Shown: positions 1 through 64,000 of the stretch, in pieces
How positions within the stretch are numbered: position 1 is the first letter of the stretch
How the letters are laid out: each line of letters begins with the position of its first letter
Assembly: GCA_030583785.1 (NCBI GenBank)
Contig: CP129475.1
Span: 850,209-914,208, forward strand
Direction: 5' to 3'
Length of the DNA: 64,000 nucleotides
Origin: Candidatus Dojkabacteria bacterium
GTDB lineage: Bacteria > Patescibacteriota > Dojkabacteria > B142 > OLB20
Position numbers and translations under genes: made by a program
The notes under the pieces: model-generated
The model's input: the letters and a program-made list of their open reading frames with translations, nothing else
Database searches by the model: none
What the model was told of the DNA's origin: nothing

Positions 1-1241
1 AGGTTGAAATCCTTGAAAAGGGATCAGAGGTCGGAGGCCTTGCAGGCGGATTTAAGATAGCCGGAACCTCACTTGAAAAAACATATCACCATCTGTTCAA
101 AACAGATACAGATATTATCGCCCTAGCTCAAGAGCTTGGCATCGCAGATAAACTGAAATGGCATAAAAGCTCTATTGAGATATTCTACAATCATAGGCTC
201 TATCCGTTTTCTACACCTCTTGATCTGTTAAGATTCTCTCCTTTAGGATTAATATCGCGACTGCGTCTAGCTTTTGTTATCTTACTTTTAAGAACTCGGA
301 CCAACTTTGCTGGATTAATCAGAATCTCTGCATATGATTGGATGTTGAAATATGCAGGCCAAGAAGCCATGAAAGTGATTTGGCAGCCTTTGTTGCTTGG
401 AAAATTCTCAAGATATTATAAAAAGATTTCAATGGCATGGTTATGGGCAAGACTGCATACTCGAGCCAAATCACGCAAACCAGGGGAATCTTTTGAAAGA
501 CTAGGTTATTTTACGGGAGGATTTTCTACATTCACGAATTCCTTGGTAGAAAAGATCGAAGCATTAGGATCTAAGATTTCTATCAATACAGAAGTACAAG
601 AAATCATCTCCAGCAAGGATTCTGTTCAAGTTAAAACATCTATTGGAGAAAAGAAATACGATAGGCTGATCGTAACTGCTCCTTCAGGTATATTCGCAAA
701 GATGATTGCAAATCAACCTCAGGCAAAAAGTGACTATTTGAAACTACTGAATTCAATAGATTATTTATCTGCTGTCGTCTTAGTATTTTCTTCTAACCAG
801 AACATCGGAAAATCTTACTGGTATAACATAAACGATACCAGTATGCCTTTTCTGGTTTTCATTAATCACACAAATTTAATCGATAAACAAGAATATAATG
901 GCAAGTACATCTATTACATCGGGGCTTACTTACCACTAGATGATTCGCTTCTAAAAAAGAGTGATGATGAAATAATAAACCTATGGTTAACTTCTCTTCA
1001 GAAGGTTTTTTCTGAATTTAAACATGAAGAGATTATCGAAAAGCACTTATTTAGATTTGCCTATGCTCAGCACATAGTCACCACGAACTATCAGGAGTTA
1101 ATCCCCGATTACAAGACGCCACTAGTTAATGTTTACCTTGCAAATTTCTCGCAAATATTCCCTGAAGATCGAGGAACAAATTACGCAGTTAGAGAGGGGA
1201 AGAAGATCGCCGATCTTGTCGCTGGTTCTCAAGTACTTTGA
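1..1241 (+). CDS. FAD/NAD(P)-binding amine-oxidase-family oxidoreductase (5'-partial, continues upstream of the window)
   Basis: Frame 3 from nt 3 (VEILEKGSEVGGLAGGFKIAG...) is open and in frame with the 342..1241 ORF. Flavoprotein-oxidoreductase-like sequence character; no Met needed because the true start lies upstream. Confidence 0.5.
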   Translation, partial: VEILEKGSEVGGLAGGFKIAGTSLEKTYHHLFKTDTDIIALAQELGIADKLKWHKSSIEIFYNHRLYPFSTPLDLLRFSPLGLISRLRLAFVILLLRTRTNFAGLIRISAYDWMLKYAGQEAMKVIWQPLLLGKFSRYYKKISMAWLWARLHTRAKSRKPGESFERLGYFTGGFSTFTNSLVEKIEALGSKISINTEVQEIISSKDSVQVKTSIGEKKYDRLIVTAPSGIFAKMIANQPQAKSDYLKLLNSIDYLSAVVLVFSSNQNIGKSYWYNINDTSMPFLVFINHTNLIDKQEYNGKYIYYIGAYLPLDDSLLKKSDDEIINLWLTSLQKVFSEFKHEEIIEKHLFRFAYAQHIVTTNYQELIPDYKTPLVNVYLANFSQIFPEDRGTNYAVREGKKIADLVAGSQVL

Positions 1242-1776
1242 TTTTGTTTTCCAGATCTGCCACTTTCTTTTTCAAGCTTGAAGTGGCAAATGCACCTTCA
1301 AATGAGTAGCTTATATAAATTGTGGCAATCATTCCGATTATTGAAACCGCTAATGCGGCAACTCGTATTATGCCTGCGATTAGATCAACTAATCCCGGAT
1401 AAACTCCTTGTTCCAGAAAGCTTTTTGTACTTTGATCTGTAGGGCTATTATCTCCAAATAAGTTTCCGAGACTATTAAAAATATTTGAAGGAAGGTTAAT
1501 TATCGAATCGAGTGATTTATCTGCTTCAATGATTGACTGGTAAGTTCCATTTGCTTTCAAGGCCGAGTCGGCAATAGTCGAAAACAGTTGTGGAATAAAT
1601 AATGCAGAAAGCATAATTGCAGCACAAACTGGAAAGCTGATCTTTATAAGTAAGGCTAAAACGCTCATTAGCTTTGACCTAAGCATATAGATAAGGCTAA
1701 GCAGAGCAAGAAGCAACAAAAAGATAAGAGTAATTGGATCCATAAAACAATTATAACAAACTAGCGACATGTGCAT
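1189..1776 (-). CDS. hypothetical membrane protein with C-terminal coiled coil
   Basis: ORF of 195 aa with 3-4 predicted TM segments and a heptad-like C-terminal stretch (KKKVADLENKIKVLENQ). Its 3' end overlaps the convergent gene by about 50 nt. Start uncertain (possibly an internal Met). Confidence 0.4.
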   Translation of the reverse strand: MHMSLVCYNCFMDPITLIFLLLLALLSLIYMLRSKLMSVLALLIKISFPVCAAIMLSALFIPQLFSTIADSALKANGTYQSIIEADKSLDSIINLPSNIFNSLGNLFGDNSPTDQSTKSFLEQGVYPGLVDLIAGIIRVAALAVSIIGMIATIYISYSFEGAFATSSLKKKVADLENKIKVLENQRQDRRSSSPL

Positions 1777-1832
1777 AATGTTGTTATCTCAATTATATGA
1801 ATCTATAATATGTATTATTTGTTATCTGATGA

Positions 1833-2090
1833 GTGATGGATAAACTGCTCGCTCTTAGGATTATCTTTTTTATTTCGATTGCCGGACTTTTGTTTTCCGG
1901 ATACCTCAGTTATATGGATCTCTTTGCTGAAGGAGGATGCTCTGATGCAATAGTCTCGTGCGGTACTAAAGATTTCTCACTATTAGGTTTGCCAGCATGT
2001 GTATATGGATTTGTCATGTATTTGATAATCTTTTCTATCACAGCTGCATCTCTATTCATAAAGCTGTCTACAAAATCTAAGAAAAAATAA
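1833..2090 (+). CDS. VKOR-like (vitamin K epoxide reductase family) N-terminal fragment; possible truncated gene or pseudogene
   Basis: 85 aa with TM1, a loop Cys pair (C-x6-C: CSDAIVSC), the F-x3-G-L-P-x4-G-x3-Y half-helix and TM2. The TM3/TM4 CXXC active-site half is absent; the ORF stops at 2090 and no continuation exists in another frame. Confidence 0.4.
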   Translation: MMDKLLALRIIFFISIAGLLFSGYLSYMDLFAEGGCSDAIVSCGTKDFSLLGLPACVYGFVMYLIIFSITAASLFIKLSTKSKKK

Positions 2091-2136
2091 GTCTAGTCTT
2101 TTTTGTCTTGGTCGGGTAAAATGTCTATAAAGACAT

Positions 2137-3480
2137 ATGGTTACAAAGTGGGGCACAATTTCGAGAGCTCGCTTTTTAGCAACAGGGTTTGCAGTGCTTC
2201 TAGCGTTAATTCCATTCGTGTTCGATACATCTTTCGCTCCTAAGGGTTGGGAACTACCTAAGGTTGCTGCAATTCAGATATTTCTACTCTTACTTCTTTC
2301 GATTTACGCTTTGTCATGCATTGTTCTGCTTCGTCCTGGACGCAAACTTATGTACAGAAGAGATAAAATCCTACTGGTAGTTTTACTAATATTCTCTTTT
2401 TCTTCTTTTGTGTCTCAGTTTACTTATAATTTAAGACTTGATCAGCTTTATAATCCTCTTTATCAGCGGATATTAGACCCTTCATCGGGTGAATATACGA
2501 TTCATATGGCGATCTTCGGTAATCAGTTCCGAGAGACAGGACTCATTACCATGTCAATTCTATTTGCAACAGCCTGGGTGGCAATGCGCGAGATTCGTTC
2601 AAGACATCTGCCTTTTATGTTTGCCGCGCTTGGTGGAGGAGCCTTGCTTCAAGCAATTTTTGGCATCATGCAGTTTCTGGTAATAGGTCTTCAAAATACA
2701 GAAAGATTTGCCGATGGTTTGGTTGTATACGGAACATTCGGGCAGAATAATTTCTATTCTGGATACTTACTTTGCGGACTTGTTGCAACTGCCTACTTTC
2801 TTGCCAATAAAGATGCCAAGATTCGGCTAATCTCACTTATTAGTTCAATCATAATTATTCTAGGGATATTACTCTCACTTTCATATTTTGCCTGGATCGT
2901 TATGATTCTACTGGTAGCAATCGTTATCAGAGAGGGCCTTTCCAAACAAAAATCGCTATTTCTCCGTCAAAAGCCTGTAATAATTGCTGTTGCATTGTTG
3001 TCTTTACCAATGGCGATATTATTATTGCAATTATTCCCGGACTATCTTCATAGAATCAATATCTGGAAAGCCGTGCTTCAACAGTACATTATCATCCCCA
3101 TGCAAGATCCCTCGCTTATGAATACCGTTAGGTTATTCTTTGGCAGCGGATTTGATACTTTGCAGGAATTCCTTTATCGTGCGATAGAGCTATCAGGATC
3201 AAATATCGACAGGTCTCACAACATAATATTTGATGTGCTTGCCTTTACTGGAGTCTTCGGCTTGGTAGTAATGGCCTTTCTGGCAAGAAAGGCTATCAAA
3301 ATATCTATTTCAAGCAGATCAAGACAAATTGATTTTGCAGTAATTTTGGTTTTTATCTGGTTTGTGCGTTCGTTAGTTCACACTAGCTCTATTCTTAATT
3401 TACTAGTAGCTTTCATTTTTGTTGGTGCACTCATAGGCGCTGCCTCAGATCTTCCTTCGCGTAAAGCCTTAAAGAAATAG
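2137..3480 (+). CDS. O-antigen ligase / O-antigen polymerase (Wzy_C) family polytopic membrane protein
   Basis: 447 aa with at least 10 hydrophobic segments and a periplasmic-loop motif (DRSHNIIFDVLAFTGVFGLV) typical of the WaaL/Wzy_C family. Confidence 0.55.
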   Translation: MVTKWGTISRARFLATGFAVLLALIPFVFDTSFAPKGWELPKVAAIQIFLLLLLSIYALSCIVLLRPGRKLMYRRDKILLVVLLIFSFSSFVSQFTYNLRLDQLYNPLYQRILDPSSGEYTIHMAIFGNQFRETGLITMSILFATAWVAMREIRSRHLPFMFAALGGGALLQAIFGIMQFLVIGLQNTERFADGLVVYGTFGQNNFYSGYLLCGLVATAYFLANKDAKIRLISLISSIIIILGILLSLSYFAWIVMILLVAIVIREGLSKQKSLFLRQKPVIIAVALLSLPMAILLLQLFPDYLHRINIWKAVLQQYIIIPMQDPSLMNTVRLFFGSGFDTLQEFLYRAIELSGSNIDRSHNIIFDVLAFTGVFGLVVMAFLARKAIKISISSRSRQIDFAVILVFIWFVRSLVHTSSILNLLVAFIFVGALIGAASDLPSRKALKK

Positions 3481-3498
3481 TCCTCTGCTTAAGGATAT

Positions 3499-5280
3499 TT
3501 AATACAGACCATCGTTACTGCTAATCCAGTCAATCGTTGATCCAGTAACGATTCTTCCAAAACTTTTATCTGATCTATCAAACATCTTATAGCTAATATC
3601 TGCTATCCATTCATCCTTACCGTATCCAGTAATTTTGTAAGAATACCCATCGTTGCTGAAAGCAAGATTTGAGGTATAAGCGTAATAGGTAAATCCTCCA
3701 TAGGAGTTAGGATAAGACACAGGATACGAATCCATATAGGAAACCGGATAAGAGTAGAAATATTCAAACTCGAAAACTCTCTTTAGCACAGATGTCTGAG
3801 CGTCATTTATTGTCAACAAAGTCGCCTCTTCTTGGTAGGCAGGAGTACCGTTCGTTAAACTATTGAGTAGGTAAAAAGGTGTTAGTTCCTTTGGAAAGAT
3901 CTCGATAGTTAGCGAATCGTTGTTCTCGTTCCAAGTATTAATAACTACAAGGGGAGAATTATAGAAGCTTTCCATAACTAGATCGAATCTCTTTTGTCCA
4001 CGCTCGGTTTCTGGATAGTATTCTCTTTGTAGATAGTAGCGTATACCTTCTGGTTGAGAAGATGGGAAATCTCTGCCATATACAACTAGTTGATCAAATT
4101 CTGGATCCGAAGGCAGAACATAGGTGAAATCCGACTCGTTCAAGTAGTTATTAATGTTTTCGTTGTGTTCATTGATGTCAAATTCGTATGCAGTATAGTC
4201 GATAAGCTGTTGACTACCCTCGTAGGTAAATCTAAAGATTGCGTTTGCTTCATCAAGGGTGATAGTTTTTTCTTCTCTGTCAATTTCTTCTCTTGAGATT
4301 AGGTTCTCAGAATTGACTGAATCTATATACATTGCAGACTCAACAATCGCGTAGTCTGAAGAATCCACTGTCATTCTTATAATAAAAGTCTTGTCTGGTT
4401 GAGAATAACCTGATGTATTGCAGTAGCCTTCGTAAGATAATTCCACAACATAATAGCTTTGTCCATTTAGAACAAAACTATCTACAACTGAACTGTTGTA
4501 ACCGAAGTATTCTGGGACAGTGTAAGATACTGGTTCTTGTGTATAGCTATCGGGTGTTTCAATGTAATTTGTGTAGTCAGGATCTGGAGTGTAGACCATT
4601 TTTGCGTAAATTGAACCTCCCGCATATGAATAATACTCATGGATATCAGAACCGTACAAGCCAAGCGAGAAATCATCAAGCTGGTCATTATATGTTCTTG
4701 TATAGGTGTGGTATGAGTGGTTGTTATCAAAATATTCTTGGTAAACTGCTACAACTGGATTGTCTTCGATTGGCATGTAATTTGAGCAGCTGTTGTAGGC
4801 CGCTCCTGGGTATGTTACAGAAGTTACGGTTCTAAAGTTATAGCGACTTATATCCGGAGCAGGATTATCTTCTGGTGTGACTTTTTCGACTTGACCATTT
4901 TCGTAGTGTTTTGGTGCAGGTATTTTTGATTTACTTACTGGAGAAAGAGGTTCCTCTTTGATCTGGATCGGCTCCGTTGCTCTTTTTTTTGCATCAGAAC
5001 TAACAGATACTTGAGGCTTTTCGTCTAAATTGCCAATTACTATTCCCTGAGGATTGTTTTTGACTATCTCTGTGATTATTTCAAGTTCTTTTTCTGGAGA
5101 AATCTCATCCTTGATTTCTTTTACCGGTCTGGCATTTATGATAAGGAGGAATACTACGACAATCAGTGAAAGCCCTAGTCCAAGAGCTATTCCGAGAGCA
5201 CTGTAAAGTTTTCGCTTGTCGTTGACGATGCTTTTAATAAAATCATTCATTTTCTGAGAATTAATATAATTATTAGTCAA
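3499..5280 (-). CDS. hypothetical Tyr-rich secreted/membrane-anchored protein
   Basis: 593 aa with an N-terminal signal-anchor (LGIALGLGLSLIVVVFLLII) followed by a Pro/Lys-rich linker. The C-terminal ~400 aa are extremely Tyr/Ser/Asn-rich. No recognised domain. Confidence 0.5.
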   Translation of the reverse strand: MTNNYINSQKMNDFIKSIVNDKRKLYSALGIALGLGLSLIVVVFLLIINARPVKEIKDEISPEKELEIITEIVKNNPQGIVIGNLDEKPQVSVSSDAKKRATEPIQIKEEPLSPVSKSKIPAPKHYENGQVEKVTPEDNPAPDISRYNFRTVTSVTYPGAAYNSCSNYMPIEDNPVVAVYQEYFDNNHSYHTYTRTYNDQLDDFSLGLYGSDIHEYYSYAGGSIYAKMVYTPDPDYTNYIETPDSYTQEPVSYTVPEYFGYNSSVVDSFVLNGQSYYVVELSYEGYCNTSGYSQPDKTFIIRMTVDSSDYAIVESAMYIDSVNSENLISREEIDREEKTITLDEANAIFRFTYEGSQQLIDYTAYEFDINEHNENINNYLNESDFTYVLPSDPEFDQLVVYGRDFPSSQPEGIRYYLQREYYPETERGQKRFDLVMESFYNSPLVVINTWNENNDSLTIEIFPKELTPFYLLNSLTNGTPAYQEEATLLTINDAQTSVLKRVFEFEYFYSYPVSYMDSYPVSYPNSYGGFTYYAYTSNLAFSNDGYSYKITGYGKDEWIADISYKMFDRSDKSFGRIVTGSTIDWISSNDGLY

Positions 5281-5378
5281 TCTAATGTTACATACAATTG
5301 TATATAAGAATTTCGGCGATTAATAGTGTAAACTTAGCAAAGACGAGTCGTTATTCTAACAATAATCATTATTAGCTT

Positions 5379-7202
5379 ATGTGTGGAATTGTAGGGTTTA
5401 CAGGCAGTGATAAACAATTACTAGAAAGTATGCTTAGTTCGATTGAGCACAGAGGTCCAGACGGCCAAGGGACACATCTTGACGATAAAGTATCTCTTGG
5501 TATGCGCAGGTTAGCAATCATCGATCCAAACACCGGTTGGCAGCCAATTTGGAACAAAGATAACAGCAGATGCATTATCTTCAACGGAGAAATTTACAAT
5601 TACGCAGATATAAGAAGAGAACTTGTTAAGAGTGGCATGACCTTTAGAACAGATCATTCGGATACAGAAGCTGTTCTTCTCGGTTACGATCTCTGGAAAG
5701 AAGATATCCTAAAAAAACTAAGGGGGATGTTTGCTTTTGCAATCTATGATGTCAAAAAGAATGAATTGTTCATTGCCAGAGACAGGCTTGGAATTAAGCC
5801 TCTATACTATTATCAGCAAAACGATGTGTTCTATTTCGCTTCGGAAATAAAAGCTTTACTGCAGATTCCTGGCTATAAACGCAGAGCCAATAAGCAATCT
5901 CTATTTAATTATTTAAAGTATCGTGTCCACGATGCAGATGAAAAAACTTTTTTTGAAGGCATAAATAGATTAGATGCGGCGCATTACATAAAAGTTAATT
6001 CTGCAGGCAAGATTACGTCAAAAAATAAGTATTGGAATCCAGAAGTTAACTTCGGATTTAATAGTAAAAAAAGTGACTCTGAATATGCGAATGAACTCAG
6101 AGAGATTTATGTTGATACAGTTAGAATGCACTTAGTGTCAGATGTCCCTGTCGGAATATCTTTGTCTGGCGGTCTTGATTCAACGGGAGTGGCAGCAATT
6201 ACAAAGCAGCTTATCGAACAAAGCAGTGCAACGATCCATACAGATAAAATGCATACCTTTTCCGTAATCTACCCCGATGCTTCAATGAACGAAGAGAATT
6301 ACATAGATATTGCTGCAGATTTTGTTAAATCAGAAAAACATATCATTAAGCCAACCGTAGATGCTTTCTGGCAGGAGATCGAAGATTGGATTTATACACA
6401 AGAAGAACCAACAATAAGTTCTGGACCTTATGCAAATTACAATGTCATGCGCGAAGCTTCCAAGTATGTCAAAGTGATGCTATCAGGACAAGGAGGGGAC
6501 GAGCTGTTTGCCGGCTATATTCCATACTTCAGCAGTTACATTCAGTCTGCTTTAGAAGCAAATAGATACGATGCTTTAGCTAGAGAGTTTCTTAAGGGAG
6601 CAGATCTTTATTTCCCTTATCTACTGCAGGTAGCGAAAAAGAAAATTGCACGAAGCAAATCTGTTCAAGCAGAAGATCTAATCTCGTCAAAGGTTTTTGC
6701 GGGTTTCAAATTCGGTTATACCCCATCAAAGGGCTTAAATCAGCGCTTGTTTGAAGACCTAACAAAGTATAGTGTCCCGAATCTGCTCAGATACGAAGAT
6801 AAAAACTCGATGAGATTTTCTGTCGAAGGCAGAGTTCCTTTTCTTGACCATGTCTTGGTTGAATACATACTCACGCTCCCAGTTGACCAAAAGATTAAGA
6901 ATGGATGGAATAGATATGTTTATCGCAATGCTCTAGTAGGATATCTTCCCAAAGAAATCGAAAAAAGGAGAAAGAAAGTTGGATTCACTACTCCAGAGAG
7001 TGATTGGATGAGGCAGAAAGCAGATCGAATAATCAAAGAATTCTCATCAGACGAATTTAATTCGCTTGGATTATTCTCACAAGAAAGAGTATTGGCAGAG
7101 TTTAAGGCATGGGCAAATGGACGAAATAATTCTGATCCACTGCTATTTTGGCGTATTCTTAATGTCCATTTGTGGGCAAAAATATATAACATCAGCGTAT
7201 AA
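5379..7202 (+). CDS. asnB: asparagine synthase (glutamine-hydrolysing)
   Basis: N-terminal MCGIVGF (Cys2 nucleophile of class-II glutamine amidotransferases), an SGGLDS PP-loop, and a 607-aa length typical of AsnB. Confidence 0.9.
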   Translation: MCGIVGFTGSDKQLLESMLSSIEHRGPDGQGTHLDDKVSLGMRRLAIIDPNTGWQPIWNKDNSRCIIFNGEIYNYADIRRELVKSGMTFRTDHSDTEAVLLGYDLWKEDILKKLRGMFAFAIYDVKKNELFIARDRLGIKPLYYYQQNDVFYFASEIKALLQIPGYKRRANKQSLFNYLKYRVHDADEKTFFEGINRLDAAHYIKVNSAGKITSKNKYWNPEVNFGFNSKKSDSEYANELREIYVDTVRMHLVSDVPVGISLSGGLDSTGVAAITKQLIEQSSATIHTDKMHTFSVIYPDASMNEENYIDIAADFVKSEKHIIKPTVDAFWQEIEDWIYTQEEPTISSGPYANYNVMREASKYVKVMLSGQGGDELFAGYIPYFSSYIQSALEANRYDALAREFLKGADLYFPYLLQVAKKKIARSKSVQAEDLISSKVFAGFKFGYTPSKGLNQRLFEDLTKYSVPNLLRYEDKNSMRFSVEGRVPFLDHVLVEYILTLPVDQKIKNGWNRYVYRNALVGYLPKEIEKRRKKVGFTTPESDWMRQKADRIIKEFSSDEFNSLGLFSQERVLAEFKAWANGRNNSDPLLFWRILNVHLWAKIYNISV

Positions 7203-7206
7203 CTCC

Positions 7207-7920
7207 ATGAATCTTCCCAAACCCAATAAAGGCAAACCTTTGTTTCTGGAAATTGAAGGACGCAAGGTTTACAGATATCCAATCAAAACACAAATAATCC
7301 TGTCCGGTGACAATCTTTACGAAATTGTTGCTAAAGCAGTGCAACCATTCTTGAAAGAATTTGATAAAGGAAGATTATTTGTTGGTGTTACTGAAAAGGC
7401 TGTTGCGTCATCTCAGGGAAGGGGTTTTCCAATTAGCGAAATAAAACCCGGAAGACTTGCTAATTTTCTGACTAAGTATGTTCATAAATCAAAGTTCGGC
7501 ATCGGTCTGGGTAGTCCAGAAACAATGCAGATAGCTATTCAAGAGGCTGGCGCTTTAAGAATAATCTTTGCTTCGGCAGTTGCAGCAGTTACTAAACTCT
7601 TTGGAATCAAGGGAATGTTTTATCGACTCGCTGGTAATGTTGTTAGATCAATCGACGGACCAGTTGCCTACGCCTTGCCGCCATTTAATACCTATGCGGT
7701 TCTTGGTGCAAAAGACGGTGACAAAGTAGCCGCCAAATTGTCTCAAATGCTTAAGGTCCCAACATTCATTGCCGATTCAAATGATATTGGAGTGAATATT
7801 ATTGGTAGTAGTAGTATCGAAAAGAACGAACTATCAATTATTAAGCTGGCCTATCAAGACAATTTCTGGGGAAATACAGATGAGCAAACACCTGTTGCTA
7901 TTATATATTGGCAGGATTAG
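7207..7920 (+). CDS. CofE / F420-0:gamma-glutamyl-ligase-like family protein (uncertain)
   Basis: ATG at 7207 lies immediately after the asnB stop; the 5' extension of the tracked ORF overlaps asnB. The motif ILSGDNLYEIV...VGVTEKAVASSQGR resembles the CofE-family N-terminus. Confidence 0.4.
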   Translation: MNLPKPNKGKPLFLEIEGRKVYRYPIKTQIILSGDNLYEIVAKAVQPFLKEFDKGRLFVGVTEKAVASSQGRGFPISEIKPGRLANFLTKYVHKSKFGIGLGSPETMQIAIQEAGALRIIFASAVAAVTKLFGIKGMFYRLAGNVVRSIDGPVAYALPPFNTYAVLGAKDGDKVAAKLSQMLKVPTFIADSNDIGVNIIGSSSIEKNELSIIKLAYQDNFWGNTDEQTPVAIIYWQD

Positions 7921-7950
7921 TGTATAATTCGAGTAGTTACTCGAATTGGT

Positions 7951-8544
7951 ATGCAAAGAAAACAAGATAAGATCGAAAAGATTCTTAAATCTGCAGAAAA
8001 GCTTTTTTCAGCGAATTACTACCATAATGTCTCAACAAATCATATCGCCGACTTAAGTGGTATTCCAATAGGAACATTGTACGGCTATTTCTCCAGGAAA
8101 TCAGAAATAGCTGAAGAGATTATTAATTCATACATTAATCAAACGGATCAGATATTTCTTAGAATCAAGAAGCAAAGAGGAAATAGTATTGTTGATGCAG
8201 CAAGAGGTCTAATCTCGGAATCGGTAAGACAAATAGAAACTAGTCCTTTCGTACTCGAGGTGATGATTATGTCTTCCATGGATTATTATCCGGAGGAACT
8301 AACAGGACCGCTCATGCTTTTTCGTAAGCGCTGGCAAGATAACCTTTGTTCAATTCAATCCTTAAGTTTTATGTCAGCAAAGGCTACACGACTGGCCTAT
8401 TCATATTTTGTAAGCCATGTCTGTGCAAGTAATCAGATTCGATTTGTTGAGGCAGAAGCAGTTGATCATTTAGCAAGGTACTTTGATTTTCTTCGCACAA
8501 ATGACCCGGCTGCTAGATTACTATTCGCGGAAAGAATAGACTAA
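7951..8544 (+). CDS. TetR-family transcriptional regulator
   Basis: N-terminal HTH (VSTNHIADLSGIPIGTLYGYFSRKSEI) typical of TetR_N; 197 aa. Confidence 0.7.
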   Translation: MQRKQDKIEKILKSAEKLFSANYYHNVSTNHIADLSGIPIGTLYGYFSRKSEIAEEIINSYINQTDQIFLRIKKQRGNSIVDAARGLISESVRQIETSPFVLEVMIMSSMDYYPEELTGPLMLFRKRWQDNLCSIQSLSFMSAKATRLAYSYFVSHVCASNQIRFVEAEAVDHLARYFDFLRTNDPAARLLFAERID

Positions 8545-8613
8545 TACTCGAATTTGTTGCGTACTGTTACTGCAGATAGTAATATTTTTGTAATATCAAT
8601 AAAAATTACTATT

Positions 8614-9438
8614 ATGTTGACTAGCAACTCAAGTTCTACCAAGCCGGTTCGAGTAGTAGATGAGAAGGGCATAGATAGTAAAACTTTCGCCTTGAATTTC
8701 GTACTTTTCTTACTTGTATTCATTCCCCTTGGGGTACTTCTGCATTTCTATTTCTCAAGTCCAAATGCCCCTGTCTTTAGTGGGTTTAATTCTCTATTTG
8801 GGATCAATGTCATTACAGAAGATGTTGATTCAGATAATAACGATGATTCCGAAAAAAGGGGTAGTGGAGCATTTGACGATTTTTTGGATGAATTTTCTAA
8901 GAAATCATATGAGGTCACAACAGAGGGAACTATTCTACTTTCGGGAAATACCGTATTTAACTTCAGTCTAGATGACATTAACTATTTCTACGATAGGGGA
9001 AAGCTTATAATGGCAGAATTCTCTTCTGGCAGGGCACTCCTGTTGGACACGGATTCTGGATATATCGTCTTAGATAGAACTAGGAATACTGCTACTAGCA
9101 ATGTCCCATTTTCATCTTTAATTAAATTCCTGACACCTCTTGTCGATCCTTTGTATCTTTTGTCTGGAGAGTATTCTGTTGGAAACTTAAACCTGGAATC
9201 TAACAAAGAAGGTATATTGACCGGAGAATATAACTTCGTAAACTACTCCAACTTCGCAAACGAATCTTTAGAAATACAGATCAGTTTTGATGAGAATTCA
9301 AAACTGATAAATTCTATTCAATTATTAACACCTGAAAAAGAAAAAGTCGCCGAAATCAAATACGAGTTCAATGAGATTGAATCTATAGATATTGGATTAA
9401 ACGATGATTATCAATTCATATCATATATATCAGAATGA
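8614..9438 (+). CDS. hypothetical membrane-anchored protein with acidic region
   Basis: ORF with ATG at 8614 (the tracked ORF begins at a TTG at 8554). It has one TM segment, an Asp-rich segment, and stop-start overlap (ATGA) with the next gene. Confidence 0.45.
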   Translation: MLTSNSSSTKPVRVVDEKGIDSKTFALNFVLFLLVFIPLGVLLHFYFSSPNAPVFSGFNSLFGINVITEDVDSDNNDDSEKRGSGAFDDFLDEFSKKSYEVTTEGTILLSGNTVFNFSLDDINYFYDRGKLIMAEFSSGRALLLDTDSGYIVLDRTRNTATSNVPFSSLIKFLTPLVDPLYLLSGEYSVGNLNLESNKEGILTGEYNFVNYSNFANESLEIQISFDENSKLINSIQLLTPEKEKVAEIKYEFNEIESIDIGLNDDYQFISYISE

Positions 9439-9863
9439 GGGACTATGAAGTTCTCGTCCTAGTTGCTTCCCTTGTCTGTGTTTTTGGACTGTTTATTATT
9501 GGAACCTTTGTTTCTGCCGGTTCTCGAAAACAGAGCTGGAGATATGATCTATATAAACGGTTGAAGAAAGCAAAATTAAAAAAGGTGAATAGTAAACCAG
9601 AAGCAATTGCTGTTCTTATCGAAGCACATGCCTTATTTGACAGATTGTTAGTGGGTATTGGAGCAGAAGGGAGTACACTGGGTGAAAGGTTGTCCAATAT
9701 GCGAAGATACTTTACAAAAGAAGATTATCAAGAACTGCGAGAAGCAAATCGACTGAGGAATATTGTAGTTCATGAACCAGAGACTGTTGTGTATGCGAAA
9801 CAGATCAAGCACGCAAAGAGTGTATTCTTAAATATTGCAGTCAAATACCTAAAGCATCAATGA
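9435..9863 (+). CDS. hypothetical TM-anchored protein; weak HEPN-like R-N-x3-H motif
   Basis: 142 aa with an N-terminal TM. The C-terminal helical region contains EANRLRNIVVHE (R-N-x-x-x-H). Confidence 0.4.
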   Translation: MRDYEVLVLVASLVCVFGLFIIGTFVSAGSRKQSWRYDLYKRLKKAKLKKVNSKPEAIAVLIEAHALFDRLLVGIGAEGSTLGERLSNMRRYFTKEDYQELREANRLRNIVVHEPETVVYAKQIKHAKSVFLNIAVKYLKHQ

Positions 9864-11038
9864 TACTTTCTAATCTTAGGGTGCTTCTTTCCAAAAAAAC
9901 TACAAGACTAGTAGTAATCTTGTTAGTTGAAGCAATCGTCCTGCGAGTGCTAATGGCAACGCAGGGACAGAATGTCGATTTCGATTCGTATAGAATTGTT
10001 GCCGAAATAATGCATAGCGGAGGGAATGTCTATGCCGAAACTACCAGATACAACTATAGTCCCTTGTGGGCTTATATCTTGCTACTTTTTGAAGAAGTCA
10101 GAATCATATTTCAAGCAGATATTTGGTTATTCAGGCTACAAATAGTTTTATTACTAGCAATGGCCGATGTAGTAATAGCCCTTCTTTTGTATAGGATATC
10201 GGGATTAAAATCTTTTGCCTTGTATATTTTTAGCCCACTTGTAATTTTTGTGAGCGCATTTAACATGCAGTTCGATAATCTTGCTCTGGCTTTAGGTTTA
10301 TCTTCACTATTTCTTTTGAAAAAACAGAAGATTAGAGTTTCCATTGTTCTAATGGTTGCATCGTTGCTAGTTAAACATACTTTAATTGCCTATCTTCTTT
10401 GGTTGCTTTTCAGAAAAGATGTGCCCAAGAAAGGATTATTCGTAATTCTACCAATAGCTATTCTGAGTTTGAGTTTTCTAGTTTACGGAATTGAGTACGA
10501 GTATTTGCTCAGGAATGTTATTTCGTACAGACCAAATGACGCAGCCCCGTTATACAATATGTTTGTTCCAGATATTTTTAAGGGTATATTTAAGCCCGAG
10601 TATTTGCTCGCCTTAATATTGTTGGTTGCTGGTTTTGTTTTTCGTAAGCGACCTCTGTTTGAAAACTTTGCGATTTATCTTACAACACTTGTTCTATTTG
10701 CACCCGCTATGTTGCATAGTTATTTAGCAATTCCTATGATAGCTGTCTCTTTGTATCCAAATCTATTTATGCTTGCTTATAGCTTATATGGTGCGTATCT
10801 GTATATGCTCACCGGGCCAGGAGTTGACTGGAATTTCTTTGTAAGAACAGCTCCTGATTTTGCACTTACTACTAAGATGCACGATAGAATATATGACATC
10901 CCAGTAATTTTGTTACTTGGTGGATATTTCTTAGCCTTTTTCCCAACTCAAGTAAGGTCTCTGTTTAAAATAATAAGAGTCTCTTTAAACAATGAGCTTT
11001 TATATCAGCGCCAAACAATTAATGCCAGAGCAAAATAG
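9860..11038 (+). CDS. GT-C-fold glycosyltransferase, DUF2029/GT87-like (mannosyl/arabinosyl-transferase-like)
   Basis: Polytopic membrane protein whose first loop (DFDSYRIVAEIMHSGGNVYAETTRYNYSPLWAY) matches the D-F-x-x-Y...G-x-x-P/Y...Y-x-Y-[SP]-P-L signature of this family. Confidence 0.5.
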   Translation: MILSNLRVLLSKKTTRLVVILLVEAIVLRVLMATQGQNVDFDSYRIVAEIMHSGGNVYAETTRYNYSPLWAYILLLFEEVRIIFQADIWLFRLQIVLLLAMADVVIALLLYRISGLKSFALYIFSPLVIFVSAFNMQFDNLALALGLSSLFLLKKQKIRVSIVLMVASLLVKHTLIAYLLWLLFRKDVPKKGLFVILPIAILSLSFLVYGIEYEYLLRNVISYRPNDAAPLYNMFVPDIFKGIFKPEYLLALILLVAGFVFRKRPLFENFAIYLTTLVLFAPAMLHSYLAIPMIAVSLYPNLFMLAYSLYGAYLYMLTGPGVDWNFFVRTAPDFALTTKMHDRIYDIPVILLLGGYFLAFFPTQVRSLFKIIRVSLNNELLYQRQTINARAK

Positions 11039-12404
11039 CAGAAAAATTGACCTTTTTATTTTGACAGGATTTGTGTATCTTTTCTTACCTTTCGTCTTCT
11101 TTCTAGCATATTTAGAGCCACTTCTATTAAGTCTACTAATTCCCATGACTTGGATTGGCATTATATTCTCAAGGTCTGATATCGAGGGTTTTAAACTAGA
11201 CAAGATTTCTATAACTCAAAGATGGTTGATAATATTTTCGATTCTAGTCTTTGTCTTGCTTGGTGGATTTCCTCAGTTAATCGGCTTTGAACAATTATTT
11301 GATTGGCAAAAGCATAACACGATCCTTACGGATCTTATAAGTAATAGCTGGCCTGTTGCTTATACAGACGGAAGCTTTTTAAACTATTATCTCGGAATCT
11401 ATTTCATTCCTGCATTCTTTGGAAAGATATTTGGTGGATTCGCTATCGGAAAAGTCTTTCTAAGTATTTGGATTCTGATAGGTTATATTGTATCTGTTCA
11501 GTTGATTTACAACTACTTATTCAAAGTAATGAAAGATAGTAGGTTTGTCATATTTGGACTAATATTACTATTACTTATATCTGGACTTGATTGGTTGCAG
11601 TATTACATCAATAATGGTTATCTTCCAAGAACTGCAGAACATATTGAATGGTCATATCGAATCTTCATGGACGGTTTATACAAGGGATTTTTTCAGTATT
11701 CAAGTATCGTTACCCTCATAACTCATGTACCACAGCATTTATACCCAGCATTGATTGGGATCTGCCTGACGCTATTGACAAAGCGTTATAGCATATTTCT
11801 GATACCTGTATTGTTTATATGGTCCCCGTTTTCTGCTATTGGAGTTGGACTAGCAATACTGTTGGTAATAAGAAAAGATATCTTAAGGTTTGACTATCTT
11901 TTCTTTTCTTTATTATTGATTGTTCCTGTAGTTTTTTTCTATCTTCATCACAACCATATTGATAACAGAATAATTGTTACTACCAATTTCTCTAGATATT
12001 TAATCTTTCTAGCACTAGAACTGTTTCCAATCATTACATTAACAATTATGTCCTGGTCGAGTTTAAAAAAGACAGAAAAGGTAATACAGACAATATGTTG
12101 TATTTTGCTATGTATATTCCCGCTCTTTCGCTACGGGAATGTATCCGCTAATGATGTCCTAATCCGGAGCGCTTTTCCAGTATTCTTTTTAGCTACATTA
12201 ATTCCTTTAGCATATATAAACAAGTATCCTTTTAAAAAGATTGCAATTGTTATCATTGTCTGGAGCCTTGGCCTAGCAACTCCAATATTTGAATTTTTAA
12301 GAATTCAGCCAGGTCGAGGTTATCAAGAGCCTATGGACTCAATTCTCGAAATTCGAGGAGGAAAAGCTGTACATGATCAATACCTAGGCAGACCTTGGCG
12401 TTAA
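11022..12404 (+). CDS. polytopic membrane protein (possibly GT-C-like or polymerase-like)
   Basis: About 460 aa with at least 11 hydrophobic segments. It overlaps the preceding gene (same strand, probable operon). Confidence 0.4.
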   Translation: MPEQNSRKIDLFILTGFVYLFLPFVFFLAYLEPLLLSLLIPMTWIGIIFSRSDIEGFKLDKISITQRWLIIFSILVFVLLGGFPQLIGFEQLFDWQKHNTILTDLISNSWPVAYTDGSFLNYYLGIYFIPAFFGKIFGGFAIGKVFLSIWILIGYIVSVQLIYNYLFKVMKDSRFVIFGLILLLLISGLDWLQYYINNGYLPRTAEHIEWSYRIFMDGLYKGFFQYSSIVTLITHVPQHLYPALIGICLTLLTKRYSIFLIPVLFIWSPFSAIGVGLAILLVIRKDILRFDYLFFSLLLIVPVVFFYLHHNHIDNRIIVTTNFSRYLIFLALELFPIITLTIMSWSSLKKTEKVIQTICCILLCIFPLFRYGNVSANDVLIRSAFPVFFLATLIPLAYINKYPFKKIAIVIIVWSLGLATPIFEFLRIQPGRGYQEPMDSILEIRGGKAVHDQYLGRPWR

Positions 12405-12592
12405 TCTGACAATCTGCCAATAAGAAGTCCTGCTTTAATTCTGTCTGCATTGCTGCTATGAGGGATTCCTTGATTGGCTTTCGTGTTGAAAAGCGAGGTA
12501 GCATCTTTACCGCAACCAAGAAGGATTTGTTCTTCTCCTGGATGAGAGCTTACATAAGAAGTGACATCGTATACTAGGCCTTCTATTGCCAT
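12401..12592 (-). CDS. cytochrome b5-like heme-binding domain protein (ATG-delimited portion; likely N-terminal lipoprotein-signal extension upstream)
   Basis: YDVTSYVSSHPGEEQILLGCGKDATSLFN...H matches the cyt-b5 HPGG/GxDAT signature. The in-frame upstream region encodes a lipobox (LAVSAVLITGCSS) without a canonical start codon. Confidence 0.6.
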   Translation of the reverse strand: MAIEGLVYDVTSYVSSHPGEEQILLGCGKDATSLFNTKANQGIPHSSNADRIKAGLLIGRLSD

Positions 12593-12765
12593 CCAGCAAT
12601 CATCTGCACTATTGTGTTGTGCAAGCTCGCCTAGGCTAATGACCGCCTCTTGATTAGAGTCACTATTAGAAGGGGCCTGGTCATTAACAGGGCTGCTACA
12701 TCCGGTGATTAATACTGCTGAGACTGCAAGGATAGATAAGATTTTCGTAGTATTATCTGTAATAA

Positions 12766-13233
12766 TTAATTATTTATAGTTATTGTTTCAATATCGTCAG
12801 TAATGCTAGGGAAAGTCGCTTGGTTAGTGAGTCTGATCGAGCTTGCTCCAATGATGATATAAGGGCTTTCCAGTGCTGAATTTAAATCATATTGAATAGT
12901 AGCTCCAAGTTCTGTTGTAATCTCGATTTCATTAGCGCTGTAACCAAGATTATTCAAAATATCTGCAAGGTAAACTCTGGAGTTTTCGTTGTCACTATAC
13001 CCAAAAGCAACACCGAGTAACTCACTAACTGTGTATATCTTCTCTTGACCTCCAGCAAAGATTGAGATTTCGTCTACAAAACTGTTTTGTGGAGAATAGG
13101 TATTTGCTCCAAGTACCTGGGGACGAACTGACGGGACATAGGAGGAAAGAATCATTAGCACAGAAAATAATAAGACACAAAATGTTGTAATACTAACGGC
13201 AACTATTGTCTTCTTGATTTCGGTTTTCTCCAT
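12766..13233 (-). CDS. hypothetical membrane-anchored protein
   Basis: 155 aa with an N-terminal TM (IVAVSITTFCVLLFSVLMIL); no recognised domain. Confidence 0.4.
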   Translation of the reverse strand: MEKTEIKKTIVAVSITTFCVLLFSVLMILSSYVPSVRPQVLGANTYSPQNSFVDEISIFAGGQEKIYTVSELLGVAFGYSDNENSRVYLADILNNLGYSANEIEITTELGATIQYDLNSALESPYIIIGASSIRLTNQATFPSITDDIETITINN

Positions 13234-13304
13234 GTAATTATTCTAGCAAATATTATGATTCTTTTGTGCTTTCTTTCTTATTGGCTGAGTAATATACTTA
13301 TGTA

Positions 13305-14063
13305 GTGAAGACTTTTCTAAACAATCTAAAAACTGTATTTGCTAGTTCACAAGAACATCCTGTCGAATTCATCAAGATCAGGTTCCTTGTTATTTCTGGA
13401 ATTATCGGGAGCTTACTCCTTATTACTTATGCCATAATAAACTTTGCCATCGCTGATTATCCAGCAGCTGTTATGGAACTGATTATGGGCTTAATGATGC
13501 TTGCTGCTGTAATTATTTCGGTTGGTACTATGAAGCTTGGCCTTGCTTCTGCTCTTGGGCTTTTTCCAGTAGTGTTTATGACAATGCATAATTTTAACTC
13601 GGGTGGTTTCTTTGATACAGGGCTGTTGTGGTGTTATATTCTTCCGCCGGTATCAATTTTCCTAGTTGGAACACAAATTAGTACTGTTATTCATGTATTG
13701 TTTCTATTATTTACTTTGCTCCTTCGCACCCTTGCAAATACCGGTCAGGTAAACTTTATATATGGCGACTTTGAATATCTGATGTTTGTCTTAACCTATA
13801 CAACAGTGTTTTTACTAACTGCCCTTTTTGAAACTGCATGGCAGCAAAGTAATAGTGCTTTAATTGTCAAAGGTCTTTTGTTAGGAGAAAAGAACCTGGA
13901 ACTAGAAAGGACGATAGATACTCTAACAAAAACAAAAGGTGAACTATCGGCAAGTGTAGGCCGTTACGAGTCAGCAAACAAATTGCTAACAGAGGCTAAT
14001 CAAAAAGTTATTGAGCGAGAGAAGAAGATGGTAGAATTAAAGAGAAAATTGCAAAGCAATTAA
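13305..14063 (+). CDS. membrane-integrated sensor-like protein ending in signalling-helix-like coiled coil (no output domain)
   Basis: About 6 TM segments followed by a roughly 70-aa coiled coil ending ...EANQKVIEREKKMVELKRKLQSN. Confidence 0.5.
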   Translation: MKTFLNNLKTVFASSQEHPVEFIKIRFLVISGIIGSLLLITYAIINFAIADYPAAVMELIMGLMMLAAVIISVGTMKLGLASALGLFPVVFMTMHNFNSGGFFDTGLLWCYILPPVSIFLVGTQISTVIHVLFLLFTLLLRTLANTGQVNFIYGDFEYLMFVLTYTTVFLLTALFETAWQQSNSALIVKGLLLGEKNLELERTIDTLTKTKGELSASVGRYESANKLLTEANQKVIEREKKMVELKRKLQSN

Positions 14064-14088
14064 AAGATCCCGTTTATTGTAAATTCTT

Positions 14089-14991
14089 ATGAAATATCAA
14101 GTTCTCTTGTTTTACAAGTATGTGTTAGTTGATGATCCTCAGGCAGAAAAGCAAAAGCAATTAGACTACTTTAAGAAGTATAATCTTAAAGGCAGAATGA
14201 TTATTGCTAAAGAGGGTATAAACGCTACCCTTGAAGGTGAAATAACTGATACCGAAAGCTACATTCAAGAAATGTCGAAAGACAAGCGGTTTGCAGATAT
14301 TCATTGGAAGAAGAGTGAGGGTAACGGAAAATCTTTTCCAAAGATTAATATCAAGGTTCGTCCAGAAATCGTTAGTCTCGGACTGAAACATGACGATTTT
14401 GATCCAAACCAGATATCTGGAAAGTATATTACTGCAGAAGAGCTACATGATTTGTATGAATCCGGAGCTGAGTTTTATGTTATTGATATGCGAAACGACT
14501 ACGAGCAAAAGGTTGGTCATTTTGAAAGTGCTTTGCTTATGCCCATGAAAAACTTCAGAGAGCTGCCAGAACTAATCGAATCCATCAGTCATTTAAAAGA
14601 TAAGCTTGTAGTAACTACTTGTACAGGAGGGATTCGTTGTGAAAAGGCTTCTGGATTTTTAGTTAAGCATGGATTTACAAATGTCTATCAGCTATATGGT
14701 GGCATGCACAGCTATATCGAAAAGTATCCAGACCAGCATTTTAAGGGAAGTCTATATGTTTTTGATGGAAGACTTGTCTGGAGAATGAACGCTAGTGAGT
14801 CTGCCGTTATTTCAAGTTGCGAAATCTGCGGAGACTCTTCAGATCAGTATGTTGACTGTTCTTATCTTCATTGCAAGCAAAAAAGACACTTTATTGCCTG
14901 CGACAATTGCCGCAACGAAGATGGCACTGTTTACTGCTCAGAAAAATGTGCTGATTTGGCAAAGAAGAGCGGAGAAATCTTTAAGCCTTAA
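14089..14991 (+). CDS. trhO: rhodanese-domain tRNA uridine(34) hydroxylase, TrhO/YceA (UPF0176) family
   Basis: N-terminus (LLFYKY...GRIIIAKEGINATLEG) matches the family. A rhodanese catalytic Cys loop (TTCTGGIRCEKAS) is present, plus a C-terminal Cys-rich tail. Confidence 0.8.
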   Translation: MKYQVLLFYKYVLVDDPQAEKQKQLDYFKKYNLKGRMIIAKEGINATLEGEITDTESYIQEMSKDKRFADIHWKKSEGNGKSFPKINIKVRPEIVSLGLKHDDFDPNQISGKYITAEELHDLYESGAEFYVIDMRNDYEQKVGHFESALLMPMKNFRELPELIESISHLKDKLVVTTCTGGIRCEKASGFLVKHGFTNVYQLYGGMHSYIEKYPDQHFKGSLYVFDGRLVWRMNASESAVISSCEICGDSSDQYVDCSYLHCKQKRHFIACDNCRNEDGTVYCSEKCADLAKKSGEIFKP

Positions 14992-15006
14992 AAGTAGAAC
15001 GCTTTC

Positions 15007-16725
15007 TTAAATATCCTTACCGACTTTCTCTTGAGAAGATTTCTCGAAATGTTTTTTCTTTAACGAAGGTGATAGAGCAAATAGAAGAGGTTGTCCTATT
15101 CTATCCCAGGTATCTTTGCCGACATTACCAAAGAACCCAGAAGCGTAACCACCTATGGCAAGCATAATTAACAAGTAGGCAAGAATTATTCTATCTACGC
15201 TATCGCTAATAAGCGCAGTTGGTGGCAAGGTATCACTAGGTTTGCAATCAGGACTATTTGGATACTGAGGATGCACGCATCTATTATTTTGACAAACTAG
15301 ACCGCTGACACATACGAATCCAGGATCATCGCAACCAGTTTCGTAACACTCAATTATCACCGGTCCAACAGGGCTCGTTGAAATACTTGGTGACGGCGTT
15401 GGTGACGGTGTGAAACTTGGTGTTGGAGTAGGTGTAGGTGTATCGGTAATACTTGGCGTTGGTGTAGGCGTATCAGTAATACTTGGTGTCGGTGTAGGTG
15501 TATCCGTTACAGTTGGTGTTGGAGTAGGTGTTGCAATAGCACAACCATCGTCTGAGCAAAGTGGAGCAAGGCTTGGGTCAGCGCATTGCATCAGAGCACA
15601 TCTTCTTGTGCCATCGTTATTAAAGTCGATACATGTATATCCACCTACATCTGCATTTCTACATTCAACATCGGAAGTACAAGGTGAACCACATTCTATT
15701 GGCGCATTGTCAGATGGAATATAATGAAAAACAATGCTCTTTATTGCTGTGTTTCCGATACTGCTCATGTACACTGATTCCGATGCCGTTCTTGAAATTG
15801 GTTCACCTGAATCTCGACGAACAATCTGCCCCCTCGTAGAAATAACATAAGGATGATCTGTCGTTCCGTAGTAAGGAGTAGTTGGATTTGGGAAATTGAT
15901 CGTATTAAAGTTTTGAACAACTTGGTCTCTTACGAATCTTGACCACCAACCATTATCTTGAACATCTGCCGGAACATTAACTACCATGAAATATCCTCCA
16001 CCTTTGGGGTCGTTAGCTTCAAAGTTAATAGGGAAATTTGTACCATATGCATTATACCAACCTCGTGGGAAGTAAGGTGTTAATCTTAAATGCTCACGAG
16101 AAGAAGCGTTACCTCGAACCCCAGGGCAGCCAAGTCTATCTTGTTCTGTACTATAAACTGCAGCAACGCATTGAAGTCCTCCAAGCCAACCTGTTTCGTA
16201 CCATCTTCCGGCTTCTCCAAGTGATGGCGCTAAGTGTCTAAAGGTTTGTGGACATTCACTGCTGTCGTGAGTTGAGACATTATATACTGACATCTGGGAT
16301 CTCGGCATTCCTCCGAATCGAATAGCTTGAAATGATGGTCCGAATACTTGAAGGCCATTACATGCTCTTGGGTCTGTTGATACACTTCCACATCTAACAT
16401 TTCCTTGCATATTAACCATGTCTACTGCTCTTGTTGCAGATGTAACCATAAATAATTGTGGGGAACCACCTCTGGGGTCGTATTCAGGTTTATTGAAAAG
16501 ATCCTTGTGTAGTGGTGACCCCGCCCAAACGACTGCTCCGGGTAGTCGGGTGCTTGTTGAAACAAGTCCATCAAGCGAAATATACATATCTACATACATG
16601 TTTCCATACTGTGCTGCTTCTGCCTTTTGCGTGAACAAAAAAGAAAAAATGATTGGCAATAACAGCAAAACTGCTACTTTGTAGAAATACCTTAATAAAA
16701 GATTGTGATCCTTATTATTTGCCAC
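15007..16725 (-). CDS. secreted Cys-rich protein with Pro/Thr tandem-repeat linker and C-terminal TM anchor
   Basis: 572 aa with a signal peptide, a ~330-aa domain of unknown family, a Cys-rich module, ([10 protein letters not shown])n repeats, a second Cys-rich module, then a TM and cytoplasmic tail. Confidence 0.6.
15385..15540. repeat. imperfect 30-nt tandem repeats encoding the PT-rich linker
   Basis: Units such as acttggcgttggtgtaggcgtatcagtaat and acttggtgtcggtgtaggtgtatccgttac are read directly; they generate a spurious GVGV antisense ORF. Confidence 0.8.
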
Positions 16726-17779
16726 GCTTAATATTAATAACTACATCACCGTCTTGTTTGGATTCTTGCGGTAATTTATTGAAATATTCTTCGGTACTTG
16801 AATATTCTCCAAGTGTTCTTTTGTTAACCTTGATGATTAGATAAGCTAAATCTTGTCCAGATAAATCGCCATATAGTTCTTCGTCTTCAGGAAGAGTCAT
16901 AGTTAGCACAGTTGAAAATTGTCCCTCACCAAGAGAGAATACAGCATCATTAAGGTAGTCAAGAACAAATACAGGGATACCATCTTTTTCTGCAACAAAT
17001 GACTCGTATGCATTCCCAACGGCAGCAGGATCAACCTTTTCGATTATTTCTTGGTCTTCTGCAATCAGTTTTCCAGCATCCTGCATTGTAAGTTCGCCAC
17101 TTGTGAGTCGAGAGTATAGCTCGTCAATTTTTCTCTTCGCGATCTCTCTTCCAGACTCTGGAGACACCGGCACAAAATTGTTCTGGAACCAAATTGCAAT
17201 GACTTCTCCTTCAGCTCTGTCAACAAATCTTTCTGATACCAGAGGAATCATTTGCGACACTATTTCGTTTCTTTTTGTGAAATCTTTGGTATTTGAATTA
17301 TAGAAGCTTGAATCTAGTGTCACCAGATCAAGTTCTTGTGCTTTTTGAAGGATTAGAGAGTAATAAATTAATTCGCTGAGTCCTTTATCGACATCGGCAT
17401 CTGTAAGCGGTTTGCTTGATGTATATTTATCGAATTGTAGAAGGAACATATAGTAGTTTAAATCTCGACCATAAAGCGTTTCTGCACCTACGGTAAGGAT
17501 AGGTGTAAAGCTTTTAAATCTTGCTCCCTCTGAAAGTACAAAAGCTTTTTTATCGGCGAAAGATGCATTTTTTTTGCTTGCCCAAGCAGATGCAAATTTG
17601 TCTCTTTCTTCTTGGTTCCTGGGAATTTCTGCATCCCAAACTTCTTGCGATGCTGCGTCAGTATCGTCTGGTGAGATATCAGCTTGTTGTTGTAACAAGA
17701 GACCGACATAAACACCAGCACCCGCAAATGCAAGTAGCATAATCATTAAGAACGCTGTAATCAGTTTTCTCGCCTTCAT
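16715..17779 (-). CDS. hypothetical secreted/membrane-anchored protein (possible SurA-N-like chaperone domain, weak)
   Basis: 354 aa with an N-terminal signal anchor; no parvulin domain. Confidence 0.45.
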
Positions 17780-17867
17780 AGTGAAGTATGTTGAAGAATC
17801 ACTGAAAAATTCCAGTAGATAAAATATAGCTTTTATTTATCAACAATACCAGCGTTTTATACGAAAT

Positions 17868-19067
17868 TTAGAGTGGATAAACACGAATAATTCTATCTGT
17901 ACCTTTACCGTTATCTGTTAGGATTAAGAGCTCGTTATCTTTTAAGGACTGGATCGTTCTTACTCTTCCTATTTCGTTTACATAAATATCTTCTCGTTGC
18001 AGAATGTTTAACGAAGGATCAGTTATTAGAAGCATAATTCTTGATCCTTTCTGTGCAGCTACTGCAATGGCGTTTTCATACTTTAGCCATTTCTCCCCTT
18101 TGATAATTGTTCCACCGGAAGTAGCAATTGTCGGGCTACCAGATGACCATAAAGCTAGAATAGCCTCAGGAAATTTTTGAACATCGGTCATAGGTACTCC
18201 ACCTTCTAAATAGCCTGCTGGTGGATCCCATCCAAAATTGCCAGGTAGTAGTGGGTTAACTTCGTCGTCAACCGCTGAACCATGCTCAATACTTATTCCT
18301 GATATGGGTAAATTAAGTTCTTTTTCAAAAAAGGCCAATCCTTGAGTATTCCGGTGACCATAGCTGTAAATTCTACTGTCAAATGGTTGGTCAAGGTTTC
18401 CTGAGGCAGGACCGCCGTCTCGATCAACACGAAGTATTTTTCCCCCAAGACTGGTTGGGTCCTGTGGGGTAGAACCGATAGCCGCATCGCCTGTACCTAC
18501 CCAAAGATAATTGTCTGGACCAAATTCCAGCTGACAGCCGGAATGTCTGCCAGATTCGTTAGCTGGTATGCCTGTAATTATGTCTCTTCTGTCTTCAAGT
18601 AAGTCGTTAGAGAGGGACAACTTCCAACGCACAACTCTAACATCGGTATTCCCGGATAGGTTGCTGTTGAAGCATGCATATATAAATCTATTAGATGAAA
18701 ATTCGGGGTCGATTGCTAAACCGAGCAAGCCACCTTCACCTCTTACAACTGTATCGTCAGGTGTAGGTATAGATTTTTTCACTCCATTGGCAAGATGTGT
18801 AAGTTTATTTGCTCTTTCGCTGAATATATAGCTTTCATCGGGCAGCATAATGATATCCCAAGGGTTGCTTAAACCGTCGACGATAATTTCGGAGGCGAAA
18901 TTGGGGGTTGTTGTTGAAGATCTAAGGCTCTGAATAGAATCGGTTGGTGCGATTGTAGGCACTCCTGTAGGTGATAAAGGAGATCTGAAACCTAAAGGAT
19001 CTATTGCAATAACAGAAAAGACTAATACTAAAACGAAAACTAGAAGTATTATTAAGATCTTTTTCAT
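17868..19067 (-). CDS. PQQ-dependent sugar (glucose/sorbosone) dehydrogenase-family beta-propeller protein
   Basis: Motifs GLLGLAIDPEF, GCQLEFGPDNYLWVGTGD, GKILRV and YGHRNTQGL are typical of soluble quinoprotein GDH; an N-terminal signal anchor is present. Confidence 0.75.
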   Translation of the reverse strand: MKKILIILLVFVLVLVFSVIAIDPLGFRSPLSPTGVPTIAPTDSIQSLRSSTTTPNFASEIIVDGLSNPWDIIMLPDESYIFSERANKLTHLANGVKKSIPTPDDTVVRGEGGLLGLAIDPEFSSNRFIYACFNSNLSGNTDVRVVRWKLSLSNDLLEDRRDIITGIPANESGRHSGCQLEFGPDNYLWVGTGDAAIGSTPQDPTSLGGKILRVDRDGGPASGNLDQPFDSRIYSYGHRNTQGLAFFEKELNLPISGISIEHGSAVDDEVNPLLPGNFGWDPPAGYLEGGVPMTDVQKFPEAILALWSSGSPTIATSGGTIIKGEKWLKYENAIAVAAQKGSRIMLLITDPSLNILQREDIYVNEIGRVRTIQSLKDNELLILTDNGKGTDRIIRVYPL

Positions 19068-19138
19068 AAATACAGACTAACAGAAAATCCACTATCTCGT
19101 AAATGGTAATGTTTTCTCTGCATTGCTATACTTGTTTT

Positions 19139-20053
19139 ATGAAGGATTCAAAGCTAAAGAATAAGGATTTTGACAATATTACAATCGTAGTCCTTGTAGT
19201 TTTGATCTTGTTCTTTTTAGCTGTTGTCTTTATTAGTAGAACGCAACCATTACAAACAAGCGATACGCCTCTTGCCTCCAATCAACCAAGTATTAAGAAT
19301 TATATCTTTACGGCCAATACGGGAACTGGTGTTGAAGAAAATCAATATTATCTTGCTTCTTCATTAAATGAGTTTTGTTTAGAGAACTATTGTCAGTCGG
19401 TGTTTATCGCTGGGAACGCACTTGGTAAGCATATTGCTGTTTCTGCAATCGATCCTGAGTTTATTAAAAGATTTCAAGATCCGTATAGAGATTTTGAGGC
19501 ACCATTTTATATCGCACTTGGCGACAATGATAAAATCCAATGCCTTGATTGCTACATAAGTTTTTCAGACATATCTTCAATTTGGAAATTCGAGAGTAAT
19601 TACTACGAGGTAAAGGAACCCGGTATTAGCTTTTATGTCCTCGATACCAATACTATTGATCAAGAACAGATAAATTGGTTAGCAACAAGGCTAGCAGTTA
19701 ATAGTTCGAAAAAGAATGTAGTGGTAGGACATGCAGACATTATAAATTCGAATAACGCGGATATTAATGAGTTGAAAGAACTAATTTGCCGCCAAGCAGA
19801 TATGTTTGTGTCTGGGCAGCTTCTTGCTTTGGCGAAATACAGAGATATTAATGATTGTAATGCAGTATTTGTAAATTCTGGTATGGGGTCTAGTACACAA
19901 GGAATCACTATTGATTCTATTGAAGGTAATTCGGATTTTGATTTTTTTTCTGATGAGCCGGGCTATATAGTTCTAAGATCCATTGACGGATCAAATTTTG
20001 AAATATCTTTCTATTCGCAAGCAAATAATATATTATTTCAAACAACCATTTAG
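19139..20053 (+). CDS. membrane-anchored calcineurin-like metallophosphoesterase-like protein (degenerate motifs)
   Basis: N-terminal TM, then ALGDND and VVGHAD segments resembling phosphoesterase motifs. The start was chosen at the ATG that gives a canonical n-region; the tracked ORF begins 36 nt earlier. Confidence 0.4.
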   Translation: MKDSKLKNKDFDNITIVVLVVLILFFLAVVFISRTQPLQTSDTPLASNQPSIKNYIFTANTGTGVEENQYYLASSLNEFCLENYCQSVFIAGNALGKHIAVSAIDPEFIKRFQDPYRDFEAPFYIALGDNDKIQCLDCYISFSDISSIWKFESNYYEVKEPGISFYVLDTNTIDQEQINWLATRLAVNSSKKNVVVGHADIINSNNADINELKELICRQADMFVSGQLLALAKYRDINDCNAVFVNSGMGSSTQGITIDSIEGNSDFDFFSDEPGYIVLRSIDGSNFEISFYSQANNILFQTTI

Positions 20054-20055
20054 AT

Positions 20056-21258
20056 ATGTCGATCAGCACTAAATCAATCATACTTGTGTTTGTGTCGTTG
20101 TTGCTTCTGGTTCTTTTCAATCTTTCTTTCTCAAGAGCGTATATCCTATCTGGATTTGAAGAAGCAGAGAACAGGCATATTAGCAGCTCAATGAATCTTG
20201 TTCTAAACACTCTCAGAACCAAAGTCACGAATAGCTTAATTACCTCCAGAGATTATGCTGCTTGGGATGACACCTACAACTATCTTTTAGGGAATTATCC
20301 TACTTTTTTTGAATCGAATTTTACAGCAAATACATTAGATAATCTTGGCTTAAGTTTTTTAGCAATACTTGATGATGAAGATAATGTTGTTGATTCAGTC
20401 TTCTTAGATGACGAGGCTAACTTATTACAACCAGCACCTGATCGGTGGCTCGAATTTATACTTAGCAACCCCAAGTTGTTGGCTTTACCCGATGATGTAT
20501 CTCAACATGGAGACCTTCAGGAATCTGAGTTCGGACCTGTAATAATTACTGTTACAGCAGTCAATAATTCCGAGCTTACTGCAGAGTCACCTGGCAAGTT
20601 GGTCATGGTAGAATTACTTGATCAATCAAAACTTGACCAATTAGGTGAACAGTTGTTATTTCCAGTAAAGATAACACAGTCTCAAGTTGATCAGAATGCC
20701 TTGGCAGATGATGCCATAATTGCTATTCATAAGCTATCTGAAGACCAAGAGATTATTGTTGATCACACTAACTCTGTACACTATGCATACTCTTTCTATT
20801 ACTCACAATATTCAAACTCAAAACTTTTAATTCAGATTGAATGTACGCATGGAATTTTTGCACAGGGGGAAGATGTGTTGAATTATTATCTTCTACTAAT
20901 CATTGTTGGTGGAATAGTTACCTTGATAATTCTATATACGGGCATGACTACATTCTTGCTAAGGCCTTTAGGCAAGTTGAACAGTCAGTTGGATAATATA
21001 ATTCTCTCTAGCAATTTTACTTTAAGAACTGAGATAAATAAGGCTGGTGAGATATCAAGTCTTTCAGATAGGATTAACAGACTCTTGGATTCGGTTAATA
21101 GATCTGAGGCTACAATGATCAAACAGCAAGAGTTAGTCGAACAGAGGAACAAAGAACTTGCTGCACTTAATCAAGAGATGCTGGAGACAAATAAAATGAT
21201 GATAGGACGAGAACTGCAAATGGCAGAGCTTAAGAAGCAAATTGCCAAAGAGGAGTGA
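20056..21258 (+). CDS. sensor-like protein: TM - extracytoplasmic domain - TM - HAMP - signalling-helix-like C-terminus (no output domain)
   Basis: HAMP signature LLRPLGKLNSQL...AGEISSLSDRINRLLDSV; C-terminus ...NKMMIGRELQMAELKKQIAKEE. Confidence 0.55.
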   Translation: MSISTKSIILVFVSLLLLVLFNLSFSRAYILSGFEEAENRHISSSMNLVLNTLRTKVTNSLITSRDYAAWDDTYNYLLGNYPTFFESNFTANTLDNLGLSFLAILDDEDNVVDSVFLDDEANLLQPAPDRWLEFILSNPKLLALPDDVSQHGDLQESEFGPVIITVTAVNNSELTAESPGKLVMVELLDQSKLDQLGEQLLFPVKITQSQVDQNALADDAIIAIHKLSEDQEIIVDHTNSVHYAYSFYYSQYSNSKLLIQIECTHGIFAQGEDVLNYYLLLIIVGGIVTLIILYTGMTTFLLRPLGKLNSQLDNIILSSNFTLRTEINKAGEISSLSDRINRLLDSVNRSEATMIKQQELVEQRNKELAALNQEMLETNKMMIGRELQMAELKKQIAKEE

Positions 21259-21322
21259 TTCTAATCATCGACTTGAGTCCAAACAATATTTCGGGTAAGG
21301 TAAGGTATAGAGTCGATAGCTT

Positions 21323-22480
21323 ATGCCCAAAAGACAAGCCTTTACCATTCTTGAAGTACTTATAACAATAACACTTCTTGGTTTTCTTGCGACGATAACC
21401 ATAATTGCCATCAATCCTCAAAAATCAATTACCGAGGCTCGAGATGCAAAAATTCGAGAAATCGTAGAAGAATCGAGAGCTGCTGTTATCAATTATTCGA
21501 TCAATAACAACGGTGATCTTCCTCTAGTAGGTGGAAATCCGCTCCCGCTTGTGACAGCTGAAACTATTGTCAGTAATGGTGTTCTACTCCCAAGTGTAGA
21601 TGGTTTAATACCTGACTACTTGATTATTCTGGAAACCGAGATGCAAGATATTAGTGTTTATGTAGGATTATTTGCAGGAGATGTTCCAGTAACGGCGGCA
21701 TTTCTTAGCGGAGGGGACTTGTACATTAGTGCTCAAAATAATTTTGTCATTCAAGTTTCAACTACTCCAACACCAACGGCAACGGTAGTCCCAAGTTCAT
21801 GCAGTATTTCGTACACAGTTACAAATCAGTGGCAGGGCGGATTTAACGCCGAAGTCGTAATTACTAATGATTCAGGCGACGATCTTGTTGGTTGGGATGT
21901 TGATCTTGCTTTCTCAGGTGACCAGGCTGTTACTAATGCATGGAATGTGTTCTGGGAACAAAACGGTTCAAACTTCAGTGCCGAAAATCAAGGCTATAAT
22001 GCGACAATTACCGGAAATGGCGGTACTCAATCCTTTGGGTTTGGGGCAACTTTTTCTGGTAACAACTATGGTCCTTTGAACGACGAAATAACGCTGAATG
22101 GTACTCCATGCAATACAACAATCACCACCTTTGATACGCCGCCACCTGTAATTTTAGAGTCTTGTTCTGTCAGCTATCAGATTGGAGGTCAATGGGGTAA
22201 TAACTATACGGCAAGTGTTACTGTCACAAATAATGGCACAGAAAATATTAACGGGTGGGTACTTGATTGGGATTTTCCGGAAGATCAGTTAATAACAAGC
22301 ATATGGAACGCAGGTTATTCTCAGAATGGGCAAAGCGTTACGGCTAATGATTTGACATACAACGCGCAAATACCGCCAAATGGCGGTACTCAGTCGTTCG
22401 GATTTCAGGCAACTTTTGGGAGCCAGAATTCTTCTATACCAAGCACCGCCTTTACATTAAATGGCAATCAGTGCGAATAG
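21323..22480 (+). CDS. type IV pilin-like protein (prepilin N-terminal domain) fused to two CBM2 carbohydrate-binding modules
   Basis: N-terminus KRQAFTILEVLITITLLGFLATITIIAINP. The two modules (nt 21800-22111 and 22163-22474) have CBM2a hallmarks (C..Y.V.NQW..GF.A.V...N....W.....F..Q.VT..WN...GGTQSFGF...LNGTPC). Confidence 0.8.
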   Translation: MPKRQAFTILEVLITITLLGFLATITIIAINPQKSITEARDAKIREIVEESRAAVINYSINNNGDLPLVGGNPLPLVTAETIVSNGVLLPSVDGLIPDYLIILETEMQDISVYVGLFAGDVPVTAAFLSGGDLYISAQNNFVIQVSTTPTPTATVVPSSCSISYTVTNQWQGGFNAEVVITNDSGDDLVGWDVDLAFSGDQAVTNAWNVFWEQNGSNFSAENQGYNATITGNGGTQSFGFGATFSGNNYGPLNDEITLNGTPCNTTITTFDTPPPVILESCSVSYQIGGQWGNNYTASVTVTNNGTENINGWVLDWDFPEDQLITSIWNAGYSQNGQSVTANDLTYNAQIPPNGGTQSFGFQATFGSQNSSIPSTAFTLNGNQCE

Positions 22481-22482
22481 CA

Positions 22483-22500
22483 GATTACATCATTGTAATC
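22483..22500. terminator. short hairpin between convergent genes (possible bidirectional terminator)
   Basis: The sequence gattaca-tcat-tgtaatc forms a perfect 7-bp inverted repeat overlapping both stop codons. Confidence 0.2.
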
Positions 22501-22781
22501 AGCATCTTGCTGTAATGGTTGTCCTGTCGGTTAATTACTGATAGTTTCAGTTTTTTACCTTTGAGACTTGTTCCATGTAGCGTATCGATTGCTTTTTTTG
22601 TTGCGGCTTCTGTTGCCATAGTTACGATTGCTTCACCAAGTGACAGACCGTCATTTGTTCTTACAAGTTTCACCTCTTTAACATTTCCTGCTTGTTCAAA
22701 TAGATTCTGAATTTCAGACTCTGAAGAACCCCAAGAAAGATTGGCAACGGAAATCATACGATTTTCCATTTGTATTCTCAC
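22485..22781 (-). CDS. RRM-type RNA-binding protein
   Basis: About 90 aa with an RNP-2-like ISVANL and a glycine-poor RNP-1-like region. The size and architecture fit bacterial RRM proteins. Confidence 0.55.
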   Translation of the reverse strand: MRIQMENRMISVANLSWGSSESEIQNLFEQAGNVKEVKLVRTNDGLSLGEAIVTMATEAATKKAIDTLHGTSLKGKKLKLSVINRQDNHYSKMLITMM

Positions 22782-22931
22782 TAAAATAAATTTTCGAAAC
22801 GGGAATAATACTTAAACTGTGGCCGGAAAAACGGACAAAGAGGGTAATTCACATCTCAACCTAAATATATTAGCACATTTAATTACAATTACCTAATATC
22901 ATTTACTGAAAGTTTAGAAGTATAATCTTTT

Positions 22932-23513
22932 ATGCCAAGAATCTTTATTATTATATTTAATGGTTTACTCAGTTTGGTAATCGCTGCTATTGCCTTGTCA
23001 GTGATCGTAGTTCCATTTCTTCCAGAGCTAATCTATGAAGAGACTGGCGATGTAGAAATCGAGAATATTGTTCAAGAAACAAGAAAAACGCACAAAGAAG
23101 AGATCCGTGAGAATTTTCTGCTAATCCCTAAGATTCGTGTGGCTTCAATCATAAACGAAGGGGATTCATATCTTGCCCTTGATCAGGGTGCATGGAGAAG
23201 ACCACTTGCAAGTAATCCTAAAGAAGGGGGAAATACAGTTATAGTCGCGCATCGTTTCTTGAGTGGAATGCAAGAGAGGTCGTTTTATCATTTACCCAAG
23301 CTTGTGGTTGGTGACGAGATATATATCTACTGGGATAATGAAGAATATGTCTATGAGGTCTTTGAAACTAGAACAGTCGAACCTTACGATAAGGAAATTG
23401 AAGATAACTCAGATGAGCCGATCCTTACTTTATATACCTGTACGCCATTATGGACATCAGACAAAAGATTCGTAGTCTTGGCAAAACCAAAGCTGATAGA
23501 AGAGACTATTTAA
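22932..23513 (+). CDS. sortase (probably LAXTG-recognising, class-E-like)
   Basis: N-terminal TM with the catalytic triad context TVIVAHRF (His), TLYTCTP (TLxTC Cys) and DKRFVV (Arg). It is adjacent to an LAXTG substrate. Confidence 0.85.
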   Translation: MPRIFIIIFNGLLSLVIAAIALSVIVVPFLPELIYEETGDVEIENIVQETRKTHKEEIRENFLLIPKIRVASIINEGDSYLALDQGAWRRPLASNPKEGGNTVIVAHRFLSGMQERSFYHLPKLVVGDEIYIYWDNEEYVYEVFETRTVEPYDKEIEDNSDEPILTLYTCTPLWTSDKRFVVLAKPKLIEETI

Positions 23514-23593
23514 CAACAGTTCTATTGCTTGTGCTCTTGCTTCTAAGTCTAATGCTATATCTTTATGTAACGCAAAGTTACCAGGTGAATTTT

Positions 23594-26500
23594 TTAGAAT
23601 CCCTTAATACTCCTGAAACTGATTCTCTCGGAGATTGAACTAAGGTCTCTTCTTCTGCCAATTGTTAAGAGATTGTAATTCTTTATGTTTACTGCTGCCA
23701 GAGTGATTAATATCATAAATGCGGCAACTGAAGGTACTAAGAATGAGGACCCAGTTACTGCAAGTGTTGGTCTGATCCAAGTTGTCGGATCGTCAACTTC
23801 ACCTGTGGCTGGGTCATTGGAATACCTTGGTTCTTGACCTGCAAGGATGTCGTCATCAATGTCACCGTTTAGGTTGTCATCCCAGTAGACATAAGCATGG
23901 TTTTCGAGTGTTTCTATGGTTGGAGGTACAGTTGTTCTAAATGTAAGTACGACTTCGTTATCGCTGTCGTCCTCATCTGTCCCGCCAAGGTCCGGTGCAA
24001 TATTGCCCTCCCAGACAACTTGGTTATTCAATGAGTCGAAAGTACATAGAGTCGTTGTTGATAAGCCACGAGCTTCGCATTGAAAACTATCTGTCACATA
24101 GGTGGTGTTTACTGGAATCGGATCAATAATCCTTACATCCAGAGCCACAGTATTACCATCGTTAATCCAGACCATCTTCCATTCAATTTCTGGCAATCCA
24201 GCATCGTTAAATGTTTTTAGCGCCGATGGAGGATCAAAGACATTTGTATATAAGACGGGAACAGATGTGTCGTCTGAGTTGTCTTCTGGTCTGATATCTG
24301 GCCCGTTATTACCATCGTCAGTTATTGAGGCTTCATTATATATTTCCGAGTAGACAGGAGGGTAATCAGCTGTTGTTACAGCAAATTCTATTGATCCAGA
24401 TGTATTTCTGGGGACAGTCCCAACACTTATAGTACAAATACTACCGGGATTGTTGTCTGGAAGACAACTCCATCCAACCGAACTTAAAGTTGGGTTAAAA
24501 ACAGAATTATCCGGAACTGTATCGGAAATTTCTACTCCTGTTGCGTCTGTAGTGCCAAGGTTTTCGTAATTAAGGGTGAAAACGAGGTCAGTATTGAAAG
24601 AAACAGAAGAAGCCGTAGTCGTCTTTTCTATGGCAAGATCTACAACATTGCCCATAAGATTTTCGTCTGTGTCTGTATTGTTTGTAGGTGTTGGATCGAT
24701 GCCTTTACTGCCGTCATCCGTTACAGAAGCTGTATTGGTTATTGATGTGGTTAAAGGTGCAACCGGATTATCAATTATGACTGCGAATTGAATTGTTTCA
24801 TTCCCTCCGTTTTCTGCCAGAGGAGTACCGAGGTGGGAGCTTAGATCAAAGATGCAAGTGCTTCCGGCCGAATTGTCGGGGGTGCAAACCCATCCAGTTG
24901 TACTTAGCGAATCTTCAAAAGTTGTATTCGCTGGAACTTCTTCTGAGACAATAATTCCTGTAGCTTCAACCAGTCCTGAGTTGGTAATTGTCAGATTGTA
25001 AACTAAAGTATCACCCGGATCACTTTCTAATGCCCCGTCTGTTTTATCGATTTCTAAGTCGACTACGGCAACTGTAATGCTATCAGATGCAATAACTGGA
25101 CCGACAGTTCGTTCGTTGCTATTTGTGTTCGGAAGAGTGCTAAATTCGACGATTCTAGTTTGATTCGTAACTTGGGGATATACTGACTGATCAATTGTTC
25201 CAACAAGTTGAACACTAAAGCTTACCGTACAAGATTCTCCGGCCGGCAATTCAATTATTTGACCCGTTAATACAGGACTACTTGAATCATCAACTGACAT
25301 TGAAATCGTCACGCCTGCGCTGCATAAAGCCGAGATGTCGTTTTGATATAAAAATACTCCTGTGTGGATTGAGTTAAGATTGTCTAGCCAATCAACATCG
25401 AAGGCAGAAGAGCTGCCGTTGTTTTCTATGGTAATCTGTACATCAGCAAACTCGAATGGTGAAGCTTGATCTGGGTCTACTCCGGTATCAAATTCTTTAT
25501 CAATTGTTAAGTTCGGTTCTACAATATCGAAATCTATAGTATTCGAATTTACAATTTGACCGCTTGGCAGATTAGCCTGTAAACTTGATGTGTTTGAAAA
25601 TTGGGTTGTTCCAAGGGGCAATCCGTCGTTAAGAGGAATATCTAAAACGACTACATCAATTCTGATGCCAAAGAAGTCGTTTAGGCCATTTGCATCGACA
25701 TTGTTAACAACTCCAGAAAAATCGAATTGGAGGTTTGCACCAGCACTTCCATTTACGCAGCCACTGCAACTAGGTGCTGGAACTGTTCCATTGAAATCAA
25801 GAGCCATTTCACCAAAGCTATCGGCAGCGACGGTTACTAGGCTGTGAGATATGTAGGCCGTGTTGGCAGCTAAATTATCGATTAACCGAAGTGTAGATGT
25901 TGTTCCTTCGCCAATTCCAATGCGTAAGAAGTAACTAATCGTTTCTCCGATTGTAACTTGAATAGGATCTGTTGCATCAGAGGTGTGATTCGCAGATGTT
26001 TGACCAACCACTTTACTGATAGTTGGATTTGATGTGGAAACCATATTATCTGAATCTGTAACCGAATAATCGTTAAGTCCAGTGGCTCCGGTTTCTGATA
26101 GGTCGTAGTTTCCACTGCCATTTGTTCTGGCGTTTGTATTTGGTAGCGGAACTGAGCTCCATGTTGCCTGTGCAGTATTTGTTATGGTTTCGCTCGCTCC
26201 TGCGTTAACCGTTGCAGTTACGGTAATTGTTAGATATGTTCCATCATCTGGAAGGGTAAACGACCCAGTTGCTGGTACCAAAACTGTATTACCTGCAAAT
26301 GTTGAACTTGGGGTTGGAATAGAACCAGTAACTGCTACAGATACATTCGTTATTGTTAGATTTGTCTGAGCAGGATCTTGGATAACAACCTCGTATGCAT
26401 CTGCATTACTAGAAGCGTTATGCGTAACAACAATTTCGTATTCAACACTACTACCTGCTTGGACTAGAGGTGGTATAGAACTTGCCGTTTTAGATATATC

Positions 26501-29500
26501 CAAAATTGGCTCAATTACTGTAATTACTACTGGAACAGAGTCAGTTACACTGAGAACTCCTGCTGCATTTGGATTATCAAAGACTAATCCTGCAGTATTT
26601 GCTAATGTTGAGTTTCGTTGTAAACCAAGTTCGTTTAGCACTGTTAGGCTTAAGCGAATAATAAAACTGTTATTATTGCTATTGTTATCTGCTGTAGTAG
26701 TTATTGAGCTGAATGCGAGTGATACATCATCGCCACTACTTGCCCCACCTGTAACAACAGGTGTTGGGATCGATCCGGCAAAGTCTGCGCTAAGATTACC
26801 TCCAGCGGTAGTAATAATTTGATATGATGAGTACCTCATACCGTTTGGAATATAGTCAGTAACAACAACATTGTTGGCTGTGCCTTCGGGCATTGTTATT
26901 AGGATCTCGTAATTAACAGTTGAGCCGATAGCGTATGTGGTGACAGACGGTTCAAGCTTGTCGATGGTGATTGATCCAATCGTGGTATTGGCAGAACTAG
27001 AGGCAACATAATCATTAAGAAGGCCGACTCCGTCATTTCCATTTCGTTCTCCTGTAGAACTGCCACTTGCACCAGGTGTGCTTGACCCTGTTGGATTAGT
27101 TGTTGTTCCATTTGTGCTGGGAAGACTGCTCCAGCGAGCACTGGCAATGTTGTTAATTATTTCTTGTGGTTGTATGACAGAATCAACGATTGTATTTATT
27201 GTGATTGTCGCTTGTTGACCCTTGTTTAGAAAATCGAGAAGAATATCGACTGATTGCCCGCTACTGTTATCTGTGTAGCCATTTGGAGTAGATACAACTA
27301 CCGATCCGACAACAGCTTCTGCTGGAACCAAGTCCAGAACATTAATATCAAATGCGGTTGCCCCATTAACACTGGTATCTTGGTTTCTCACGGTCAATGT
27401 GTATTGAAGAGCGTCTCCTGCGTCTGTTGGAGCAATCGTAACAGCTTTAGAAACTGTGACAACAGGTTCAACCACACGAACTCTATTTGGATTTCCAGTA
27501 GTAGAAGTTGCTACTATTGAACCATTCTGCATTAATCTGAAGGTATTGTCTCTAGTTGTGGCAGCTTGATTTGTAGAAATATTTAGTACAAGTGCGTTAA
27601 ATTCAACAATGATGTACTCAAAATCTGTATCTCGGTCATCGTTTGTAACATTGCCGAATTTGAAATAAACCGATGTTCCACTACCGTATGTGTCGTTGTT
27701 GCTTGCTTCGGCACTAGATACTGCTGTATCTGGCAAAGGACATTCAGGAACAATGGAGTCTACATTTACTTCGTTACCCACAAAACTAAGATCGGGATTA
27801 CTACCACCATCACAGCCAATTGAGGCGGGAATTAAAGTGCTTGACGATATGCCTGCATCGTTGGCAACAAATGCAATCATAGCTGTTCCGTCGTTGATAA
27901 ATTGAAGTCCGGTTGGCAACATGTCTCTAAACATCAGATTCGGCGCCGTTGCTTCGGCAATACGGATGTAAGTCCTATATCTGATAATCTCTCCTACGGC
28001 AACTCTTTCAATTGAGCTAAGAACACCTGTTGAAGATTCTGATGTTGAAGTGATTAATTTCGTTGGATTTGCTGAAAGAATTGTTACTGTTCCGGATCCG
28101 GAAACAACATAGTCGTTCTCTGAACCTCCTGGATCTGAGGTGCTTCCGGTTCTTTCTGTCGAAGGAGAAGCATAGGTTGATTGATCGGTTAAAATTGATC
28201 CGGGCAAACTAGTCCACCTAGCGCTTGCTGTATTGATTATACTACTTCCAAGAGTAACGCTTCCGTCAATAGTTACATCAAAAGTTATTGTGCTACTCGA
28301 TCCATCGTCTGGAAAGGTTGCCCAGGATGCTGTAATTGTGCCAGACGATTCACTCGGTCCCACACTCGGAGCAAGTCCTGCTGTATGGTTAAGATTCCCA
28401 GCAAAGGTCATTCCTGATGGGATTACATCTGTAAGTTCTACTTCATAAGCATTGGCATCACTTGCGGGATTGTGATCGATTACCAGAGTAAAAGTGACTG
28501 TGTCTCCGGCATCGGCATTAGCTGCACTTGGAGTTTTTGTTACCCGAAGCGTTGGTTCTGCAATAACTACATTATCTGCACTATCGCTAACACTACCGTT
28601 TGCATAGGTGAAGACAGCGCTGTTATTCCTTTGTCTGTCTCTGTAGATTTCGTTATTATTTAGAACTACTGCTGAATAATTAAGTGTAATCGTTTCATCA
28701 ACAAGGTTGTTTGTATTGATATTTGTAAGCGTATTAAACGGAAACTCAATTGCTCGTCCTGAATTTGTTACTACTATTCCAGAAGCTACGCCTGCAAAAC
28801 CACCTGGGTAATCTGTGGTGAGATCGGGTGTTGACGAAGTTATTGAATTGATTCCAACAAGTGCAAGTCCCGAATCTAATGTATCTGTGAGTAGGGTGTT
28901 AATCATAACACCTTCTGGGATAGTAAGAACGACCTCGTATTCGATAATTTCTCCGACAACAACATATGGATCAATAGATCCTGCATGGTTGCTTCCGACA
29001 TAATTTTTTTCGATCTCCGGAATTTTAGTTTCGGTTACTTCTGCTGGATCTGATAAGCTTACAGCAAGGAAGTTGGGACCCATGTCTGAGCTGGAATACG
29101 ATGTTAATGAAGCGATATTTTCGATAAGTACCTCTGCATCAATAGATCCGATTATTTCTAAGTCATATGTAATTATGGCAATATTGCTGCCTGAAGTAGC
29201 ATGGTATGCAGATAAGGATCCAACAAGTGAATCGTCGAGCGTGATGCCTGAACCAAACAGGGGATATGTATCGAGCACATTTACTGGAGTCCATGCGAGT
29301 GGATTGCCAGCCCCATCAGTGATTGTCATGTTTAACCCTCCGCTGGGGACAATGAATTCACTTGGCAAAGTATCGGCAAAGGCAACATTGTAGGCTCCAT
29401 TTATGCCTTGACCGATATTTTCTATTACTACAGCAAAACTTACCAAGTCTGCGGCATCAACTCCAACTAGATTACTATCGATTGGTGTTGTCGTTAAATT

Positions 29501-31978
29501 GTTAGAATTGATGCCTGATCCAAAGCGGAATCCGGCACTCCCCGGTGCTGAAACGCTTGCAGGAGCAACACTGGCTGGATCAAATACAGCCACAGGTGAG
29601 TCTGTTGCAATTACGCCTTTTTGTATTCTTAAGTTTGGTAAGGTCAGCTCAACCTGAACAATCTGCGTTGCAGTTTGTGTCGTGCTGTTGGTAGTGCCTT
29701 GTGATGATTGCGCCTGATTTGTTAGGAATAGTCCATCTGCAAATGGTTCATCTGAAGCTGTAACAGTAACATATAACTCAACAATTGATGTCTGTTCGGT
29801 TAAGGTTTGGTGACTTCCATAGTCAAGGGTAAAAGTATTTGCAATGGCATCTGTCGATAAAGTAGGGACAATGCTTGTTAAAGCAAAATAAGTATCTCCT
29901 GCACCAAACTTGATTGTTCCGGGAGGTGGGATTGTAGCATCTTGAGTTGGATCAAAGGTTGTAATTTCTGTGGCCGCAAAAACTGGTAAGGGAAGATAAT
30001 CTGTAATAACAAGGTTTTCTACATCAGAGGTAGGCATTTCAAAGCGTATCCTGTATGTAATGGTGTCTCCAGGACCGATTTTCGGCGTTGAGTAAGAACC
30101 TATAACACCATTGATGGCGCGTATATCTTTTAATGCCAGCACTCCGTTGAGTATGCTCAGTCCGGATGAGCTTGTTTCTGTGACAGCGTTTCCGGTAGAA
30201 GATAGATTGGAATTGTTTAAGACTTCTGCAAATATCGTAACTTGGTTACCCAAAATATCTCCTTGATCGACATTCTCGTTTTGTGGCAGATAATCATCTG
30301 TGAATTCTTGTTGGATCTGTGCTCTAAAGACGAGTGTAGCTGTAGTAGCAGTAGAACCTGTGCAGTCGATTGCTCCTCCAATTAGTGGAACACAGCCACC
30401 GATCAGGTCGCCATCGTTGCTAAATGTCCTTAACAGCAGTTCAGAGCTTATGTCGAATATGATCTCTTGAGTTCCGTCGATTGGAGGTACCGCAGGAGAA
30501 CCGCCCGTGAAATGGTCTACAACTTGAATGTTTGCAGTATCAATGGATCCAGAAGTTGATGAGCCGTGCATATTAACGCTAAGCGTAGGATTAAAAGCGG
30601 GATAGTAGCGTTGTCCATCTGAAAGAATGTCTGTGATTGCAATGTTTTCTAGTGCGAAGAAGTCCGAAACTTGAAAATTTAGAGTGTACTGTACAATATC
30701 TCCAGGGGTGTATCCGGTTGGTCCAACATCTGTAGCCATAGCTACAGATTTTTGTATTACAAGACTGCAGGCTCGAAACTGTGCATCATTAGGCGTTGCA
30801 TCAGAGCTTAAAGGTGATAAGGTATCTCGTGGATCTATGGGTTGCCAGTTGGCGGTTGCCGATATATCGTTGGGGATAGTGACGCATCCTCCGAGAGTCG
30901 GATCAATAATAGAATCTAAGTCTGCATCTAGTTCGGGTACAAAGTAGTTGAAGGTGGCCGAGGCATCGGTTGCAGATGTTGTTCCCGTTAAAGAGGTCCA
31001 AGTTAGTTCCAACAAATTGTCTGGTGGATTCTGCGGAGATGCAGTTGAAGGTTGTTCGCTAATCGTTGCCGTTGGACTCGATGATGCCACAGAAAGGTAG
31101 TTTATTCGATTATCAAGATTGTCACTAAGTACGAAGTCGTCTAGTGTTTGTCCGTCTGCTATGTCTACAGCAAGTGCAAATTGTCTAGGGAAATTTTGGC
31201 CAGTTGCTGTTTCTCCTTCTGGTCCTACATATGATTTACGGATGCTGAAAACAGTTGGGTTTGTATTATAGTTAGAGAAAGTATTTAATATAGTTGGGTC
31301 TGTAGTAAAGTCGTTAGCTGGTGTTGCACCAAACTGAAATCCACCTCTAGCTTGCAGAGTAAGTGGTGTTCCTGCGTCAGCATAATCACTTAGATTTGCA
31401 CTAACTGATACAGTGACATTGGGTTGCCCCGGAACAAAAGAGCCAAAAGGTAACTGTAGTACTACAAATTTATCCCCGGGTGTGCCGCAGACTTGTATTG
31501 CAGTTCCTGTGTTATCGACAGCGTAAGGATGGTTAACACATGGCTCGGTATCTGTAAATTGATAAACATTAGTTGTTAGCGGCGAGCCTAGAAAAGTAGC
31601 GCTCAAAAAGTTAATACCGTCTGCTTCAAATCCTGGATCAAAAGGATATACTCCATCTGTTCCGTTAAAGGGAAAGATCATATCAATAAACGGACCGTAG
31701 CCTTCTGTTGTACCTGAGTTGACAAAAACCATCGAGAAATTAAAGTTTTCACCGATTAAGGTTTCGGTTGGGAAGGTTACATTCAGCACCGGATTTGGTG
31801 TTGCCGAAACTGGCTGAGGCAATACAAATAGGGGAGAAACAATAAGTAGAAGCAGGTTAAAAATCAGCAGTAAATTAAAAGCCGGTTTTTTTACTGCATT
31901 TTTTATAAATGAAAATAAACCTAATCTAGGGTTATGTTTTGGCAGGATATCAATCCTACTATAACTGACTCTATGCAT
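23594..31978 (-). CDS. giant (2794 aa) cell-wall-anchored surface protein with DUF11-type repeat domains and a C-terminal LAXTG sorting signal
   Basis: Signal peptide, many ~100-aa repeats of the conserved-repeat-domain type (e.g. GDTVTFTLVIDHNPASDANAYEVELTDVIPSGMTF), and C-terminal LAVTG + hydrophobic stretch + RRRD tail. Confidence 0.85.
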   Translation of the reverse strand: MHRVSYSRIDILPKHNPRLGLFSFIKNAVKKPAFNLLLIFNLLLLIVSPLFVLPQPVSATPNPVLNVTFPTETLIGENFNFSMVFVNSGTTEGYGPFIDMIFPFNGTDGVYPFDPGFEADGINFLSATFLGSPLTTNVYQFTDTEPCVNHPYAVDNTGTAIQVCGTPGDKFVVLQLPFGSFVPGQPNVTVSVSANLSDYADAGTPLTLQARGGFQFGATPANDFTTDPTILNTFSNYNTNPTVFSIRKSYVGPEGETATGQNFPRQFALAVDIADGQTLDDFVLSDNLDNRINYLSVASSSPTATISEQPSTASPQNPPDNLLELTWTSLTGTTSATDASATFNYFVPELDADLDSIIDPTLGGCVTIPNDISATANWQPIDPRDTLSPLSSDATPNDAQFRACSLVIQKSVAMATDVGPTGYTPGDIVQYTLNFQVSDFFALENIAITDILSDGQRYYPAFNPTLSVNMHGSSTSGSIDTANIQVVDHFTGGSPAVPPIDGTQEIIFDISSELLLRTFSNDGDLIGGCVPLIGGAIDCTGSTATTATLVFRAQIQQEFTDDYLPQNENVDQGDILGNQVTIFAEVLNNSNLSSTGNAVTETSSSGLSILNGVLALKDIRAINGVIGSYSTPKIGPGDTITYRIRFEMPTSDVENLVITDYLPLPVFAATEITTFDPTQDATIPPPGTIKFGAGDTYFALTSIVPTLSTDAIANTFTLDYGSHQTLTEQTSIVELYVTVTASDEPFADGLFLTNQAQSSQGTTNSTTQTATQIVQVELTLPNLRIQKGVIATDSPVAVFDPASVAPASVSAPGSAGFRFGSGINSNNLTTTPIDSNLVGVDAADLVSFAVVIENIGQGINGAYNVAFADTLPSEFIVPSGGLNMTITDGAGNPLAWTPVNVLDTYPLFGSGITLDDSLVGSLSAYHATSGSNIAIITYDLEIIGSIDAEVLIENIASLTSYSSSDMGPNFLAVSLSDPAEVTETKIPEIEKNYVGSNHAGSIDPYVVVGEIIEYEVVLTIPEGVMINTLLTDTLDSGLALVGINSITSSTPDLTTDYPGGFAGVASGIVVTNSGRAIEFPFNTLTNINTNNLVDETITLNYSAVVLNNNEIYRDRQRNNSAVFTYANGSVSDSADNVVIAEPTLRVTKTPSAANADAGDTVTFTLVIDHNPASDANAYEVELTDVIPSGMTFAGNLNHTAGLAPSVGPSESSGTITASWATFPDDGSSSTITFDVTIDGSVTLGSSIINTASARWTSLPGSILTDQSTYASPSTERTGSTSDPGGSENDYVVSGSGTVTILSANPTKLITSTSESSTGVLSSIERVAVGEIIRYRTYIRIAEATAPNLMFRDMLPTGLQFINDGTAMIAFVANDAGISSSTLIPASIGCDGGSNPDLSFVGNEVNVDSIVPECPLPDTAVSSAEASNNDTYGSGTSVYFKFGNVTNDDRDTDFEYIIVEFNALVLNISTNQAATTRDNTFRLMQNGSIVATSTTGNPNRVRVVEPVVTVSKAVTIAPTDAGDALQYTLTVRNQDTSVNGATAFDINVLDLVPAEAVVGSVVVSTPNGYTDNSSGQSVDILLDFLNKGQQATITINTIVDSVIQPQEIINNIASARWSSLPSTNGTTTNPTGSSTPGASGSSTGERNGNDGVGLLNDYVASSSANTTIGSITIDKLEPSVTTYAIGSTVNYEILITMPEGTANNVVVTDYIPNGMRYSSYQIITTAGGNLSADFAGSIPTPVVTGGASSGDDVSLAFSSITTTADNNSNNNSFIIRLSLTVLNELGLQRNSTLANTAGLVFDNPNAAGVLSVTDSVPVVITVIEPILDISKTASSIPPLVQAGSSVEYEIVVTHNASSNADAYEVVIQDPAQTNLTITNVSVAVTGSIPTPSSTFAGNTVLVPATGSFTLPDDGTYLTITVTATVNAGASETITNTAQATWSSVPLPNTNARTNGSGNYDLSETGATGLNDYSVTDSDNMVSTSNPTISKVVGQTSANHTSDATDPIQVTIGETISYFLRIGIGEGTTSTLRLIDNLAANTAYISHSLVTVAADSFGEMALDFNGTVPAPSCSGCVNGSAGANLQFDFSGVVNNVDANGLNDFFGIRIDVVVLDIPLNDGLPLGTTQFSNTSSLQANLPSGQIVNSNTIDFDIVEPNLTIDKEFDTGVDPDQASPFEFADVQITIENNGSSSAFDVDWLDNLNSIHTGVFLYQNDISALCSAGVTISMSVDDSSSPVLTGQIIELPAGESCTVSFSVQLVGTIDQSVYPQVTNQTRIVEFSTLPNTNSNERTVGPVIASDSITVAVVDLEIDKTDGALESDPGDTLVYNLTITNSGLVEATGIIVSEEVPANTTFEDSLSTTGWVCTPDNSAGSTCIFDLSSHLGTPLAENGGNETIQFAVIIDNPVAPLTTSITNTASVTDDGSKGIDPTPTNNTDTDENLMGNVVDLAIEKTTTASSVSFNTDLVFTLNYENLGTTDATGVEISDTVPDNSVFNPTLSSVGWSCLPDNNPGSICTISVGTVPRNTSGSIEFAVTTADYPPVYSEIYNEASITDDGNNGPDIRPEDNSDDTSVPVLYTNVFDPPSALKTFNDAGLPEIEWKMVWINDGNTVALDVRIIDPIPVNTTYVTDSFQCEARGLSTTTLCTFDSLNNQVVWEGNIAPDLGGTDEDDSDNEVVLTFRTTVPPTIETLENHAYVYWDDNLNGDIDDDILAGQEPRYSNDPATGEVDDPTTWIRPTLAVTGSSFLVPSVAAFMILITLAAVNIKNYNLLTIGRRRDLSSISERISFRSIKGF

Positions 31979-32096
31979 AAGCAGTAAAAATTTTCGTGCT
32001 GATAATACAGGTTAACACCTGCTTTTCACGAAGACAATATTAATTATTACAATAACTTCTTATCTCTTGTAAGATATAAGAATTAGAAACAGGCAA

Positions 32097-33050
32097 ATGG
32101 GATCTCTTACAGAAATATTACTAATCTTCTTCCTGCTGTTTGTACTAGTTAAGTCAGCTGACTTGGTACAAGAAAGCATGGTAACGGTTTCCAAGGCAAT
32201 GAATCTGAGTCCGTTCTTAGTCGGATTTGTGGTGCTTGCCTTGGCGTCCTCTTTGCCAGAATTATCTGTCGCTTTAACATCCGCGGCCACAAATGTTCCA
32301 GAACTGTCTTTAGGTAATCTAATAGGCTCTTCAATTGTTGTTTTAAGTTTAATCATCGGATCAACAGCGATTAAAGCAGGTTCTTTGCCCTTTACCGGTA
32401 GTTATAGCCTAAGTAGTTTGTTATTAACACTAGGACTTATTTCAACTCAAGTTATTGTTCTACTTGATGGCGAGCTTTCTCGCGATGACGGCATCCTCTT
32501 AATTACCGGATATATAGTTGTTACTGCAGTAGTATTAAGAAAAGTAATAAAATTGCGTCCCAAGAAAAGGAGACGCAAAAAGGCAGCCTTCGCAAAGCTA
32601 TTAGCATTTTCTGCGGTAGGTGTTCTTGGATTATTAATTGCATCAAATTTACTTGTCGAAACTGCAGTTGATTTTTCAGAATCGCTTGGTATTTCAAAAA
32701 CAATCGTCGGTATGCTCTTGTTTAGCATCGGTACGAATTTACCTGAACTTACTATGCTTCTTAGAAGTAATACCGTCGATAAAAGCAAACTTGCAGTTGG
32801 GAATTTTGTCGGTGTGACTGCCTTGCATATTCCTGCACTTGGGTTATTGGCAATCATTAGCCCTCATCAGATAGCTAATGTATCAATTATTGCCATAGGA
32901 CAATTTTTCTTAGCTCTCTGTCTGATTCTTTTTGCATTATTTGCTACAACCGGAAAAGAGATCCAGCGTCGAGAAGGATATTTGCTTGTTAGTCTATATC
33001 TTGCTTGGGTTTTTATTGAGTCCGTGAACGCAATTATATTAAGACAATAA
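32097..33050 (+). CDS. Ca2+/cation antiporter (CaCA, YrbG-like) family membrane protein
   Basis: Two alpha-repeats (GNLIGSSIVVLSLIIG / GNFVGVTALHI) and about 10 TM segments. Confidence 0.75.
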   Translation: MGSLTEILLIFFLLFVLVKSADLVQESMVTVSKAMNLSPFLVGFVVLALASSLPELSVALTSAATNVPELSLGNLIGSSIVVLSLIIGSTAIKAGSLPFTGSYSLSSLLLTLGLISTQVIVLLDGELSRDDGILLITGYIVVTAVVLRKVIKLRPKKRRRKKAAFAKLLAFSAVGVLGLLIASNLLVETAVDFSESLGISKTIVGMLLFSIGTNLPELTMLLRSNTVDKSKLAVGNFVGVTALHIPALGLLAIISPHQIANVSIIAIGQFFLALCLILFALFATTGKEIQRREGYLLVSLYLAWVFIESVNAIILRQ

Positions 33051-34091
33051 TTAGTTTTCTACGACATCTTTAAACACTTCGTTTGCCTGTTGCGTTACCC
33101 TGATAAAAGTTGCGCACTTCGGAACATGTTTCAGTTGTCTGGCTCCAATGTATGTACATGCAGATCTTAATCCACCAAGAATGTCTTCGATTGTGTTTTC
33201 TAATGCGCCACGATATGGTACTCGAATAGCTTTGCCTTCACTGGCCCTGTAAGCGGCCCTTTTTCCATAGTGTTTAACCATGGCTGTTGTTGAGCTCATG
33301 CCATAATATATTTTAAATTTCTTTCCATTTTCTTCGATTATTTCTCCTGCGTTTTCGTCGTGTCCTGCAAGCATCCCCCCGAGCATAACAAAATCCGCTC
33401 CTCCGCCAAATGCCTTGGCAAGATCACCTGGTACTGTGCATCCGCCATCTGCAATAATCCTTCCGCCAAGTCCGTGTGCAGCATCTGCACATTCTATTAC
33501 TGCGGATAACTGTGGGTAGCCAACGCCAGCTTTTAGTCTTGTGGTGCAGGCACTTCCCGGTCCTATTCCAATCTTGACTATATCGGCACCGCTTAATATT
33601 AATTGTTCGGTCATCTCACCGGTAACTACATTTCCAGCTATTATTGTTGTTGTAGGCAGAATCTTTCTAGCCTGTTCGATAAAACGAATGAATCGCTCGG
33701 TGTAGCCATTGGCAACATCAATACATAAAAATTCCAGGTCGATACTTTTTTTAAGCTCTTTAATGTTCTCGATATCTTGATCTTTGATCCCAACTGTGAC
33801 AATGGAGTTCTTGAAGTATTTTTCTGCCGACATCTTGATGAGTTGTTCGTTCGTGTAGAACTTATGCAGGCAGGTTAAGAGCTCATGTTTTGCAAGTACT
33901 TTAGCTACTTCTACTGTCGCGATAGTATCCATGTTTGCGGCAATTATTGGCACGCCTTTCCAGACTCTTTTAGAGTGTAAAAATTCAAATTCTCGATTAA
34001 TATCTACATCTGATCGGCTACTAAGAGTTGATCTTTTGGGTCTTAACAACACATCTTTATAGTCAAGTTTGACTTCTGTCTCGATTCTCAT
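33051..34091 (-). CDS. guaC: GMP reductase
   Basis: 346 aa, colinear and highly similar to enterobacterial GuaC ([25 protein letters not shown]...IIAANMDT...[11 protein letters not shown]...GGMLAG). No CBS insert, so GuaC rather than IMPDH. Confidence 0.92.
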
Positions 34092-34128
34092 GGGAAGAAT
34101 TTAAAAATACACAAGCAATTTAGCAAAT

Positions 34129-35259
34129 TCAAGAAGAATAATCTATTGCTTGATTGATTGCCTCGATTATGTCTGGGATTTGATTCCCACGATAGGGTAT
34201 TGATCTGCCAAGAGTCTGATAAATTTTTATTCTGCTTAATCTATAATAAAGCTCATCTGGTAACTCTTGCATTCGATTCTCTGTAGTATAATCCATTAAC
34301 AAGTCAGCTATAGTTTTGCCGGGTTCGAGTGGACCAATCCTTTGCATCTCAGCTAGTAAGGGTAGCATAAGAGTTCTAGTATTAACTCGAGCTTCCTCTG
34401 CGAGGAATTGAAGCTGTGATATCTGCTCATCACATATCTCTGGTTTAAGCTGTTTTAGTCTATATCCCAAATACCCTATGGCTATTGTTTCTGCAAGTCT
34501 TTCTTTTTCAGAATCGAATAGAGAATCAACAGTTCTATGATCAAATTGGTAGGCAAGACCTTGTTGTTTTAGGAATTCATAGACAAGACCTTCGTTAATA
34601 ATGTCTTGTAAACCGTGTGTATATTCGTGCGCTGCAAGCCAACTAGTTGCTAGCTGCAGTAATTGATCACTTTCTAGATTCAAATTCATTTGTGATGAGA
34701 AGTCATCAAGGAGTCGATATTTGTATGCTAATACAGCAGATGTAAATCTGATCAATGGTTTTTCGCTGACTATAAATGGTTTTACATACACTGAGCTATC
34801 GTATACTGTTTCAGATACTACATAGGTGATATCTGCATCAGAAATCCATAAGTTGAGTCTATTTGCAGATGTATTGTTTAAGCCAATACTTTCAAGATAT
34901 GCGGAAAAACCATCTATCTCTGCAACAAACCAATTTTTTATGACGCGAGGGGGTTTGTTAAAGGGAATTTCAGGTTTTTGGTCATCATTCAGCAGTCCAT
35001 TTTCAAGAAGATTAGTGACAAGCTGCATATCTACTCCTGAACATCTCGTGATCAAGCTCCCATTCTCTTCGTGGCAACGAGTTCCCTGCAGAACAGAGTG
35101 GGCTATCTGTAATATTATCCCAGGATCGCAATCACTGAGACGATATTCACTTACAAGTCGATCTAGAACAGCAGTATCTTCTTCGCAAGCGGTATTAAGC
35201 TGAATCCTTCTTGCTTGTTCAATAATACTTGAAAGATCCGGTTCGGTGTCTAAACACAT
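34129..35259 (-). CDS. hypothetical protein with HExxH (putative zinc-metallopeptidase) motif
   Basis: 376 aa with AAHEYTHGLQD; no signal peptide. Confidence 0.4.
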   Translation of the reverse strand: MCLDTEPDLSSIIEQARRIQLNTACEEDTAVLDRLVSEYRLSDCDPGIILQIAHSVLQGTRCHEENGSLITRCSGVDMQLVTNLLENGLLNDDQKPEIPFNKPPRVIKNWFVAEIDGFSAYLESIGLNNTSANRLNLWISDADITYVVSETVYDSSVYVKPFIVSEKPLIRFTSAVLAYKYRLLDDFSSQMNLNLESDQLLQLATSWLAAHEYTHGLQDIINEGLVYEFLKQQGLAYQFDHRTVDSLFDSEKERLAETIAIGYLGYRLKQLKPEICDEQISQLQFLAEEARVNTRTLMLPLLAEMQRIGPLEPGKTIADLLMDYTTENRMQELPDELYYRLSRIKIYQTLGRSIPYRGNQIPDIIEAINQAIDYSS

Positions 35260-35320
35260 AGGTATATCATATATATACCTATTATATCACAGCGAGGCTA
35301 ATTCAAGTATAATCCTTTTA

Positions 35321-36781
35321 CTATTGACCCTTTTTAATCTCTTCTTTAAGCTCTGCCATAGATATCTCGCGCTCTACCATTGTATCTATTGCTTTTTCGA
35401 GCTCTTTGACCTTGTTGGCAAGTTGTGTGCGAATGTCTTTATTTTCGTGGATATCAATAATTATTCCTCTTATACCTTTGATACTATTCTCTTCAATAAT
35501 TGGGGAAACATACACCATAACGGCAAGTTTGCTCCCGTCCTTTCTGATTGCGAGCATCTCCAGGGCCTTGTCTGGATGACTTAACAGATGAAGATAGTTT
35601 ATTTTGTTTCCTGCTTCGTCATGTATAAGCTTGCAAATAGTCAGTATATTTGTGATCTCCTCTGGCTTTTGTCCAAACAGAGATTCAGACGATTTATTTA
35701 TGTATTTTATTAGACCTGAATCGTCTGTTTCAAAGACAACCTGCGGAAGAAGATCTGTTAGATGTTTGAATCTGGTTTCTGATTTTAGAAGTTGTTTTGT
35801 CTTATCTTCAACATTTCTGGTTAGAACGAGATTATATCTGCGAGCTACTACCACATAAACAATGCCAAGCGTCAGAATTAGTCCAGAGATTAATGCAAAC
35901 GGGCGAATCCAACCAGGTTCAACTTCAACTTCGACAGGTTCAACAATTTTCTCTAGGTTCTCAAGGATCGATGTGTAGTAAATGCTATTGCTATCAGCTT
36001 TAAGCTCGAGCATGTGTCTATCCAGCGCCTCCTTAAGGTAAGGTGTCATATCCGAATTCTTGCTTAAAGCAAATTTCAGTTCGACCGGATTAAAGACAAT
36101 GCTGGAGCGGGATACATTATAATCCTTTTCGCTGAAGGTGCCGAATAGTCTATTAACAACAGCAACATCTGCGATATTATCCTCAATGGCTTGAAGATTT
36201 TCTTCATAAGAATCGAATTCAACGAAGGTTGCTTTAATATCAAAATTTTTGATTAGATTGCGAATCCCAAGTGGTCCTATAGAATGGATATCTTCTTTCA
36301 TGACTGCTATTCGAAGACCCTCTAAGTCAGTAAATGAACTTAGCAACATTCCCGGTCTGGAATATACAGATGCCCAGTTAATAAATGCTGTTTCGTTGGC
36401 AAATTCGAATATTTCGGCTCTCTCCGGGAAATATCCCACATCTACCATAATATCTACTTGGTCTCTGCGAAGTTTTTCTAAGCCCTCGTCCCAACCTGCG
36501 TTCTCGTAGACTATATTCCAGTTTTCTTTTTCTGCAATGTATTCAAGGATGTCTGGCCAGAAGCCCTTTACATTACCCTCCGAATCTGTAGAGATCTTTG
36601 GTGGGTTATTATAGATTGCTACTCTAATGTTTCGGCTTGCAGTGTTGCTAACTTGAGGAGAACTTGCCAAAACAGTTGGGGGTAGAATCAAAGAAAAGAA
36701 AAAAACAACAATAAGAAATATTGTTTTCATTTGTCTTTCATAATTTAGTTCTATTGTAAACCCAAATATGTGCTTATGCAA
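35321..36781 (-). CDS. sensor-like protein: signal peptide - family-3 solute-binding (VFT) domain - TM - PAS - signalling-helix-like C-terminus (no kinase/output domain)
   Basis: SBP_bac_3-like region (RVAIYNNPPK...FANETAFINWASVYSRPG), a TM (IRPFALISGLILTLGIVYVVV), a PAS domain (LPQVVFETDDSGLIKYINKSSESLFG...), and the C-terminus ...IDTMVEREISMAELKEEIKKGQ. Confidence 0.6.
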   Translation of the reverse strand: MHKHIFGFTIELNYERQMKTIFLIVVFFFSLILPPTVLASSPQVSNTASRNIRVAIYNNPPKISTDSEGNVKGFWPDILEYIAEKENWNIVYENAGWDEGLEKLRRDQVDIMVDVGYFPERAEIFEFANETAFINWASVYSRPGMLLSSFTDLEGLRIAVMKEDIHSIGPLGIRNLIKNFDIKATFVEFDSYEENLQAIEDNIADVAVVNRLFGTFSEKDYNVSRSSIVFNPVELKFALSKNSDMTPYLKEALDRHMLELKADSNSIYYTSILENLEKIVEPVEVEVEPGWIRPFALISGLILTLGIVYVVVARRYNLVLTRNVEDKTKQLLKSETRFKHLTDLLPQVVFETDDSGLIKYINKSSESLFGQKPEEITNILTICKLIHDEAGNKINYLHLLSHPDKALEMLAIRKDGSKLAVMVYVSPIIEENSIKGIRGIIIDIHENKDIRTQLANKVKELEKAIDTMVEREISMAELKEEIKKGQ

Positions 36782-36782
36782 A

Positions 36783-37520
36783 CTAGAGTAGTATTGTTCG
36801 AAGTTGGAGGATAATGATTACTATGCCGACAACAAACATTAGTTTTCTTGCTTCAATTCTCTTAACTACTCTTGCAGCCAATGGCGCCGCTACTACACCA
36901 CCAACAATTAATCCGAGTACGGTGATTAATGGAATTGTCTGAATCAACAGAATAAATGTGGCAGCTTGTACCAGTGTTACAAAAAATTCTGCAGCATTTA
37001 CTGAGCCAATAACTTTTGCCGGGGTTTTACCAGAAGCTATCAAGGAAGATGTAACTATTGGTCCCCAACCACCACCGCCAATAGCGTCTAATGTCCCCCC
37101 TGTAAGTCCTAGCGGTATTGCGTGTCTAAGTCTGGTCGGGTTGTCGTTTACCGGGATTTTTTTGAGTGATTTAAAGACGATGACAATTCCCATGATCAAT
37201 AAGTATACTGTAACAATCGGTTTGATTATTTCGACTGCGGTATTGACCAAAATAAATGCTCCGGTAGCACCTCCGATAATTCCAGGAATAACAAGTCGTT
37301 TGAACAATATTTTGCTGACATTGCCTAATTTATAATGTGAAATCCCCGACACAAATGTTGTGAAAACTTCAGCAATATGTACGCTACTGCTTGCGATAAC
37401 TGGACTTACTCCGGTTGATAAAAGAAAACTGGTCGAACTAACTCCGTAGGCCATGCCTATTGATCCATCAATCATTTGGGCAAAGAAGCCAATCACAACA
37501 AATAATAAAAACTCTTCCAT
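36783..37520 (-). CDS. TSUP (TauE/SafE, DUF81) family anion exporter
   Basis: 245 aa with 7-8 TM segments and an internally duplicated Gly-rich pattern (IDGSIGMAYGV / GTLDAIGGGGWGPI). Confidence 0.8.
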   Translation of the reverse strand: MEEFLLFVVIGFFAQMIDGSIGMAYGVSSTSFLLSTGVSPVIASSSVHIAEVFTTFVSGISHYKLGNVSKILFKRLVIPGIIGGATGAFILVNTAVEIIKPIVTVYLLIMGIVIVFKSLKKIPVNDNPTRLRHAIPLGLTGGTLDAIGGGGWGPIVTSSLIASGKTPAKVIGSVNAAEFFVTLVQAATFILLIQTIPLITVLGLIVGGVVAAPLAARVVKRIEARKLMFVVGIVIIILQLRTILL

Positions 37521-37593
37521 ATATATCCTATAAAGTATATGTGTTTTATAGGATATGCCTACTGTTGATTTTTTGCAAGAAAAATGTCGTTAT

Positions 37594-38430
37594 TTATGAG
37601 GATGCTAATGGATCAAGACATACAAATCTGAAGCTTCCGTCAGATGAAGTTTGTACTACAATTTCTTTCTCTTTACCAAAAACCCAGTCAATCGTGATAT
37701 CTTGAAGATACTCAAGATCAGGATTTGTAAATGTTGAACGAAAGTAATCTTTAAATAATTGTTCACCTAGCGGTACAAGAACTTCTTTGTAATACCTTGG
37801 ACCATATACAGAAGTAACTGATTGATCGCTAAGAGGTAAACCATCTTCGAAGGTTGAGATAGAAAAGAATGTGCCCGCCATAACTGGAGTCGGGAAGACT
37901 AGATTTGCTGAATTTAATCTATCGCAATATTCGTTTTCTATGTGTACAAGCGCTCTCATCTCGTTGATGTAATTACTTTCGTTATAGGATTTACCTCTTA
38001 AGAAAGTAATTGGTCCTTCATTGTAACCATGGGTCGGTAATTTTGCTACAAGTCTTGGCATATCTGGTAGCTCAATTAAAAATGCCCAAGAATTACTTCC
38101 TCTACCTAGGTAACTTATTGTCGAGGTTTGGCCTGAATCCATCTCGACAGAAAAAGATGTGTCAATTTCTTCGATGGGGTTGTTTAAACCAGCTATTCCA
38201 TAGGCAAATAATATATTTGAAATTGAGATACTGATCCCTAATAGGAGCTCATTCATTGTTGTCATATAGTTAGGATTCCTAAGCAGTTCATACCCTAAGG
38301 TAGAATATACTATATCGGATCCATAGGCCCTACTTGCTATAGGACAAAAGCTATCAGGAAGGACTCCGTGTTCTAATTCGGAGTTGGAAGAATCGTTATT
38401 CAATCCAAGTTTTGAATCGGGTGACATCAT
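37594..38430 (-). CDS. hypothetical protein (third gene of a co-translated triplet)
   Basis: 278 aa; ATGA overlap with the upstream gene. Weak Gly-rich GRGSNSWAF + VAK segment only. Confidence 0.4.
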   Translation of the reverse strand: MMSPDSKLGLNNDSSNSELEHGVLPDSFCPIASRAYGSDIVYSTLGYELLRNPNYMTTMNELLLGISISISNILFAYGIAGLNNPIEEIDTSFSVEMDSGQTSTISYLGRGSNSWAFLIELPDMPRLVAKLPTHGYNEGPITFLRGKSYNESNYINEMRALVHIENEYCDRLNSANLVFPTPVMAGTFFSISTFEDGLPLSDQSVTSVYGPRYYKEVLVPLGEQLFKDYFRSTFTNPDLEYLQDITIDWVFGKEKEIVVQTSSDGSFRFVCLDPLASS

Positions 38431-38720
38431 TTGTCGTAGGCAGTTAATGGGTATTCTTCACCAAGTATGTTTACAAAATCCATTCCGCATACAGGTACCT
38501 CCCTACAGTTTTCAGTGAGATAATCTGCAGTAACTTTAGGGTATTCATCGTAATGGTTTGAGGCGTAATCGTTACCTTCAAATAGCACATACATATGTTT
38601 ATATTCGTCAGACCAAAAGAGTCTGCCTTTGCCTTTATTTTCAAGTTCGGTCCATAAAAAGTATAGGGCCTTTTTATAGCAATCAAAACCGCTTGTTGTT
38701 CTGATAGAAGACTCCGGCAT
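38427..38720 (-). CDS. hypothetical small protein
   Basis: 97 aa; lies between the TGase-like gene and the 278-aa gene on the same strand. Confidence 0.35.
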   Translation of the reverse strand: MPESSIRTTSGFDCYKKALYFLWTELENKGKGRLFWSDEYKHMYVLFEGNDYASNHYDEYPKVTADYLTENCREVPVCGMDFVNILGEEYPLTAYDK

Positions 38721-38786
38721 ATATCTATATATAACTAATATATACTAACATAATATCGTGACAATCTCCAAGTCGTTAAGCTCTGT

Positions 38787-39221
38787 TCAATACAATATGG
38801 TCCTTCTTGAGTTTTGCGGTATTTGAGGCGTTGAAAAAATTACGGCTTCTGGGTTTTCGTATGCGGTTTCTAGATATGTTTCGTATCTTATTGGAATATC
38901 AATTCTATTAGCTAAGTAGGGATCTAGGACATATCGATCTTCTCCTATTGTTGCAATTACAAAGTAATGAAAATTATAAACACCGCCACCTTTATGCTTA
39001 AGGTTATCGCCTTCCGGATTTGCCTTTGTAACTTTGCCATAAGCAAATCTCGATACATTCGTTCGCTTTTCTAAAGATTCCAATAAGTGCATTGCATGTT
39101 GCTTGCAAGCAATCCCATCTGGATCGATTCGATTGCCTTGTCTGCTAATGTACCTCTGGAACACATTTGTTATCTCTGTAAAGGCCAATTCGCTTGGATC
39201 AATTGCTCCGATTTCTGGCAT
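38787..39221 (-). CDS. transglutaminase-like (Transglut_core) Cys-His-Asp fold protein
   Basis: GIACKQHAM (G-x-C-x-x-x-A), HYFVIA (H-aromatic-hydrophobic) and YVLDPY (D-P) occur in the order and spacing of the TGase-like cysteine-peptidase core. Confidence 0.45.
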   Translation of the reverse strand: MPEIGAIDPSELAFTEITNVFQRYISRQGNRIDPDGIACKQHAMHLLESLEKRTNVSRFAYGKVTKANPEGDNLKHKGGGVYNFHYFVIATIGEDRYVLDPYLANRIDIPIRYETYLETAYENPEAVIFSTPQIPQNSRRTILY

Positions 39222-39305
39222 AACCTTAATTTAACATGGCAGATTATACACAGACATGCTTAACCGTCCTAATGATGCTATAATCACGCAGTTTATATAC
39301 TCGCC

Positions 39306-40511
39306 TTGAAAAGATTGCATGGTTGGGAATTAAAGAATATTCGTATCTATTACCTGCTCACTTTTGTACAGAGTAGTTGGTGGATAATGGGTAACTGGAT
39401 ATTCTTCTGGACCCGTTATATGACTTACGGCACGCTTGGGCTTATTGATGCCTTGGCCTTTGGATTTGGAGTTCTTGTAGAAATACCAACAGGTGCAGTT
39501 GCTGATCTCCTAGGTAAAAGAAGAACGATAATTGCTGCAATGGCTACTGCTACCTTGGGAATTATCCTAATGACTCATACTTGGAATCAATGGGGTATGC
39601 TATTTGGCTTTCTATTGGCGCAACTTGGCTGGGCATTGTATTCAGGTGCAGGGGAAGCCATGGCATACGATACACTTGTCGATCAAAAAAGAGAGTCAGA
39701 ATTTGAAAAAGTCATATCATCAGCATCTTCTGCAGGGTTGATTGTGACGGTTTTAACAATAATAATCGGAGGCTTTTTCTATGCCTTGTACTTTCAACTG
39801 CCACATATTATGTGGTGGATCACTTATGCTCTTGGTCTGATTCTTGCTTTTGGTATAACCGAACCAAATGCTGATACAGAAAAGTTCTCCTGGAAGGGAT
39901 ACTTTAAACAGCTTTCGACCGGTTTTGGTCAACTTCTTTCTCCAAAATTACGAAGATACTTAGTATTCATACTTGGACTAAATGGCGTGTTTATTATTTA
40001 TGATTGGGGACTAGTTAAGCCTGCTATGCTCGAACATTTTGGATATTATGCCAACGAACAGGCAATAGTGTTTGCTGTACTTGGTATTATCGGGGCGGTG
40101 TTTGTCAAAAGTCTGCCCAAAATTCGTAAAATATTTGGTGATATCAAGGGTCTTTATCTACTCAGTATGTTGATAGGTTTTTCTTATCTGATCATGTATT
40201 TCAATCTTGGGTACTATGGATTAATTACTGTGGCGATAATCGATATATTCGGAAGAATGATATATCCTTGGTTGTCCGTGGTTGTTAACAAAGAAATTCC
40301 ATCAAAATATAGGGCAACAACTATCTCTACTAGCACATTGATTAGCAGAATTCCTTATGTGATTGTTGCACTATTGGCTGGAGCCGCAGCAGAAAATGGA
40401 ACACTAAATGAGTTTAGTTTAGGTATTGGAACTGCATTTTTGGCGATGATTGGACTAAGCGTTATTCTCTCTTTTCAGAAACTCTTTGCTAGGATAAACT
40501 CTAAACTATAA
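39306..40511 (+). CDS. MFS transporter
   Basis: 401 aa with 12 TM segments and the loop motif GAVADLLGKRRTI. Confidence 0.75.
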   Translation: MKRLHGWELKNIRIYYLLTFVQSSWWIMGNWIFFWTRYMTYGTLGLIDALAFGFGVLVEIPTGAVADLLGKRRTIIAAMATATLGIILMTHTWNQWGMLFGFLLAQLGWALYSGAGEAMAYDTLVDQKRESEFEKVISSASSAGLIVTVLTIIIGGFFYALYFQLPHIMWWITYALGLILAFGITEPNADTEKFSWKGYFKQLSTGFGQLLSPKLRRYLVFILGLNGVFIIYDWGLVKPAMLEHFGYYANEQAIVFAVLGIIGAVFVKSLPKIRKIFGDIKGLYLLSMLIGFSYLIMYFNLGYYGLITVAIIDIFGRMIYPWLSVVVNKEIPSKYRATTISTSTLISRIPYVIVALLAGAAAENGTLNEFSLGIGTAFLAMIGLSVILSFQKLFARINSKL

Positions 40512-40529
40512 GAATTTATAAATATATCT

Positions 40530-41567
40530 GTGAAAAAGAATAAACAAGATAATAAAGAACAGAAAACTCAGCCCATAGAACGAGAGAAGATCGAAACAAA
40601 CGACGGCGGTGTAGCATTCGTTAGGGGTAATCATCCTAGAAAGAAGGGGTTCTGGCCACAATACGCAAACCTGGGAACTGGTCTTAAAAGCAATGTCGTC
40701 TTAACAGATGTTATTGAGCCAGAATCAAAAGTCGTTAATTACGCAGATAACCTCAAAGATCCAGTTAATACTGATATTTCTAAGGCGGAGGATTTTAATG
40801 ATTCGCACAATCATTATCAGAATCTGCTTTCCGAGGTATGGAACTATAACGATAAAATTAACGGAGTTGCACTTTGGGGCGACAGCAGCGCACTTGTTGA
40901 CAACAGCAAAGTCTGGGGTGGATTTTTGTCCGCTCGATCTTGGCCAGTTGGCTATGGGGAATACACGCCTGAGTCGGTAGCTGAAAAGAATAAAAAATCA
41001 TTTGATGCTCAACTTGTTGGACTTGAAATAGATATTCTCAATGCAGGAGAACCGGCTCCATCGAAGTGGGCAAAAACAGGACTGCAGGTTGTTGGCTTTG
41101 GAAATAAAAACACAACGGCAATCGAGATAAGATCCGAAGATACAGATGTTTATGCAAAAACACAGTCCGAAAAGAGAGGTTCTTTTCATGAAGGCATTGT
41201 TTTCAACAATTGCATGGCAGAAGACGGAATCTACATGAGCTCCCGTAATGCAGGTGGGGCAATTGGTATTGATTTTAGAAATACATATTTTACACATGGA
41301 GCCGTTTCGTTACTCACAGCAGGCAACCAAAGTGGTATCGTTTTTAATAGCGGTAAGTCGGGGCAGATTTATGGGGATAGCAAAGGTAATCTGACACTAG
41401 CCATCGGTGAAAACGGCATCAAGATGGTAGATCTATCTGGAAAAACATTTTTTTATCTTCCTCTAAGAAAACGGCACAGAATTATATACGCTATTTTGGC
41501 AGCATTACTTGCTGTATGGTTTGTAGTTGTGTCTATTGCCACGCTTCTGTTTCTTTTCAAGTCGTAG
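40530..41567 (+). CDS. hypothetical protein with C-terminal TM anchor
   Basis: 345 aa; the Gly/Asn-rich C-terminal half is possibly beta-helical, followed by a TM at the extreme C-terminus. Confidence 0.4.
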   Translation: MKKNKQDNKEQKTQPIEREKIETNDGGVAFVRGNHPRKKGFWPQYANLGTGLKSNVVLTDVIEPESKVVNYADNLKDPVNTDISKAEDFNDSHNHYQNLLSEVWNYNDKINGVALWGDSSALVDNSKVWGGFLSARSWPVGYGEYTPESVAEKNKKSFDAQLVGLEIDILNAGEPAPSKWAKTGLQVVGFGNKNTTAIEIRSEDTDVYAKTQSEKRGSFHEGIVFNNCMAEDGIYMSSRNAGGAIGIDFRNTYFTHGAVSLLTAGNQSGIVFNSGKSGQIYGDSKGNLTLAIGENGIKMVDLSGKTFFYLPLRKRHRIIYAILAALLAVWFVVVSIATLLFLFKS

Positions 41568-41604
41568 AAAATAAGCTAGAGTAAAAATAATTATCTACTC
41601 TGCG

Positions 41605-44600
41605 GTGATACATAAACTTTTCTCATTAGTTAGTTTTCTGCCCGTATTTCTCATCGTCTTTTCTTCATCTGCACAGGCTCTAGTTGCGTCTCCTACAGCT
41701 GGAAACTATGCAAAGGGTGAAGAAATTACAATCTCCTTAACTGCCAATCCGGCAAATGAATATATTAATGCCATTGAATTTAATCTTCTGGCGGAAAATC
41801 TACAGATTTTGGATTATATTCTTCCGGCAGAAAGCGGGAATTGGTTGGTCAGCAAGCCAGGATGTGAAAACGATCAGTTTTATATTGCAGATAAGGTATG
41901 TGTCACACTTGGAAAGCAACAGGCTATTCAACCGGGAGAATCATTAGGGACTTTGCGTGTAATGATTACTGATGATGGCAACGCAAGGTTGCTTACAATC
42001 AATGGAAGCGGTTATTCTGATGGAGAAGCTGTTTATGAACTCGATCAACAGCTTGTTTCTTGGAATGAAGTTGTTTCTGAGTCAAGTACAGGCTTGCCTG
42101 TTGACCTACCTTGGGGATCAATACTTATTGTTGTTTGTATTGGACTAACTGTCGGGGTTCTGTTGTTGCTCCTGCTTCTTAGAAAATCAAAAAGAGCGGT
42201 ATTATCGACCGTTCTAATAGTCGGAGGAGGTCTTTTGCTCGCTGTTGCTGCGATTGTGGTCTTGAATTTTACTCAGTCAACAACTCCAGAACAATCATCG
42301 GCATCGCAAAATTCAAACAGACACAGCTTAAAGGTAATGTTCATTGGTTATAACCCTGTTGAAGGAGACAAGGATATTGCAACCACATACTTTCCGGGTG
42401 CTATGGCTGGGAGAACCGCTGCACAATTTGAAGATGAAATGTTTGAAAAGATTCGCAACGCATATTTAGAATTATCTGAAGGAAGAATTAATTTTTCCTT
42501 AAAAAAGAAGCTAAACATCACAAGTTTTCCGACTTACGATGGGGTTCAAGAGTTCACATTCGATAATTATGCAAGATGTGTCTACGGTACTCCAGCGTTT
42601 CAGCCTGAATTTTGCGATGCATTAAAGTTAAAGTTTGATTATGTAAAATTCGTTCAAGAAAATAATCTTTGTCAAATTGCAAAAGATGAAGGTATCGACG
42701 AAATTTGGATGTTCTCTCCGCCGTATATGCTAGCTTGGGAGAATTTTATGGTCGGTCCTACAGCTGGTTTTCCAGTAAATGGTCCGGGATTTGTTGTGCC
42801 AGGTTGTGACCGTCATATTGTTATAACAAATGGTACTTATGATAGACCTGGTAATCTTATGCATATTATCGGGCATAAAGCAGAAGCGATAATGGGTAGG
42901 CTAGTATCATATTGGAAGGCTGAAGACAAAGAACTACATTGGAATCGCTTCAGCAAGATTGACCTTTATGGAGGAATGACTCCAGATTTTTCAGTTCCTT
43001 ACTGCGGAAACATTCATTATCCCCACAATGGTACTTTTTCTTACGATATTGCAAACAAGACCACAAGACTGTCGGCCTGCAGTGATTGGAAGAATTTCCC
43101 GGAGTATACCGGAAACAATGTGCAGTCAAACTGTGACGATTGGGGCTGCACCGATGACGGTTGGAGTCTGAAATGGTTATCTTCACTACCGCATTCTGTC
43201 GGCGAGGTACTAATGACAGCTCCAAGTGGCGAGAAATTTGTTTTCAAAAAAGACTGGTGGTACTACTTCTTATATCCAGAAAATGTAATCTCTTTCCCTC
43301 AGTATATTCAAGAATGCACAAGTTTCACCTATGGCAAATGGAGTGTCTGTAGCAATAAAACACAGACAAGATCTGTTGTAAGTAGATCACCAGAAAACTG
43401 TTATGGAGAACCAGCAGAACCACTTGTTCAAGAGTGTGCAGATCCGATAGTCGCATGTACGGATTACAAATATAGTGATTGGGGAATATGTATTGATGGA
43501 AAACAAAGCAGAACAGTAGAAGATAGCCTTCCTTCTGGTTGTATTGGCGGAGCAAACCCAGTACTTTCGCAGTCGTGTCAGGTTGCTTGTACTGCGTTTA
43601 CTTATACTGAGTGGAGCGGCTGTAATGAAGAAAGCTTAATCAGCACTCGTCAGCTAGTGTCTTCATTACCAACAGGGTGTGTGGGTGGAACTCCGGAACC
43701 TTTGTCACAGAGTTGTACGATAGCACCAGAGCGATGTACTGAATTCAATTATTCAAACTGGTCGGCTTGTGTTGAAGGTAAACAGACCAGAACTCTAGTG
43801 TCACAATTGCCAGGCGGATGCTCCGGCTCTGCACCTGGTCCATTTGAACAGTCCTGTCAGTCAGTGTGTAGCGAATTCACCTATTCTGATTGGGGAGAAT
43901 GCATAGATGGAAGCCAGAACAGGACTATTCTTTCGTCCCTTCCAAGCGGATGTAGCGGAGGTACTCCTGCAGAATTAACTAGAGCGTGCACACCGGTATG
44001 TTCGAATTTTGTTTATTCCGAATGGAGCGAGTGTGTGAATTCGAACCAAACAAGAACAATCATTTCAGCTCTGCCTCAGAATTGTAGCGGTGGATCACCG
44101 GCTGCTTTAAGTAGATCATGCACTGCAATAATCCAACCAACCCTGATACCTCAACCGGTTGCTTGTACGAGTCATACATATTCACCATGGGGAGCTTGTC
44201 GAGGAGGCAGTTCAACCAGGACTGTAGTGTCTTCTGTACCAGAAGCTTGCGTTGGTGGTGTTGCTCCGGTAACTACGCAATCCTGTACTTCGCCACAAGT
44301 AACCTGTCAGGAATTCTCTTATTCTGCTTGGAGCAACTGCGAAGACGGCAGAAGAGAAAGGATAATTGTGGGTTCTTCTCCTGCAGGATGTATTGGTGGA
44401 ACACCAGCACAGCTTAGTCAGGGTTGTACTTCTGAAGTAACTTGTCAGTCGTTCACCTATTCTGATTGGGGACAATGCAGGAACGGAATACAATATCGAA
44501 ACATTAGTGGATCAACGCCTACTAGTTGTAGCGGTGGAAATCCTCAATTAAGTAGATCTTGTGAGACTCAACCGCTGCCTTCAGTTAATGTGACCCCTGT

Positions 44601-44817
44601 TGTCGCAGGATCAAGTTGTGTTGCAATCGACGGTAACCAAGATGGAAGGATTACATTGATTGAGCTGGCGAGGTTCCTTAGAAACTTTGGTACAAAGTGT
44701 GAGCCGGTAAATGTTCAAGGGTGCGGAAGTATTGATGCAAATGGAGACGGAATTGTCGACGACAAAGATTTAAGGCTTGTTCTTAGTAACTACAACAAGA
44801 ACCAGTGTAGAATTTGA
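41605..44817 (+). CDS. multidomain surface protein: cohesin-like domain - 2 TM - unknown domain - 9x thrombospondin-type-1-like Cys repeats - dockerin
   Basis: Signal peptide, then a cohesin-like beta region (nt ~41677-42010). TM helices at aa 171-221. Nine ~41-aa repeats C-x2-F-x-Y-S-x-W-x2-C-x2-G-x-Q-x-R-T-x2-S-x2-P-x-G-C-x-G-G-x-P-x6-C (nt 43315-44563). The C-terminal dockerin has two Ca loops (DGNQDGRITLIE / DANGDGIVDDKD). Confidence 0.7.
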   Translation: MIHKLFSLVSFLPVFLIVFSSSAQALVASPTAGNYAKGEEITISLTANPANEYINAIEFNLLAENLQILDYILPAESGNWLVSKPGCENDQFYIADKVCVTLGKQQAIQPGESLGTLRVMITDDGNARLLTINGSGYSDGEAVYELDQQLVSWNEVVSESSTGLPVDLPWGSILIVVCIGLTVGVLLLLLLLRKSKRAVLSTVLIVGGGLLLAVAAIVVLNFTQSTTPEQSSASQNSNRHSLKVMFIGYNPVEGDKDIATTYFPGAMAGRTAAQFEDEMFEKIRNAYLELSEGRINFSLKKKLNITSFPTYDGVQEFTFDNYARCVYGTPAFQPEFCDALKLKFDYVKFVQENNLCQIAKDEGIDEIWMFSPPYMLAWENFMVGPTAGFPVNGPGFVVPGCDRHIVITNGTYDRPGNLMHIIGHKAEAIMGRLVSYWKAEDKELHWNRFSKIDLYGGMTPDFSVPYCGNIHYPHNGTFSYDIANKTTRLSACSDWKNFPEYTGNNVQSNCDDWGCTDDGWSLKWLSSLPHSVGEVLMTAPSGEKFVFKKDWWYYFLYPENVISFPQYIQECTSFTYGKWSVCSNKTQTRSVVSRSPENCYGEPAEPLVQECADPIVACTDYKYSDWGICIDGKQSRTVEDSLPSGCIGGANPVLSQSCQVACTAFTYTEWSGCNEESLISTRQLVSSLPTGCVGGTPEPLSQSCTIAPERCTEFNYSNWSACVEGKQTRTLVSQLPGGCSGSAPGPFEQSCQSVCSEFTYSDWGECIDGSQNRTILSSLPSGCSGGTPAELTRACTPVCSNFVYSEWSECVNSNQTRTIISALPQNCSGGSPAALSRSCTAIIQPTLIPQPVACTSHTYSPWGACRGGSSTRTVVSSVPEACVGGVAPVTTQSCTSPQVTCQEFSYSAWSNCEDGRRERIIVGSSPAGCIGGTPAQLSQGCTSEVTCQSFTYSDWGQCRNGIQYRNISGSTPTSCSGGNPQLSRSCETQPLPSVNVTPVVAGSSCVAIDGNQDGRITLIELARFLRNFGTKCEPVNVQGCGSIDANGDGIVDDKDLRLVLSNYNKNQCRI

Positions 44818-44825
44818 AGAATTGA

Positions 44826-45677
44826 TTAAGTTGTAATGGCAATCAACGACTGGCCATTTGTCAAAGGTGATTCGGCGATAAGTGCAGGGACAAGAACTCT
44901 GGGAGAGGTTTCGATCATTGCCGGTCTGCTTAGCAGTGTTGTTGCCAACCGTTTATATCCCTGCGAACTTCCGATTTGTGCATATAGATCGCTAAATCCC
45001 GCAATATCTCTAACATCATGAGCAGTAAAAGGCCCTTGATGTATTTCGTGAGTCCAATAAACATGGGTAGGAGTAGTATTACCTGTCGTACTGTGAAATT
45101 CTATTGGGTGGAAGGCCGAACGAGAAGCAGTTATTTGTTGATCTCGATAAGTTAAGATATGCTGCCCCTCGGGGGTTCTGAGTCTAGGAATCAAAAGCCC
45201 ACTCGAAGAGTCGTAAACCTCTGCTATAGCTATTGCTTCGATTCCAGAATAAACGCTATCTATTCCCCCCTCTTCGTTGCGTAAGATTATTACGCCTCTA
45301 TTGTCAGGGCCAATAGAATATATTGGATCTATATGGTAAGTATGGCTTGCTGGAAGGCTGTCTTGCGATTGGCCTATAGGAGTAATAAAGTAACTTTCTT
45401 GATTCTCGTCGTAAAGCATTCTTATTGCCTCAGTTCTAGGGGTAGATCTTCCATCTGGAATAGTCCTTACAAAGACCATGCTCTGAAAACCAATCATCCG
45501 ATTTGGGTTTTGTTCAGAATCATAAAGACTAGGTCTAAGATTTAAGGCCCTTGATGTATGTTTCAATCCATATATTGATATTTCCTGACCTTCAGGCCTC
45601 TCGTAACCCATTGATATTTGCTTAAATATCTCGGCAGTTGTTAGAGAAAAAGTGTCTGTGCGGAATGGTTCAATCAT
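44826..45677 (-). CDS. hypothetical cytoplasmic protein
   Basis: 283 aa; no signal peptide or TM; no recognisable motif. Confidence 0.4.
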   Translation of the reverse strand: MIEPFRTDTFSLTTAEIFKQISMGYERPEGQEISIYGLKHTSRALNLRPSLYDSEQNPNRMIGFQSMVFVRTIPDGRSTPRTEAIRMLYDENQESYFITPIGQSQDSLPASHTYHIDPIYSIGPDNRGVIILRNEEGGIDSVYSGIEAIAIAEVYDSSSGLLIPRLRTPEGQHILTYRDQQITASRSAFHPIEFHSTTGNTTPTHVYWTHEIHQGPFTAHDVRDIAGFSDLYAQIGSSQGYKRLATTLLSRPAMIETSPRVLVPALIAESPLTNGQSLIAITT

Positions 45678-45738
45678 TTAAGAAATGCTAATTTCGAGGA
45701 TTATATCTGATACTAACCCATAATCACAAGATAATAAT

Positions 45739-47367
45739 TCAGCGGAATGAATTCATTATTAGAACGCCATCTTCGCTTGTGCAGGCATAGAGTTGAGTTA
45801 TTCCGTTAACTCTGCGAACTGCGTAGTGCGTATTACTTTCACTTCCGGTCGACGGATCATAGGGAATTATAATGAGTTCTCCACTTTGGGTTAATGGACT
45901 CAAATCAACACATTGGTCATTCGTAATTGCTGAACTTAGACTCAGTGATTTGGCCGTGATTGCTAGTGCATTTATTCTTGGTGAGAAGTTCGAGCTGCCT
46001 GTTTCCATTACGATCTTATATTGGAAATATCTGCCAAAGTATTGCGAATTAAGAACAATAATATTGTTCTGTTCTGTATTGTAGAAAGATCCAAGAGTGC
46101 CATCGGGACCAGAAAATCCAGCGTCAGAGCAATCGCTTTGCTCACAAGCTCTGACTTGCATAAGTAGCTTAGCTTTGCCCGAATTATACCTGCTACTTAT
46201 TTCTGTTCCTGTAAGTGCACGATTGTAGATTGCAACCTCATCAATGTCTCCATTAAAAAATCTATCGCCACTTGTGCGGCTTCCAATCCTAAGGGGAGTA
46301 GTTGAGGACTGTATTGTGCCGGTAAGGGATATTGTATTTTCTAGGTTGCCGTTAACATAAATACGCATCGATGAACCATTATATGTTCCTACCACATGGT
46401 ACCAGATACCTTGTTGTGGGACAGTCGTTCCAAGAACATATCTTCTGTTAACATTTGTTCTTATAGCAAATTCAAATGTACTATTATTGTAGTTATGTTG
46501 AATCTGGTATTGGTTATCAACATTTTTGTTGATTATCTGAGCCCATTGGGCTCCACTTGCAGGATTAATGTTCCATTTTATCCAAGTTTCAATTGTTATC
46601 TCTGTTGTTGGATTTAAGTTTGCTGAATTGCCAATTTCAATATATGAACTTGTTCCGTTAAACCTTCTGGCATTTGCAAATTGACCTAGAACCTGGCTAG
46701 TGTTAACAGAAGTTCCATTATTATTGTTTCCCGAAGTATCAGTAATGGTGCTACCAATATCGTCTAAGTGAAGAAGTAAAAAGTTGCCACTCATATCAAT
46801 TACACCGGCCGCTCCTGTATTAACAGATTGTTGATTGTCTGGAAGAGCAAAATTATACTTGTCATTTGGAGTAATTGTTACAGATTCCCAAGAACTGGGC
46901 TTTCCAGAATCGATGATAGCTGAATCATAGATTCCGTTTCCGATCGTTTTCCCTACGGAGTTAAGTTCAAGCATCGAATTGCTAAGAATATATTCTGTGT
47001 TTGTGTAGCTACCCAAATTGAAGTCAGAAGCCGAGTTGATTACATATTGTTGCTCTGAGCTAGGGTCACCGTTCACTGCAAGTATTGTACATTCAATTGC
47101 GCAACCTGAGTTATTTGTGCCGATAACACGAAGATTATTGTCAATGTCGGGGAAGTCGTTCCCACGGTTGTTGACCATATATTGTTGTAATCCATTTCTT
47201 ATAGAAATAAGGTCGCTAACTCTTTGTTCGTTTCTTGTTTCTAGAAAATGCTTAGCAGGATTAATTGCGAATATTACAATGGAAACTACAATAACTAGCA
47301 ATGCCATAGCTAAGAGAAGATCGAGTAGCGTAAATGCTTTATTTTTTAGTTGTCTAAGAAGCCTCAT
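45739..47367 (-). CDS. type IV pilin-like protein fused to a LamG/concanavalin-like lectin domain
   Basis: N-terminus KNKAFTLLDLLLAMALLVIVVSIVIFAINP. The LamG-like jelly-roll segment (FNGTSSYIEIGNSANLNPTTEITIETWIKW...RIGSRTSGDRFFNGDIDEVAIYNRAL) matches the laminin-G-like motif. Confidence 0.7.
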   Translation of the reverse strand: MRLLRQLKNKAFTLLDLLLAMALLVIVVSIVIFAINPAKHFLETRNEQRVSDLISIRNGLQQYMVNNRGNDFPDIDNNLRVIGTNNSGCAIECTILAVNGDPSSEQQYVINSASDFNLGSYTNTEYILSNSMLELNSVGKTIGNGIYDSAIIDSGKPSSWESVTITPNDKYNFALPDNQQSVNTGAAGVIDMSGNFLLLHLDDIGSTITDTSGNNNNGTSVNTSQVLGQFANARRFNGTSSYIEIGNSANLNPTTEITIETWIKWNINPASGAQWAQIINKNVDNQYQIQHNYNNSTFEFAIRTNVNRRYVLGTTVPQQGIWYHVVGTYNGSSMRIYVNGNLENTISLTGTIQSSTTPLRIGSRTSGDRFFNGDIDEVAIYNRALTGTEISSRYNSGKAKLLMQVRACEQSDCSDAGFSGPDGTLGSFYNTEQNNIIVLNSQYFGRYFQYKIVMETGSSNFSPRINALAITAKSLSLSSAITNDQCVDLSPLTQSGELIIIPYDPSTGSESNTHYAVRRVNGITQLYACTSEDGVLIMNSFR

Positions 47368-47458
47368 TTCATTACAGTATAGACTAGCGGCAACTTGACT
47401 GGAAGCTATATAAGCTGTTCAGAATCTCGTATAATAATAATGTATTAAGCGAATCATT

Positions 47459-47842
47459 ATGGATGACCAGTGGAAGTCTAAACTAACTCCAGAGCAGTAT
47501 AAGATTATGAGGTTGAAGCAAACAGAGCCGCCTTTCTCTGGAGAGTATAACAAAAACTACAAAGAAGGATCTTACTATTGTGCTGCCTGTCACGAAGAAC
47601 TGTTTTCGTCTACTGCAAAATACGATTCTCAAAGTGGATGGCCAAGTTTTGATCAGCCAAAAAGTAAAGAGGCGGTATTAGAGGTTTCAGATTCTAGCCA
47701 TGGGATGCAGAGAACAGAAGTTGTTTGCAAACGCTGTGGCTCACACCTTGGTCATGTATTCACAGATGGACCTCAGAACACTACAGGATTAAGATACTGC
47801 ATAAACTCTTTGGCTTTAGAATTCAAGCCTGCAAAAGAATAG
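47459..47842 (+). CDS. msrB: peptide-methionine (R)-S-oxide reductase
   Basis: Two CxxC zinc pairs (CAACHEELF / [12 protein letters not shown]) and the catalytic RYCINS. Confidence 0.9.
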
Positions 47843-47961
47843 CTATAAGCTTGTTCCCGTCTCTTGACCATCAATAGATAATAAGAGTAGAATCTGCTTA
47901 TAGGATATTTTTATTATGCCTATTTTACTCCCCACTACATTATTTCTAAATCTTTGCTCCC

Positions 47962-50900
47962 GTGCCAAATAAGTCACAACAAAAGCTACTTAATAAAGTC
48001 TTCTCGTTTGTTCTCTCCCTTTCAATGATATTACAGCTGGTAAGTCCAGCATTAGTTTTTGCAGAGACTGAAGTCCCTGCATCAGAACCAGTGCAAGAGA
48101 TAGAATCCGTTTCAGAAGAAGTTAATGAAAATGAATCTCCGGTATTTGAATCTGAAACAGACGAAGATATCGACGAAACCCCGACGCCAGAGACATTGTT
48201 GGAACCAACTTTAGAACCAACAATTGAACCTACTATCGAACCGACTCCAAAAGCAAGTGTCGAATATACAGATGTCGACGGAAGACACACAATTTCTGGA
48301 CTAGAAGCCGGTAGAACATATAGATACTCAGGCGATTCGCGGGTTGCAATCACTTTTAACCAGTTAGAAGAAGGAGACCACTCACTTACAATTAACAAGG
48401 TTCGACTTAACCTAGAAGGAGAAACTGTAAACGGATTTGAATTTACATCAACAATGCAGAATGGAGCTTTTTCTTATGAGATGATTCTTCCAAACCCGTA
48501 CGGTAGCAAGGCAAAAGTTAAATTCAGTGAATCGGTTAGTAATCCAGATTTTAGTGTTGTCAACGATTTCTCTACAGAGCAAGGTTTGGTAACAATCAAT
48601 TCAGATCACTTCACAGTTTTCGTAGTAGTTCCAGATGACATTATTGCTAGTAACATAATCAGTTTCTTTCAACAGGGATGGAGATTAACTTCTGCCGGTA
48701 ATGGATCAGTTGGGCTAGCTTCGGTGGCAGATTATGCAGTCCCTGCAAGTTTCGGACCACATAGTATTAGAATGAATAGGGCAGGCGGTTCTGGACTTAA
48801 CCGCTCGTTTTTGGGTTATTATCAATTCGGTAAAACACTAGCAGAACTAGAAGAAGTATCGTGGAATAGATATACACTAAACGGAACCGACACATATCTA
48901 AACATCTTTATAAGAAATGGATTAAGCACAGCAACTGTTGTTTACAATCCTTCTGTCTCAGCAGGAACATGGCAACAAAGCACTTTTAATAATCTTACCT
49001 CAGGAAACCTTAGCATTCGCATCGGTGGATCATCACAGGCAATCTCTTATACAGATCTAATTGCAAATTTCGGTGATTGGAATATTACCAACGAAACAAC
49101 TTGTATAGGTACTGGAATGGCCTGCCTTAACCCATTAAATTACCGTGTAATCGGCGGAATAGTTATAGTTTCGGGTTCTTCAAGCCCAACTGCTGCTCAG
49201 TCGCATTTTGTTGATGGCGTTACTCTCAAATTTGCAGGTGAAGAAGAATCCTTCTTTGACTTTGTAAACGAGATTCCTTATATGGCCACGATTTACGGAA
49301 CTAAACAAGATACAGATACAAACCCTCTTGCCGACTGGCAGATTAATCTATATGACCAAGAATGGAATCAGATTAACTCTGAGACAACAGATGCGGACGG
49401 TTACTATGAATTTTCTGGACTTGCAGAAGGCGCATATTTAGTTTGTGAAGAAAACAAATCCGGATGGACTCAGGTCGAACCAATGCATTCCAGCTCTGCT
49501 GCAAATGCAACTCCGATCATGAATGTGTCAGAAAATTCTACCTCAGAAGCCTTCTTCTGTTGGAATGTTGAGGTTGTAGAAGAAGACGGATCGGAATTTA
49601 GTGTCGATTTTGTCAACCAACAATTAGCTTCGGCAAGATTTGGTGATTTAACAGTTTGTAAAGTTAACGAGAGCGAACAATCTCTACCAGGCTGGCAAAT
49701 TAATCTTAGTAGGGCTTCTGCCCAGTCACTTGCAGGAGAATTTAATGCTCAAAGCGCTTACGGCTCAAACTTCGGGGATTTCCCAGCCGGAATGTACGAG
49801 ATTACTGTTAGTGGCACATTCAATTTTAAATCTTCTGGTGTAAGAACTGCAGATGCAGGTTACAGCAATAGATCAGAAGCACATCTTCCAGAATGGTTAA
49901 GCGGTTTTCATTGGGTTTCTGCTGGTAATTCGCCAAGAGGACTTTCTCTAAGAATCAACGATATCTGCACAGAATCCAGCTGTTTCGCCGCTAATCCTTT
50001 GAGTGGACTTGTTAACTGGGGACCATATAACCCAAGTCATGCATATACAATTTATTACCTTCACTCCGGAGGTGATTTGCGTTTCTCGATAAGAGATGAT
50101 CAATATACCGATAATTCGGCAGGAAACCTTCAGATCAGCATTAAAGGATATGCAGGTTCTGACACAGATTTTGAATCAACTACAGAGGACGACGGCTGTA
50201 CAACTTTCTCCGATTTATTAATTGGGGATTATTATCTCTCAGAAAGTTTGCAGAAACATTGGCAATTTGTTTCTAGATCAGACGAAGGAGACAACGGCGA
50301 TCTATTTACAGTAGAAGAAGGAGAAAACAATGTTACCTTTACAAACAGAGAACCTTTCATAGAGGCTCCAGTACAAACAGGATATAACCAGAATAATGGT
50401 ACGCCTGCAGGCCAAACTCCATCAGAATTCCTTTGTTTTGGAGGTGTTACAAAGATAAACGGAGTATCAATACTATGGACTCATGATGGTGGAGAAAATG
50501 TTAAATACCAAAGACAATACGCAGTAAACGGGGGCAGTTTTTCTGGAAACGAAATATACACTGGACTTAATACAAACTTTAGAAGCTTTGGAGGTGGAGC
50601 CGGAACTCCAGGAATTTACTCTTCTCGGGTTCGAACTTTTGTCGACGATAACACCAATGGAATCCTTGACGAAGATGAGCTTGTGTCCGAATGGAGCAAT
50701 TCTTGTCAAATCAGATATTTAGTCAGGCAGGAGGTTCCTGAACTTACTGATCTCGAACTATGCAAAGAAGATACTTCAGAAAATCGACTTGGGGGTTGGG
50801 AATTTGAGTATAAAAGAAATGGAGTAGTAATCGAAGGTGAAGATTCTGAAGAACTCGTAAGCAACGCTGCAGGTAAGAATGCAGGCAGTTTTCCAGCAGG

Positions 50901-52392
50901 AATATATAAAATCAATGTTAGAGGAACATATCAGTACGGAAACGCAGTTATGGTTGCCGATGCCGGATATTCTTATCGTCCAAGTAGTATTGTGCTTGGG
51001 AACGATTCGTGGGTAGATGGTAATCAGCTTGGTCTAGCCAATCCTGCTTGGGTCGGGGCTCTCAAAGTAAAGATCAATGGCAACGACATCAACTGGGGAA
51101 TCTATAACAGTGATCATGAATACTCTTATTACTTCGAGCATACGGGAGGAGATATTATATTCTCTATCTTTGATAGTGCTTATGGAGATAACCAGAATAT
51201 TGATTTGGTTGTTGAGATTGAAGAAAGTACTGGAACGGTTTATACAAACGAGGACGGATGCACTTCAGTAGAAGGGTTGTTGCCCGGTGCATATATGATC
51301 ACAGAGACAATTCCGATGAACTGGCAATTTGTCTCAAGATCGGACGAGCGCAACAATGGCGATGAATTTATCCTTGATTCCGAAAATAATAGTCTAATTT
51401 TTACTAACGAACAGCAACTAGGCGAGATCAGCGGTTACAAGTTTAACGACCTTAACAATAATGGAATATGGGATGATGACGAACCTGTATTACCTGGTTG
51501 GACAATCGTTCTTAGAGACTCAGGATTCGGACTGGAGCCTGTAGCATTTAGTACGGCCGAAGTTGATAATACAGCTGTTACAAATGAACTTGGTTTCTAT
51601 AGCTTCACAGATCTCGAATTCGGAGAGTACGAAGTCTGTGAAATTCAGCAAGATGGTTGGAGTCAGACCTTACCCACAGATAACGGCTGTTACAATGTCT
51701 TTATTGATTCTGAAGGGCAAGTATACTCAAATCTTAATTTCGGTAACTACCTTCTACCAGTAGACGAAGAAGAAGAGGAGGAAGAAGAGGAAGAAGGCGA
51801 AGGATCTTCTGAAGGCGAAAATGGAAACGAAGAGACCAACCAGAACAACACAGGAACTACAACTACTCAAACAAGGACATTTACAACCACAACCCTAATT
51901 ACTGAATCTGAAACAGAAGCAGAAGAAGACGAGGGAGAAGTTCTAGGAGCACAGACTTGTGAAGAAACAAGTGTTCTTAGTGGTTCTGTCTATAACGACG
52001 AAAACTCGAATAATACTAAAGACGAAGATGAAAGATCTTTTGCTGGAGTAAAGGTAAGCATATATGCTTGGGTAAGAAACGAAGATGGAGCGCTTGAGAG
52101 AGTTCTTGTAAAGCAAGTCACTACAGACGAAAAAGGCGAGTGGGAAGCCCAGCTTTGCGCAGGTAAGTACGAAGTTGAAATTGCAGATAAACTTCCGGAG
52201 GGTTACGAAGTATCCGGCGACTCTGTACTAGAGGTAGATCTAGGAGAAGATGCAGAAGTTAAGGGAGCAGATTTTGTTCTCGAGCAAATCGAAGAGGCAG
52301 GCTTTAGCTTCTGGAATCTGTGTCCCACATTATTATTAATAGGTTTTATTATCTTGTTGCTTTACCTTCTCTTTAGAAGGAAGAGTAGCTAA
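47962..52392 (+). CDS. giant (1476 aa) secreted repeat protein with internal ~230-aa duplication, SdrD-B/CnaB-like modules, poly-Glu linker and C-terminal hydrophobic anchor
   Basis: Signal peptide and (EPTx)n repeats. Duplicated blocks (...WQFVSRSDEGDNGDLFTVEEGENNVTFTN vs ...WQFVSRSDERNNGDEFILDSENNSLIFTN). D-x-N-x-N-G-x-x-D-x-x-E...GV motifs, an E10 stretch, and a terminal TM + RRK. Confidence 0.75.
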   Translation: MPNKSQQKLLNKVFSFVLSLSMILQLVSPALVFAETEVPASEPVQEIESVSEEVNENESPVFESETDEDIDETPTPETLLEPTLEPTIEPTIEPTPKASVEYTDVDGRHTISGLEAGRTYRYSGDSRVAITFNQLEEGDHSLTINKVRLNLEGETVNGFEFTSTMQNGAFSYEMILPNPYGSKAKVKFSESVSNPDFSVVNDFSTEQGLVTINSDHFTVFVVVPDDIIASNIISFFQQGWRLTSAGNGSVGLASVADYAVPASFGPHSIRMNRAGGSGLNRSFLGYYQFGKTLAELEEVSWNRYTLNGTDTYLNIFIRNGLSTATVVYNPSVSAGTWQQSTFNNLTSGNLSIRIGGSSQAISYTDLIANFGDWNITNETTCIGTGMACLNPLNYRVIGGIVIVSGSSSPTAAQSHFVDGVTLKFAGEEESFFDFVNEIPYMATIYGTKQDTDTNPLADWQINLYDQEWNQINSETTDADGYYEFSGLAEGAYLVCEENKSGWTQVEPMHSSSAANATPIMNVSENSTSEAFFCWNVEVVEEDGSEFSVDFVNQQLASARFGDLTVCKVNESEQSLPGWQINLSRASAQSLAGEFNAQSAYGSNFGDFPAGMYEITVSGTFNFKSSGVRTADAGYSNRSEAHLPEWLSGFHWVSAGNSPRGLSLRINDICTESSCFAANPLSGLVNWGPYNPSHAYTIYYLHSGGDLRFSIRDDQYTDNSAGNLQISIKGYAGSDTDFESTTEDDGCTTFSDLLIGDYYLSESLQKHWQFVSRSDEGDNGDLFTVEEGENNVTFTNREPFIEAPVQTGYNQNNGTPAGQTPSEFLCFGGVTKINGVSILWTHDGGENVKYQRQYAVNGGSFSGNEIYTGLNTNFRSFGGGAGTPGIYSSRVRTFVDDNTNGILDEDELVSEWSNSCQIRYLVRQEVPELTDLELCKEDTSENRLGGWEFEYKRNGVVIEGEDSEELVSNAAGKNAGSFPAGIYKINVRGTYQYGNAVMVADAGYSYRPSSIVLGNDSWVDGNQLGLANPAWVGALKVKINGNDINWGIYNSDHEYSYYFEHTGGDIIFSIFDSAYGDNQNIDLVVEIEESTGTVYTNEDGCTSVEGLLPGAYMITETIPMNWQFVSRSDERNNGDEFILDSENNSLIFTNEQQLGEISGYKFNDLNNNGIWDDDEPVLPGWTIVLRDSGFGLEPVAFSTAEVDNTAVTNELGFYSFTDLEFGEYEVCEIQQDGWSQTLPTDNGCYNVFIDSEGQVYSNLNFGNYLLPVDEEEEEEEEEEGEGSSEGENGNEETNQNNTGTTTTQTRTFTTTTLITESETEAEEDEGEVLGAQTCEETSVLSGSVYNDENSNNTKDEDERSFAGVKVSIYAWVRNEDGALERVLVKQVTTDEKGEWEAQLCAGKYEVEIADKLPEGYEVSGDSVLEVDLGEDAEVKGADFVLEQIEEAGFSFWNLCPTLLLIGFIILLLYLLFRRKSS
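48202..48249. repeat. 15-nt tandem repeats (gaaccaac-w-w-t-y-ga) encoding EPTLEPTIEPTIEPT
   Basis: Read directly from the sequence. Confidence 0.8.
51764..51805. repeat. GAA/GAG-rich low-complexity tract encoding poly-Glu linker
   Basis: The tract gacgaagaagaagaggaggaagaagaggaagaaggcgaagga is read directly from the sequence. Confidence 0.8.
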
Positions 52393-52413
52393 GGGTAAAG
52401 AGGGGCTTGGTGA

Positions 52414-53073
52414 TTAGGGTTCTATTTGAAAAATATTCCTATTTTCTTGAAGATAATCCCAAGCCCTGTCAAAGTCACCTGATGCTAGGTGTAAAAATAA
52501 TTGAATTAATTCTTTCCCCTCATTAGTTATGAGGTAGTTATTTACATTAGGATTGTTTTCGTTACTTAGATATCTAGCTAATTTGATGGCGATTACTTCA
52601 GTGTACAATTCGGTTAACTTCAGTGCTTGATTCTCTCCACCAAGGTATTCAGTGTTTGCATGTTGCATATCTGGAGTGGTAATTGTCGATAAGTTTGCTG
52701 AATATACAGCTGCTGTCTTTCCGTTTGAAGGTCTACGAGCAGATAGTGGTTTAATGTCTTCTTCATCGGCACCATAAATACTGTGAAAACCAGTTACCAT
52801 TGTGTAGCTTCCATCTTCCTCTTGGTGATAACTAGTTGTAGCTCCATGTACTAGTTCGTGTACAAGGGCAAGAGGCTTTCTTTCTGGAATAATGCTTCTT
52901 GCGATTACTACAGCATCCCAGTTTACAACATATTGTCCATTAACAGCATCGTTTTCGATGCCAAGTACATCTCTTGCCTCAGCTTCATCAACTAGGAATA
53001 CTCTCGGAAGAGCTTTTTGTATAGCAGCTTTCTTTGCCAATCCGTTAATAAGGAGGCTTACTTTGTTAACCAT
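52414..53073 (-). CDS. hypothetical HExxH-motif protein (putative zinc metallopeptidase-like)
   Basis: 219 aa with LALVHELVHGATTSYHQEEDGSY. Confidence 0.4.
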   Translation of the reverse strand: MVNKVSLLINGLAKKAAIQKALPRVFLVDEAEARDVLGIENDAVNGQYVVNWDAVVIARSIIPERKPLALVHELVHGATTSYHQEEDGSYTMVTGFHSIYGADEEDIKPLSARRPSNGKTAAVYSANLSTITTPDMQHANTEYLGGENQALKLTELYTEVIAIKLARYLSNENNPNVNNYLITNEGKELIQLFLHLASGDFDRAWDYLQENRNIFQIEP

Positions 53074-53228
53074 TCCAATAATATGGTGCTCAATACTACC
53101 AGGCTTAAAATCGGTTCTTTTTAACGGTGTCTCGGTTGTTGTGTATGTTGGGCATACTTGATACTAGTAATATATATTCATTATATCAACAATTGACAAT
53201 CGAATCAACCCTGAACTATTCTATTACC

Positions 53229-54182
53229 ATGTCAGATCCATCATGCGAATTATGCAATAAAATATTAGGTGCTGTTGTTGGCCATGCTTGTGGTGATTAC
53301 TTAGGTATGCCAGTTGAATTTAAATCGAAACCAGAACAAGTTGTTGATTTCTTTGGCGAATTAGGGATTCGTCCTTTAACAGTTCTGGCTCGAGGTCATA
53401 AAACAGCCGGTTTCTACACTGATGATACCGCCATGATGCTCTGTCTTGCGCAGAGCCTTATTGATAAGGGCTTTGATACAAGAGATCAATTCGAGAAGTA
53501 TAAGTCTTGGGCGTTTAATGGATATATGTCTGCTGATAATAAGCAATCATATGGTATAGGACAGAATACTTTACGCAAACTCCTTCGGCAGGGTGTGGAT
53601 AATATTCCCACAAAAATTGAGAACAATAATAAAGAGGGTGGAAATGGGGCTTTGATGAGATGTCTGCCTATAGGGATCGTCTACTTTCAAGAGATCGATC
53701 AGGTCGTCGAAAAAAGTGTTCTCTCTGCGCTTGTTACTCACAACAATGATATAGCAGTTTGGTCAACCGTAGTATTTAATACTTTTGTTTCGTACTCTCT
53801 TAAGGGACTTAACAAAGATGCTTTCCTCGATAGGTTTTTTGCAGAACACTTTTATAGAGATCTTCCAGAAGATATAAAAACGCTTCTACAAAAACTTCAA
53901 GTTCGAAACGAACAGGATATCTCCAATACAGGATACTCTCTAAATACTTTAGAAATTGCCTTAGTTTCGTTCTTTAGCACAGACCAACTAGATGACGCAA
54001 TTAAAATGGCTATTGGTTTTGCTGGGGATACGGATACACAAGGTGCTGTTACAGGGGGACTTGCTGGCGCGTACTATGGTTATAACTCAATCCCAAACAA
54101 TTGGGTAGAAAGCTTGCAGAATCGCGAAATGATTATAAATATTGCTCAAAATCTTTGTGCTATTTCCTCGAAAAAGAATTAG
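53229..54182 (+). CDS. ADP-ribosylglycohydrolase (ARH/DraG) family protein
   Basis: GAVVGHACGDYLGMPVEF...FYTDDTAMMLCLAQSL and C-terminal GDTDTQGAVTGGLAGAYYG match ARH metal-binding motifs. The ATG at 53229 was chosen because the tracked ORF's 34-aa 5' extension overlaps the upstream gene. Confidence 0.75.
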   Translation: MSDPSCELCNKILGAVVGHACGDYLGMPVEFKSKPEQVVDFFGELGIRPLTVLARGHKTAGFYTDDTAMMLCLAQSLIDKGFDTRDQFEKYKSWAFNGYMSADNKQSYGIGQNTLRKLLRQGVDNIPTKIENNNKEGGNGALMRCLPIGIVYFQEIDQVVEKSVLSALVTHNNDIAVWSTVVFNTFVSYSLKGLNKDAFLDRFFAEHFYRDLPEDIKTLLQKLQVRNEQDISNTGYSLNTLEIALVSFFSTDQLDDAIKMAIGFAGDTDTQGAVTGGLAGAYYGYNSIPNNWVESLQNREMIINIAQNLCAISSKKN

Positions 54183-54217
54183 AATAATTGTAATAGTTAA
54201 TTATTAATTAATTCCTT

Positions 54218-54919
54218 ATGGATCCCCAGTCAACTGAGAGTATTGATTCTAAACCAAGTAGCGATCAGAGAAAGATTATCATTTTCTTAGTTCTAGGATT
54301 TTTCGCTGGTTTATTAGTGGCATTGCTGGCATTTGCTTTATTTATGCTTGCCAATCAAAACAACAAGATGGACATTGTAGATGATCAGAAAGACGAAGTT
54401 GCCACAGAAGAAGAGACAGATTCCAAAGAAGATGATGAAGACAAGATCGAAGACGAGGAAGAAGTGTTAGAGCCAACATCTACTGCTCAACCAAGTGTAG
54501 CAAAGCTTAAGCTGTTTGTACTAAAAAGTCCTGAATCTTCAGATGATTTCGATGCAGTCTTTACTGTGCAAAGGACAACAACCAGAGCAGATGTTGCAAC
54601 TTTCATAATTGAGCAGTACATAACCGGTTTAACTCCAGAGGAACAAGCGCAGGGCTATTATATCCCCGGTGCAAATCTTAATCTGCTTGGTTCTTCAAAT
54701 TGCGGCGGTAAGGATTTTACTATTAAGGTCAGTTCCGGAGTCGGAACCCTGAAGTTCTGCAAACAAATGATGGGTATCGGAGGAATTATGGATCAACAAT
54801 TAGTGCAAATCTTAAAGAAAAGTTTAGAACAGTTCTCTACAATTAATAAAGCCGTTATTCTAGATAGTAACGACAACTGTCTATTCGATATGAGCGATCT
54901 GAATCTTTGTAAAGACTAG
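54218..54919 (+). CDS. hypothetical membrane-anchored protein with acidic linker
   Basis: 233 aa with an N-terminal TM, an Asp/Glu-rich linker, and a C-terminal ~130-aa domain containing 4 Cys. Confidence 0.4.
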   Translation: MDPQSTESIDSKPSSDQRKIIIFLVLGFFAGLLVALLAFALFMLANQNNKMDIVDDQKDEVATEEETDSKEDDEDKIEDEEEVLEPTSTAQPSVAKLKLFVLKSPESSDDFDAVFTVQRTTTRADVATFIIEQYITGLTPEEQAQGYYIPGANLNLLGSSNCGGKDFTIKVSSGVGTLKFCKQMMGIGGIMDQQLVQILKKSLEQFSTINKAVILDSNDNCLFDMSDLNLCKD

Positions 54920-55569
54920 CCAGTTAGTTTCTTGATAGTCTCTAAAACTTGTTTCCAGTCTTTGCAGGGGTATACATTTTTTGCAGAAACCTCATCAGGG
55001 TAATTGTATAGGAATATCTTTCCTTGGTAGTCTTTGTCTAGAGATTTAACAATTCCGGGATTATCGTCAACAATACCCATTATTTCTGGGTAAAGGTAAT
55101 TTAAGACATCGGCCTTCCACATGTTGCCCGAAAGTGTCGAAACATAATCAGGTTTAGCAATAACAGTTGCTTTTGGAAATCCGTGTTGGTTTAGCCATTT
55201 TCGAGTTCCTGCAACAACTCCCACAGGTCTTACTGTAATATAGGCAACTATTGGGATAATCTCGTTAATCTTATTCACAGTCTCAACAGCTCCGTCAATT
55301 AGGGGAAGTCGAGTTTGTAGTTCATTTGAATTGCGCAACTCTTCTAGAAAGGCCTGGGTCTCTTCGTTTTGCCAGTAAGGAACATTATGTGTATAGCGGT
55401 ATTTATTGATTACTTCAGCAACTGTTAGATTCTCAGGATTTCCAAATTCCGCAAACAGATTCTCGATAAAGTGATCTATTGTTCTTGATAGGGTTTCGTC
55501 TATATCTAGGGCAAGTCCTGGAGACTGATTTTTAAGTTCTTGCTTCAGTTCGAAAGTGGATTTGAGCAT
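54916..55569 (-). CDS. HAD-superfamily hydrolase (5'(3')-deoxyribonucleotidase-like)
   Basis: Motif I LALDIDETLS (DxDxT); 217 aa. Confidence 0.55.
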   Translation of the reverse strand: MLKSTFELKQELKNQSPGLALDIDETLSRTIDHFIENLFAEFGNPENLTVAEVINKYRYTHNVPYWQNEETQAFLEELRNSNELQTRLPLIDGAVETVNKINEIIPIVAYITVRPVGVVAGTRKWLNQHGFPKATVIAKPDYVSTLSGNMWKADVLNYLYPEIMGIVDDNPGIVKSLDKDYQGKIFLYNYPDEVSAKNVYPCKDWKQVLETIKKLTG

Positions 55570-55613
55570 AAGTGATTATAACATGGCGCAATCGCAAACT
55601 GTCGTAGCCTGGT

Positions 55614-57851
55614 TTAGGAAGCAACATCGGTTTTTCTGGCTCTATCAAAATCAATTATCCGAACAATAGGAATCCATTCATCAGGATCGTCTAACCATAC
55701 TCGAGGATCAAAGCTAATTGTTTCTGTTGATTCGTCTTCTATCTCTAGGAATTCTTCAGAGTTGATGTTTCTGGGACTGCCATCTTTTTTGGTTAAATGA
55801 CTCCTGCGAACGAACTCGATTGTGAAATTCTCGAGATGTGGGTGACCATGGTCTATCCCGTTTTGAATTAACATGTTGTTAATTCTAGGGAGTTCAGTTG
55901 TTGCTAGAGCGTAAACTGTTTTGATTTCTTCATCAGAATAACCGCCTTCTTCCATAAGGGATAATAATGTTGGAAATGTAAAGCCACTGTATACGGTATA
56001 AACCCTTCCTTCTTGACTCTGACCTTTGTTCGAATATCTTCGAACAATTATTTCGGTTGGCAACGCTGGCGATCCACCTTCTTTGGAAAAGAAGGGGTTG
56101 ATTTTAGAGGCTTCTTGCCACACATCGTTTGAAGCTTCGTTTGCTGTACGGATAATTATTCCATGAGCATCTCCTCCGACAACTATTTCCAGTTTTGATC
56201 CAGTTTTTGCTATCTCCAGTATCTGTTGAGGTGGATCGCCCTTTATAAGATTTATGATCTTTGGGTGTAATATTCCGTAATGATTTATAAATAAATTTAT
56301 AAATCTTAGCTCTGCATAGTCAAGAGTATTAAGTATTGTATAGAGATCAGAAACAACTGAGGTTTCTTGTTGCTCTTCACTAATTAGACTTCTTTGAAGA
56401 ATATTCTCTCTTAATATTGAAGTGATCAGGACATGTTTTAATTCTCCTGGTCTTCTTGAGAATGGCGCGTCCTCTTTCTCACGGTATTCTGTAATGGCTT
56501 TATCAAGATCAGATTCAGATAGATTTAATGCTCTTTGGAATCCATTTCTATATTTCTGGGAATAGAATCCGCTAGATCTATCAAGTAAATCGACTGTTTC
56601 ATTAAGAAGTCTGGCATAGACATCTCTATGTATTTCATCCTCAATAGCTGTGATGTCTTCACCTACATACTCGTCTTCAACCGATTCTCTTATCTTTTGA
56701 ACTAGATCAGAGATATATATTTCTGTAATTTCTTCTGTTTCAATAACCTCTTTAGTTTCTGGATTTAGGATTGTAATATAGTTACATATATTCAACCAAG
56801 TAATTTTTGCTTGGATTGCTAGGCTGGTTCTTGAAACCTTTAAGGAGATTCTATCTCTTAGTTTCTTTTCAAAGATTGTTTTCAGTGATCTGAAAGTTTC
56901 AATATTTTTTGAAAACAATTGTGCAACTGTAGTGAAATTCTCACCTAGATTTCTAATCGATTGCCCATCGAGGTATTTTGTAAATAGTTTAGTTGCAAGC
57001 TCACGATTATTACATCGTATTAATTGGTTAAACAATGGGATCAGTTGCTCTATAGGGCTTTCAATTGGTGTTGTATTTAATCGAAAATCACTTAGAAATC
57101 CTTCAAGCTTATGATAAAAGTCGTCGGTCGGTGATTCCGGCATCATAGCAATGACATCTGCAAATAATGCAAGAGTGTTTCTTGATGTCTCCGGTTTTAT
57201 CGGCACTCTAAGACTTGATAGCCGAGTTTTGTTTAAATAAAAAAGAGTAGCCTCAAATATTGCTTGCTGTTGATCGCAGTTCATGTTGACTATTCTCATA
57301 ATTTTTATCAATTCGTCTACTTCAGGATGGGAGATTCCTTCGAAACTGTCACCGTCTACTTCAGATGTGGTTTGCAAACTTTTCAGTGCTTCAAGTATTA
57401 GCATGGACTCTCCTCGGCTTGATAACGCAATCGCCAATTTCGGATTCTTAACTAACAAAAACTCACTAAGGTGGCGATTATTTAGGTTGGCCTTGTTAAT
57501 TGAAGCTAAAACCTCTTCTGCTAAACCACTTTCAACTGCAGTTGTTAAAAAACTGCTTTCGTCTCTTTCAGACAATAAGCTTGGCTTAATAAGAAAAGTA
57601 TCACCAGGATTCGTATTTATTTCTGACAATCTAGAAATAATGTCTTCTCTGCAAGCGTGCAACGCTTGTGAGGATCTTTCCCTTGCAGACAATAATGCTT
57701 CGGGGTCAATTGATTGTTCTAAATCTAAACTTGCCTCTGTTGTTTCTGGTGGTTGGTATGATCCCATAGAAAAGTAGCTACTTTTATTGGAATATAGTAA
57801 CATATAAACCACGTTTTGATAGTTTCTTCTTAATTGCCTCTCTATTGACAA
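55614..57851 (-). CDS. large cytoplasmic protein with C-terminal atypical protein-kinase-like domain
   Basis: 745 aa with a ~500-aa helical N-terminal region. The C-terminus has GGDAHG (GxGxxG-like), a GIDHGHPHLENF catalytic-loop-like segment (HGH in place of HxD) and IIDFDRA (DFD). Confidence 0.45.
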   Translation of the reverse strand: MSIERQLRRNYQNVVYMLLYSNKSSYFSMGSYQPPETTEASLDLEQSIDPEALLSARERSSQALHACREDIISRLSEINTNPGDTFLIKPSLLSERDESSFLTTAVESGLAEEVLASINKANLNNRHLSEFLLVKNPKLAIALSSRGESMLILEALKSLQTTSEVDGDSFEGISHPEVDELIKIMRIVNMNCDQQQAIFEATLFYLNKTRLSSLRVPIKPETSRNTLALFADVIAMMPESPTDDFYHKLEGFLSDFRLNTTPIESPIEQLIPLFNQLIRCNNRELATKLFTKYLDGQSIRNLGENFTTVAQLFSKNIETFRSLKTIFEKKLRDRISLKVSRTSLAIQAKITWLNICNYITILNPETKEVIETEEITEIYISDLVQKIRESVEDEYVGEDITAIEDEIHRDVYARLLNETVDLLDRSSGFYSQKYRNGFQRALNLSESDLDKAITEYREKEDAPFSRRPGELKHVLITSILRENILQRSLISEEQQETSVVSDLYTILNTLDYAELRFINLFINHYGILHPKIINLIKGDPPQQILEIAKTGSKLEIVVGGDAHGIIIRTANEASNDVWQEASKINPFFSKEGGSPALPTEIIVRRYSNKGQSQEGRVYTVYSGFTFPTLLSLMEEGGYSDEEIKTVYALATTELPRINNMLIQNGIDHGHPHLENFTIEFVRRSHLTKKDGSPRNINSEEFLEIEDESTETISFDPRVWLDDPDEWIPIVRIIDFDRARKTDVAS

Positions 57852-57898
57852 CCCTATCCAGCCGCAGTAGACTGTGGATAATTGTTAATCCGCTTGCT

Positions 57899-58891
57899 AT
57901 GCCTGTAAATAAAGAAAAATCATCATCAGGTTACGGTATTTTTTCAGAATCTTTCGAGACTCGAATCTTTGAAGCATTAACACTCATTATAGTTGGAATC
58001 ATCTTCCTCTTAAATACGACAGGTGTTTTGCCTTGGTCTATTTGGTTGAACTTCTTTAAGCTTTGGCCGCTATTTATCGTATCTGCAGGAATCAGTATAA
58101 TCTTCAGCGGTTCAAGATGGCTTAAATTTACAGGCTCTCTGCTTGGCTTTCTGCTTTTTCTCGGCATGATGAGTTACGCAATCTTCTCACCTTTCGCTGA
58201 GAGATTGTCTTTTATTCCTTTCTTCAACAACACTCAAGACCTAGAATACTCAACTACTTTAACAAGTAAGAATAATTCAGATGTTGACCTGGTCAATCTC
58301 GAGGTCAGGTTGCCTGCGGGACGAATAGATGTGGATTCTTCAGATAGCTCAGATCTTTTTAACTTGTCTGCAGAGTACAGTCGTGAGTCGCTCAAACCTA
58401 GATTGTCAGAAGAACTTAAGAATGATGAATTGAATCTTAAGATTGATACCACACCCGGAGTCGAAACTTTCTTTGGTAATAACAATGCAAAATATGCACT
58501 AAGCTTATCTAAACAAGAGGTTCCTTATAACTTAGATCTTAAAGTTGGGGCAGGCGAGTTGGTTTTCAATTTGAAGGATTCAAAATTCGGCAGTTTTGTA
58601 GCAGAAACCGGTGCAGGAAAAGTTGTATTGTACCTTTCTGAAGAATCACTACCAACTGGCAACTTCGTAATTAAAACAGGCGCAGGCGGCATTTACATAG
58701 AAGTACCAAAAGATGCACCGTTACGAATTAACTATAAAATTGGCGTTGGTAGAGCAACAGTTGATGGAGAAGAAGTTCAAGCCGGTAGCGTTTCGTCTTT
58801 CTATGAATCAAAGACTTACATAAGTTCAAGCAATAAATACGAGCTTTCTGTAGAGACAGGAGTTGGTACATTTGAACTAGTTACAAAATAA
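57899..58891 (+). CDS. membrane protein with DUF4097-like (putative adhesin / LiaG-like) C-terminal domain
   Basis: N-terminal TM cluster followed by a repetitive beta-rich region (ETGAGKVVLYLS / KTGAGGIYIEVP / KIGVGRATVDG). Confidence 0.45.
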   Translation: MPVNKEKSSSGYGIFSESFETRIFEALTLIIVGIIFLLNTTGVLPWSIWLNFFKLWPLFIVSAGISIIFSGSRWLKFTGSLLGFLLFLGMMSYAIFSPFAERLSFIPFFNNTQDLEYSTTLTSKNNSDVDLVNLEVRLPAGRIDVDSSDSSDLFNLSAEYSRESLKPRLSEELKNDELNLKIDTTPGVETFFGNNNAKYALSLSKQEVPYNLDLKVGAGELVFNLKDSKFGSFVAETGAGKVVLYLSEESLPTGNFVIKTGAGGIYIEVPKDAPLRINYKIGVGRATVDGEEVQAGSVSSFYESKTYISSSNKYELSVETGVGTFELVTK

Positions 58892-58913
58892 TTATTTATT
58901 ATCTTGAATAGAT

Positions 58914-59591
58914 ATGAAATACAGTGACGGTTTTATTTTTAGACTTTTACTAGGATCTTTTCTAATCCTCGTTGGTCTAAACCTGTTTGTAAATCAGATG
59001 GGTTTCGATCTTGGTTTTAGTATATTTGGTTTTTGGCCACTTATCTTTATATTCTTCGGACTTTGGCTTCTCATCAAAAGAAGACCGTTTCCGGCAATGT
59101 TGTTGCTAGTTTTTGGCACTGCATTCCAATTATCTAATATCTTTGAATACAGCATCTGGGCAGTAGGTTGGCCATTAATAATCATCTTTATCGGTTTAAC
59201 AATCCTTTTCCGTCCAACAAAAAAGTGGAAGGGTAAAATTGAAGGAGCAGATGTTAACACAGACAAAGTCCTGAATGAATCTGCAGTTTTTGGCAATGTA
59301 AATCAAAGGGTGGAGTCAGATGATTTTGCCGGTGGCAAAGTAGACGCTGTTTTTGGCGAGTTCAAAATCGATCTTAGCGATGCCAAAGTTAAAAACAATG
59401 CAGTATTGGAACTTAATGCCATACTTGGAAGTGGATTAATCTATTTGCCTCGCAATGTAAAATTAGATTTAGAGTCGACTTCGATTCTTGGAAGTATCAA
59501 TAATCGCACTGGTTCGGTAACAAAAGAGGATGCTCCAAAACTAATCGTCAAGGCAAATGCTGTTCTTGGCGAGATAGAATTAAAAAACTAA
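58914..59591 (+). CDS. LiaF-like (DUF2154) cell-envelope stress-response family membrane protein
   Basis: N-terminal TMs followed by VFGEFKIDLSDAKVKNNAVLELNAILGSGLIYLPRNV...LGEIELK, which matches the LiaF C-terminal domain pattern; 225 aa. Confidence 0.5.
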   Translation: MKYSDGFIFRLLLGSFLILVGLNLFVNQMGFDLGFSIFGFWPLIFIFFGLWLLIKRRPFPAMLLLVFGTAFQLSNIFEYSIWAVGWPLIIIFIGLTILFRPTKKWKGKIEGADVNTDKVLNESAVFGNVNQRVESDDFAGGKVDAVFGEFKIDLSDAKVKNNAVLELNAILGSGLIYLPRNVKLDLESTSILGSINNRTGSVTKEDAPKLIVKANAVLGEIELKN

Positions 59592-60385
59592 CGCTTCTGG
59601 ATTAGGGCAATTCCGCAGGGGTCACGGTAGACGCGATCAAATACATGGTCTTGTTGCAGTAGAACATCTTTGGGCAAATCTTGTGGAAGTAGCCTTAAGA
59701 TTGAGGCGTTTGGTTCTGAACTCTCCCATTCGTTAAGTGCTTTTTCTACTCCTCCTTCGCCTGTGCTATCAAAGTCTGTAGCAAACTCAGAGATGTCGTG
59801 CATGGCAATAATGCCAGTCTTTTTTAGTTTCGGATACCAAAGCTCCAGCTCTTGCTTGGTGTGTCTATACTGGTGTGAAGAATCAATAATTACAAGCTCG
59901 ATATCGCCTTTTAGGTATTCTTCGGCTTTCTCAGGCATGTCAGGTGCAGCTGAATCAGAGATATTTACAGAAACATATTCTTGCAAGCCTGCTTTCTTAA
60001 TCCAGGCATCGGTAAATTCGGATACTATTGGATCTATGTCTATCGAAAACAAACCGTTCTTACGATCCATTTTTCTGAGCATAAATCCAATCAATAGAGA
60101 GGAAAAGCCGGCATAGTGTCCGAGCTGGACAATTCTCTGAATTTTGTTGCCCATTATTAGTCCATGCAGAACTGACATAAATGGTACAGAGGCTTCGCCG
60201 ATAAAATGCTTTTCTTCGGTTTCGGTGTACCACTCTTCTATTAGGTTCCACTCTTCATCTGTCAGGAAAGAAAATATTATCGGAACATAGCTACCAAAGA
60301 CATCGAACCAGCGCCTTCTTCTATCTGTCAAATTTGGGTTGTTTACGAAATTCTGTGAACGATTCATGTTTGTTTGCCTCATCAA
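59588..60385 (-). CDS. class I SAM-dependent methyltransferase-fold protein (CmcI/TylF-like)
   Basis: IVQLGHYAGFSSLLIG (motif I-like), VIIDSSH and IAMHDI. Confidence 0.5.
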   Translation of the reverse strand: MMRQTNMNRSQNFVNNPNLTDRRRRWFDVFGSYVPIIFSFLTDEEWNLIEEWYTETEEKHFIGEASVPFMSVLHGLIMGNKIQRIVQLGHYAGFSSLLIGFMLRKMDRKNGLFSIDIDPIVSEFTDAWIKKAGLQEYVSVNISDSAAPDMPEKAEEYLKGDIELVIIDSSHQYRHTKQELELWYPKLKKTGIIAMHDISEFATDFDSTGEGGVEKALNEWESSEPNASILRLLPQDLPKDVLLQQDHVFDRVYRDPCGIALIQKR

Positions 60386-60459
60386 AGGTTATACCAGAAG
60401 GGGAGGTAAATGCAAGTTGTATGACTGGTATGGTACAATATAGTATATAGCTGAGATAT

Positions 60460-60906
60460 ATGCAAGAGGTACTCGTTGAACAAAACCTTTGCCTTGTTAG
60501 AACAACCATTGCAGGGTTTTCTGCAACTATTAATCATGTTCTCGCAGAGAGATGGTTGTCCGAAAGTTCAAGGTTACAATCGATAATAAGAGAATACGGG
60601 AGTCCCGATGGAAGATTTCTATATACACTAAGAGAAGATCTTTATTCCAATCCGTTTTGTGATGCATTGCTAAATATACCGGATTTAGATCAACTACAGT
60701 TAGCCAGATTTCGTGTAATTAGTAATGGCAGGCAGATATCTTTGCATTATGCTTATAACTTAGGAATAGTTGTAGCCGATCCAACTTTTGGTCAATTTGT
60801 AGATCTAGAGGCAGCAAATTCGAATAGACCACAGGATTTTATCAATGGTATATATGTCGGTACCTTTGATGATGCAGTCAGGTATTATGGAGTAGAGTAT
60901 TGTTAG
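60460..60906 (+). CDS. hypothetical protein
   Basis: 148-aa ORF directly upstream of, and overlapping, the kinase-like gene. Confidence 0.35.
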   Translation: MQEVLVEQNLCLVRTTIAGFSATINHVLAERWLSESSRLQSIIREYGSPDGRFLYTLREDLYSNPFCDALLNIPDLDQLQLARFRVISNGRQISLHYAYNLGIVVADPTFGQFVDLEAANSNRPQDFINGIYVGTFDDAVRYYGVEYC

Positions 60907-60911
60907 ATTTT

Positions 60912-61691
60912 ATGAATATAGCTATGAATCCAACTGAGATAGAAAAAGGACAATTTAGTGGATTGGTACCAAATGAGTATATTACTATGCCAGATGGTGC
61001 CAGATGGCGCCAGTTTGAGATACAAGGGGGAATTGTTATTTTAACCAGTAGCGGTAATGAGCTGTTCCATGACAGTAATGCAAAGGAAATATTTGAAAGT
61101 TTACGACAGTATCGTCTTGATATCTCTCAGAGAAGGCAAAATGGAGAGGCAAGGCAGTATTTAGCTAATGGTGGCAACGGTGAGATCTATACTGTTGCTG
61201 GTCATCAATTAGTTGTTAAAGAGTCCAGAAGTAACCATTCGCTTTATTATGCTCTCCAAAGAATGGATACATTAGCAAGAGTTATTGAAACGCACCTACC
61301 TCATTGGGTGTCATTACCCGCACATTATGGATTAATTAGTTCAAGTCAAATTGGTCGAGAGTATATGCTTATTGAGAAGATTGATGAAGGAATAAGCCTG
61401 GAAGATTTGGTTCAATATGAAGAGAGAGGTAGTGCGCGCTCAAAAACTTTAACAGATGCAATCCATCAGAATTTTCGTGGACTAAATGGTTGGGTAATTG
61501 AATCACTTAAATTACAATTCCAAGAATTTAAAACATTATTAAGACGATATCTAGATACTCCGGAAGCAATTGAAAATGGATATACATACGACTCTTTATT
61601 ACCAGACCCTAATTATGGAAATATTCTCGTTGAGAAACTTCGAACTCCTATAGGCGGAAAGCATTTTAAGATGTGGATTATTGACCAATAA
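60912..61691 (+). CDS. minimal atypical kinase-fold protein (RIO/Kdo-kinase-like)
   Basis: GGNGEIYTV...LVVKE (Gly loop + Lys), a DPNYGNILVE catalytic-loop-like segment, and a terminal KMWIIDQ (IDxxQ-like) immediately before the stop. Confidence 0.4.
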   Translation: MNIAMNPTEIEKGQFSGLVPNEYITMPDGARWRQFEIQGGIVILTSSGNELFHDSNAKEIFESLRQYRLDISQRRQNGEARQYLANGGNGEIYTVAGHQLVVKESRSNHSLYYALQRMDTLARVIETHLPHWVSLPAHYGLISSSQIGREYMLIEKIDEGISLEDLVQYEERGSARSKTLTDAIHQNFRGLNGWVIESLKLQFQEFKTLLRRYLDTPEAIENGYTYDSLLPDPNYGNILVEKLRTPIGGKHFKMWIIDQ

Positions 61692-61706
61692 TAGGGGACT
61701 TCGACA

Positions 61707-63155
61707 CTACAACTTTCGCAAATCAAGCACGCGATCAATTTTTAATTTTGACACAAAGTCGGGGACATGGCTAACTACAATAAGAACACCCGCATAGTTT
61801 TGTAATGCATCTGCAATAACTGGAATATGTCTAAAATTGATATGGTTTGTTGGCTCATCCATTATTAGAAGCCCGGGTTCCTGAAGCATAAATCGTGCAT
61901 AGCACAGAAGTCCTTTTTGCCCTTCGGATAATGATGCAACTTTGTTTTGAAGCAGGCTACCCCGTAATAAGAATCTTCCAGCGGCTGCATAAATATCTTG
62001 ATCTTTTTTATCTGGTAAGGCAACTTCGCGTAATGCAGAGAATGCTGTCGAATCGTAATCGAGTTCAGAGAAATCTTGGCTGTAGTAACCAACTCGAACA
62101 TTTTCGCCTATGTTAACGCCTTCGCCGGCAAGCATTGCTCTAAGCATAGTGCTTTTGCCGATGCCGTTTGGTCCGGATATCAGCATGTGGTCACCTCTTC
62201 TGAGATCGATGTTTATCTCTTTTTCAACCGGTGAATTATCTTTAATTATTGTTATCGAATTAATTTTGATTACACTGCCTGGACAATGTTGTGCCGTGAT
62301 AGTGAAGTGTGGAATAGTTTTTTCTTCTTGACGAATATCTGTCATGTTTGCTCGGTATTCTGCAATATCATCGCGCACTTTTCTGGCAAGTCTACGCATT
62401 GCAACACTTTTTCCTCCTAGTTTGTTTACTTTGGTAAATCGTTCTCGAATGCTGCGTTCTGTTCTGGCAACCTCCATGCGTTGTCTTTGCACCTGTCTGT
62501 CGATTTGATCGATTACATCGTAGTAATTTCCGACATACTGTTCGACCTTGTGTGTTGAAACATCAAGATTCAAGACTCCGTCGGTAAAAGTATTCAAGAA
62601 ATCTGTATCGTGAGAAATTACAATACAGGTTTTGTCGTACATGATGAGAAAGCTTGTAAGGTGAGCGATACCTTCGTCATCAAGGTTGTTGGTTGGTTCA
62701 TCAAGAAGTAGAATATCTGGTTCTTGTATTAATGCGTAAGCAAGCAGAAGTCTTGCTTTTTGTCCTCCTGATAAATCTTTTACTCTTTTATCTATTAGGA
62801 TACTTAGATTGACAGCATTTAATACTTCTTTAATATTTCTTTCGATTCCATAGATATTCTCTGAAAATGCACTTTTAAAGTAGTCGAGTATTGTCATTTC
62901 TAGTTTGTCTACAGGAACCATTTGCTCGGCTATTCCAACCGTTGCTCCTAGGGCAATATGTATTTGGCCAGATTGTGGCTTAAGTTTGCCCGTCATCATT
63001 TTGAAGATTGTTGATTTGCCCGCACCGTTTTGCCCCATAATTGTAATCTTGGAGTTTTTGCGAACACTAAAGCTTACATCGTCCAGAATTGTTTTTTCTT
63101 CTCCAAATTTGAAGGATACATCTTCAAAGCGGATGATAACTTCGTTTTTACTCAT
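61707..63155 (-). CDS. ABC-F family ATPase (two ABC domains, no TM)
   Basis: Two Walker A sites (GQNGAGKST / GPNGIGKST), two signature motifs (LSGGQKARL / LSEGQKGLL) and an inter-domain linker. The start was set at MSKNEVIIRF; the tracked ORF begins 51 nt earlier. Confidence 0.85.
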   Translation of the reverse strand: MSKNEVIIRFEDVSFKFGEEKTILDDVSFSVRKNSKITIMGQNGAGKSTIFKMMTGKLKPQSGQIHIALGATVGIAEQMVPVDKLEMTILDYFKSAFSENIYGIERNIKEVLNAVNLSILIDKRVKDLSGGQKARLLLAYALIQEPDILLLDEPTNNLDDEGIAHLTSFLIMYDKTCIVISHDTDFLNTFTDGVLNLDVSTHKVEQYVGNYYDVIDQIDRQVQRQRMEVARTERSIRERFTKVNKLGGKSVAMRRLARKVRDDIAEYRANMTDIRQEEKTIPHFTITAQHCPGSVIKINSITIIKDNSPVEKEINIDLRRGDHMLISGPNGIGKSTMLRAMLAGEGVNIGENVRVGYYSQDFSELDYDSTAFSALREVALPDKKDQDIYAAAGRFLLRGSLLQNKVASLSEGQKGLLCYARFMLQEPGLLIMDEPTNHINFRHIPVIADALQNYAGVLIVVSHVPDFVSKLKIDRVLDLRKL

Positions 63156-63311
63156 GATAAATGCGTTTTGCAGCTGAAATGATAGCAGGAAATGCCGTTT
63201 CTGCATAATCGTTATTTCTTACCGACATGATTCTCAATAGTAATTAATGGAGAATAAGTCAATAAACACTGTATAATAACAGATGTTAATTAAGCTAAGG
63301 TATCCGAGGCT

Positions 63312-64000
63312 ATGTCTTTAAATACAAAATCCAACAAGCGGAATCTATTGATTGTAGGGTTAATCTCTTTTCTAAACGCGCTTACTTTTGCCGCAATAAT
63401 ACCAATTATCTATTCATATGCTGCAAGCTTTGGACTAAATGACACACTCATTGGGCTACTCTTTGGATCTTTTGCCTTTGCTCAATTCTTTGCAACTCCT
63501 GTGATTGGTAGATTATCCGATAAATATGGTAGAAAACCTCTGCTAGTTATTTCTCTTCTAGGTACATTTATAGCGAATGTAATTCAGGCTTTTGCAGGAA
63601 GTGCTTGGGTACTATTCTTGGCTAGAATGTTGGACGGTATTACCGGTGGGAATAACTCCGTTGCTCAAGCTGTTATCTCAGATTCAACCGAACAAAAAGA
63701 TAGACCTATGGGATTTGCAATATTCGGTGCCAGTTTTGGACTGGGGTTTTTGTTCGGACCGGTGATTGCCCTTGCTATTATGCCCTATGGGAATAATTAT
63801 GTATTTCTATTTTCTGCATTAATAGCACTTCTAGCTGCGATATTAACAGCAGTATTCTTGCCGGAAACAAATCTTACTAGAGAAACAAAGAAGTTGGATC
63901 TTTTTGATACCTTGTTTCTACAGATATACAAAGGATTCAAGATGCCTATCGTAAGAGATATCTTAATTATTAACTTAATCACATCATTATCTTTGTCGGT
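63312..64000 (+). CDS. MFS transporter (3'-partial, runs off the window)
   Basis: ATG at 63312. The frame stays open to the end of the window, with TM-rich sequence and the MFS loop motif GRLSDKYGRKPLL. Confidence 0.75.
   Translation, partial: MSLNTKSNKRNLLIVGLISFLNALTFAAIIPIIYSYAASFGLNDTLIGLLFGSFAFAQFFATPVIGRLSDKYGRKPLLVISLLGTFIANVIQAFAGSAWVLFLARMLDGITGGNNSVAQAVISDSTEQKDRPMGFAIFGASFGLGFLFGPVIALAIMPYGNNYVFLFSALIALLAAILTAVFLPETNLTRETKKLDLFDTLFLQIYKGFKMPIVRDILIINLITSLSLS

Follow-up and report, generated by a model that had tools for sequence, protein, structure and literature searches.

Three sensor genes in the window

How could a sensor that carries only input domains pass on its signal? The question arises in the window, the 64,000-nucleotide stretch of a Candidatus Dojkabacteria (WS6, CPR) genome analysed here, in which three genes encode sensor proteins ending in a common motif. 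The first gene (13305-14063, forward strand) encodes a 252-residue protein (WKZ27697.1), named 'hypothetical protein' in public records, with a polytopic region of six transmembrane (TM) segments followed by a cytoplasmic helix and the tail. Six hydrophobic segments were found, and the AlphaFold2 model likewise displayed six TM helices. The match to MASE6 (PF20966; 19.8 bits, E 8.6e-4) lay below the Pfam gathering threshold (27.4 bits), and the resemblance is solely to a six-TM sensor module. The second gene (20056-21258, forward strand) encodes a 400-residue protein (WKZ27703.1) with the order TM, CHASE4, TM, HAMP, helix and tail. The extracytoplasmic CHASE4 domain (20242-20673, forward strand; residues 63-206) was identified above threshold in Pfam (77.4 bits, E 1.5e-21). 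The HAMP-like segment (20959-21099, forward strand) gave a sub-threshold HAMP match of 15.4 bits, and the corresponding region was modelled by AlphaFold2 as a helix-loop-helix (267-317 and 329 onwards).

Concerning the third gene (35321-36730, reverse strand), the product is a 469-residue protein (WKZ27711.1) with a signal peptide, a periplasmic SBP_bac_3 binding domain (35996-36628, reverse strand; 43.5 bits, E 3e-11), a TM segment, a PAS domain (35444-35773, reverse strand; PAS_9, 40.5 bits, E 3.5e-10), a helix and the tail. Both domains were above their Pfam gathering thresholds. A preliminary description had correctly given three open reading frames and the peptides at their ends, but had started the third frame at TTG 36781; public records start it at ATG 36730 (469 residues), which we favour, and the TTG is probably not the true start.

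The same description had held that the three proteins lack output domains, and Pfam agreed: only input domains were found, with no HisKA, HATPase_c or MCPsignal. It was also right for the window as a whole. Pfam, including precomputed Pfam on the called genes, detected no HisKA/HATPase_c, Response_reg, GGDEF/EAL or MCP domain in the window; with local HMMs for kinases and receivers we likewise found neither there, the kinase HMM giving noise only. When the window was extended by ~8-9 kb past either end, no kinase, receiver, cyclase or protein with the kinase linker helix described below was present.

Input domains plus a coiled coil ordinarily lead into a catalytic domain, and some tail-only open reading frames elsewhere are gene fragments (loci L014 and L015). 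The three genes might thus encode histidine kinases or cyclases that were cut short or frameshifted, arising as assembly artefacts or pseudogenes. However, identical proteins were found in a closed 1.17 Mb genome, in a second MAG (WS6 OLB21) and in dozens of assemblies of independent read sets. Because they recur across independent assemblies, the stops are real and truncation, previously judged unlikely, is excluded. In addition, unrelated genes begin 25-65 nt past the stop of each sensor gene, and the stop position is shared by thousands of relatives. The assemblies, the neighbouring genes and the conserved stop position refute this reading, whose probability we consider practically nil.

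The shared C-terminal tail

All three proteins display [VM][IV][EG]RExxM[AV]ELK near the C-terminus and end 6-7 residues beyond its ELK. The motif common to the three tails is RExxMxELK. The tail of sensor 2 (21130-21249, forward strand; core 21208-21234, stop 21256-21258) is canonical and reads NKMMIGRELQMAELKKQI. It has Q-R-N at the position of ERT and is the sole protein in the window to retain the Arg there. The tail of sensor 3 (35330-35431, reverse strand; core 35345-35371, stop 35321-35323) reads TMVEREISMAELKEEI and contains I-R-T, out of register by one residue. That of sensor 1 (13965-14054, forward strand; core RExxMxELK 14016-14042, stop 14061-14063) is divergent and has no ERT. 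In the AlphaFold2 models of proteins 1 and 2, a single long helix (residues 154-251 and 329-399, respectively) has the tail at its end.

When the window is translated in all six frames, M.ELK occurs only four times, and three of these are the sensor tails. A profile was built independently of the window: its 296 tails came from other organisms, and no Dojkabacteria sequence was among them. It scored sensor 2 at 44.1 bits, sensor 3 at 30.2 bits and sensor 1 at 22.2 bits, the next best of 984 stop-to-stop segments in the window reaching 4.2 bits; a generic coiled coil, the alternative that had been raised for the motif, does not describe these tails. At Z=1.8e9, the E-values were 1.2e-6, 0.028 and 8.6 for sensors 2, 3 and 1, respectively, and only sensor 2 was significant on its own. 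Judged from these sequences, protein 2 is a canonical member of the tail family, protein 3 a good member, and protein 1 a divergent and weak one (22 bits, no ERT).

A large family of sensors with the tail

The consensus of the tail module is ERTxELExKNxELExxNKxFVGRELRMxELKKxIxxLE. Matches were found in 4,758 clusters (50% identity, E<=1e-3). The family of output-less sensors that had been suggested from this locus is thus real; it is very large, extends over both Bacteria and Archaea, and is not peculiar to this genome. Among the best 150 matches, the motif ends 6-31 residues from the C-terminus in ~147, and in a sample of 77 genomic loci from more than ten phyla, 146 of 148 HMM matches were C-terminal. 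None of the 146 genes carried a kinase core, so that homologs with a fused kinase, which had been named as evidence against the proposal, were not encountered; 13 carried a receiver (REC). The inputs of 103 tail proteins were PAS (74), GAF (25), HAMP (18), REC (7), PocR (6) and SBP_bac_3 (4), along with Cache and MASE1/11. HisKA, HATPase and GGDEF were absent from the top domain families of these 103 proteins, as was MCPsignal from all of them. The module matched nothing in Pfam, NCBIfam, the PDB or a literature search. The proteins bearing it are a large family, so far unnamed and undescribed, and the module is unannotated. The genes elsewhere often form tandem arrays of 2-8, and one locus (L081) harbours eight tandem paralogues without an adjacent kinase.

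The S-helix, as described by Anantharaman, Balaji & Aravind (2006, PMC1592074), links a preceding sensor or receiver to a catalytic or other domain that follows it. Canonical tail members resemble it in possessing ERT, an Arg in core position d and a parallel coiled coil of ~5 heptads, and here too the coiled coil follows PAS, HAMP, GAF or REC inputs. The cap NKxFVGRELRMxELKKxIxxLE sits exactly three heptads beyond the ERT S-helix in canonical members and repeats the theme of a polar Arg in d; of 243 tails, 223 had the Arg of GRE 21 residues after that of ERT. On the other hand, RExxMxELK lies outside the S-helix definition (PMC1592074), only the conserved three-heptad cap and the stop follow where an effector domain would be expected, and the ERT register is lost in two of the three window proteins. 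The likeness to the S-helix proposed from this locus therefore holds for the ERT helix of canonical members but not for RExxMxELK, which is a distinct cap rather than the ERT signature. Within it G-R-E, M and E-L-K, surface and core positions alike, hardly vary among Bacteria and Archaea.

A dimeric helix with conserved Asn and Arg could also suggest a bZIP-like DNA-binding helix, which would make the proteins one-component transcription regulators. One standalone protein gave a weak bZIP_1 match (E 0.016), and JGI automatic names for some module-only frames read 'nucleic acid-binding Zn-ribbon protein'. All such matches were sub-threshold coiled-coil noise, however, the tail region is of mixed charge rather than basic, and most members are anchored in the membrane via long helices; we regard DNA binding as extremely unlikely. 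A degenerate first DHp helix, forming inactive heterodimers with the DHp of a kinase in the manner of RetS and GacS, is a further reading, to which we assign a very low probability. G-R-E-L-R superficially resembles S-H-E-L-R, the tail begins at the point where the DHp begins in S-helix kinases, and in NCBIfam the linker region of NahK was matched weakly. Nevertheless, hhalign of the tail against the S-helix, linker and DHp of the partner kinases gave a probability of 5.5% over 14 columns outside the H-box, Pfam HisKA missed the tails even at E<=10, and the ungapped register places Gly, not Arg, at the position of the His.

Linkage to histidine kinases with a linker helix

Tail genes preferentially and directly precede histidine kinases that bear a conserved linker helix of their own, ALLN[ILM][VLM]EDLN. 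We examined the 84 downstream and 73 upstream flanks of the tail arrays in the sample of 77 loci. A kinase was present within two genes downstream of 42/84 arrays and upstream of 14/73 (p 6e-5), and a kinase with the linker helix within three genes downstream of 29/84 and upstream of 2/73 (p 1.6e-7). The gaps between tail gene and kinase were often -4 to +33 nt, overlap being frequent, and the linker helix was found in 23 of 40 adjacent kinases as opposed to 10 of 46 others. The distance from the Asn of LNxxED to the phospho-accepting His was 35, 42 or 28, i.e. heptad-locked. Tail and linker helix were mutually exclusive within one protein (1/103 and 0/104). In addition, one core residue of the tail co-varies with one residue of the linker helix: Phe at tail position -3 occurs with Val in the kinase (25/26), and Ala, Ser, Thr or Met with Leu or Met (17/17). 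This co-variation divides mostly by two operon lineages, Proteobacteria/Bacteroidota/ANME and CPR/DPANN, and may thus represent few independent events.

Individual loci displayed the same arrangement. In L015, 7TM+tail and PAS+tail genes lie beside linker-helix kinases, and in L014 so does an SBP_bac_3-TM-PAS-tail gene, the architecture of sensor 3. The three tail genes of the window have no adjacent linker-helix kinase, such adjacency being frequent but not universal (29/84 arrays).

About half of the arrays elsewhere, like the three window genes, have no kinase next to them, and the module is a coiled coil. The tail could therefore be a mere stabilising cap for dimerisation or oligomerisation with no dedicated signalling partner; the proteins would then be ligand buffers or scaffolds, or act via their membrane or PAS parts, and kinase proximity would reflect the general clustering of signalling genes. 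This we consider unlikely: the near-invariance of G-R-E, M and E-L-K far exceeds what dimerisation requires, a simple homodimer is made less likely by an Arg in core position d, and the downstream/upstream asymmetry is strong and specific to one kinase subtype.

Another reading concerns the receivers. The typical operon order is tail gene(s), kinase, REC and a further REC or HK+REC, and a receiver was found within three genes downstream of 28/70 arrays and upstream of 16/61. Helical peptides of CheZ and FliM bind CheY-like domains, and the tail might similarly dock on the single-domain receivers after the kinase, or on another shared partner, instead of the linker helix, with the sensors sequestering or presenting the response regulator. 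Linker-helix kinases are, however, more enriched and more asymmetric (29/84 versus 2/73), the tail co-varies with the kinase helix, and fusions of REC to the tail occur, which better fit an output module than a REC binder. Docking on receivers thus seems quite improbable.

A possible docking mechanism

Taking into account that tail genes preferentially adjoin this kinase type on its upstream side, the tail probably plugs many sensors into a shared kinase. We somewhat favour the view that it is an output module by which sensors of many kinds dock on a kinase encoded by a gene of its own, binding being inferred from sequence and gene order. The tail of a sensor dimer would dock on the linker helix of the kinase; the two would probably form a helical bundle in trans with the invariant Arg of the tail in a core d position, and a signal-driven change in the sensor coiled coil would switch the kinase. 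Several sensors of a tandem array (2-8) could feed one kinase core, as chemoreceptors feed CheA. The shared trans partner postulated earlier may therefore correspond, on the genomic evidence from other organisms, to the downstream histidine kinase subfamily; no partner kinase was found within the ~82 kb examined in Dojkabacteria, where the three sensors, as dispersed orphans, would act on an unlinked kinase.

A broader proposal, which we advance tentatively and hold to be possible, is a pan-prokaryotic 'plug-and-socket' layer of two-component signalling in which a helix of enzyme-less sensors binds the linker helix of a class I kinase. The plug would be the portable C-terminal tail helix and the socket the cognate ALLNxxEDLN helix, and the sensors, phospho-receivers included, would number thousands. 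If true, many inputs would be multiplexed onto one kinase core, a HisKA-kinase counterpart to chemoreceptor-CheA signalling used especially by genome-reduced CPR bacteria and DPANN archaea.

A large share of prokaryotic 'PAS/GAF/HAMP domain-containing proteins' lack a recognisable output, and what they do is an old open question. For thousands of them, a conserved terminal module would offer an output mechanism that can be tested and would predict the partner, namely a kinase subfamily that one helix identifies. If confirmed, reconstruction of signalling networks from genomes would gain many-to-one sensor-kinase wiring missed by domain censuses, diverse sensing with few kinases in very small genomes would be explained, and a compact modular helix pair would be available to engineer synthetic sensor-kinase connections.

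Comparison with known systems

Like methyl-accepting chemotaxis proteins (MCPs), tail sensors combine variable inputs with a conserved coiled-coil signalling end and no enzymatic output, and tandem paralogues are common; the proposed convergence of many sensors on one separate histidine kinase would extend the likeness to CheA. In contrast, no MCPsignal or methylation machinery was seen with tail proteins, the tail is a single helix end of 40-45 residues rather than the tip of a long antiparallel hairpin, and the linked kinases, unlike CheA/CheW, belong to the class I HisKA type and carry sensors of their own.

Accessory regulators of kinases include Sda and KipI (acting on KinA), RetS (GacS), LiaF (LiaS), YycH/I (WalK) and LuxP (LuxQ). 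Tail sensors resemble them as separate polypeptides proposed to modulate a kinase by contact and in their operon linkage to kinases. No sequence similarity was found between the tail and any of these proteins. They are individual and system-specific, whereas the tail is one portable terminal module on dozens of input architectures in Bacteria and Archaea, paired with a conserved, proposed socket helix in the kinase.

Finally, HAMP and DHp bundles share with the tail system a heptad-locked helical relay beside the phospho-accepting His, and the proposed trans bundle would have a similar fold. The tail matched neither HAMP nor HisKA profiles, and any bundle of tail and kinase would, in contrast to these, combine two different proteins.

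Three sensors with a common C-terminal tail

Sensor 1 (13305-14063, forward strand, 252 aa) possesses six hydrophobic segments with a sub-threshold MASE6 match. Sensor 2 (20056-21258, forward strand, 400 aa) is arranged as TM-CHASE4-TM with a HAMP domain below threshold, and sensor 3 (35321-36730, reverse strand, 469 aa) consists of a signal peptide, SBP_bac_3, a TM segment and PAS. Public records list sensor 1 as a 'hypothetical protein' (WKZ27697.1), sensor 2 as a 'CHASE4/HAMP domain-containing protein' (WKZ27703.1) and sensor 3 as a 'transporter substrate-binding domain-containing protein' (WKZ27711.1). We confirmed that the three ORFs exist and that their C-termini are those quoted in the preliminary description. 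They share the motif [VM][IV][EG]-R-E-x-x-M-[AV]-E-L-K and stop 6-7 residues beyond it; counting all six reading frames, the window contains 'M.ELK' four times, and three of these occurrences are the tails. Concerning gene 3, the stop end reported earlier was correct, but the reported start, TTG 36781, is probably too far upstream. Public calls begin at ATG 36730, 17 codons inside, where the signal peptide also begins. In AlphaFold2 monomer models the tail forms the end of a single uninterrupted long helix, which spans residues 154-251 of protein 1 and 329-399 of protein 2, and the predicted structures thus confirm that the tails are helical.

Truncation or frameshift of the three genes, already considered unlikely, was refuted. 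Identical proteins are encoded by a closed contig of 1.17 Mb and by WS6 bacterium OLB21 (Candidatus Dojkabacteria corresponds to WS6, within CPR/Patescibacteria) and recur in dozens of independent assemblies of read sets, and unrelated genes begin 25-65 nt past each sensor stop. An assembly artefact is therefore also excluded. The reported absence of output domains was likewise borne out. Pfam scans of window ORFs, precomputed Pfam on called genes, and HMMs made from the kinases and receivers of our comparison loci revealed no HisKA, HATPase_c, Response_reg, GGDEF, EAL or MCP domain in the 64 kb window and ~8-9 kb past each end.

The tail is a conserved terminal module

A 3-sequence tail profile returned only 23 candidates in a word-indexed homologue search, and an exhaustive HMMER search was needed. 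We therefore searched 1.84 billion cluster representatives with a profile of six tails and obtained 4,758 matches at E≤0.001. Among the best 150 of these, 6-31 residues separate the end of the motif from the C-terminus, with about three exceptions. The consensus is E-x-R-V-x-E-R-T-A-E-L-E-x-K-N-x-E-L-E-x-x-N-K-x-F-V-G-R-E-L-R-M-x-E-L-K-K-x-I-x-x-L-E, followed by a short variable end and the stop; a longer sub-variant terminates in ...ELKKEINxLxxxLGRPxPY.

The S-helix is defined by an ERT signature whose Arg occupies a core d position (PMC1592074). The tail module starts with this signature. The RExxMxELK motif itself is not an S-helix signature but a new cap following the S-helix. The distance from the ERT Arg to the G-R-E Arg is exactly 21 residues, or three heptads, in 223 of 243 tails with xRT, and the G-R-E Arg is therefore also a core-position residue. 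When 984 window segments were scored with a profile built on 296 tails of other organisms, proteins 2, 3 and 1 reached 44.1, 30.2 and 22.2 bits, with the next best at 4.2. Protein 2 has a canonical tail in which Q-R-N occupies the ERT position. In protein 3, I-R-T is out of register by one residue and Glu replaces the Gly before Arg, while the protein 1 tail, without ERT, is the most divergent.

The domains preceding the tail were examined with Pfam in 103 members of at least 200 aa. PAS (74), GAF (25), HAMP (18), Response_reg (7), PocR (6), Tll0287-like (6) and SBP_bac_3 (4) were found, along with Cache, MASE1 and MASE11; kinase, cyclase and MCP domains were absent from the Pfam families listed for these members. 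The existence of REC-tail proteins argues for the tail being an output module.

Sequence and profile searches identified no model or structure of the module in Pfam (2025), NCBIfam (2026) or the PDB (2026). With Pfam and NCBIfam, window and canonical tails gave sub-threshold coiled-coil noise and a weak likeness to linkers of the REC-HD-GYP 'NosR family' and NahK. Noise of this kind was all that pointed to a bZIP-like, DNA-binding role. The similarity of GRELR to SHELR raised the alternative of a degenerate DHp helix, which was not supported (hhalign probability 5.5%). We found no description in the literature on stand-alone PAS/coiled-coil sensors or on two-component systems of Dojkabacteria/Patescibacteria, and the module appears to be undescribed in the libraries and literature searched.

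Some members are atypical, namely P0009 (359 aa), P0091 (306 aa), P0111 (945 aa) and P0142. Two tail modules in one protein were seen in two members including P0009, whose intervening region looks CBS-like by eye. A word-indexed search with a 61-tail profile returned only ORFs of 43-79 aa (P0155-P0261). Such module-only ORFs include those at 5001-5234 of locus L016, 5001-5135 of L014 and 5001-5153 of L015. As the latter two are pieces of PAS-tail genes interrupted by a stop or frameshift, 'free-standing module proteins' are real only in part. A 77-aa module gene between a TM protein and a kinase in L016/L017 (Patescibacteria) seems to be genuinely free-standing.

Tail genes often precede a particular class of histidine kinases

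We scanned one genome per GTDB species, obtained at least 512 confirmed matches and kept 78 loci. They derive from Geobacteraceae/Desulfuromonadales, Nitrospirota, Bacteroidota, Ignavibacteriae, Verrucomicrobiota, Aminicenantes, Smithellaceae and many Patescibacteria, and among Archaea from Methanoperedenaceae/ANME-2 and DPANN lineages. Conservation of the stop position, proposed earlier as a check, was evident here: the tail is C-terminal in 146 of 148 HMM matches, and none of the tail proteins carries a kinase core (13 carry a receiver).

Tandem arrays of 2-8 tail genes are common. The usual order is one or more tail genes, sometimes one small ORF, a histidine kinase, a single-domain receiver and a second receiver or hybrid kinase. 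A kinase at most two genes away on the same strand was found downstream of 42/84 arrays and upstream of 14/73 (p 6e-5); the gap from tail gene to kinase is often -4 to +33 nt. These kinases have varied inputs of their own and canonical HisKA+HATPase_c, and share a helix, s-Q-x-A-L-[LM]-N-[ILM]-[VLM]-E-D-L-N, which we call the linker helix. It lies 13 or 20 residues past the kinase's own xRT, and its Asn precedes the phospho-accepting His by 35 (21 cases), 42 (3) or 28 (1) residues; in CPR kinases it sits instead ahead of an extra PAS domain. Kinases with this helix were found within three genes downstream of 29/84 arrays and upstream of 2/73 (p 1.6e-7). Non-kinases accounted for 3 of 37 linker-helix HMM matches. 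Tail and linker helix almost never occur in the same protein (1/103, 0/104), P0111 being the single protein observed to combine a tail with a kinase-type LNxxED helix.

Architectures identical to those of the window proteins adjoin linker-helix kinases elsewhere: SBP_bac_3-TM-PAS-tail is present in L014, and both 7TM+tail and PAS+tail in L015. Orphan tandem arrays of paralogous tail proteins of ~345 aa, with no kinase within 10 kb, are present in other CPR genomes (L081, Paceibacterota, ~8 consecutive genes; L055, 5 genes), and in lacking a nearby kinase they resemble the dispersed window genes.

In CPR loci we also noticed a conserved ~200-aa protein between the tail genes and the kinase (L015, 4001-4597 and 5187-5786; L073, 10140-10739), present as well in L074 (3 copies), L075, L084, L090 and L095. 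Judging from its invariant Cys/His positions (HPxxCxYLxGYF...ExKCxFxGxxxHEY) and a sub-threshold V4R likeness, it may be a third component that binds a ligand or metal. No homologue was found in the window.

Co-variation and a possible signalling mechanism

In 43 adjacent tail/kinase pairs, we compared the tail residue three before Arg (heptad a) with the kinase residue two after Asn. When the former was Phe, the latter was Val in 25/26 pairs; when it was Ala, Ser, Thr or Met, the latter was Leu or Met in 17/17. The pattern is size-compensating, as contacting core residues would show, and the two states largely track two operon lineages (Proteobacteria/Bacteroidota/Nitrospirota/ANME versus CPR/DPANN), so that few independent events are represented. 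The window tails, with Met, Met and Val at this position, are of the second, non-Phe type.

A conserved terminal coiled-coil module thus sits on diverse sensors and receivers without enzymatic output, and its genes are linked directionally, often with translational coupling, to one kinase subtype with its own conserved heptad-locked helix. A simple dimerisation cap would leave both the near-invariant non-core residues and this directional linkage unexplained. The tail might instead dock on the single-domain receivers encoded downstream, a reading with less support. The preliminary description had proposed that output-less sensors signal through a terminal coiled coil to a shared partner, and comparative genomics supports this idea, with the linker-helix histidine kinases as the candidate partner class. 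We propose that the tail of a sensor dimer would dock on the kinase linker helix as a trans helical bundle, burying its core Arg beside the acidic Glu-Asp face of the kinase, and that docking would pass the sensor state to the DHp. One kinase could thereby serve several sensors, much as chemoreceptors feed CheA. We rate the system as an S-helix-based, accessory-sensor type of signalling in which the RExxMxELK cap itself is new, and see a substantial chance that the module represents a broadly important, so far unrecognised wiring principle.

Surroundings of the window sensors

In the window and its ~8-9 kb flanks we found neither a kinase or receiver nor a linker helix or ~200-aa V4R-like protein; under the model, the Dojkabacteria partner is predicted to be an unlinked kinase that carries an N[IVM][LM]ED helix. 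Two uncharacterised genes without Pfam/NCBIfam matches, encoding 316 aa (19103-20053, forward strand, ending 3 nt before sensor 2) and 376 aa (34129-35259, reverse strand, starting 61 nt after sensor 3), are possible local partners. Two adjoining LiaF-like genes (57845-58891 and 58914-59591, forward strand; LiaF-TM, Toast_rack_N, LiaF-like_C) have neither a LiaS kinase nor a LiaR regulator in their vicinity and are, like the window sensors, an accessory two-component part without its kinase.

Directly downstream of sensor 2, the product of a gene at 21323-22480 (forward strand) joins two cellulose-binding domains (CBM_2) to an N-terminal methylation motif resembling that of type IV pilins. It is followed by a sortase (22932-23513, forward strand) and then a 2,794-aa surface protein with CLIPPER and bMG10 matches (23594-31978, reverse strand). 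This is a cell-surface or attachment cluster, unusual for a CPR bacterium. A gene for a small RRM-domain RNA-binding protein of ~94 aa is located at 22485-22781 on the reverse strand.

What the first reader, a model, noticed from the sequence alone, without database searches (positions are those of the whole stretch)
21323..22480. Type IV pilin fused to two CBM2 cellulose/chitin-binding modules
A canonical class-III signal/prepilin N-domain (FTILEVLITITLLGFLATITIIAINP) is followed by about 130 aa of pilin-like linker. Two complete CBM2a-like modules follow (aa 160-263 and 281-384). Both carry the conserved surface Trp residues and the flanking disulfide Cys pair. A pilus subunit directly carrying polysaccharide-binding modules would make the fibre a glycan-targeting adhesin. 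This is unusual for pilins and relevant to attachment to a host or partner cell wall.
Basis: partly seen in the sequence, partly recalled or inferred. Interest (0 to 1): 0.62.

Follow-up and report, generated by a model that had tools for sequence, protein, structure and literature searches.

The report
Pilus subunit carrying two cellulose-binding modules
This gene from an ultra-small Dojkabacteria (CPR) bacterium encodes a type IV pilus subunit fused to two cellulose/chitin-binding modules, probably making the pilus a grappling hook for crystalline polysaccharide; it is a real, untested example of the already known "modular pilin" design.

Summary
ORF 21323-22480 (+), 385 aa, has a prepilin-type N-terminus. 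N_methyl and TIGR02532 both score above their curated cut-offs, the cleavage site is QA|FTILE, and Glu5 is present. A roughly 140-aa pilin module and a Pro/Thr linker follow, then two complete CBM2 modules (Pfam E = 3e-48; AF2 pLDDT >90; TM 0.92-0.95 to CBM2a structures).

Two details need correcting. The "linker" is the pilin globular module itself. The aromatic face is Trp-Trp-Tyr, as in the crystallised C. cellulovorans CBM2a, not three Trp.

The window is from a Candidatus Dojkabacteria (WS6) genome. GenBank WKZ27704.1 names the protein only "cellulose binding domain-containing protein". The same 1.17-Mb genome encodes a type IV filament operon (PilB-like ATPase, PilC-like platform, four pilins) whose pilins use the same Ala(-1) cleavage motif. 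In related Dojkabacteria, CBM2-bearing pilins lie inside such operons, on three different pilin carriers. PilD could not be checked.

Modular pilins are a known class (Raynaud et al. 2021), and their dataset already lists pilin+CBM2 for three proteins. This is therefore a new member of a known kind, with a plausible role in adhesion to crystalline cellulose or chitin. No ligand or filament incorporation has been shown.

The parts
21323..22480 (+). Whole gene: modular type IV prepilin with two CBM2 modules (385 aa; identical to GenBank WKZ27704.1).
   Evidence: ORF list; Pfam and NCBIfam; exact cluster look-up. The same protein with the same synteny occurs on at least 10 contigs from several samples.
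21323..21340 (+). Leader peptide MPKRQA (aa 1-6): short and basic, ending in Ala at -1. The predicted prepilin-peptidase cleavage is after A6.
   Evidence: N_methyl and TIGR02532 alignments. Mature residue 1 of solved pilins aligns with F7. Operon pilins of the same genome have KA|FTLIE and QA|FTLIE.
21341..21418 (+). Hydrophobic alpha1-N segment FTILEVLITITLLGFLATITIIAINP (aa 7-32), with Glu at mature position 5 and the conserved INP motif.
   Evidence: Sequence. E11, I30, N31 and P32 are invariant in the family alignment. PDB profile hits to PilE1, PilA, GspG and geopilin.
21341..21757 (+). Pilin module (mature aa 7-145): alpha1 helix to about residue 61, an alpha-beta loop, and a 4-stranded antiparallel sheet (residues 112-145).
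   Evidence: AF2 model of the module: pLDDT 77.5, pTM 0.65. Conserved alignment with P0152, P0002, P0146 and the 143-aa L006 operon pilin. Foldseek found no significant PDB match for the head.
21758..21799 (+). Pro/Thr-rich linker 1 (aa 146-159, STTPTPTATVVPSS).
   Evidence: Sequence; low pLDDT in AF2.
21800..22111 (+). CBM2 module 1 (aa 160-263): C160-C263 pair, aromatic face W170/W207/Y225.
   Evidence: Pfam CBM_2, 2 stretches; AF2 pLDDT >90; alignment to 1EXG and 3NDY.
22112..22162 (+). Linker 2 (aa 264-280, NTTITTFDTPPPVILES).
   Evidence: Sequence; pLDDT dips in the 271-280 block.
22163..22474 (+). CBM2 module 2 (aa 281-384): C281-C384 pair, aromatic face W291/W328/Y346. It is 43% identical to module 1.
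   Evidence: Pfam 281-384 covers the profile 1-101/101. PDB phmmer: 3NDY 2e-20, 1EXG 2e-15. Foldseek TM 0.92-0.95, rmsd about 1 A. Residue table.
45739..47367 (-). Second orphan modular pilin of the same genome (542 aa). It has a related carrier module (KA|FTLLD...AINP) fused to a LamG/concanavalin-like lectin domain, and is probably another interchangeable head for the same pilus.
   Evidence: Motif scan; Laminin_G_3 E = 8e-34; BLASTP of the N-terminal 70 aa, 35% identity, E = 3e-5; phmmer.

Best explanation
The gene encodes a modular type IV pilin.

Proposed steps:
1. The prepilin is inserted into the membrane.
2. A prepilin peptidase removes the 6-residue leader after Ala6, leaving Phe1 (probably N-methylated) and Glu5.
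3. The roughly 140-residue pilin module is polymerised into the pilus through its alpha1 helix. The machine is the genome's type IV filament system (PilB-like ATPase WKZ28374.1 and PilC-like platform WKZ28373.1).
4. A flexible Pro/Thr linker lets two disulfide-bonded CBM2a beta-sandwiches project from the fibre.
5. Each CBM2 presents a flat Trp-Trp-Tyr face of the type that stacks on the surface of crystalline beta-1,4-glycans (cellulose or chitin).

Two modules per subunit, and possibly several subunits per pilus, would give high-avidity binding. This would tether the tiny cell to cellulose or chitin particles, or to an organism coated with such fibrils.

Because Glu5 is present, the subunit can sit below other subunits in the fibre. 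It is most likely a low-abundance (minor) pilin.

Shown: the domain identities and folds, the prepilin signature, the same-genome machinery, and operon-encoded CBM2 pilins in relatives. Inferred: processing, incorporation into the filament, the position in the filament, and the ligand.
For: Domains and folds:
- CBM_2 twice, E = 3.2e-48; N_methyl above its cut-off; TIGR02532 above its cut-off.
- AF2 pLDDT >90 for both CBM2 modules. Foldseek TM 0.92-0.95 and rmsd about 1 A to the CBM2a structures 3NDY and 6QFS.
- phmmer: 3NDY 2e-20 and 1EXG 2e-15, against only 5e-3 for the xylan-type CBM2b 1E5B.
- The W/W/Y triad and the Cys pairs are conserved in both modules.

Pilin module:
- The profile hits only type IV filament subunits in the PDB at E below 0.03. 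The hits are geopilin 5e-7, S. sanguinis PilE1 5e-6, Thermus PilA, PilE, GspG and one archaeal flagellin. Mature residue 1 of the pilins aligns with F7.
- AF2 gives alpha1 9-61 plus a 4-stranded sheet.
- The carrier is homologous to a stand-alone 143-aa pilin in a pilus operon.

Same-genome machinery:
- The operon is RR-PilB(MshEN+T2SSE)-PilC(T2SSF)-4 pilins, accessions WKZ28369-28374, on the 1,172,464-bp contig that also carries WKZ27704.1.
- Its pilins use KA|FTLIE and QA|FTLIE.

Relatives:
- P0266 (WS6 OLB20) and P0232 are pilin+LVIVD+CBM2 proteins encoded directly after PilB and PilC.
- P0003 (Glu5-less, two CBM2) is the last gene of a three-pilin operon.

Literature:
- Modular pilins present effector modules on T4P, and S. 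sanguinis PilC is a proven lectin pilin.
- T4P genes including PilD are near-universal in CPR.
Against: - No PilD (Peptidase_A24) was seen in the window or in any fetched locus, and the rest of the genome could not be scanned.
- The gene is an orphan, about 665 genes from the pilus operon, with no pilus genes nearby.
- The pilin head has no significant Foldseek match in the PDB, and the first full-length AF2 run left residues 57-150 at pLDDT below 50.
- Position -1 is Ala rather than the canonical Gly.
- No glycoside hydrolase is present in the window, so a link to cellulose use is not evident.
- There are no expression, localisation or binding data.
Confidence: 0.7

Rival explanations
1. Host-recognition adhesin. 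The architecture and pilus display are the same, but the CBM2 modules have been re-purposed to bind a polymer on the envelope or sheath of a specific host microbe. The pilus would then mediate episymbiotic attachment rather than attachment to free cellulose or chitin particles.
For: - Cultivated Patescibacteria are episymbionts that use T4P for host attachment (reviewed; Saccharibacteria papers listed).
- The gene sits among other surface-adhesion genes: a class E sortase, a 2794-aa LAVTG-anchored protein, and a LamG pilin.
- No glycoside hydrolase is in the window.
- The same genome also has LamG lectin pilins.
Against: - Both modules keep the full type A planar aromatic face and CBM2a length, and their best matches are bona fide cellulose- and chitin-binding modules.
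- No host of Dojkabacteria is known.
- Nothing in the sequence indicates a changed specificity.
Confidence: 0.15
2. Membrane-anchored surface protein that is not a filament subunit. The prepilin-type N-terminus serves only as an export and anchor signal, as with archaeal class III signal peptides on sugar-binding proteins. The CBM2 modules stay tethered at the cell surface or in the wall.
For: - The gene is an orphan far from the pilus operon.
- Subunits with bulky C-terminal modules may polymerise poorly.
- The head-domain fold is not confirmed by structure search.
Against: - Glu5 and the INP motif are invariant in all family members.
- The whole 140-aa pilin module is conserved, not just the helix, and it is homologous to a stand-alone operon pilin.
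- Sister CBM2 pilins are encoded within PilB-PilC-pilin operons.
- A membrane-tethered protein with short linkers would hardly reach through a wall and S-layer to contact an insoluble substrate (inference).
Confidence: 0.1
3. Component of a secretion or polysaccharide-degradation apparatus. The protein would be a T2SS-like pseudopilin or scaffold that positions secreted glycoside hydrolases on cellulose, with nutrient acquisition rather than adhesion as its primary role.
For: - Weak NCBIfam similarity to GspG, GspH and ComGC (E = 0.02-0.4).
- The 144-aa operon pilin is annotated as GspH-domain.
- Dojkabacteria MAGs have been predicted to take part in carbohydrate degradation in digesters.
- A GSDH-type sugar dehydrogenase lies two genes upstream, and that family is fused to CBM2 in actinobacteria.
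Against: - The window has no GH, dockerin/cohesin system or secretin.
- CPR lack an outer membrane, so a classical T2SS has no role.
- The GspG-type matches are far below their cut-offs and cover only alpha1.
Confidence: 0.05

Closest known systems
Modular type IV pilins, as defined by Raynaud et al. 2021 (PNAS, PMC8179133). The prototype lectin example is Streptococcus sanguinis PilC (Shahin et al. 2023, PMC9934059).
   Same: A class III signal peptide and a small pilin module are joined by a short linker to an effector module that is readily recognised by domain databases. The effector binds carbohydrate. The organism is monoderm-type with no secretin. The 2021 dataset already lists the architecture IPR012902-IPR001919 (pilin + CBM2) for 3 proteins, and CPR lineages are prominent among modular pilins.
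   Different: The effector is a CAZy type A module (CBM2a) for insoluble crystalline polysaccharide, present in tandem, rather than a ConA-like lectin for soluble or host glycans. Glu5 is retained. The gene lies outside the pilus operon. No experimental data exist. The tandem CBM2 architecture is not in the 2021 list.
CBM2a cellulose/chitin-binding modules of secreted glycoside hydrolases: C. fimi Cex (1EXG), C. cellulovorans EngD (3NDY), S. coelicolor Chi18aC (2RTT).
   Same: Full-length HMM match, the same beta-sandwich (TM 0.92-0.95), the terminal disulfide, a planar aromatic triad (W/W/Y exactly as in 3NDY), and a Pro/Thr linker as in cellulases.
   Different: The modules are attached to a pilin, not to a catalytic domain, and there are two copies. 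The host is a 1.17-Mb CPR bacterium, whereas nearly all other CBM2 hits come from Actinomycetota, Chloroflexota or Bacillota enzymes.
Pilin-mediated cellulose adhesion in cellulolytic Firmicutes and Fibrobacter, for example the Ruminococcus albus type IV pilin-like cellulose-binding protein CbpC/PilA1.
   Same: Type IV pilin-family proteins are implicated in adherence of cells to cellulose fibres.
   Different: From my own knowledge, not tested here: those pilins carry no recognisable CBM, and binding is a property of the pilin itself. Here a canonical CBM2 is grafted onto the pilin, so the binding determinant is explicit.
Sister Dojkabacteria CBM2 pilins found here: P0266 = KXK26621.1 of WS6 OLB20, P0232, the L006 602-aa protein, P0003/P0147, P0152, P0002 and P0146.
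   Same: A prepilin N-terminus plus one or two CBM2a-like modules. P0002, P0152 and P0146 share the same carrier module (30-39% identity over the full length or the module).
   Different: - P0266, P0232 and the L006 602-aa protein use an LVIVD beta-propeller pilin carrier and are encoded inside PilB-PilC operons.
- P0003 and P0147 use a Glu5-less PilX-like (tip-type) carrier.
- P0146 adds two PA14 modules.
- P0152 has a single CBM2.

Membership tests
Type IV pilin / type IV filament subunit (class III signal peptide; PF07963, TIGR02532, IPR012902) | The N-terminal prepilin cleavage/methylation motif is recognised by curated models. | tested here: met
   PF07963: 23.3 bits against gathering cut-off 21.2. 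TIGR02532: 18.1 against 16.3.
Type IV pilin / type IV filament subunit (class III signal peptide; PF07963, TIGR02532, IPR012902) | A short basic leader ending in a small residue at -1 (canonically Gly), then Phe/Met/Val at +1 and Glu at +5, within a stretch of about 20 hydrophobic residues. | tested here: met
   The sequence is MPKRQA|FTILEVLITITLLGFLATITIIAINP. Position -1 is Ala, not Gly. Ala(-1) is also used by operon-encoded pilins of the same genome (KA|FTLIE, QA|FTLIE) and of related Dojkabacteria. Glu5 is invariant in the family.
Type IV pilin / type IV filament subunit (class III signal peptide; PF07963, TIGR02532, IPR012902) | A long N-terminal alpha1 helix of about 50 residues, homologous to that of solved pilins. 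| tested here: met
   AF2 helix 9-61 and 6-56. The profile against the PDB hits geopilin 5e-7, PilE1 5e-6, PilA 7e-5 and GspG 2e-3, aligned over positions 9-61/67 with mature residue 1 at F7.
Type IV pilin / type IV filament subunit (class III signal peptide; PF07963, TIGR02532, IPR012902) | A globular head with an antiparallel beta-sheet packed on alpha1-C. | tested here: inconclusive
Type IV pilin / type IV filament subunit (class III signal peptide; PF07963, TIGR02532, IPR012902) | A prepilin peptidase (PilD, Peptidase_A24) is present in the genome and processes the protein. | not testable with these tools
   None is in the 64-kb window or in the fetched loci, and the rest of the genome could not be read. 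The literature reports that PilD is widespread in CPR.
Type IV pilin / type IV filament subunit (class III signal peptide; PF07963, TIGR02532, IPR012902) | An assembly ATPase (PilB/GspE family) and a platform protein (PilC/GspF family) are encoded in the same genome. | tested here: met
   WKZ28374.1 (MshEN+T2SSE) and WKZ28373.1 (T2SSF) are on the 1,172,464-bp contig that also carries WKZ27704.1.
Type IV pilin / type IV filament subunit (class III signal peptide; PF07963, TIGR02532, IPR012902) | Incorporation into a filament. | not testable with these tools
   This needs pilus purification, immunogold labelling or cryo-EM.
CBM2, subfamily 2a (CAZy; PF00553) | A full-length match to the CBM_2 HMM above the curated threshold. 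| tested here: met
   162.7 bits against 24, in two stretches; 281-384 covers 1-101/101.
CBM2, subfamily 2a (CAZy; PF00553) | A beta-sandwich fold superposable on solved CBM2a structures. | tested here: met
   pLDDT >90 for both modules. Foldseek: 3NDY E = 2.5e-11, TM 0.92, rmsd 1.1 A; 6QFS TM 0.92-0.95.
CBM2, subfamily 2a (CAZy; PF00553) | A disulfide between Cys residues near the N- and C-termini of the module. | tested here: met
   C160/C263 and C281/C384 align with the Cex cysteines. Bond formation itself is not testable here.
CBM2, subfamily 2a (CAZy; PF00553) | Three coplanar surface aromatic residues (W17, W54 and W72 in Cex). | tested here: met
   W170/W207/Y225 and W291/W328/Y346. The third residue is Tyr, as in the cellulose-binding 3NDY module. 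Coplanarity was not measured on the model.
CBM2, subfamily 2a (CAZy; PF00553) | Not the xylan-binding 2b subtype. That subtype is shorter, lacks the third aromatic loop and has Arg three residues after the first Trp. These criteria come from my own knowledge of Simpson et al. 2000. | tested here: met
   Each module is 104 aa with the third aromatic present. The residue at W+3 is Gly (module 1) or Asn (module 2), not Arg. CBM2b 1E5B matches only at E = 5e-3, against 2e-20 for CBM2a.
CBM2, subfamily 2a (CAZy; PF00553) | Binding to crystalline cellulose and/or chitin. | not testable with these tools
   This needs recombinant protein and binding assays.
Modular pilin (sensu Raynaud et al. 2021) | [quoted passage not shown] | tested here: met
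   The domain order is pilin module, a 14-aa PT linker, CBM2, a 17-aa linker, CBM2.

The most novel reading that the evidence does not exclude
Dojkabacteria as a lineage may have turned their type IV pili into cellulose/chitin grappling devices. They would have done so by repeatedly grafting an acquired CBM2a module onto at least three unrelated pilin carriers: a PilA/PulG-like body subunit (this gene), a Glu5-less PilX-like tip subunit, and an LVIVD beta-propeller minor pilin. They also keep interchangeable lectin heads (LamG, PA14). If true, these ultra-small CPR bacteria would anchor to, and perhaps pull themselves along, crystalline polysaccharide fibres or fibril-coated hosts through pilus extension and retraction. 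That would be the first case of a CAZy-family CBM working as a pilus adhesin, and it would give a concrete, testable handle on the unknown niche or host of Dojkabacteria.
Probability: 0.4. Interest if true: 0.65.

Novelty: new member of a known kind. Interest (0 to 1): 0.45.

Why it matters
How CPR/Patescibacteria find and hold on to their substrates or hosts is largely unknown. For Dojkabacteria there is no cultivated representative and no known host.

A pilus subunit with an explicit, well-understood binding module (CBM2a) makes a clear prediction about what these cells stick to: crystalline cellulose or chitin. That prediction can be tested with a simple recombinant protein, by labelling environmental samples, or by using cellulose or chitin as bait for enrichment.

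The finding also extends the modular-pilin concept from host-glycan lectins to type A modules that bind insoluble polysaccharide. It shows module shuffling between pilin carriers within one lineage.

On the practical side, it exposes mis-annotation. WKZ27704.1 is named only 'cellulose binding domain-containing protein', and the OLB20 homologue is named 'Endoglucanase D precursor' although it has no catalytic domain.

Tried and rejected
- **Pilin module alone against the 5.8-billion-protein index.** It returned nothing, not even the 99%-identical P0001, so this null is uninformative.
- **Full-length AF2.** Residues 57-150 stayed at pLDDT below 50. A second run on the module with four relatives gave a usable model.
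- **Genome-contig scan with the single protein.** No relative was found, so the window's genome is not among the species representatives and could not be mined for PilD.
- **Genome-contig scan with the family alignment.** It was swamped by actinobacterial CBM2 enzymes. No locus matched the pilin module, and only WS6 OLB20 is a CPR.
- **Pfam scan of all window ORFs of 90 aa or more, plus reading the N-termini of ORFs with no hit.** No PilB, PilC, PilD, PilM, PilN, PilO or PilT was found in the window.
- **Nearest-neighbour identities of 386 CBM2 domains.** Pilin-borne modules are 50-60% identical both to each other and to enzyme-borne ones. Single versus multiple acquisition is unresolved.
- **Promoter and terminator scan.** It found no more sites than in shuffled sequence, so co-transcription with the upstream CHASE4 gene is undetermined.
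- **Rejected ideas.** It is not a sortase-dependent (Gram-positive type) pilin, despite the adjacent class E sortase, because the protein has no C-terminal LPXTG/LAXTG signal and ends in ...NGNQCE. It is not a cellulase, because there is no catalytic domain. It is not a CBM2b xylan binder.
- **tRNA and Rfam scans of the window.** Both were empty.
Full report
**1. Observation**

The window holds an ORF at 21323-22480 on the + strand that encodes 385 aa. A stop codon lies two codons upstream, so ATG 21323 is the earliest possible start and the leader is MPKRQA.

Pfam gives CBM_2 at E = 3.2e-48 in two stretches; residues 281-384 cover the whole 101-position profile. N_methyl scores 23.3 bits against a gathering threshold of 21.2. 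NCBIfam TIGR02532, the prepilin-type cleavage/methylation domain, scores 18.1 against 16.3.

**2. Anatomy**

The domain order is as follows:
- Leader, aa 1-6.
- Hydrophobic alpha1-N, FTILEVLITITLLGFLATITIIAINP, with Glu at mature position 5.
- A pilin module running to about aa 145.
- A Pro/Thr linker, STTPTPTATVVPSS.
- CBM2 module 1, aa 160-263.
- A linker, NTTITTFDTPPPVILES.
- CBM2 module 2, aa 281-384.
- One final Glu.

The two CBM2 modules are 43% identical to each other.

The full-length AF2 model gives pLDDT above 90 for both CBM2 modules and a long N-terminal helix, but leaves residues 57-150 unresolved. A second model of residues 1-163, with four relatives in the alignment, reaches pLDDT 77.5 and pTM 0.65. 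It shows helix 9-61, a loop region and four beta-strands at 112-145, which is the usual pilin layout.

**3. The CBM2 modules**

phmmer against the PDB finds C. cellulovorans EngD CBM2a (3NDY) at 2e-20, C. fimi Cex CBM2a (1EXG) at 2e-15, the ScLPMO10C CBM2, and the S. coelicolor chitin-binding module 2RTT. The xylan-type CBM2b 1E5B reaches only 5e-3. Foldseek superposes the model on 3NDY and 6QFS with TM 0.92-0.95 and rmsd about 1 A.

In an alignment with Cex and EngD, the Cex residues W17, W54 and W72 correspond to W170/W207/Y225 in module 1 and W291/W328/Y346 in module 2. The third aromatic residue is Tyr, exactly as in EngD. The terminal Cys pairs are conserved, and the residue three positions after the first Trp is Gly or Asn, not the Arg of CBM2b. 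Both modules are therefore CBM2a-like type A modules. Their known ligands are the flat surfaces of crystalline cellulose and chitin (established knowledge of the family). Sequence alone cannot tell cellulose from chitin.

**4. Organism and annotation**

Exact-sequence look-up identifies the protein as WKZ27704.1, [quoted passage not shown], on a 1,172,464-bp contig. A 99%-identical copy is MBW7954090.1. Neighbouring window proteins map to WKZ27689, WKZ27706 and WKZ27721, and to candidate division WS6 OLB21.

The identical protein, with the same neighbours (CHASE4 protein, RRM protein, class E sortase, 2794-aa surface protein), is found on at least 10 contigs from several sequencing runs. It is thus a stable gene of a recurrent population. 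The pilin nature of the protein is not reflected in its public name.

**5. Is there a pilus machine?**

The window itself has none.

The exhaustive HMMER search of 1.84 billion representatives gave 5519 CBM2-type hits. Among the best 150, seven clusters have a prepilin-type N-terminus:
- The query itself.
- P0002 (387 aa, KG|VSLIE, two CBM2).
- P0146 (708 aa, two CBM2 plus two PA14).
- P0147/P0003 (RG|FTTIT, no Glu5, two CBM2).
- P0152 (262 aa, FA|FTLVE, one CBM2).
- P0232 and P0266 (pilin + LVIVD beta-propeller + CBM2).

P0266 is KXK26621.1 of WS6 bacterium OLB20, mis-named "Endoglucanase D precursor".

Their contexts are decisive. P0266 and P0232 are encoded immediately downstream of a response regulator, a PilB-like ATPase (MshEN+T2SSE), a PilC-like T2SSF protein and a small pilin. 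P0003 is the last gene of a three-pilin operon.

I used the two PilB sequences as the query for the last homology search. This gave P0300, which is 79% identical to the OLB20 PilB. Its exact sequence is WKZ28374.1, on the same 1,172,464-bp contig. The adjacent T2SSF (WKZ28373.1), the 144-aa and 169-aa prepilins (WKZ28372.1, WKZ28370.1) and a LamG protein (WKZ28369.1) are also on that contig.

The window's genome therefore encodes a type IV filament operon about 665 genes away from the CBM2 pilin. In that operon the pilins read KA|FTLIE, KA|AILVE and QA|FTLIE, with a Glu5-less NG|YIALV for the LamG protein. Ala at -1 is thus the lineage's normal cleavage-site residue, and the window's QA|FTILE fits it.

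A prepilin peptidase was not seen in any fetched locus, and the rest of the genome could not be read. Both genome-contig scans showed that the genome is not in that collection. The literature reports PilD and the core T4P set as widespread in CPR.

**6. Mechanism**

The best-supported reading is a modular type IV pilin, in five steps:
1. Membrane insertion.
2. Leader removal after Ala6.
3. Polymerisation through alpha1 by the PilB/PilC machine.
4. Display of two CBM2a modules on a flexible Pro/Thr tether.
5. Avid binding of the pilus to crystalline cellulose or chitin.

Because Glu5 is present, the subunit can be placed under other subunits. This contrasts with the Glu5-less P0003 type, which by analogy with GspK/PilX-type subunits would cap the tip (inference; Raynaud et al. 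discuss tip versus body location).

The domains, the folds, the signature, the same-genome machinery and the operon-encoded sisters are shown. Processing, incorporation, stoichiometry and the ligand are inferred.

The rivals are:
- A host-specific adhesin with altered CBM2 specificity.
- A mere membrane-anchored surface protein.
- A part of a secretion or degradation apparatus.

The conserved type A face, the conservation of the whole pilin module and the operon contexts argue against these, but do not exclude them.

**7. Comparison with what is known**

Modular pilins were defined by Raynaud et al. 2021. They counted more than 1,200 proteins in 264 architectures, with frequent carbohydrate-binding effectors (LamG/PF13385, PF13620, PA14) and many CPR examples. 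Their Dataset S1 lists IPR012902-IPR001919, which is pilin plus CBM2, for three proteins without comment. The tandem form is not listed.

S. sanguinis PilC is an experimentally proven lectin-bearing modular pilin in a tip complex. Pilin-like proteins are implicated in cellulose adhesion of Ruminococcus albus; to my knowledge they carry no canonical CBM. I found no paper that discusses a CBM2-pilin fusion or Dojkabacteria pili specifically. One MAG survey predicts that Dojkabacteria take part in carbohydrate degradation.

**8. Verdict**

The protein is a new, uncharacterised member of a known kind (modular pilins), with an already catalogued domain combination.

What adds some interest is the lineage pattern. 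CBM2 sits on three different pilin carriers, partly inside pilus operons, alongside alternative LamG and PA14 heads. One of these is a second orphan LamG pilin in this very window (45739-47367). This suggests that Dojkabacteria pili are specialised for glycan or fibre attachment, and it gives a direct experimental handle on an uncultured lineage.

Scores: interest 0.45; confidence in the main explanation 0.7.

Noticed in passing
window 45739-47367 (-): A second orphan modular pilin (542 aa). Its N-terminus, KA|FTLLD...AINP, is related to that of the CBM2 pilin (35% identity over 70 aa), and it is followed by a Laminin_G_3 (ConA-like lectin) domain. It has Asp instead of Glu at mature position 5.
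   Followed up: partly
window 22932-23513 (+) and 23594-31978 (-): A class E sortase lies next to a 2794-aa DUF11/CLIPPER-repeat surface protein. The C-terminus of that protein is ...TLAVTG, then a hydrophobic helix, then RRRD. This is an LAXTG sorting signal of the kind class E sortases use. With the CBM2 pilin, it forms a small surface-adhesion gene neighbourhood that is conserved in other contigs (L090).
   Followed up: partly
window 20056-21258 (+): A CHASE4-domain membrane protein with a C-terminal coiled coil and no recognisable output domain lies 64 bp upstream of the pilin on the same strand. The synteny is conserved. Dojkabacteria pilus operons (L004, L006, L007) are likewise flanked by CHASE/PAS/GAF sensor kinases and preceded by a response regulator. 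A regulatory link is possible but untested.
   Followed up: no
window 17868-19067 (-): A GSDH-family (PQQ-type glucose/sorbosone dehydrogenase) protein with an N-terminal membrane or signal segment. The same Pfam family is fused to CBM2 in actinobacterial hits P0021 and P0032, so a functional connection to polysaccharide oxidation is conceivable, or this may be coincidence.
   Followed up: no
window 41605-44817 (+): A 1070-aa secreted protein with no Pfam domain except a C-terminal EF-hand/dockerin-like calcium loop (DANGDGIVDDKDLRLVL).
   Followed up: no
window 47962-52392 (+): A 1476-aa protein with SdrD_B/SpaA (Cna-B-like) repeats and a C-terminal transmembrane anchor. It is another large surface protein, and the window is unusually rich in surface and adhesion genes.
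   Followed up: no
L004 10001-11875 (P0266 = KXK26621.1, WS6 bacterium OLB20): Publicly named 'Endoglucanase D precursor', but it has no glycoside hydrolase domain. It is a prepilin (KG|FSLVE) + LVIVD beta-propeller + CBM2 protein encoded right after PilB, PilC and a small pilin, so the name is a mis-annotation driven by the CBM2 module.
   Followed up: yes
L006 7789-11333: Two consecutive LVIVD+CBM2 pilins (602 and 582 aa) lie in one pilus operon, followed by three more small pilins. The last of these (143 aa, KQA|FTLIE...AINP) is homologous to the carrier module of the window's protein.
   Followed up: partly
L001 211-3219, compared with L004 10001-13501 and L007/L008 13524-16652: The operon layout is the same in all three: LVIVD pilin, then a pilin of about 170 aa, then a Glu5-less PilX-like protein, then PAS/HisKA sensors. 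The effector on the last protein is swapped: two CBM2 in L001, LamG in L004 and in the window's own species. This looks like module exchange at a fixed operon position.
   Followed up: partly
L005 8299-9178: Two DsbB-family genes lie just upstream of the single-CBM2 pilin P0152. This is of interest because CBM2 needs a disulfide, and CPR are reported to be enriched in thiol-disulfide oxidoreductases linked to pilins (Meheust et al. 2019).
   Followed up: no
window 22485-22781 (-): A small RRM_1 RNA-binding protein (about 90-98 aa) converges on the pilin gene, with only 4 bp between the two stop codons, which leaves no room for separate terminators.
   Followed up: no

Follow-up and report, generated by a model that had tools for sequence, protein, structure and literature searches.

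The window, i.e. the whole 64-kb stretch of DNA that was analysed, contains an open reading frame at 41605..44817 on the + strand (to which all coordinates below refer). It opens with a GTG codon, includes its stop codon within these coordinates and encodes a protein of 1070 aa. Database records list the product, for Candidatus Dojkabacteria (WS6), as hypothetical or 'EF-hand domain-containing', and identical proteins from this taxon are deposited as KXK09363.1, MBW7954000.1 and WKZ27718.1. The identical protein was present on 8 contigs, and two variants of ~98% identity on another 1 and 10, so the ORF is no assembly artefact. The host is a CPR bacterium with a tiny genome.

An initial annotation had described a cohesin-like region, repeats resembling thrombospondin type 1 repeats (TSRs) and a dockerin combined in one membrane-spanning polypeptide. 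By ORF call and sequence layout, the ORF and all features listed there are real. The interpretation as a whole held in part: structure models and family profiles speak for it, and the Pfam matches of the protein itself against it. In Pfam, neither Cohesin nor TSP_1 was matched by the 1070-aa protein, an outcome that the initial annotation itself had named as refuting, and Dockerin_1 remained slightly below threshold. The cohesin and TSR readings draw entirely on structure prediction and family-level profiles.

N-terminal domain, membrane hairpin and central domain

By hydropathy, aa 1-24 (41605..41676) form a hydrophobic, signal-peptide-like segment (MIHKLFSLVSFLPVFLIVFSSSAQA), as initially annotated, and 43 family members likewise have a hydrophobic leader there. 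The following domain (N-domain, aa 25-157; 41677..42075) contains a conserved Cys pair (C87, C99) and was modelled with AF2 as an all-beta structure (pLDDT 93.4, pTM 0.85). A cohesin module is a nine-stranded flattened beta-sandwich (jelly-roll) of ~140 aa, and the model adopts a beta-sandwich of this type. When it was compared to the PDB with Foldseek, the top 15 matches were all cohesins (E 3.5e-5 to 4.5e-4, TM 0.53-0.68), comprising types I-III and the non-cellulosomal cohesin of Archaeoglobus fulgidus (2xdh), which was the best match (E 3.5e-5, TM 0.64/0.67). Other beta-sandwiches, a CLIPPER domain and YcnI, followed little below (E 6e-4 to 3e-3), and sequence identity to cohesins was 8-15%. 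Pfam Cohesin (PF00963) was matched at E<=10 neither by the whole protein nor by the isolated N-domain, nor by any of 69 N-domain family members. A profile of the family, which comprises 90 representatives and is Pfam-less, matched no cohesin chain in the PDB. The proposed cohesin-like region is thus borne out at the level of fold (pLDDT 93.4, first 15 PDB matches cohesins), and the N-domain is probably a divergent cohesin-fold domain.

Two adjacent TM helices follow, as annotated before, with a span of aa 172-220 by hydropathy instead of aa 171-221: TM1 (aa 172-192), a basic RKSKR loop (aa 193-197) and TM2 (aa 198-220), together 42118..42264. Directly upstream, the family alignment places LPVDLPWG (aa 164-171; 42094..42117), a degenerate counterpart of an LPxT[GASN] sorting-like motif that is found at the aligned position in 25 of 58 short N-domain family members. 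These short members carry a TM and a basic tail at their C-terminal end, and 3 family members match Pfam Gram_pos_anchor. A complete C-terminal LPXTG anchor (motif, hydrophobic segment and basic tail) is not found in the 1070-aa protein, in which LPVDLPWG, TM1 and RKSKR are present and the chain goes on. The same hairpin occurs in 11 long family members, and all long members have the order TM, K/R loop, TM and then a common 'NQ..S.A' linker; homologs of the central domain begin with a TM. For these reasons we interpret the hairpin as a fusion scar, in which the C-terminal anchor of an anchor gene has met the N-terminal anchor of a cargo gene. An extracellular position of both ends, as assumed in the initial annotation, would be consistent with the signal peptide, the two TMs and the basic RKSKR loop, and extracellular location is supported by even Cys counts in every domain.

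The central domain (aa 240-570; 42322..43314) had been listed as a ~330-aa unknown Cys-containing domain. It does contain Cys (8 residues), and it now has weak metzincin-type fold matches where it had been left unexplained. Homologs (11 from databases, 205 metagenomic) and an AF2 model (pLDDT 91.1) define a conserved alpha/beta domain. In a Foldseek comparison to the PDB, every one of the top 50 matches was a metzincin-type metalloprotease (E 4e-4 to 2e-2), among them ADAM17, ADAM33, ADAMTS-1/-5, snake-venom metalloproteinases, CpaA, InhA and PAPP-A. These matches are weak, with target-normalised TM mostly 0.3-0.4, query-normalised TM 0.17-0.27 and an rmsd of 7-9 A for most. At the sequence level, the domain matched nothing in Pfam, NCBIfam or the PDB, and sequence profiles found no protease.

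Two motifs stand out in the family alignment. A putative metal-site helix, H420-I-I-G-H424-K-A-E427 (42862..42885), has the consensus [H82%/E16%]-x-x-G-H(100%)-R-x-E(100%), and the loop C467-G-N-I-H471-Y-P-H-N475 (43003..43029) the consensus GNxH[FY]PxN, with G, H and the final N conserved in 100% and the first N in 96%. At H424, E427, H471, N475 and Y480, conservation is 100% across 86 diverse members whose identity goes as low as ~24%. The HExxH motif (HExxHxxGxxH in metzincins) is absent from the family alignment: position i+1 is N, S, D or I, with no catalytic Glu there. In the model, the motif helix directly follows strand beta5. The elements run beta1-alphaA-beta2-beta3-beta4-beta5-helix, the final helix bearing two His at i/i+4, an arrangement that agrees with zincin topology. 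H471 is a candidate third metal ligand. The domain, which models confidently and now has a fold lead, is likely the functional payload. It may be a metallohydrolase of a non-canonical type, probably a peptidase, or else a binding domain that arose from such an enzyme.

Four-cysteine repeats and C-terminal module

Nine tandem repeats, the number given by the initial annotation, extend over aa 571-991 (43315..44577). They are 44-55 aa each, where ~41 aa had been noted, and start at aa 571, 618, 662, 711, 755, 799, 854, 901 and 947. Positions C1, Y6, W9, C12, R19, C29, G31 and C41 are invariant. A repeat HMM built here gave exactly nine matches (per-repeat E 1e-14 to 1e-20), and a degenerate DNA pattern of the repeat core matched 4 times in the window vs 0.00 expected (100 shuffles). 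No tandem repeat was found at the DNA level, so the repeats are old and conserved only as protein. AF2 modelled three beta-strands per repeat (pLDDT 70-91); the TSR fold is elongated, with three antiparallel strands. The repeats are net acidic (23 K+R vs 33 D+E) with 25% S+T, and their family is large, with members in CPR, DPANN and Nitrospirota and also in phages.

The claimed TSR likeness stood as a remote similarity and failed as a Pfam match of the protein itself: TSP_1 (PF00090) was not matched at E<=10 in the 1070-aa protein, and its repeats match no Pfam model. Among ~46 repeat pairs of relatives scanned one by one (E<=0.1), 17 matched PTN_MK_C, 12 TSP_1 (best 3.7e-5) and 3 TSP1_spondin; PTN_MK_C scores reached 28.5 bits in relative L017, 23.7 in P0014 and 21.7 in L029 (cutoff 25.3). 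Alignment of 64 repeats to 7 PDB-verified TSRs with hhalign gave a probability of 50.6% (P 1.6e-4). The only sequence matches of the repeat profile in the PDB were midkines (1mkc_A, E 0.095; 2lut_A, E 0.3), with the four Cys aligned. The top fold match in a viral structure library came from a phage and bears the name 'TSP1 repeat' (E 7.2e-5, 100 columns, 28% identity). According to the passage of PMC8955691 that cites Kilpelainen et al. 2000, the midkine/pleiotrophin C-domain (PF01091) is homologous to TSRs. The TSR hallmarks of six Cys in three disulfides and WxxWxxW and RxRxR layers are replaced by four Cys, YSxW, one invariant Trp and one Arg. Nor do the acidic repeats offer the basic heparin-binding surface of midkines, whose C-domain has 9 K+R and 3 D+E in 43 aa.

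The C-terminal module (aa 1005-1068; 44617..44808) was delimited from the sequence and from family modules. It contains two 12-residue Ca loops, DGNQDGRITLIE followed by LARFLRNFG and DANGDGIVDDKD followed by LRLVLSNYN, each continuing into a helix-like segment. Read from sequence, this is the duplicated ~22-residue loop-helix segment of a dockerin, within the ~60-70 aa of such a module. Conservation of both loops extends across 15 family modules, and four Cys (1005, 1032, 1040, 1068) are invariant in the family. The loop flanks read as Pro/Gly/Cys-rich (PVVAGSSC, TKCEPVNVQGCGS), which would argue against entering helices before the loops, whose lack sets the F-hand of a dockerin apart from a full EF-hand. 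Pfam Dockerin_1 (PF00404) scored 13.7 bits with the whole protein and 20.6 bits with the isolated module (cutoff 22.9), and EF-hand_5 passed with 31.5 bits (cutoff 25.9); 6 family members match Dockerin_1. The best PDB match of the module was a scaffoldin dockerin (4u3s_B, E 6.5e-4). With the module family profile, dockerins were again matched (2y3n_B, 9.6e-6; 4fl4_A), and EF-hand proteins were best (2.8e-8). The term 'textbook dockerin' was thus an overstatement, as 20.6 bits lie below the cutoff and an EF-hand pair scores equally well. We refer to the module as dockerin-like; its sequence alone does not separate the two.

Module association and predicted surface display

The same Cys-stapled dockerin-like module is present in 22 of 80 members of the N-domain family and forms the end of all 18 members longer than 320 aa; P0071 consists of the N-domain and this module alone. 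Five loci were sampled, and at 4 of them a short N-domain gene lies directly beside a same-strand gene with the module. Locus L176 holds a split version, in which an anchor gene is followed after a 5 nt gap by a gene for a TM, a trypsin domain and the dockerin-like module (HMM E 7e-17). Central-domain ORFs carry the dockerin-like module in 5 of 82 cases and the N-domain in 0 of 82; fusion of the N-domain with the central domain is therefore rare. No other N-domain or dockerin-like gene was found within the 64-kb window, and the contig of a relative encodes a canonical Pfam Cohesin+Dockerin_1 protein. The fusion (22/80) and adjacency (4/5 loci) of both module types give contextual support to the suggested partner-docking scaffold and to a putative Ca-dependent binding between the two.

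We favour, at a probability of roughly 0.6, the reading of the gene product as a fused anchor-plus-cargo surface display protein. After cleavage of the signal peptide, both large parts would lie outside the cell, held by the two-helix membrane hairpin. The membrane-proximal part would be the divergent cohesin-fold domain. The distal cargo would comprise the disulfide-rich domain with a metzincin-like fold and then a ~400-residue stalk of nine TSR/midkine-like repeats, tipped by the Cys-stapled two-loop Ca-binding dockerin-like module. The protein probably originated as the fused form of a two-gene system of relatives, with an anchor gene (signal peptide, cohesin-fold domain, sorting-like motif, TM and basic tail) and a neighbouring cargo gene (N-terminal TM, enzyme and dockerin-like module). 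The tip is predicted to bind cohesin-fold domains in a Ca-dependent manner, be it on neighbouring copies, on free-standing anchors or in its own N-domain, and the protein's own cohesin-fold domain could capture other dockerin-tagged proteins. The outcome would be a non-cellulolytic layer, built in the style of a cellulosome, that displays hydrolases and adhesins.

The protein might instead lack any cohesin-dockerin pairing and simply be an adhesin or enzyme anchored in the membrane. The N-domain would then be a generic beta-sandwich (Ig-like, CLIPPER-like or ligand-binding) and the C-terminus an ordinary extracellular Ca-stabilising EF-hand pair, co-occurring as common CPR surface decorations. 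The unmet Cohesin and Dockerin_1 thresholds, the EF-hand proteins at the top of the C-terminal family profile (2.8e-8), the CLIPPER domain and YcnI in the fold list (E 6e-4 to 3e-3) and the 8-15% identity to cohesins would all fit. However, the two modules associate specifically: one Cys-stapled module type ends each of the 18 long N-domain proteins, 4 of 5 short N-domain genes adjoin a gene with that module, and the same arrangement exists fused and split. The first 15 fold ranks are also cohesins, and we regard this alternative as unlikely. Still more improbable is processing of the protein in two, with a sortase-like enzyme cutting LPVDLPWG and linking the cohesin-fold domain to the cell wall, so that the rest becomes an N-terminally anchored cargo and the two-gene system is recreated post-translation. 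The LPxT[GASN], TM and basic tail of short members at the aligned position, the Gram_pos_anchor matches of 3 members and an LPVSG in one long member (P0048) point that way. Against it, Thr and Gly are missing from the motif here (LPVDL), most of the long members retain no more than degenerate remnants (e.g. SYPLS, SFAVS, SFPDD), and no sortase gene was noticed among the scanned window ORFs in a scan not aimed at sortases.

As for the cargo, the central domain may be no hydrolase at all; a catalytically dead zincin-derived or an unrelated alpha/beta binding domain would leave the protein purely an adhesin or spacer. The missing HExxH and Glu at i+1, fold-match TM below 0.5 and no sequence link found to any enzyme family agree with this, but the invariance of H424, E427, H471, N475 and Y480 in 86 members to ~24% identity is the pattern typical of active or metal sites. 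Position 420 switches between His and Glu, both capable metal ligands, and a sister cargo, that of the split system, belongs to the trypsin family of proteases. We consider a non-hydrolase less likely than not.

If the anchor-plus-cargo reading is extended, CPR bacteria such as Dojkabacteria could have their own unrecognised cohesin-dockerin system, in which an anchor of cohesin fold with a disulfide bond and a dockerin-like tag with four Cys would show proteases and other cargo on epibiotic cells. The 4-Cys repeat would then be a true prokaryotic TSR/midkine branch and the protein an ADAMTS analogue. This larger proposal is tentative, and the odds are against it. Were it true, both sequence families of the system would be unannotated as such in current domain libraries, and the displayed cargo would include trypsin-like and metzincin-like domains, Kazal inhibitors and Cys-rich modules. 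The repeat branch would span CPR, DPANN, Nitrospirota and phages, and there would be a bacterial 'metzincin-like domain + TSR-like repeats' counterpart to ADAMTS proteases.

Comparison with known systems

The initial view that cohesin and dockerin modules are unexpected outside cellulosome-producing Firmicutes is outdated, given that the N-domain model itself matches best to the non-cellulosomal cohesin of A. fulgidus. The part of PMC10066038 that cites Peer et al. 2009 describes cohesin/dockerin modules of the non-cellulosomal kind from each of the three domains of life. The N-domain shares its beta-sandwich fold with 2xdh (TM 0.64/0.67), and the 1070-aa protein is likewise without a link to cellulose degradation. 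A. fulgidus proteins also combine cohesin-type and dockerin-type modules in one polypeptide. ScaE of Ruminococcus flavefaciens (2zf9), a sortase-anchored single-cohesin scaffoldin, resembles the N-domain (TM 0.63-0.65) and, in its build, the free-standing N-domain relatives of ~200 aa with an LPxTG-like anchor. Unlike both, the N-domain family lacks a Pfam Cohesin signal (8-15% identity) and has a conserved disulfide. Four invariant Cys mark the dockerin-like partner, a TM hairpin serves as the anchor, and binding is predicted.

With type I dockerins, the C-terminal module shares two 12-residue Ca loops each with a helix-like segment, a length of about 65 aa placed at the very C-terminal end of a protein that is secreted, a family consensus Asp at loop position 12 and matches to solved dockerins. 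It differs in scoring below the Dockerin_1 cutoff while passing EF-hand_5, in a loop 1 that ends in Glu as in EF-hands, and in the four conserved Cys flanking its loops.

The metzincin catalytic domain (reprolysin/ADAM/ADAMTS) has a mixed beta-sheet, a backing helix and an active-site helix. The strand/helix order of the central-domain model recalls it, as its last element is a long helix carrying two His at a spacing of four residues. In place of HExxHxxGxxH, however, the central domain has [H/E]xxGHRxE and a distant GNxH[FY]PxN loop, with TM < 0.5 and no sequence similarity. A central domain followed by TSR-like repeats recalls ADAMTS proteases as an architectural analogy only; a disintegrin-like domain is absent here, and most central-domain family members are without repeats. 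The repeat core Y-S-x-W-x2-C ... G-x-Q-x-R-T aligns with W-S-x-W-S-x-C ... G-x-x-x-R-x-R of TSRs, and its four Cys with those of the midkine C-domain. In contrast to TSRs (~55 aa, 6 Cys), the core has 41-44 aa with 4 Cys; it is net acidic and Ser/Thr-rich where the midkine domain is basic and heparin-binding, and its distribution, unlike that of either, is prokaryotic and phage.

Annotation and layout of the ORF

The 1070-aa ORF at 41605-44817 (+) opens with a GTG start. The identical sequence is recorded as KXK09363.1, MBW7954000.1 and WKZ27718.1 (Candidatus Dojkabacteria, candidate division WS6, CPR/Patescibacteria), under the names 'hypothetical protein' or 'EF-hand domain-containing protein'. 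The product was found on 8 contigs, the longest of 1.17 Mb, and two ~98% identical variants on further contigs. Translation, database records, and hydropathy and motif scans bore out the ORF and the features first described for it. Hydropathy placed a hydrophobic leader at aa 1-24 and two transmembrane (TM) segments at aa 172-192 and 198-220, separated by an RKSKR loop (aa 193-197). Hydropathy and motif scans delimited an N-domain (aa 25-~157), and LPVDLPWG (aa 164-171) was located by motif scan. After TM2 come a short Ser/Gln-rich linker, a conserved eight-Cys central domain (aa 240-570), nine repeats (starts at aa 571, 618, 662, 711, 755, 799, 854, 901 and 947) and a two-loop Ca-type C-terminal module (aa 1005-1068). 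A fusion created by an assembly or frameshift artefact was ruled out, as three NCBI records and many contigs contain the ORF and the hairpin architecture recurs in 11 other proteins.

For the whole protein, Pfam returned sub-threshold EF-hand and Dockerin_1 matches plus TM noise, and NCBIfam gave zero matches. Pfam scans of the isolated N-domain and of single repeats returned nothing relevant. With the C-terminal 74 aa alone, EF-hand_5 passed (31.5 vs 25.9 bits) and Dockerin_1 failed (20.6 vs 22.9). The C-terminal module was also the only part matched by phmmer among PDB sequences; the scaffoldin dockerin 4u3s_B (E 6.5e-4) came first, then polcalcin and calmodulin. The initial annotation had proposed cohesin-like and thrombospondin type-1 repeat (TSR)-like modules and had named missing Cohesin and TSP_1 profile similarity as evidence against them; neither matched the whole protein at E<=10, and at the Pfam level that reading would fail. 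The whole-protein homolog search was swamped by repeat and low-complexity words, returning only the 98% identical variant, so searches were run domain by domain.

GC content along the window was uniform (35-43%). An MFS transporter gene (39306-40511) is followed by a 345-aa ORF (40530-41567, +) that ends 37 nt upstream of 41605-44817 on the same strand; the 345-aa ORF and 41605-44817 may be co-transcribed. The 345-aa product is lysine-rich at its N-terminus, has one TM segment, which is C-terminal, and gave no significant match in Pfam. Large surface proteins are numerous in this neighbourhood: one of 2794 aa (23594-31978, -) combines five DUF11 repeats with a Cna-B-like pilin backbone domain and a bMG10 match, one of 542 aa (45739-47367, -) has Laminin_G_3, and one of 1476 aa (47962-52392, +) contains SdrD_B, SpaA and CarboxypepD_reg repeats. 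Cohesin-fold, dockerin-like, repeat and central modules were absent from these, and no partner modules were found elsewhere in the 64-kb window.

Cohesin-fold N-domain and dockerin-like C-terminal module

For the N-domain, a word-indexed search gave zero relatives, and an exhaustive HMMER search yielded 90 representatives at E<=1e-3. Most members are ~200 aa long; after a leader they have the domain, in which two Cys are invariant, and then an LPxT[GAS]-like motif ahead of a TM segment and basic tail. Pfam Cohesin matched 0/69 family members, and the family profile matched no cohesin among PDB sequences. The AlphaFold2 (AF2) model (43-sequence alignment) was all-beta (pLDDT 93.4, pTM 0.85), and Foldseek ranks 1-15 in the PDB were all cohesins, at 8-15% sequence identity. 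The top match was the non-cellulosomal cohesin 2xdh of Archaeoglobus fulgidus (E 3.5e-5, TM score 0.64/0.67); other top-ranked matches were OlpA, CipA and C. acetobutylicum type I cohesins. R. flavefaciens ScaB 5m2s gave TM scores of 0.66/0.68, and ScaE 2zf9, slightly lower in the list, 0.63-0.65. From rank 16 on, other beta-sandwiches (CLIPPER domain, YcnI) were included. The N-domain is thus cohesin-like by modelled fold, as first proposed, but judged by sequence profiles its family lies outside Cohesin.

The C-terminal module contains two 12-residue Ca-type loops and, after each of them, a helix-like segment. Among 15 family examples, four Cys are invariant and Asp stands at most loop-12 positions. 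In the PDB, the family profile matched EF-hand proteins (2.8e-8) and the dockerins 2y3n_B (9.6e-6) and 4fl4_A (2.9e-4) about equally. What had been called a textbook dockerin therefore retains its loop-helix segments and dockerin matches, but Dockerin_1 stays below threshold and EF-hand proteins fit about as well. Since dockerin and EF-hand pair are not separable by sequence alone, contextual evidence was taken as decisive.

The dockerin-like module was present in 22/80 N-domain family members, including all 18 of those >320 aa. Eleven members share one plan (leader, N-domain, TM, K/R loop, TM, 'NQ..S.A' linker, variable payload, module), and one (P0071) is N-domain plus module and nothing else. 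On a relative's contig (L176:6001-7621, Logan SRR23005869), a same-strand 328-aa trypsin-family gene begins 5 nt after the gene for a 209-aa cohesin-fold anchor (P0015); the trypsin-family product has an N-terminal TM, the same 'NQ..S.A' linker and a C-terminal four-Cys dockerin-like module (HMM E 7e-17). This gene pair is a split form of the fused architecture. Four further short anchors were sampled, three of which directly adjoin a same-strand module-bearing gene (L178, L179 and L181; not L180). At L178:2460-5654, two module-ending genes (420 and 183 aa) and then two genes for short cohesin-fold anchors (189 and 217 aa) share one strand, and this cluster resembles a small dedicated locus. 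Fusion combined with gene adjacency is a classic sign that two parts, here N-domain and module, are linked in function and probably also physically. Such fusion and adjacency of anchor and cargo would also account for the unusual pair of TMs: in the hairpin, one ancestor's C-terminal anchor lies next to the N-terminal anchor of the other. The single TM with which central-domain homologs start agrees with this.

Kazal_1 was matched by three N-domain family members (best E 3e-17). As Kazal-type protease-inhibitor domains are fused to cohesin-fold domain and dockerin-like module in P0027 and P0056, the same display system may carry proteases and inhibitors alike.

The central domain and the repeat array

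For the central domain, 11 homologs came from databases and 205 relatives from metagenomes (identity down to ~24%), and there was no true match in Pfam, NCBIfam or PDB sequences. Cytochrome c3 matches of its profile in the PDB were dismissed as chance; the CGNxH loop is CxxxH, not the haem motif CxxCH. Central domain and repeats 1-2 were modelled with AF2 (pLDDT 91.1, pTM 0.79). The best 50 Foldseek matches of the central-domain model in the PDB were all metzincin-type metalloprotease catalytic domains, among them CpaA, ADAM17/TACE, ADAM33, ADAMTS-1/-5, snake-venom reprolysins, InhA2 and PAPP-A; the matches were weak (E 4e-4 to 2e-2, target-normalised TM score mostly 0.3-0.4, rmsd mostly 7-9 Å). 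In the model, a strand, a long helix and another strand precede an insert, after which come three strands and a 20-residue helix, an arrangement compatible with zincin topology. This last helix bears H420 and H424 at i/i+4, spaced as in HExxH. Across 86 members, its motif reads [H 82% / E 16%]-x-x-G-H(100%)-R-x-E(100%), in which the catalytic Glu at i+1 of HExxH is absent; 44 residues after it comes a loop G-N-x-H-[FY]-P-x-N with G, H and the final N 100% conserved. Given the metzincin fold matches and a His pair without the i+1 Glu, the domain was labelled zincin-like, with a non-canonical putative metal site.

Several central-domain family members carry dockerins of various types. The 559-aa homolog P0011 has a prepilin-type N-terminal methylation motif and is type IV pilin-like (Pfam N_methyl, E 2e-4; GFTLTEILIIIALL...), which suggests that in another organism its central domain is displayed on a filament resembling a type IV pilus. 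Dockerin-bearing and pilin-like homologs fit a cargo displayed in different ways.

In the nine repeats, C1, Y6, W9, C12, R19, C29, G31 and C41 are invariant, and a repeat HMM built on other genomes matched each of the nine at E 1e-14 to 1e-20. The repeat core, written as a degenerate DNA pattern, matched 4 times in the window, with zero expected. The array has no DNA-level tandem repeat; it is therefore old, and recent tandem duplication was ruled out. Repeat number, proposed earlier for comparison among strains, was nine in 3/3 variants. Relative to the window protein, substitutions in strain variants P0001 and P0003 concentrate in the cohesin-fold domain (5-7%) and central domain (3.6-4.5%), with repeats (0.2-0.9%) and dockerin-like module (0-1.4%) almost invariant. 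Recombination could account for this unevenness, as could diversifying selection acting on the two globular domains.

For the genome survey, a hand-made degenerate DNA pattern of the repeat core was run on a species-representative genome collection. It occurred in 94 stretches (~2 estimated by chance), yielding 96 proteins with 273 repeat instances. The genomes were mainly Patescibacteria and DPANN archaea, also Nitrospirota and some proteobacterial MAGs. Tandem arrays extend beyond CPR/DPANN to the Nitrospirota MAGs L017, L007, L029, L048 and L050. In a Saccharibacteria MAG (L067:3542-7309, -), six such repeats lie C-terminal to a clan-A glycoside hydrolase (GH10/GH39-like) and PG_binding_1 domains; in Patescibacteria proteins on L068, L076 and L040, repeats come after Big_13 and Big_6 Ig-like domains.

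When ~46 repeat pairs of relatives were scanned singly, Pfam returned PTN_MK_C for 17, TSP_1 for 12 (best 3.7e-5) and TSP1_spondin for 3; one protein (L017, Nitrospirota) exceeded the PTN_MK_C curated cutoff (28.5 vs 25.3 bits). A small 11-sequence repeat profile had no match in the PDB. A 64-sequence profile had only two distinct matches among 177,635 PDB sequences, both midkine C-domains, full-length with all four Cys aligned and weak (E 0.095 and 0.3). Against seven PDB-verified TSRs, hhalign gave 2% with 11 repeats and 50.6% (P 1.6e-4, 37 columns) with 64 diverse repeats. A passage in PMC8955691, citing Kilpelainen et al. 2000, describes pleiotrophin/midkine domains as TSR-homologous. Each repeat was modelled with three strands. 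Among viral structures, the top Foldseek match of the model with repeats 1-2 was A0A6J5N7M8 of an uncultured Caudovirales phage, annotated 'Thrombospondin type-1 (TSP1) repeat' (E 7.2e-5, probability 1.0, 28% identity, 100 columns, about the length of two repeats; aligned query residues not reported). The TSP1-repeat proteins A0A6H1QVH2 and A0A6H1QVU4 of Ostreococcus mediterraneus virus 2 were also among the best. Judged from these structural matches, the repeat family reaches phages and algal viruses. The repeats are TSR/midkine-like: the proposed TSR likeness stands on relatives' Pfam matches, hhalign and the viral fold match, although the protein itself has no TSP_1 match. Unlike TSRs, which have six Cys, the repeats have four, with a shorter core and a single invariant Trp and Arg; unlike heparin-binding midkine they are acidic and Ser/Thr-rich. 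The array is best taken as a rigid, perhaps glycosylated stalk or spacer, with adhesion possible, rather than a heparin binder.

A proposed display system and its known counterparts

The observed anatomy, fold similarities, distributions, fusion and adjacency are best read as one unit, anchor fused to cargo, of a non-cellulolytic display system in the style of a cellulosome (probability about 0.6). With the predicted topology, the membrane-proximal cohesin-fold domain and the distal dockerin-like tip would join one copy to another, to free anchors or to other proteins bearing the tag, presumably by Ca-dependent binding. Linked copies would present the protease-like domain on the TSR-like stalk, possibly in host interaction.

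A generic sandwich and an EF-hand pair with no pairing at all would agree with the lower-ranked beta-sandwiches and the EF-hand matches, but the top-ranked cohesins, the module in every long family member and the adjoining genes make this unlikely. Sortase-type processing at LPVDL, which recalls the LPxT[GAS]-like motif of the short relatives, was considered very improbable. A non-catalytic central domain, to which the missing i+1 Glu points, is somewhat doubtful; for a hydrolase, favoured by the metzincin matches and the conserved His and loop residues, the odds are just short of even.

To our knowledge, how CPR/Patescibacteria build their surface and attach to or feed on hosts is largely unknown. 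Their large surface proteins mostly carry the annotation 'hypothetical', and TSR/midkine-like repeats are usually considered eukaryotic. If the anchor-plus-cargo pairing is true, many CPR surface proteins would follow a simple assembly rule, in which a cohesin-fold anchor captures Cys-stapled, dockerin-tagged cargo, on a scale of 90 anchor-family representatives with the tag at the end of every long member. Three unannotated domain families would be open to modelling and naming, TSR/midkine-like repeats would prove to be common across ultra-small bacteria, archaea and phages, and a new orthogonal cohesin-dockerin-type pair would serve protein-display engineering.

Cohesin and dockerin modules had initially been called unexpected outside cellulosome-producing Firmicutes; according to a passage in PMC10066038, citing Peer et al. 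2009, non-cellulosomal modules are known across all three domains of life. On the contig of the dockerin-tagged central-domain homolog P0009, a 291-aa canonical Pfam Cohesin + Dockerin_1 protein adjoins a cupredoxin + Dockerin_1 protein (L175:10702-12785, -) a few kb from that homolog, and classical and divergent modules thus coexist there. Given both, the kind of system is already known. The literature searched held no description of the divergent families, the Cys-stapled tag, the fused and split forms in CPR, the zincin-like cargo or the breadth of TSR/midkine-like repeats across CPR, DPANN and phages, and it is these that are new relative to known cohesin/dockerin systems.
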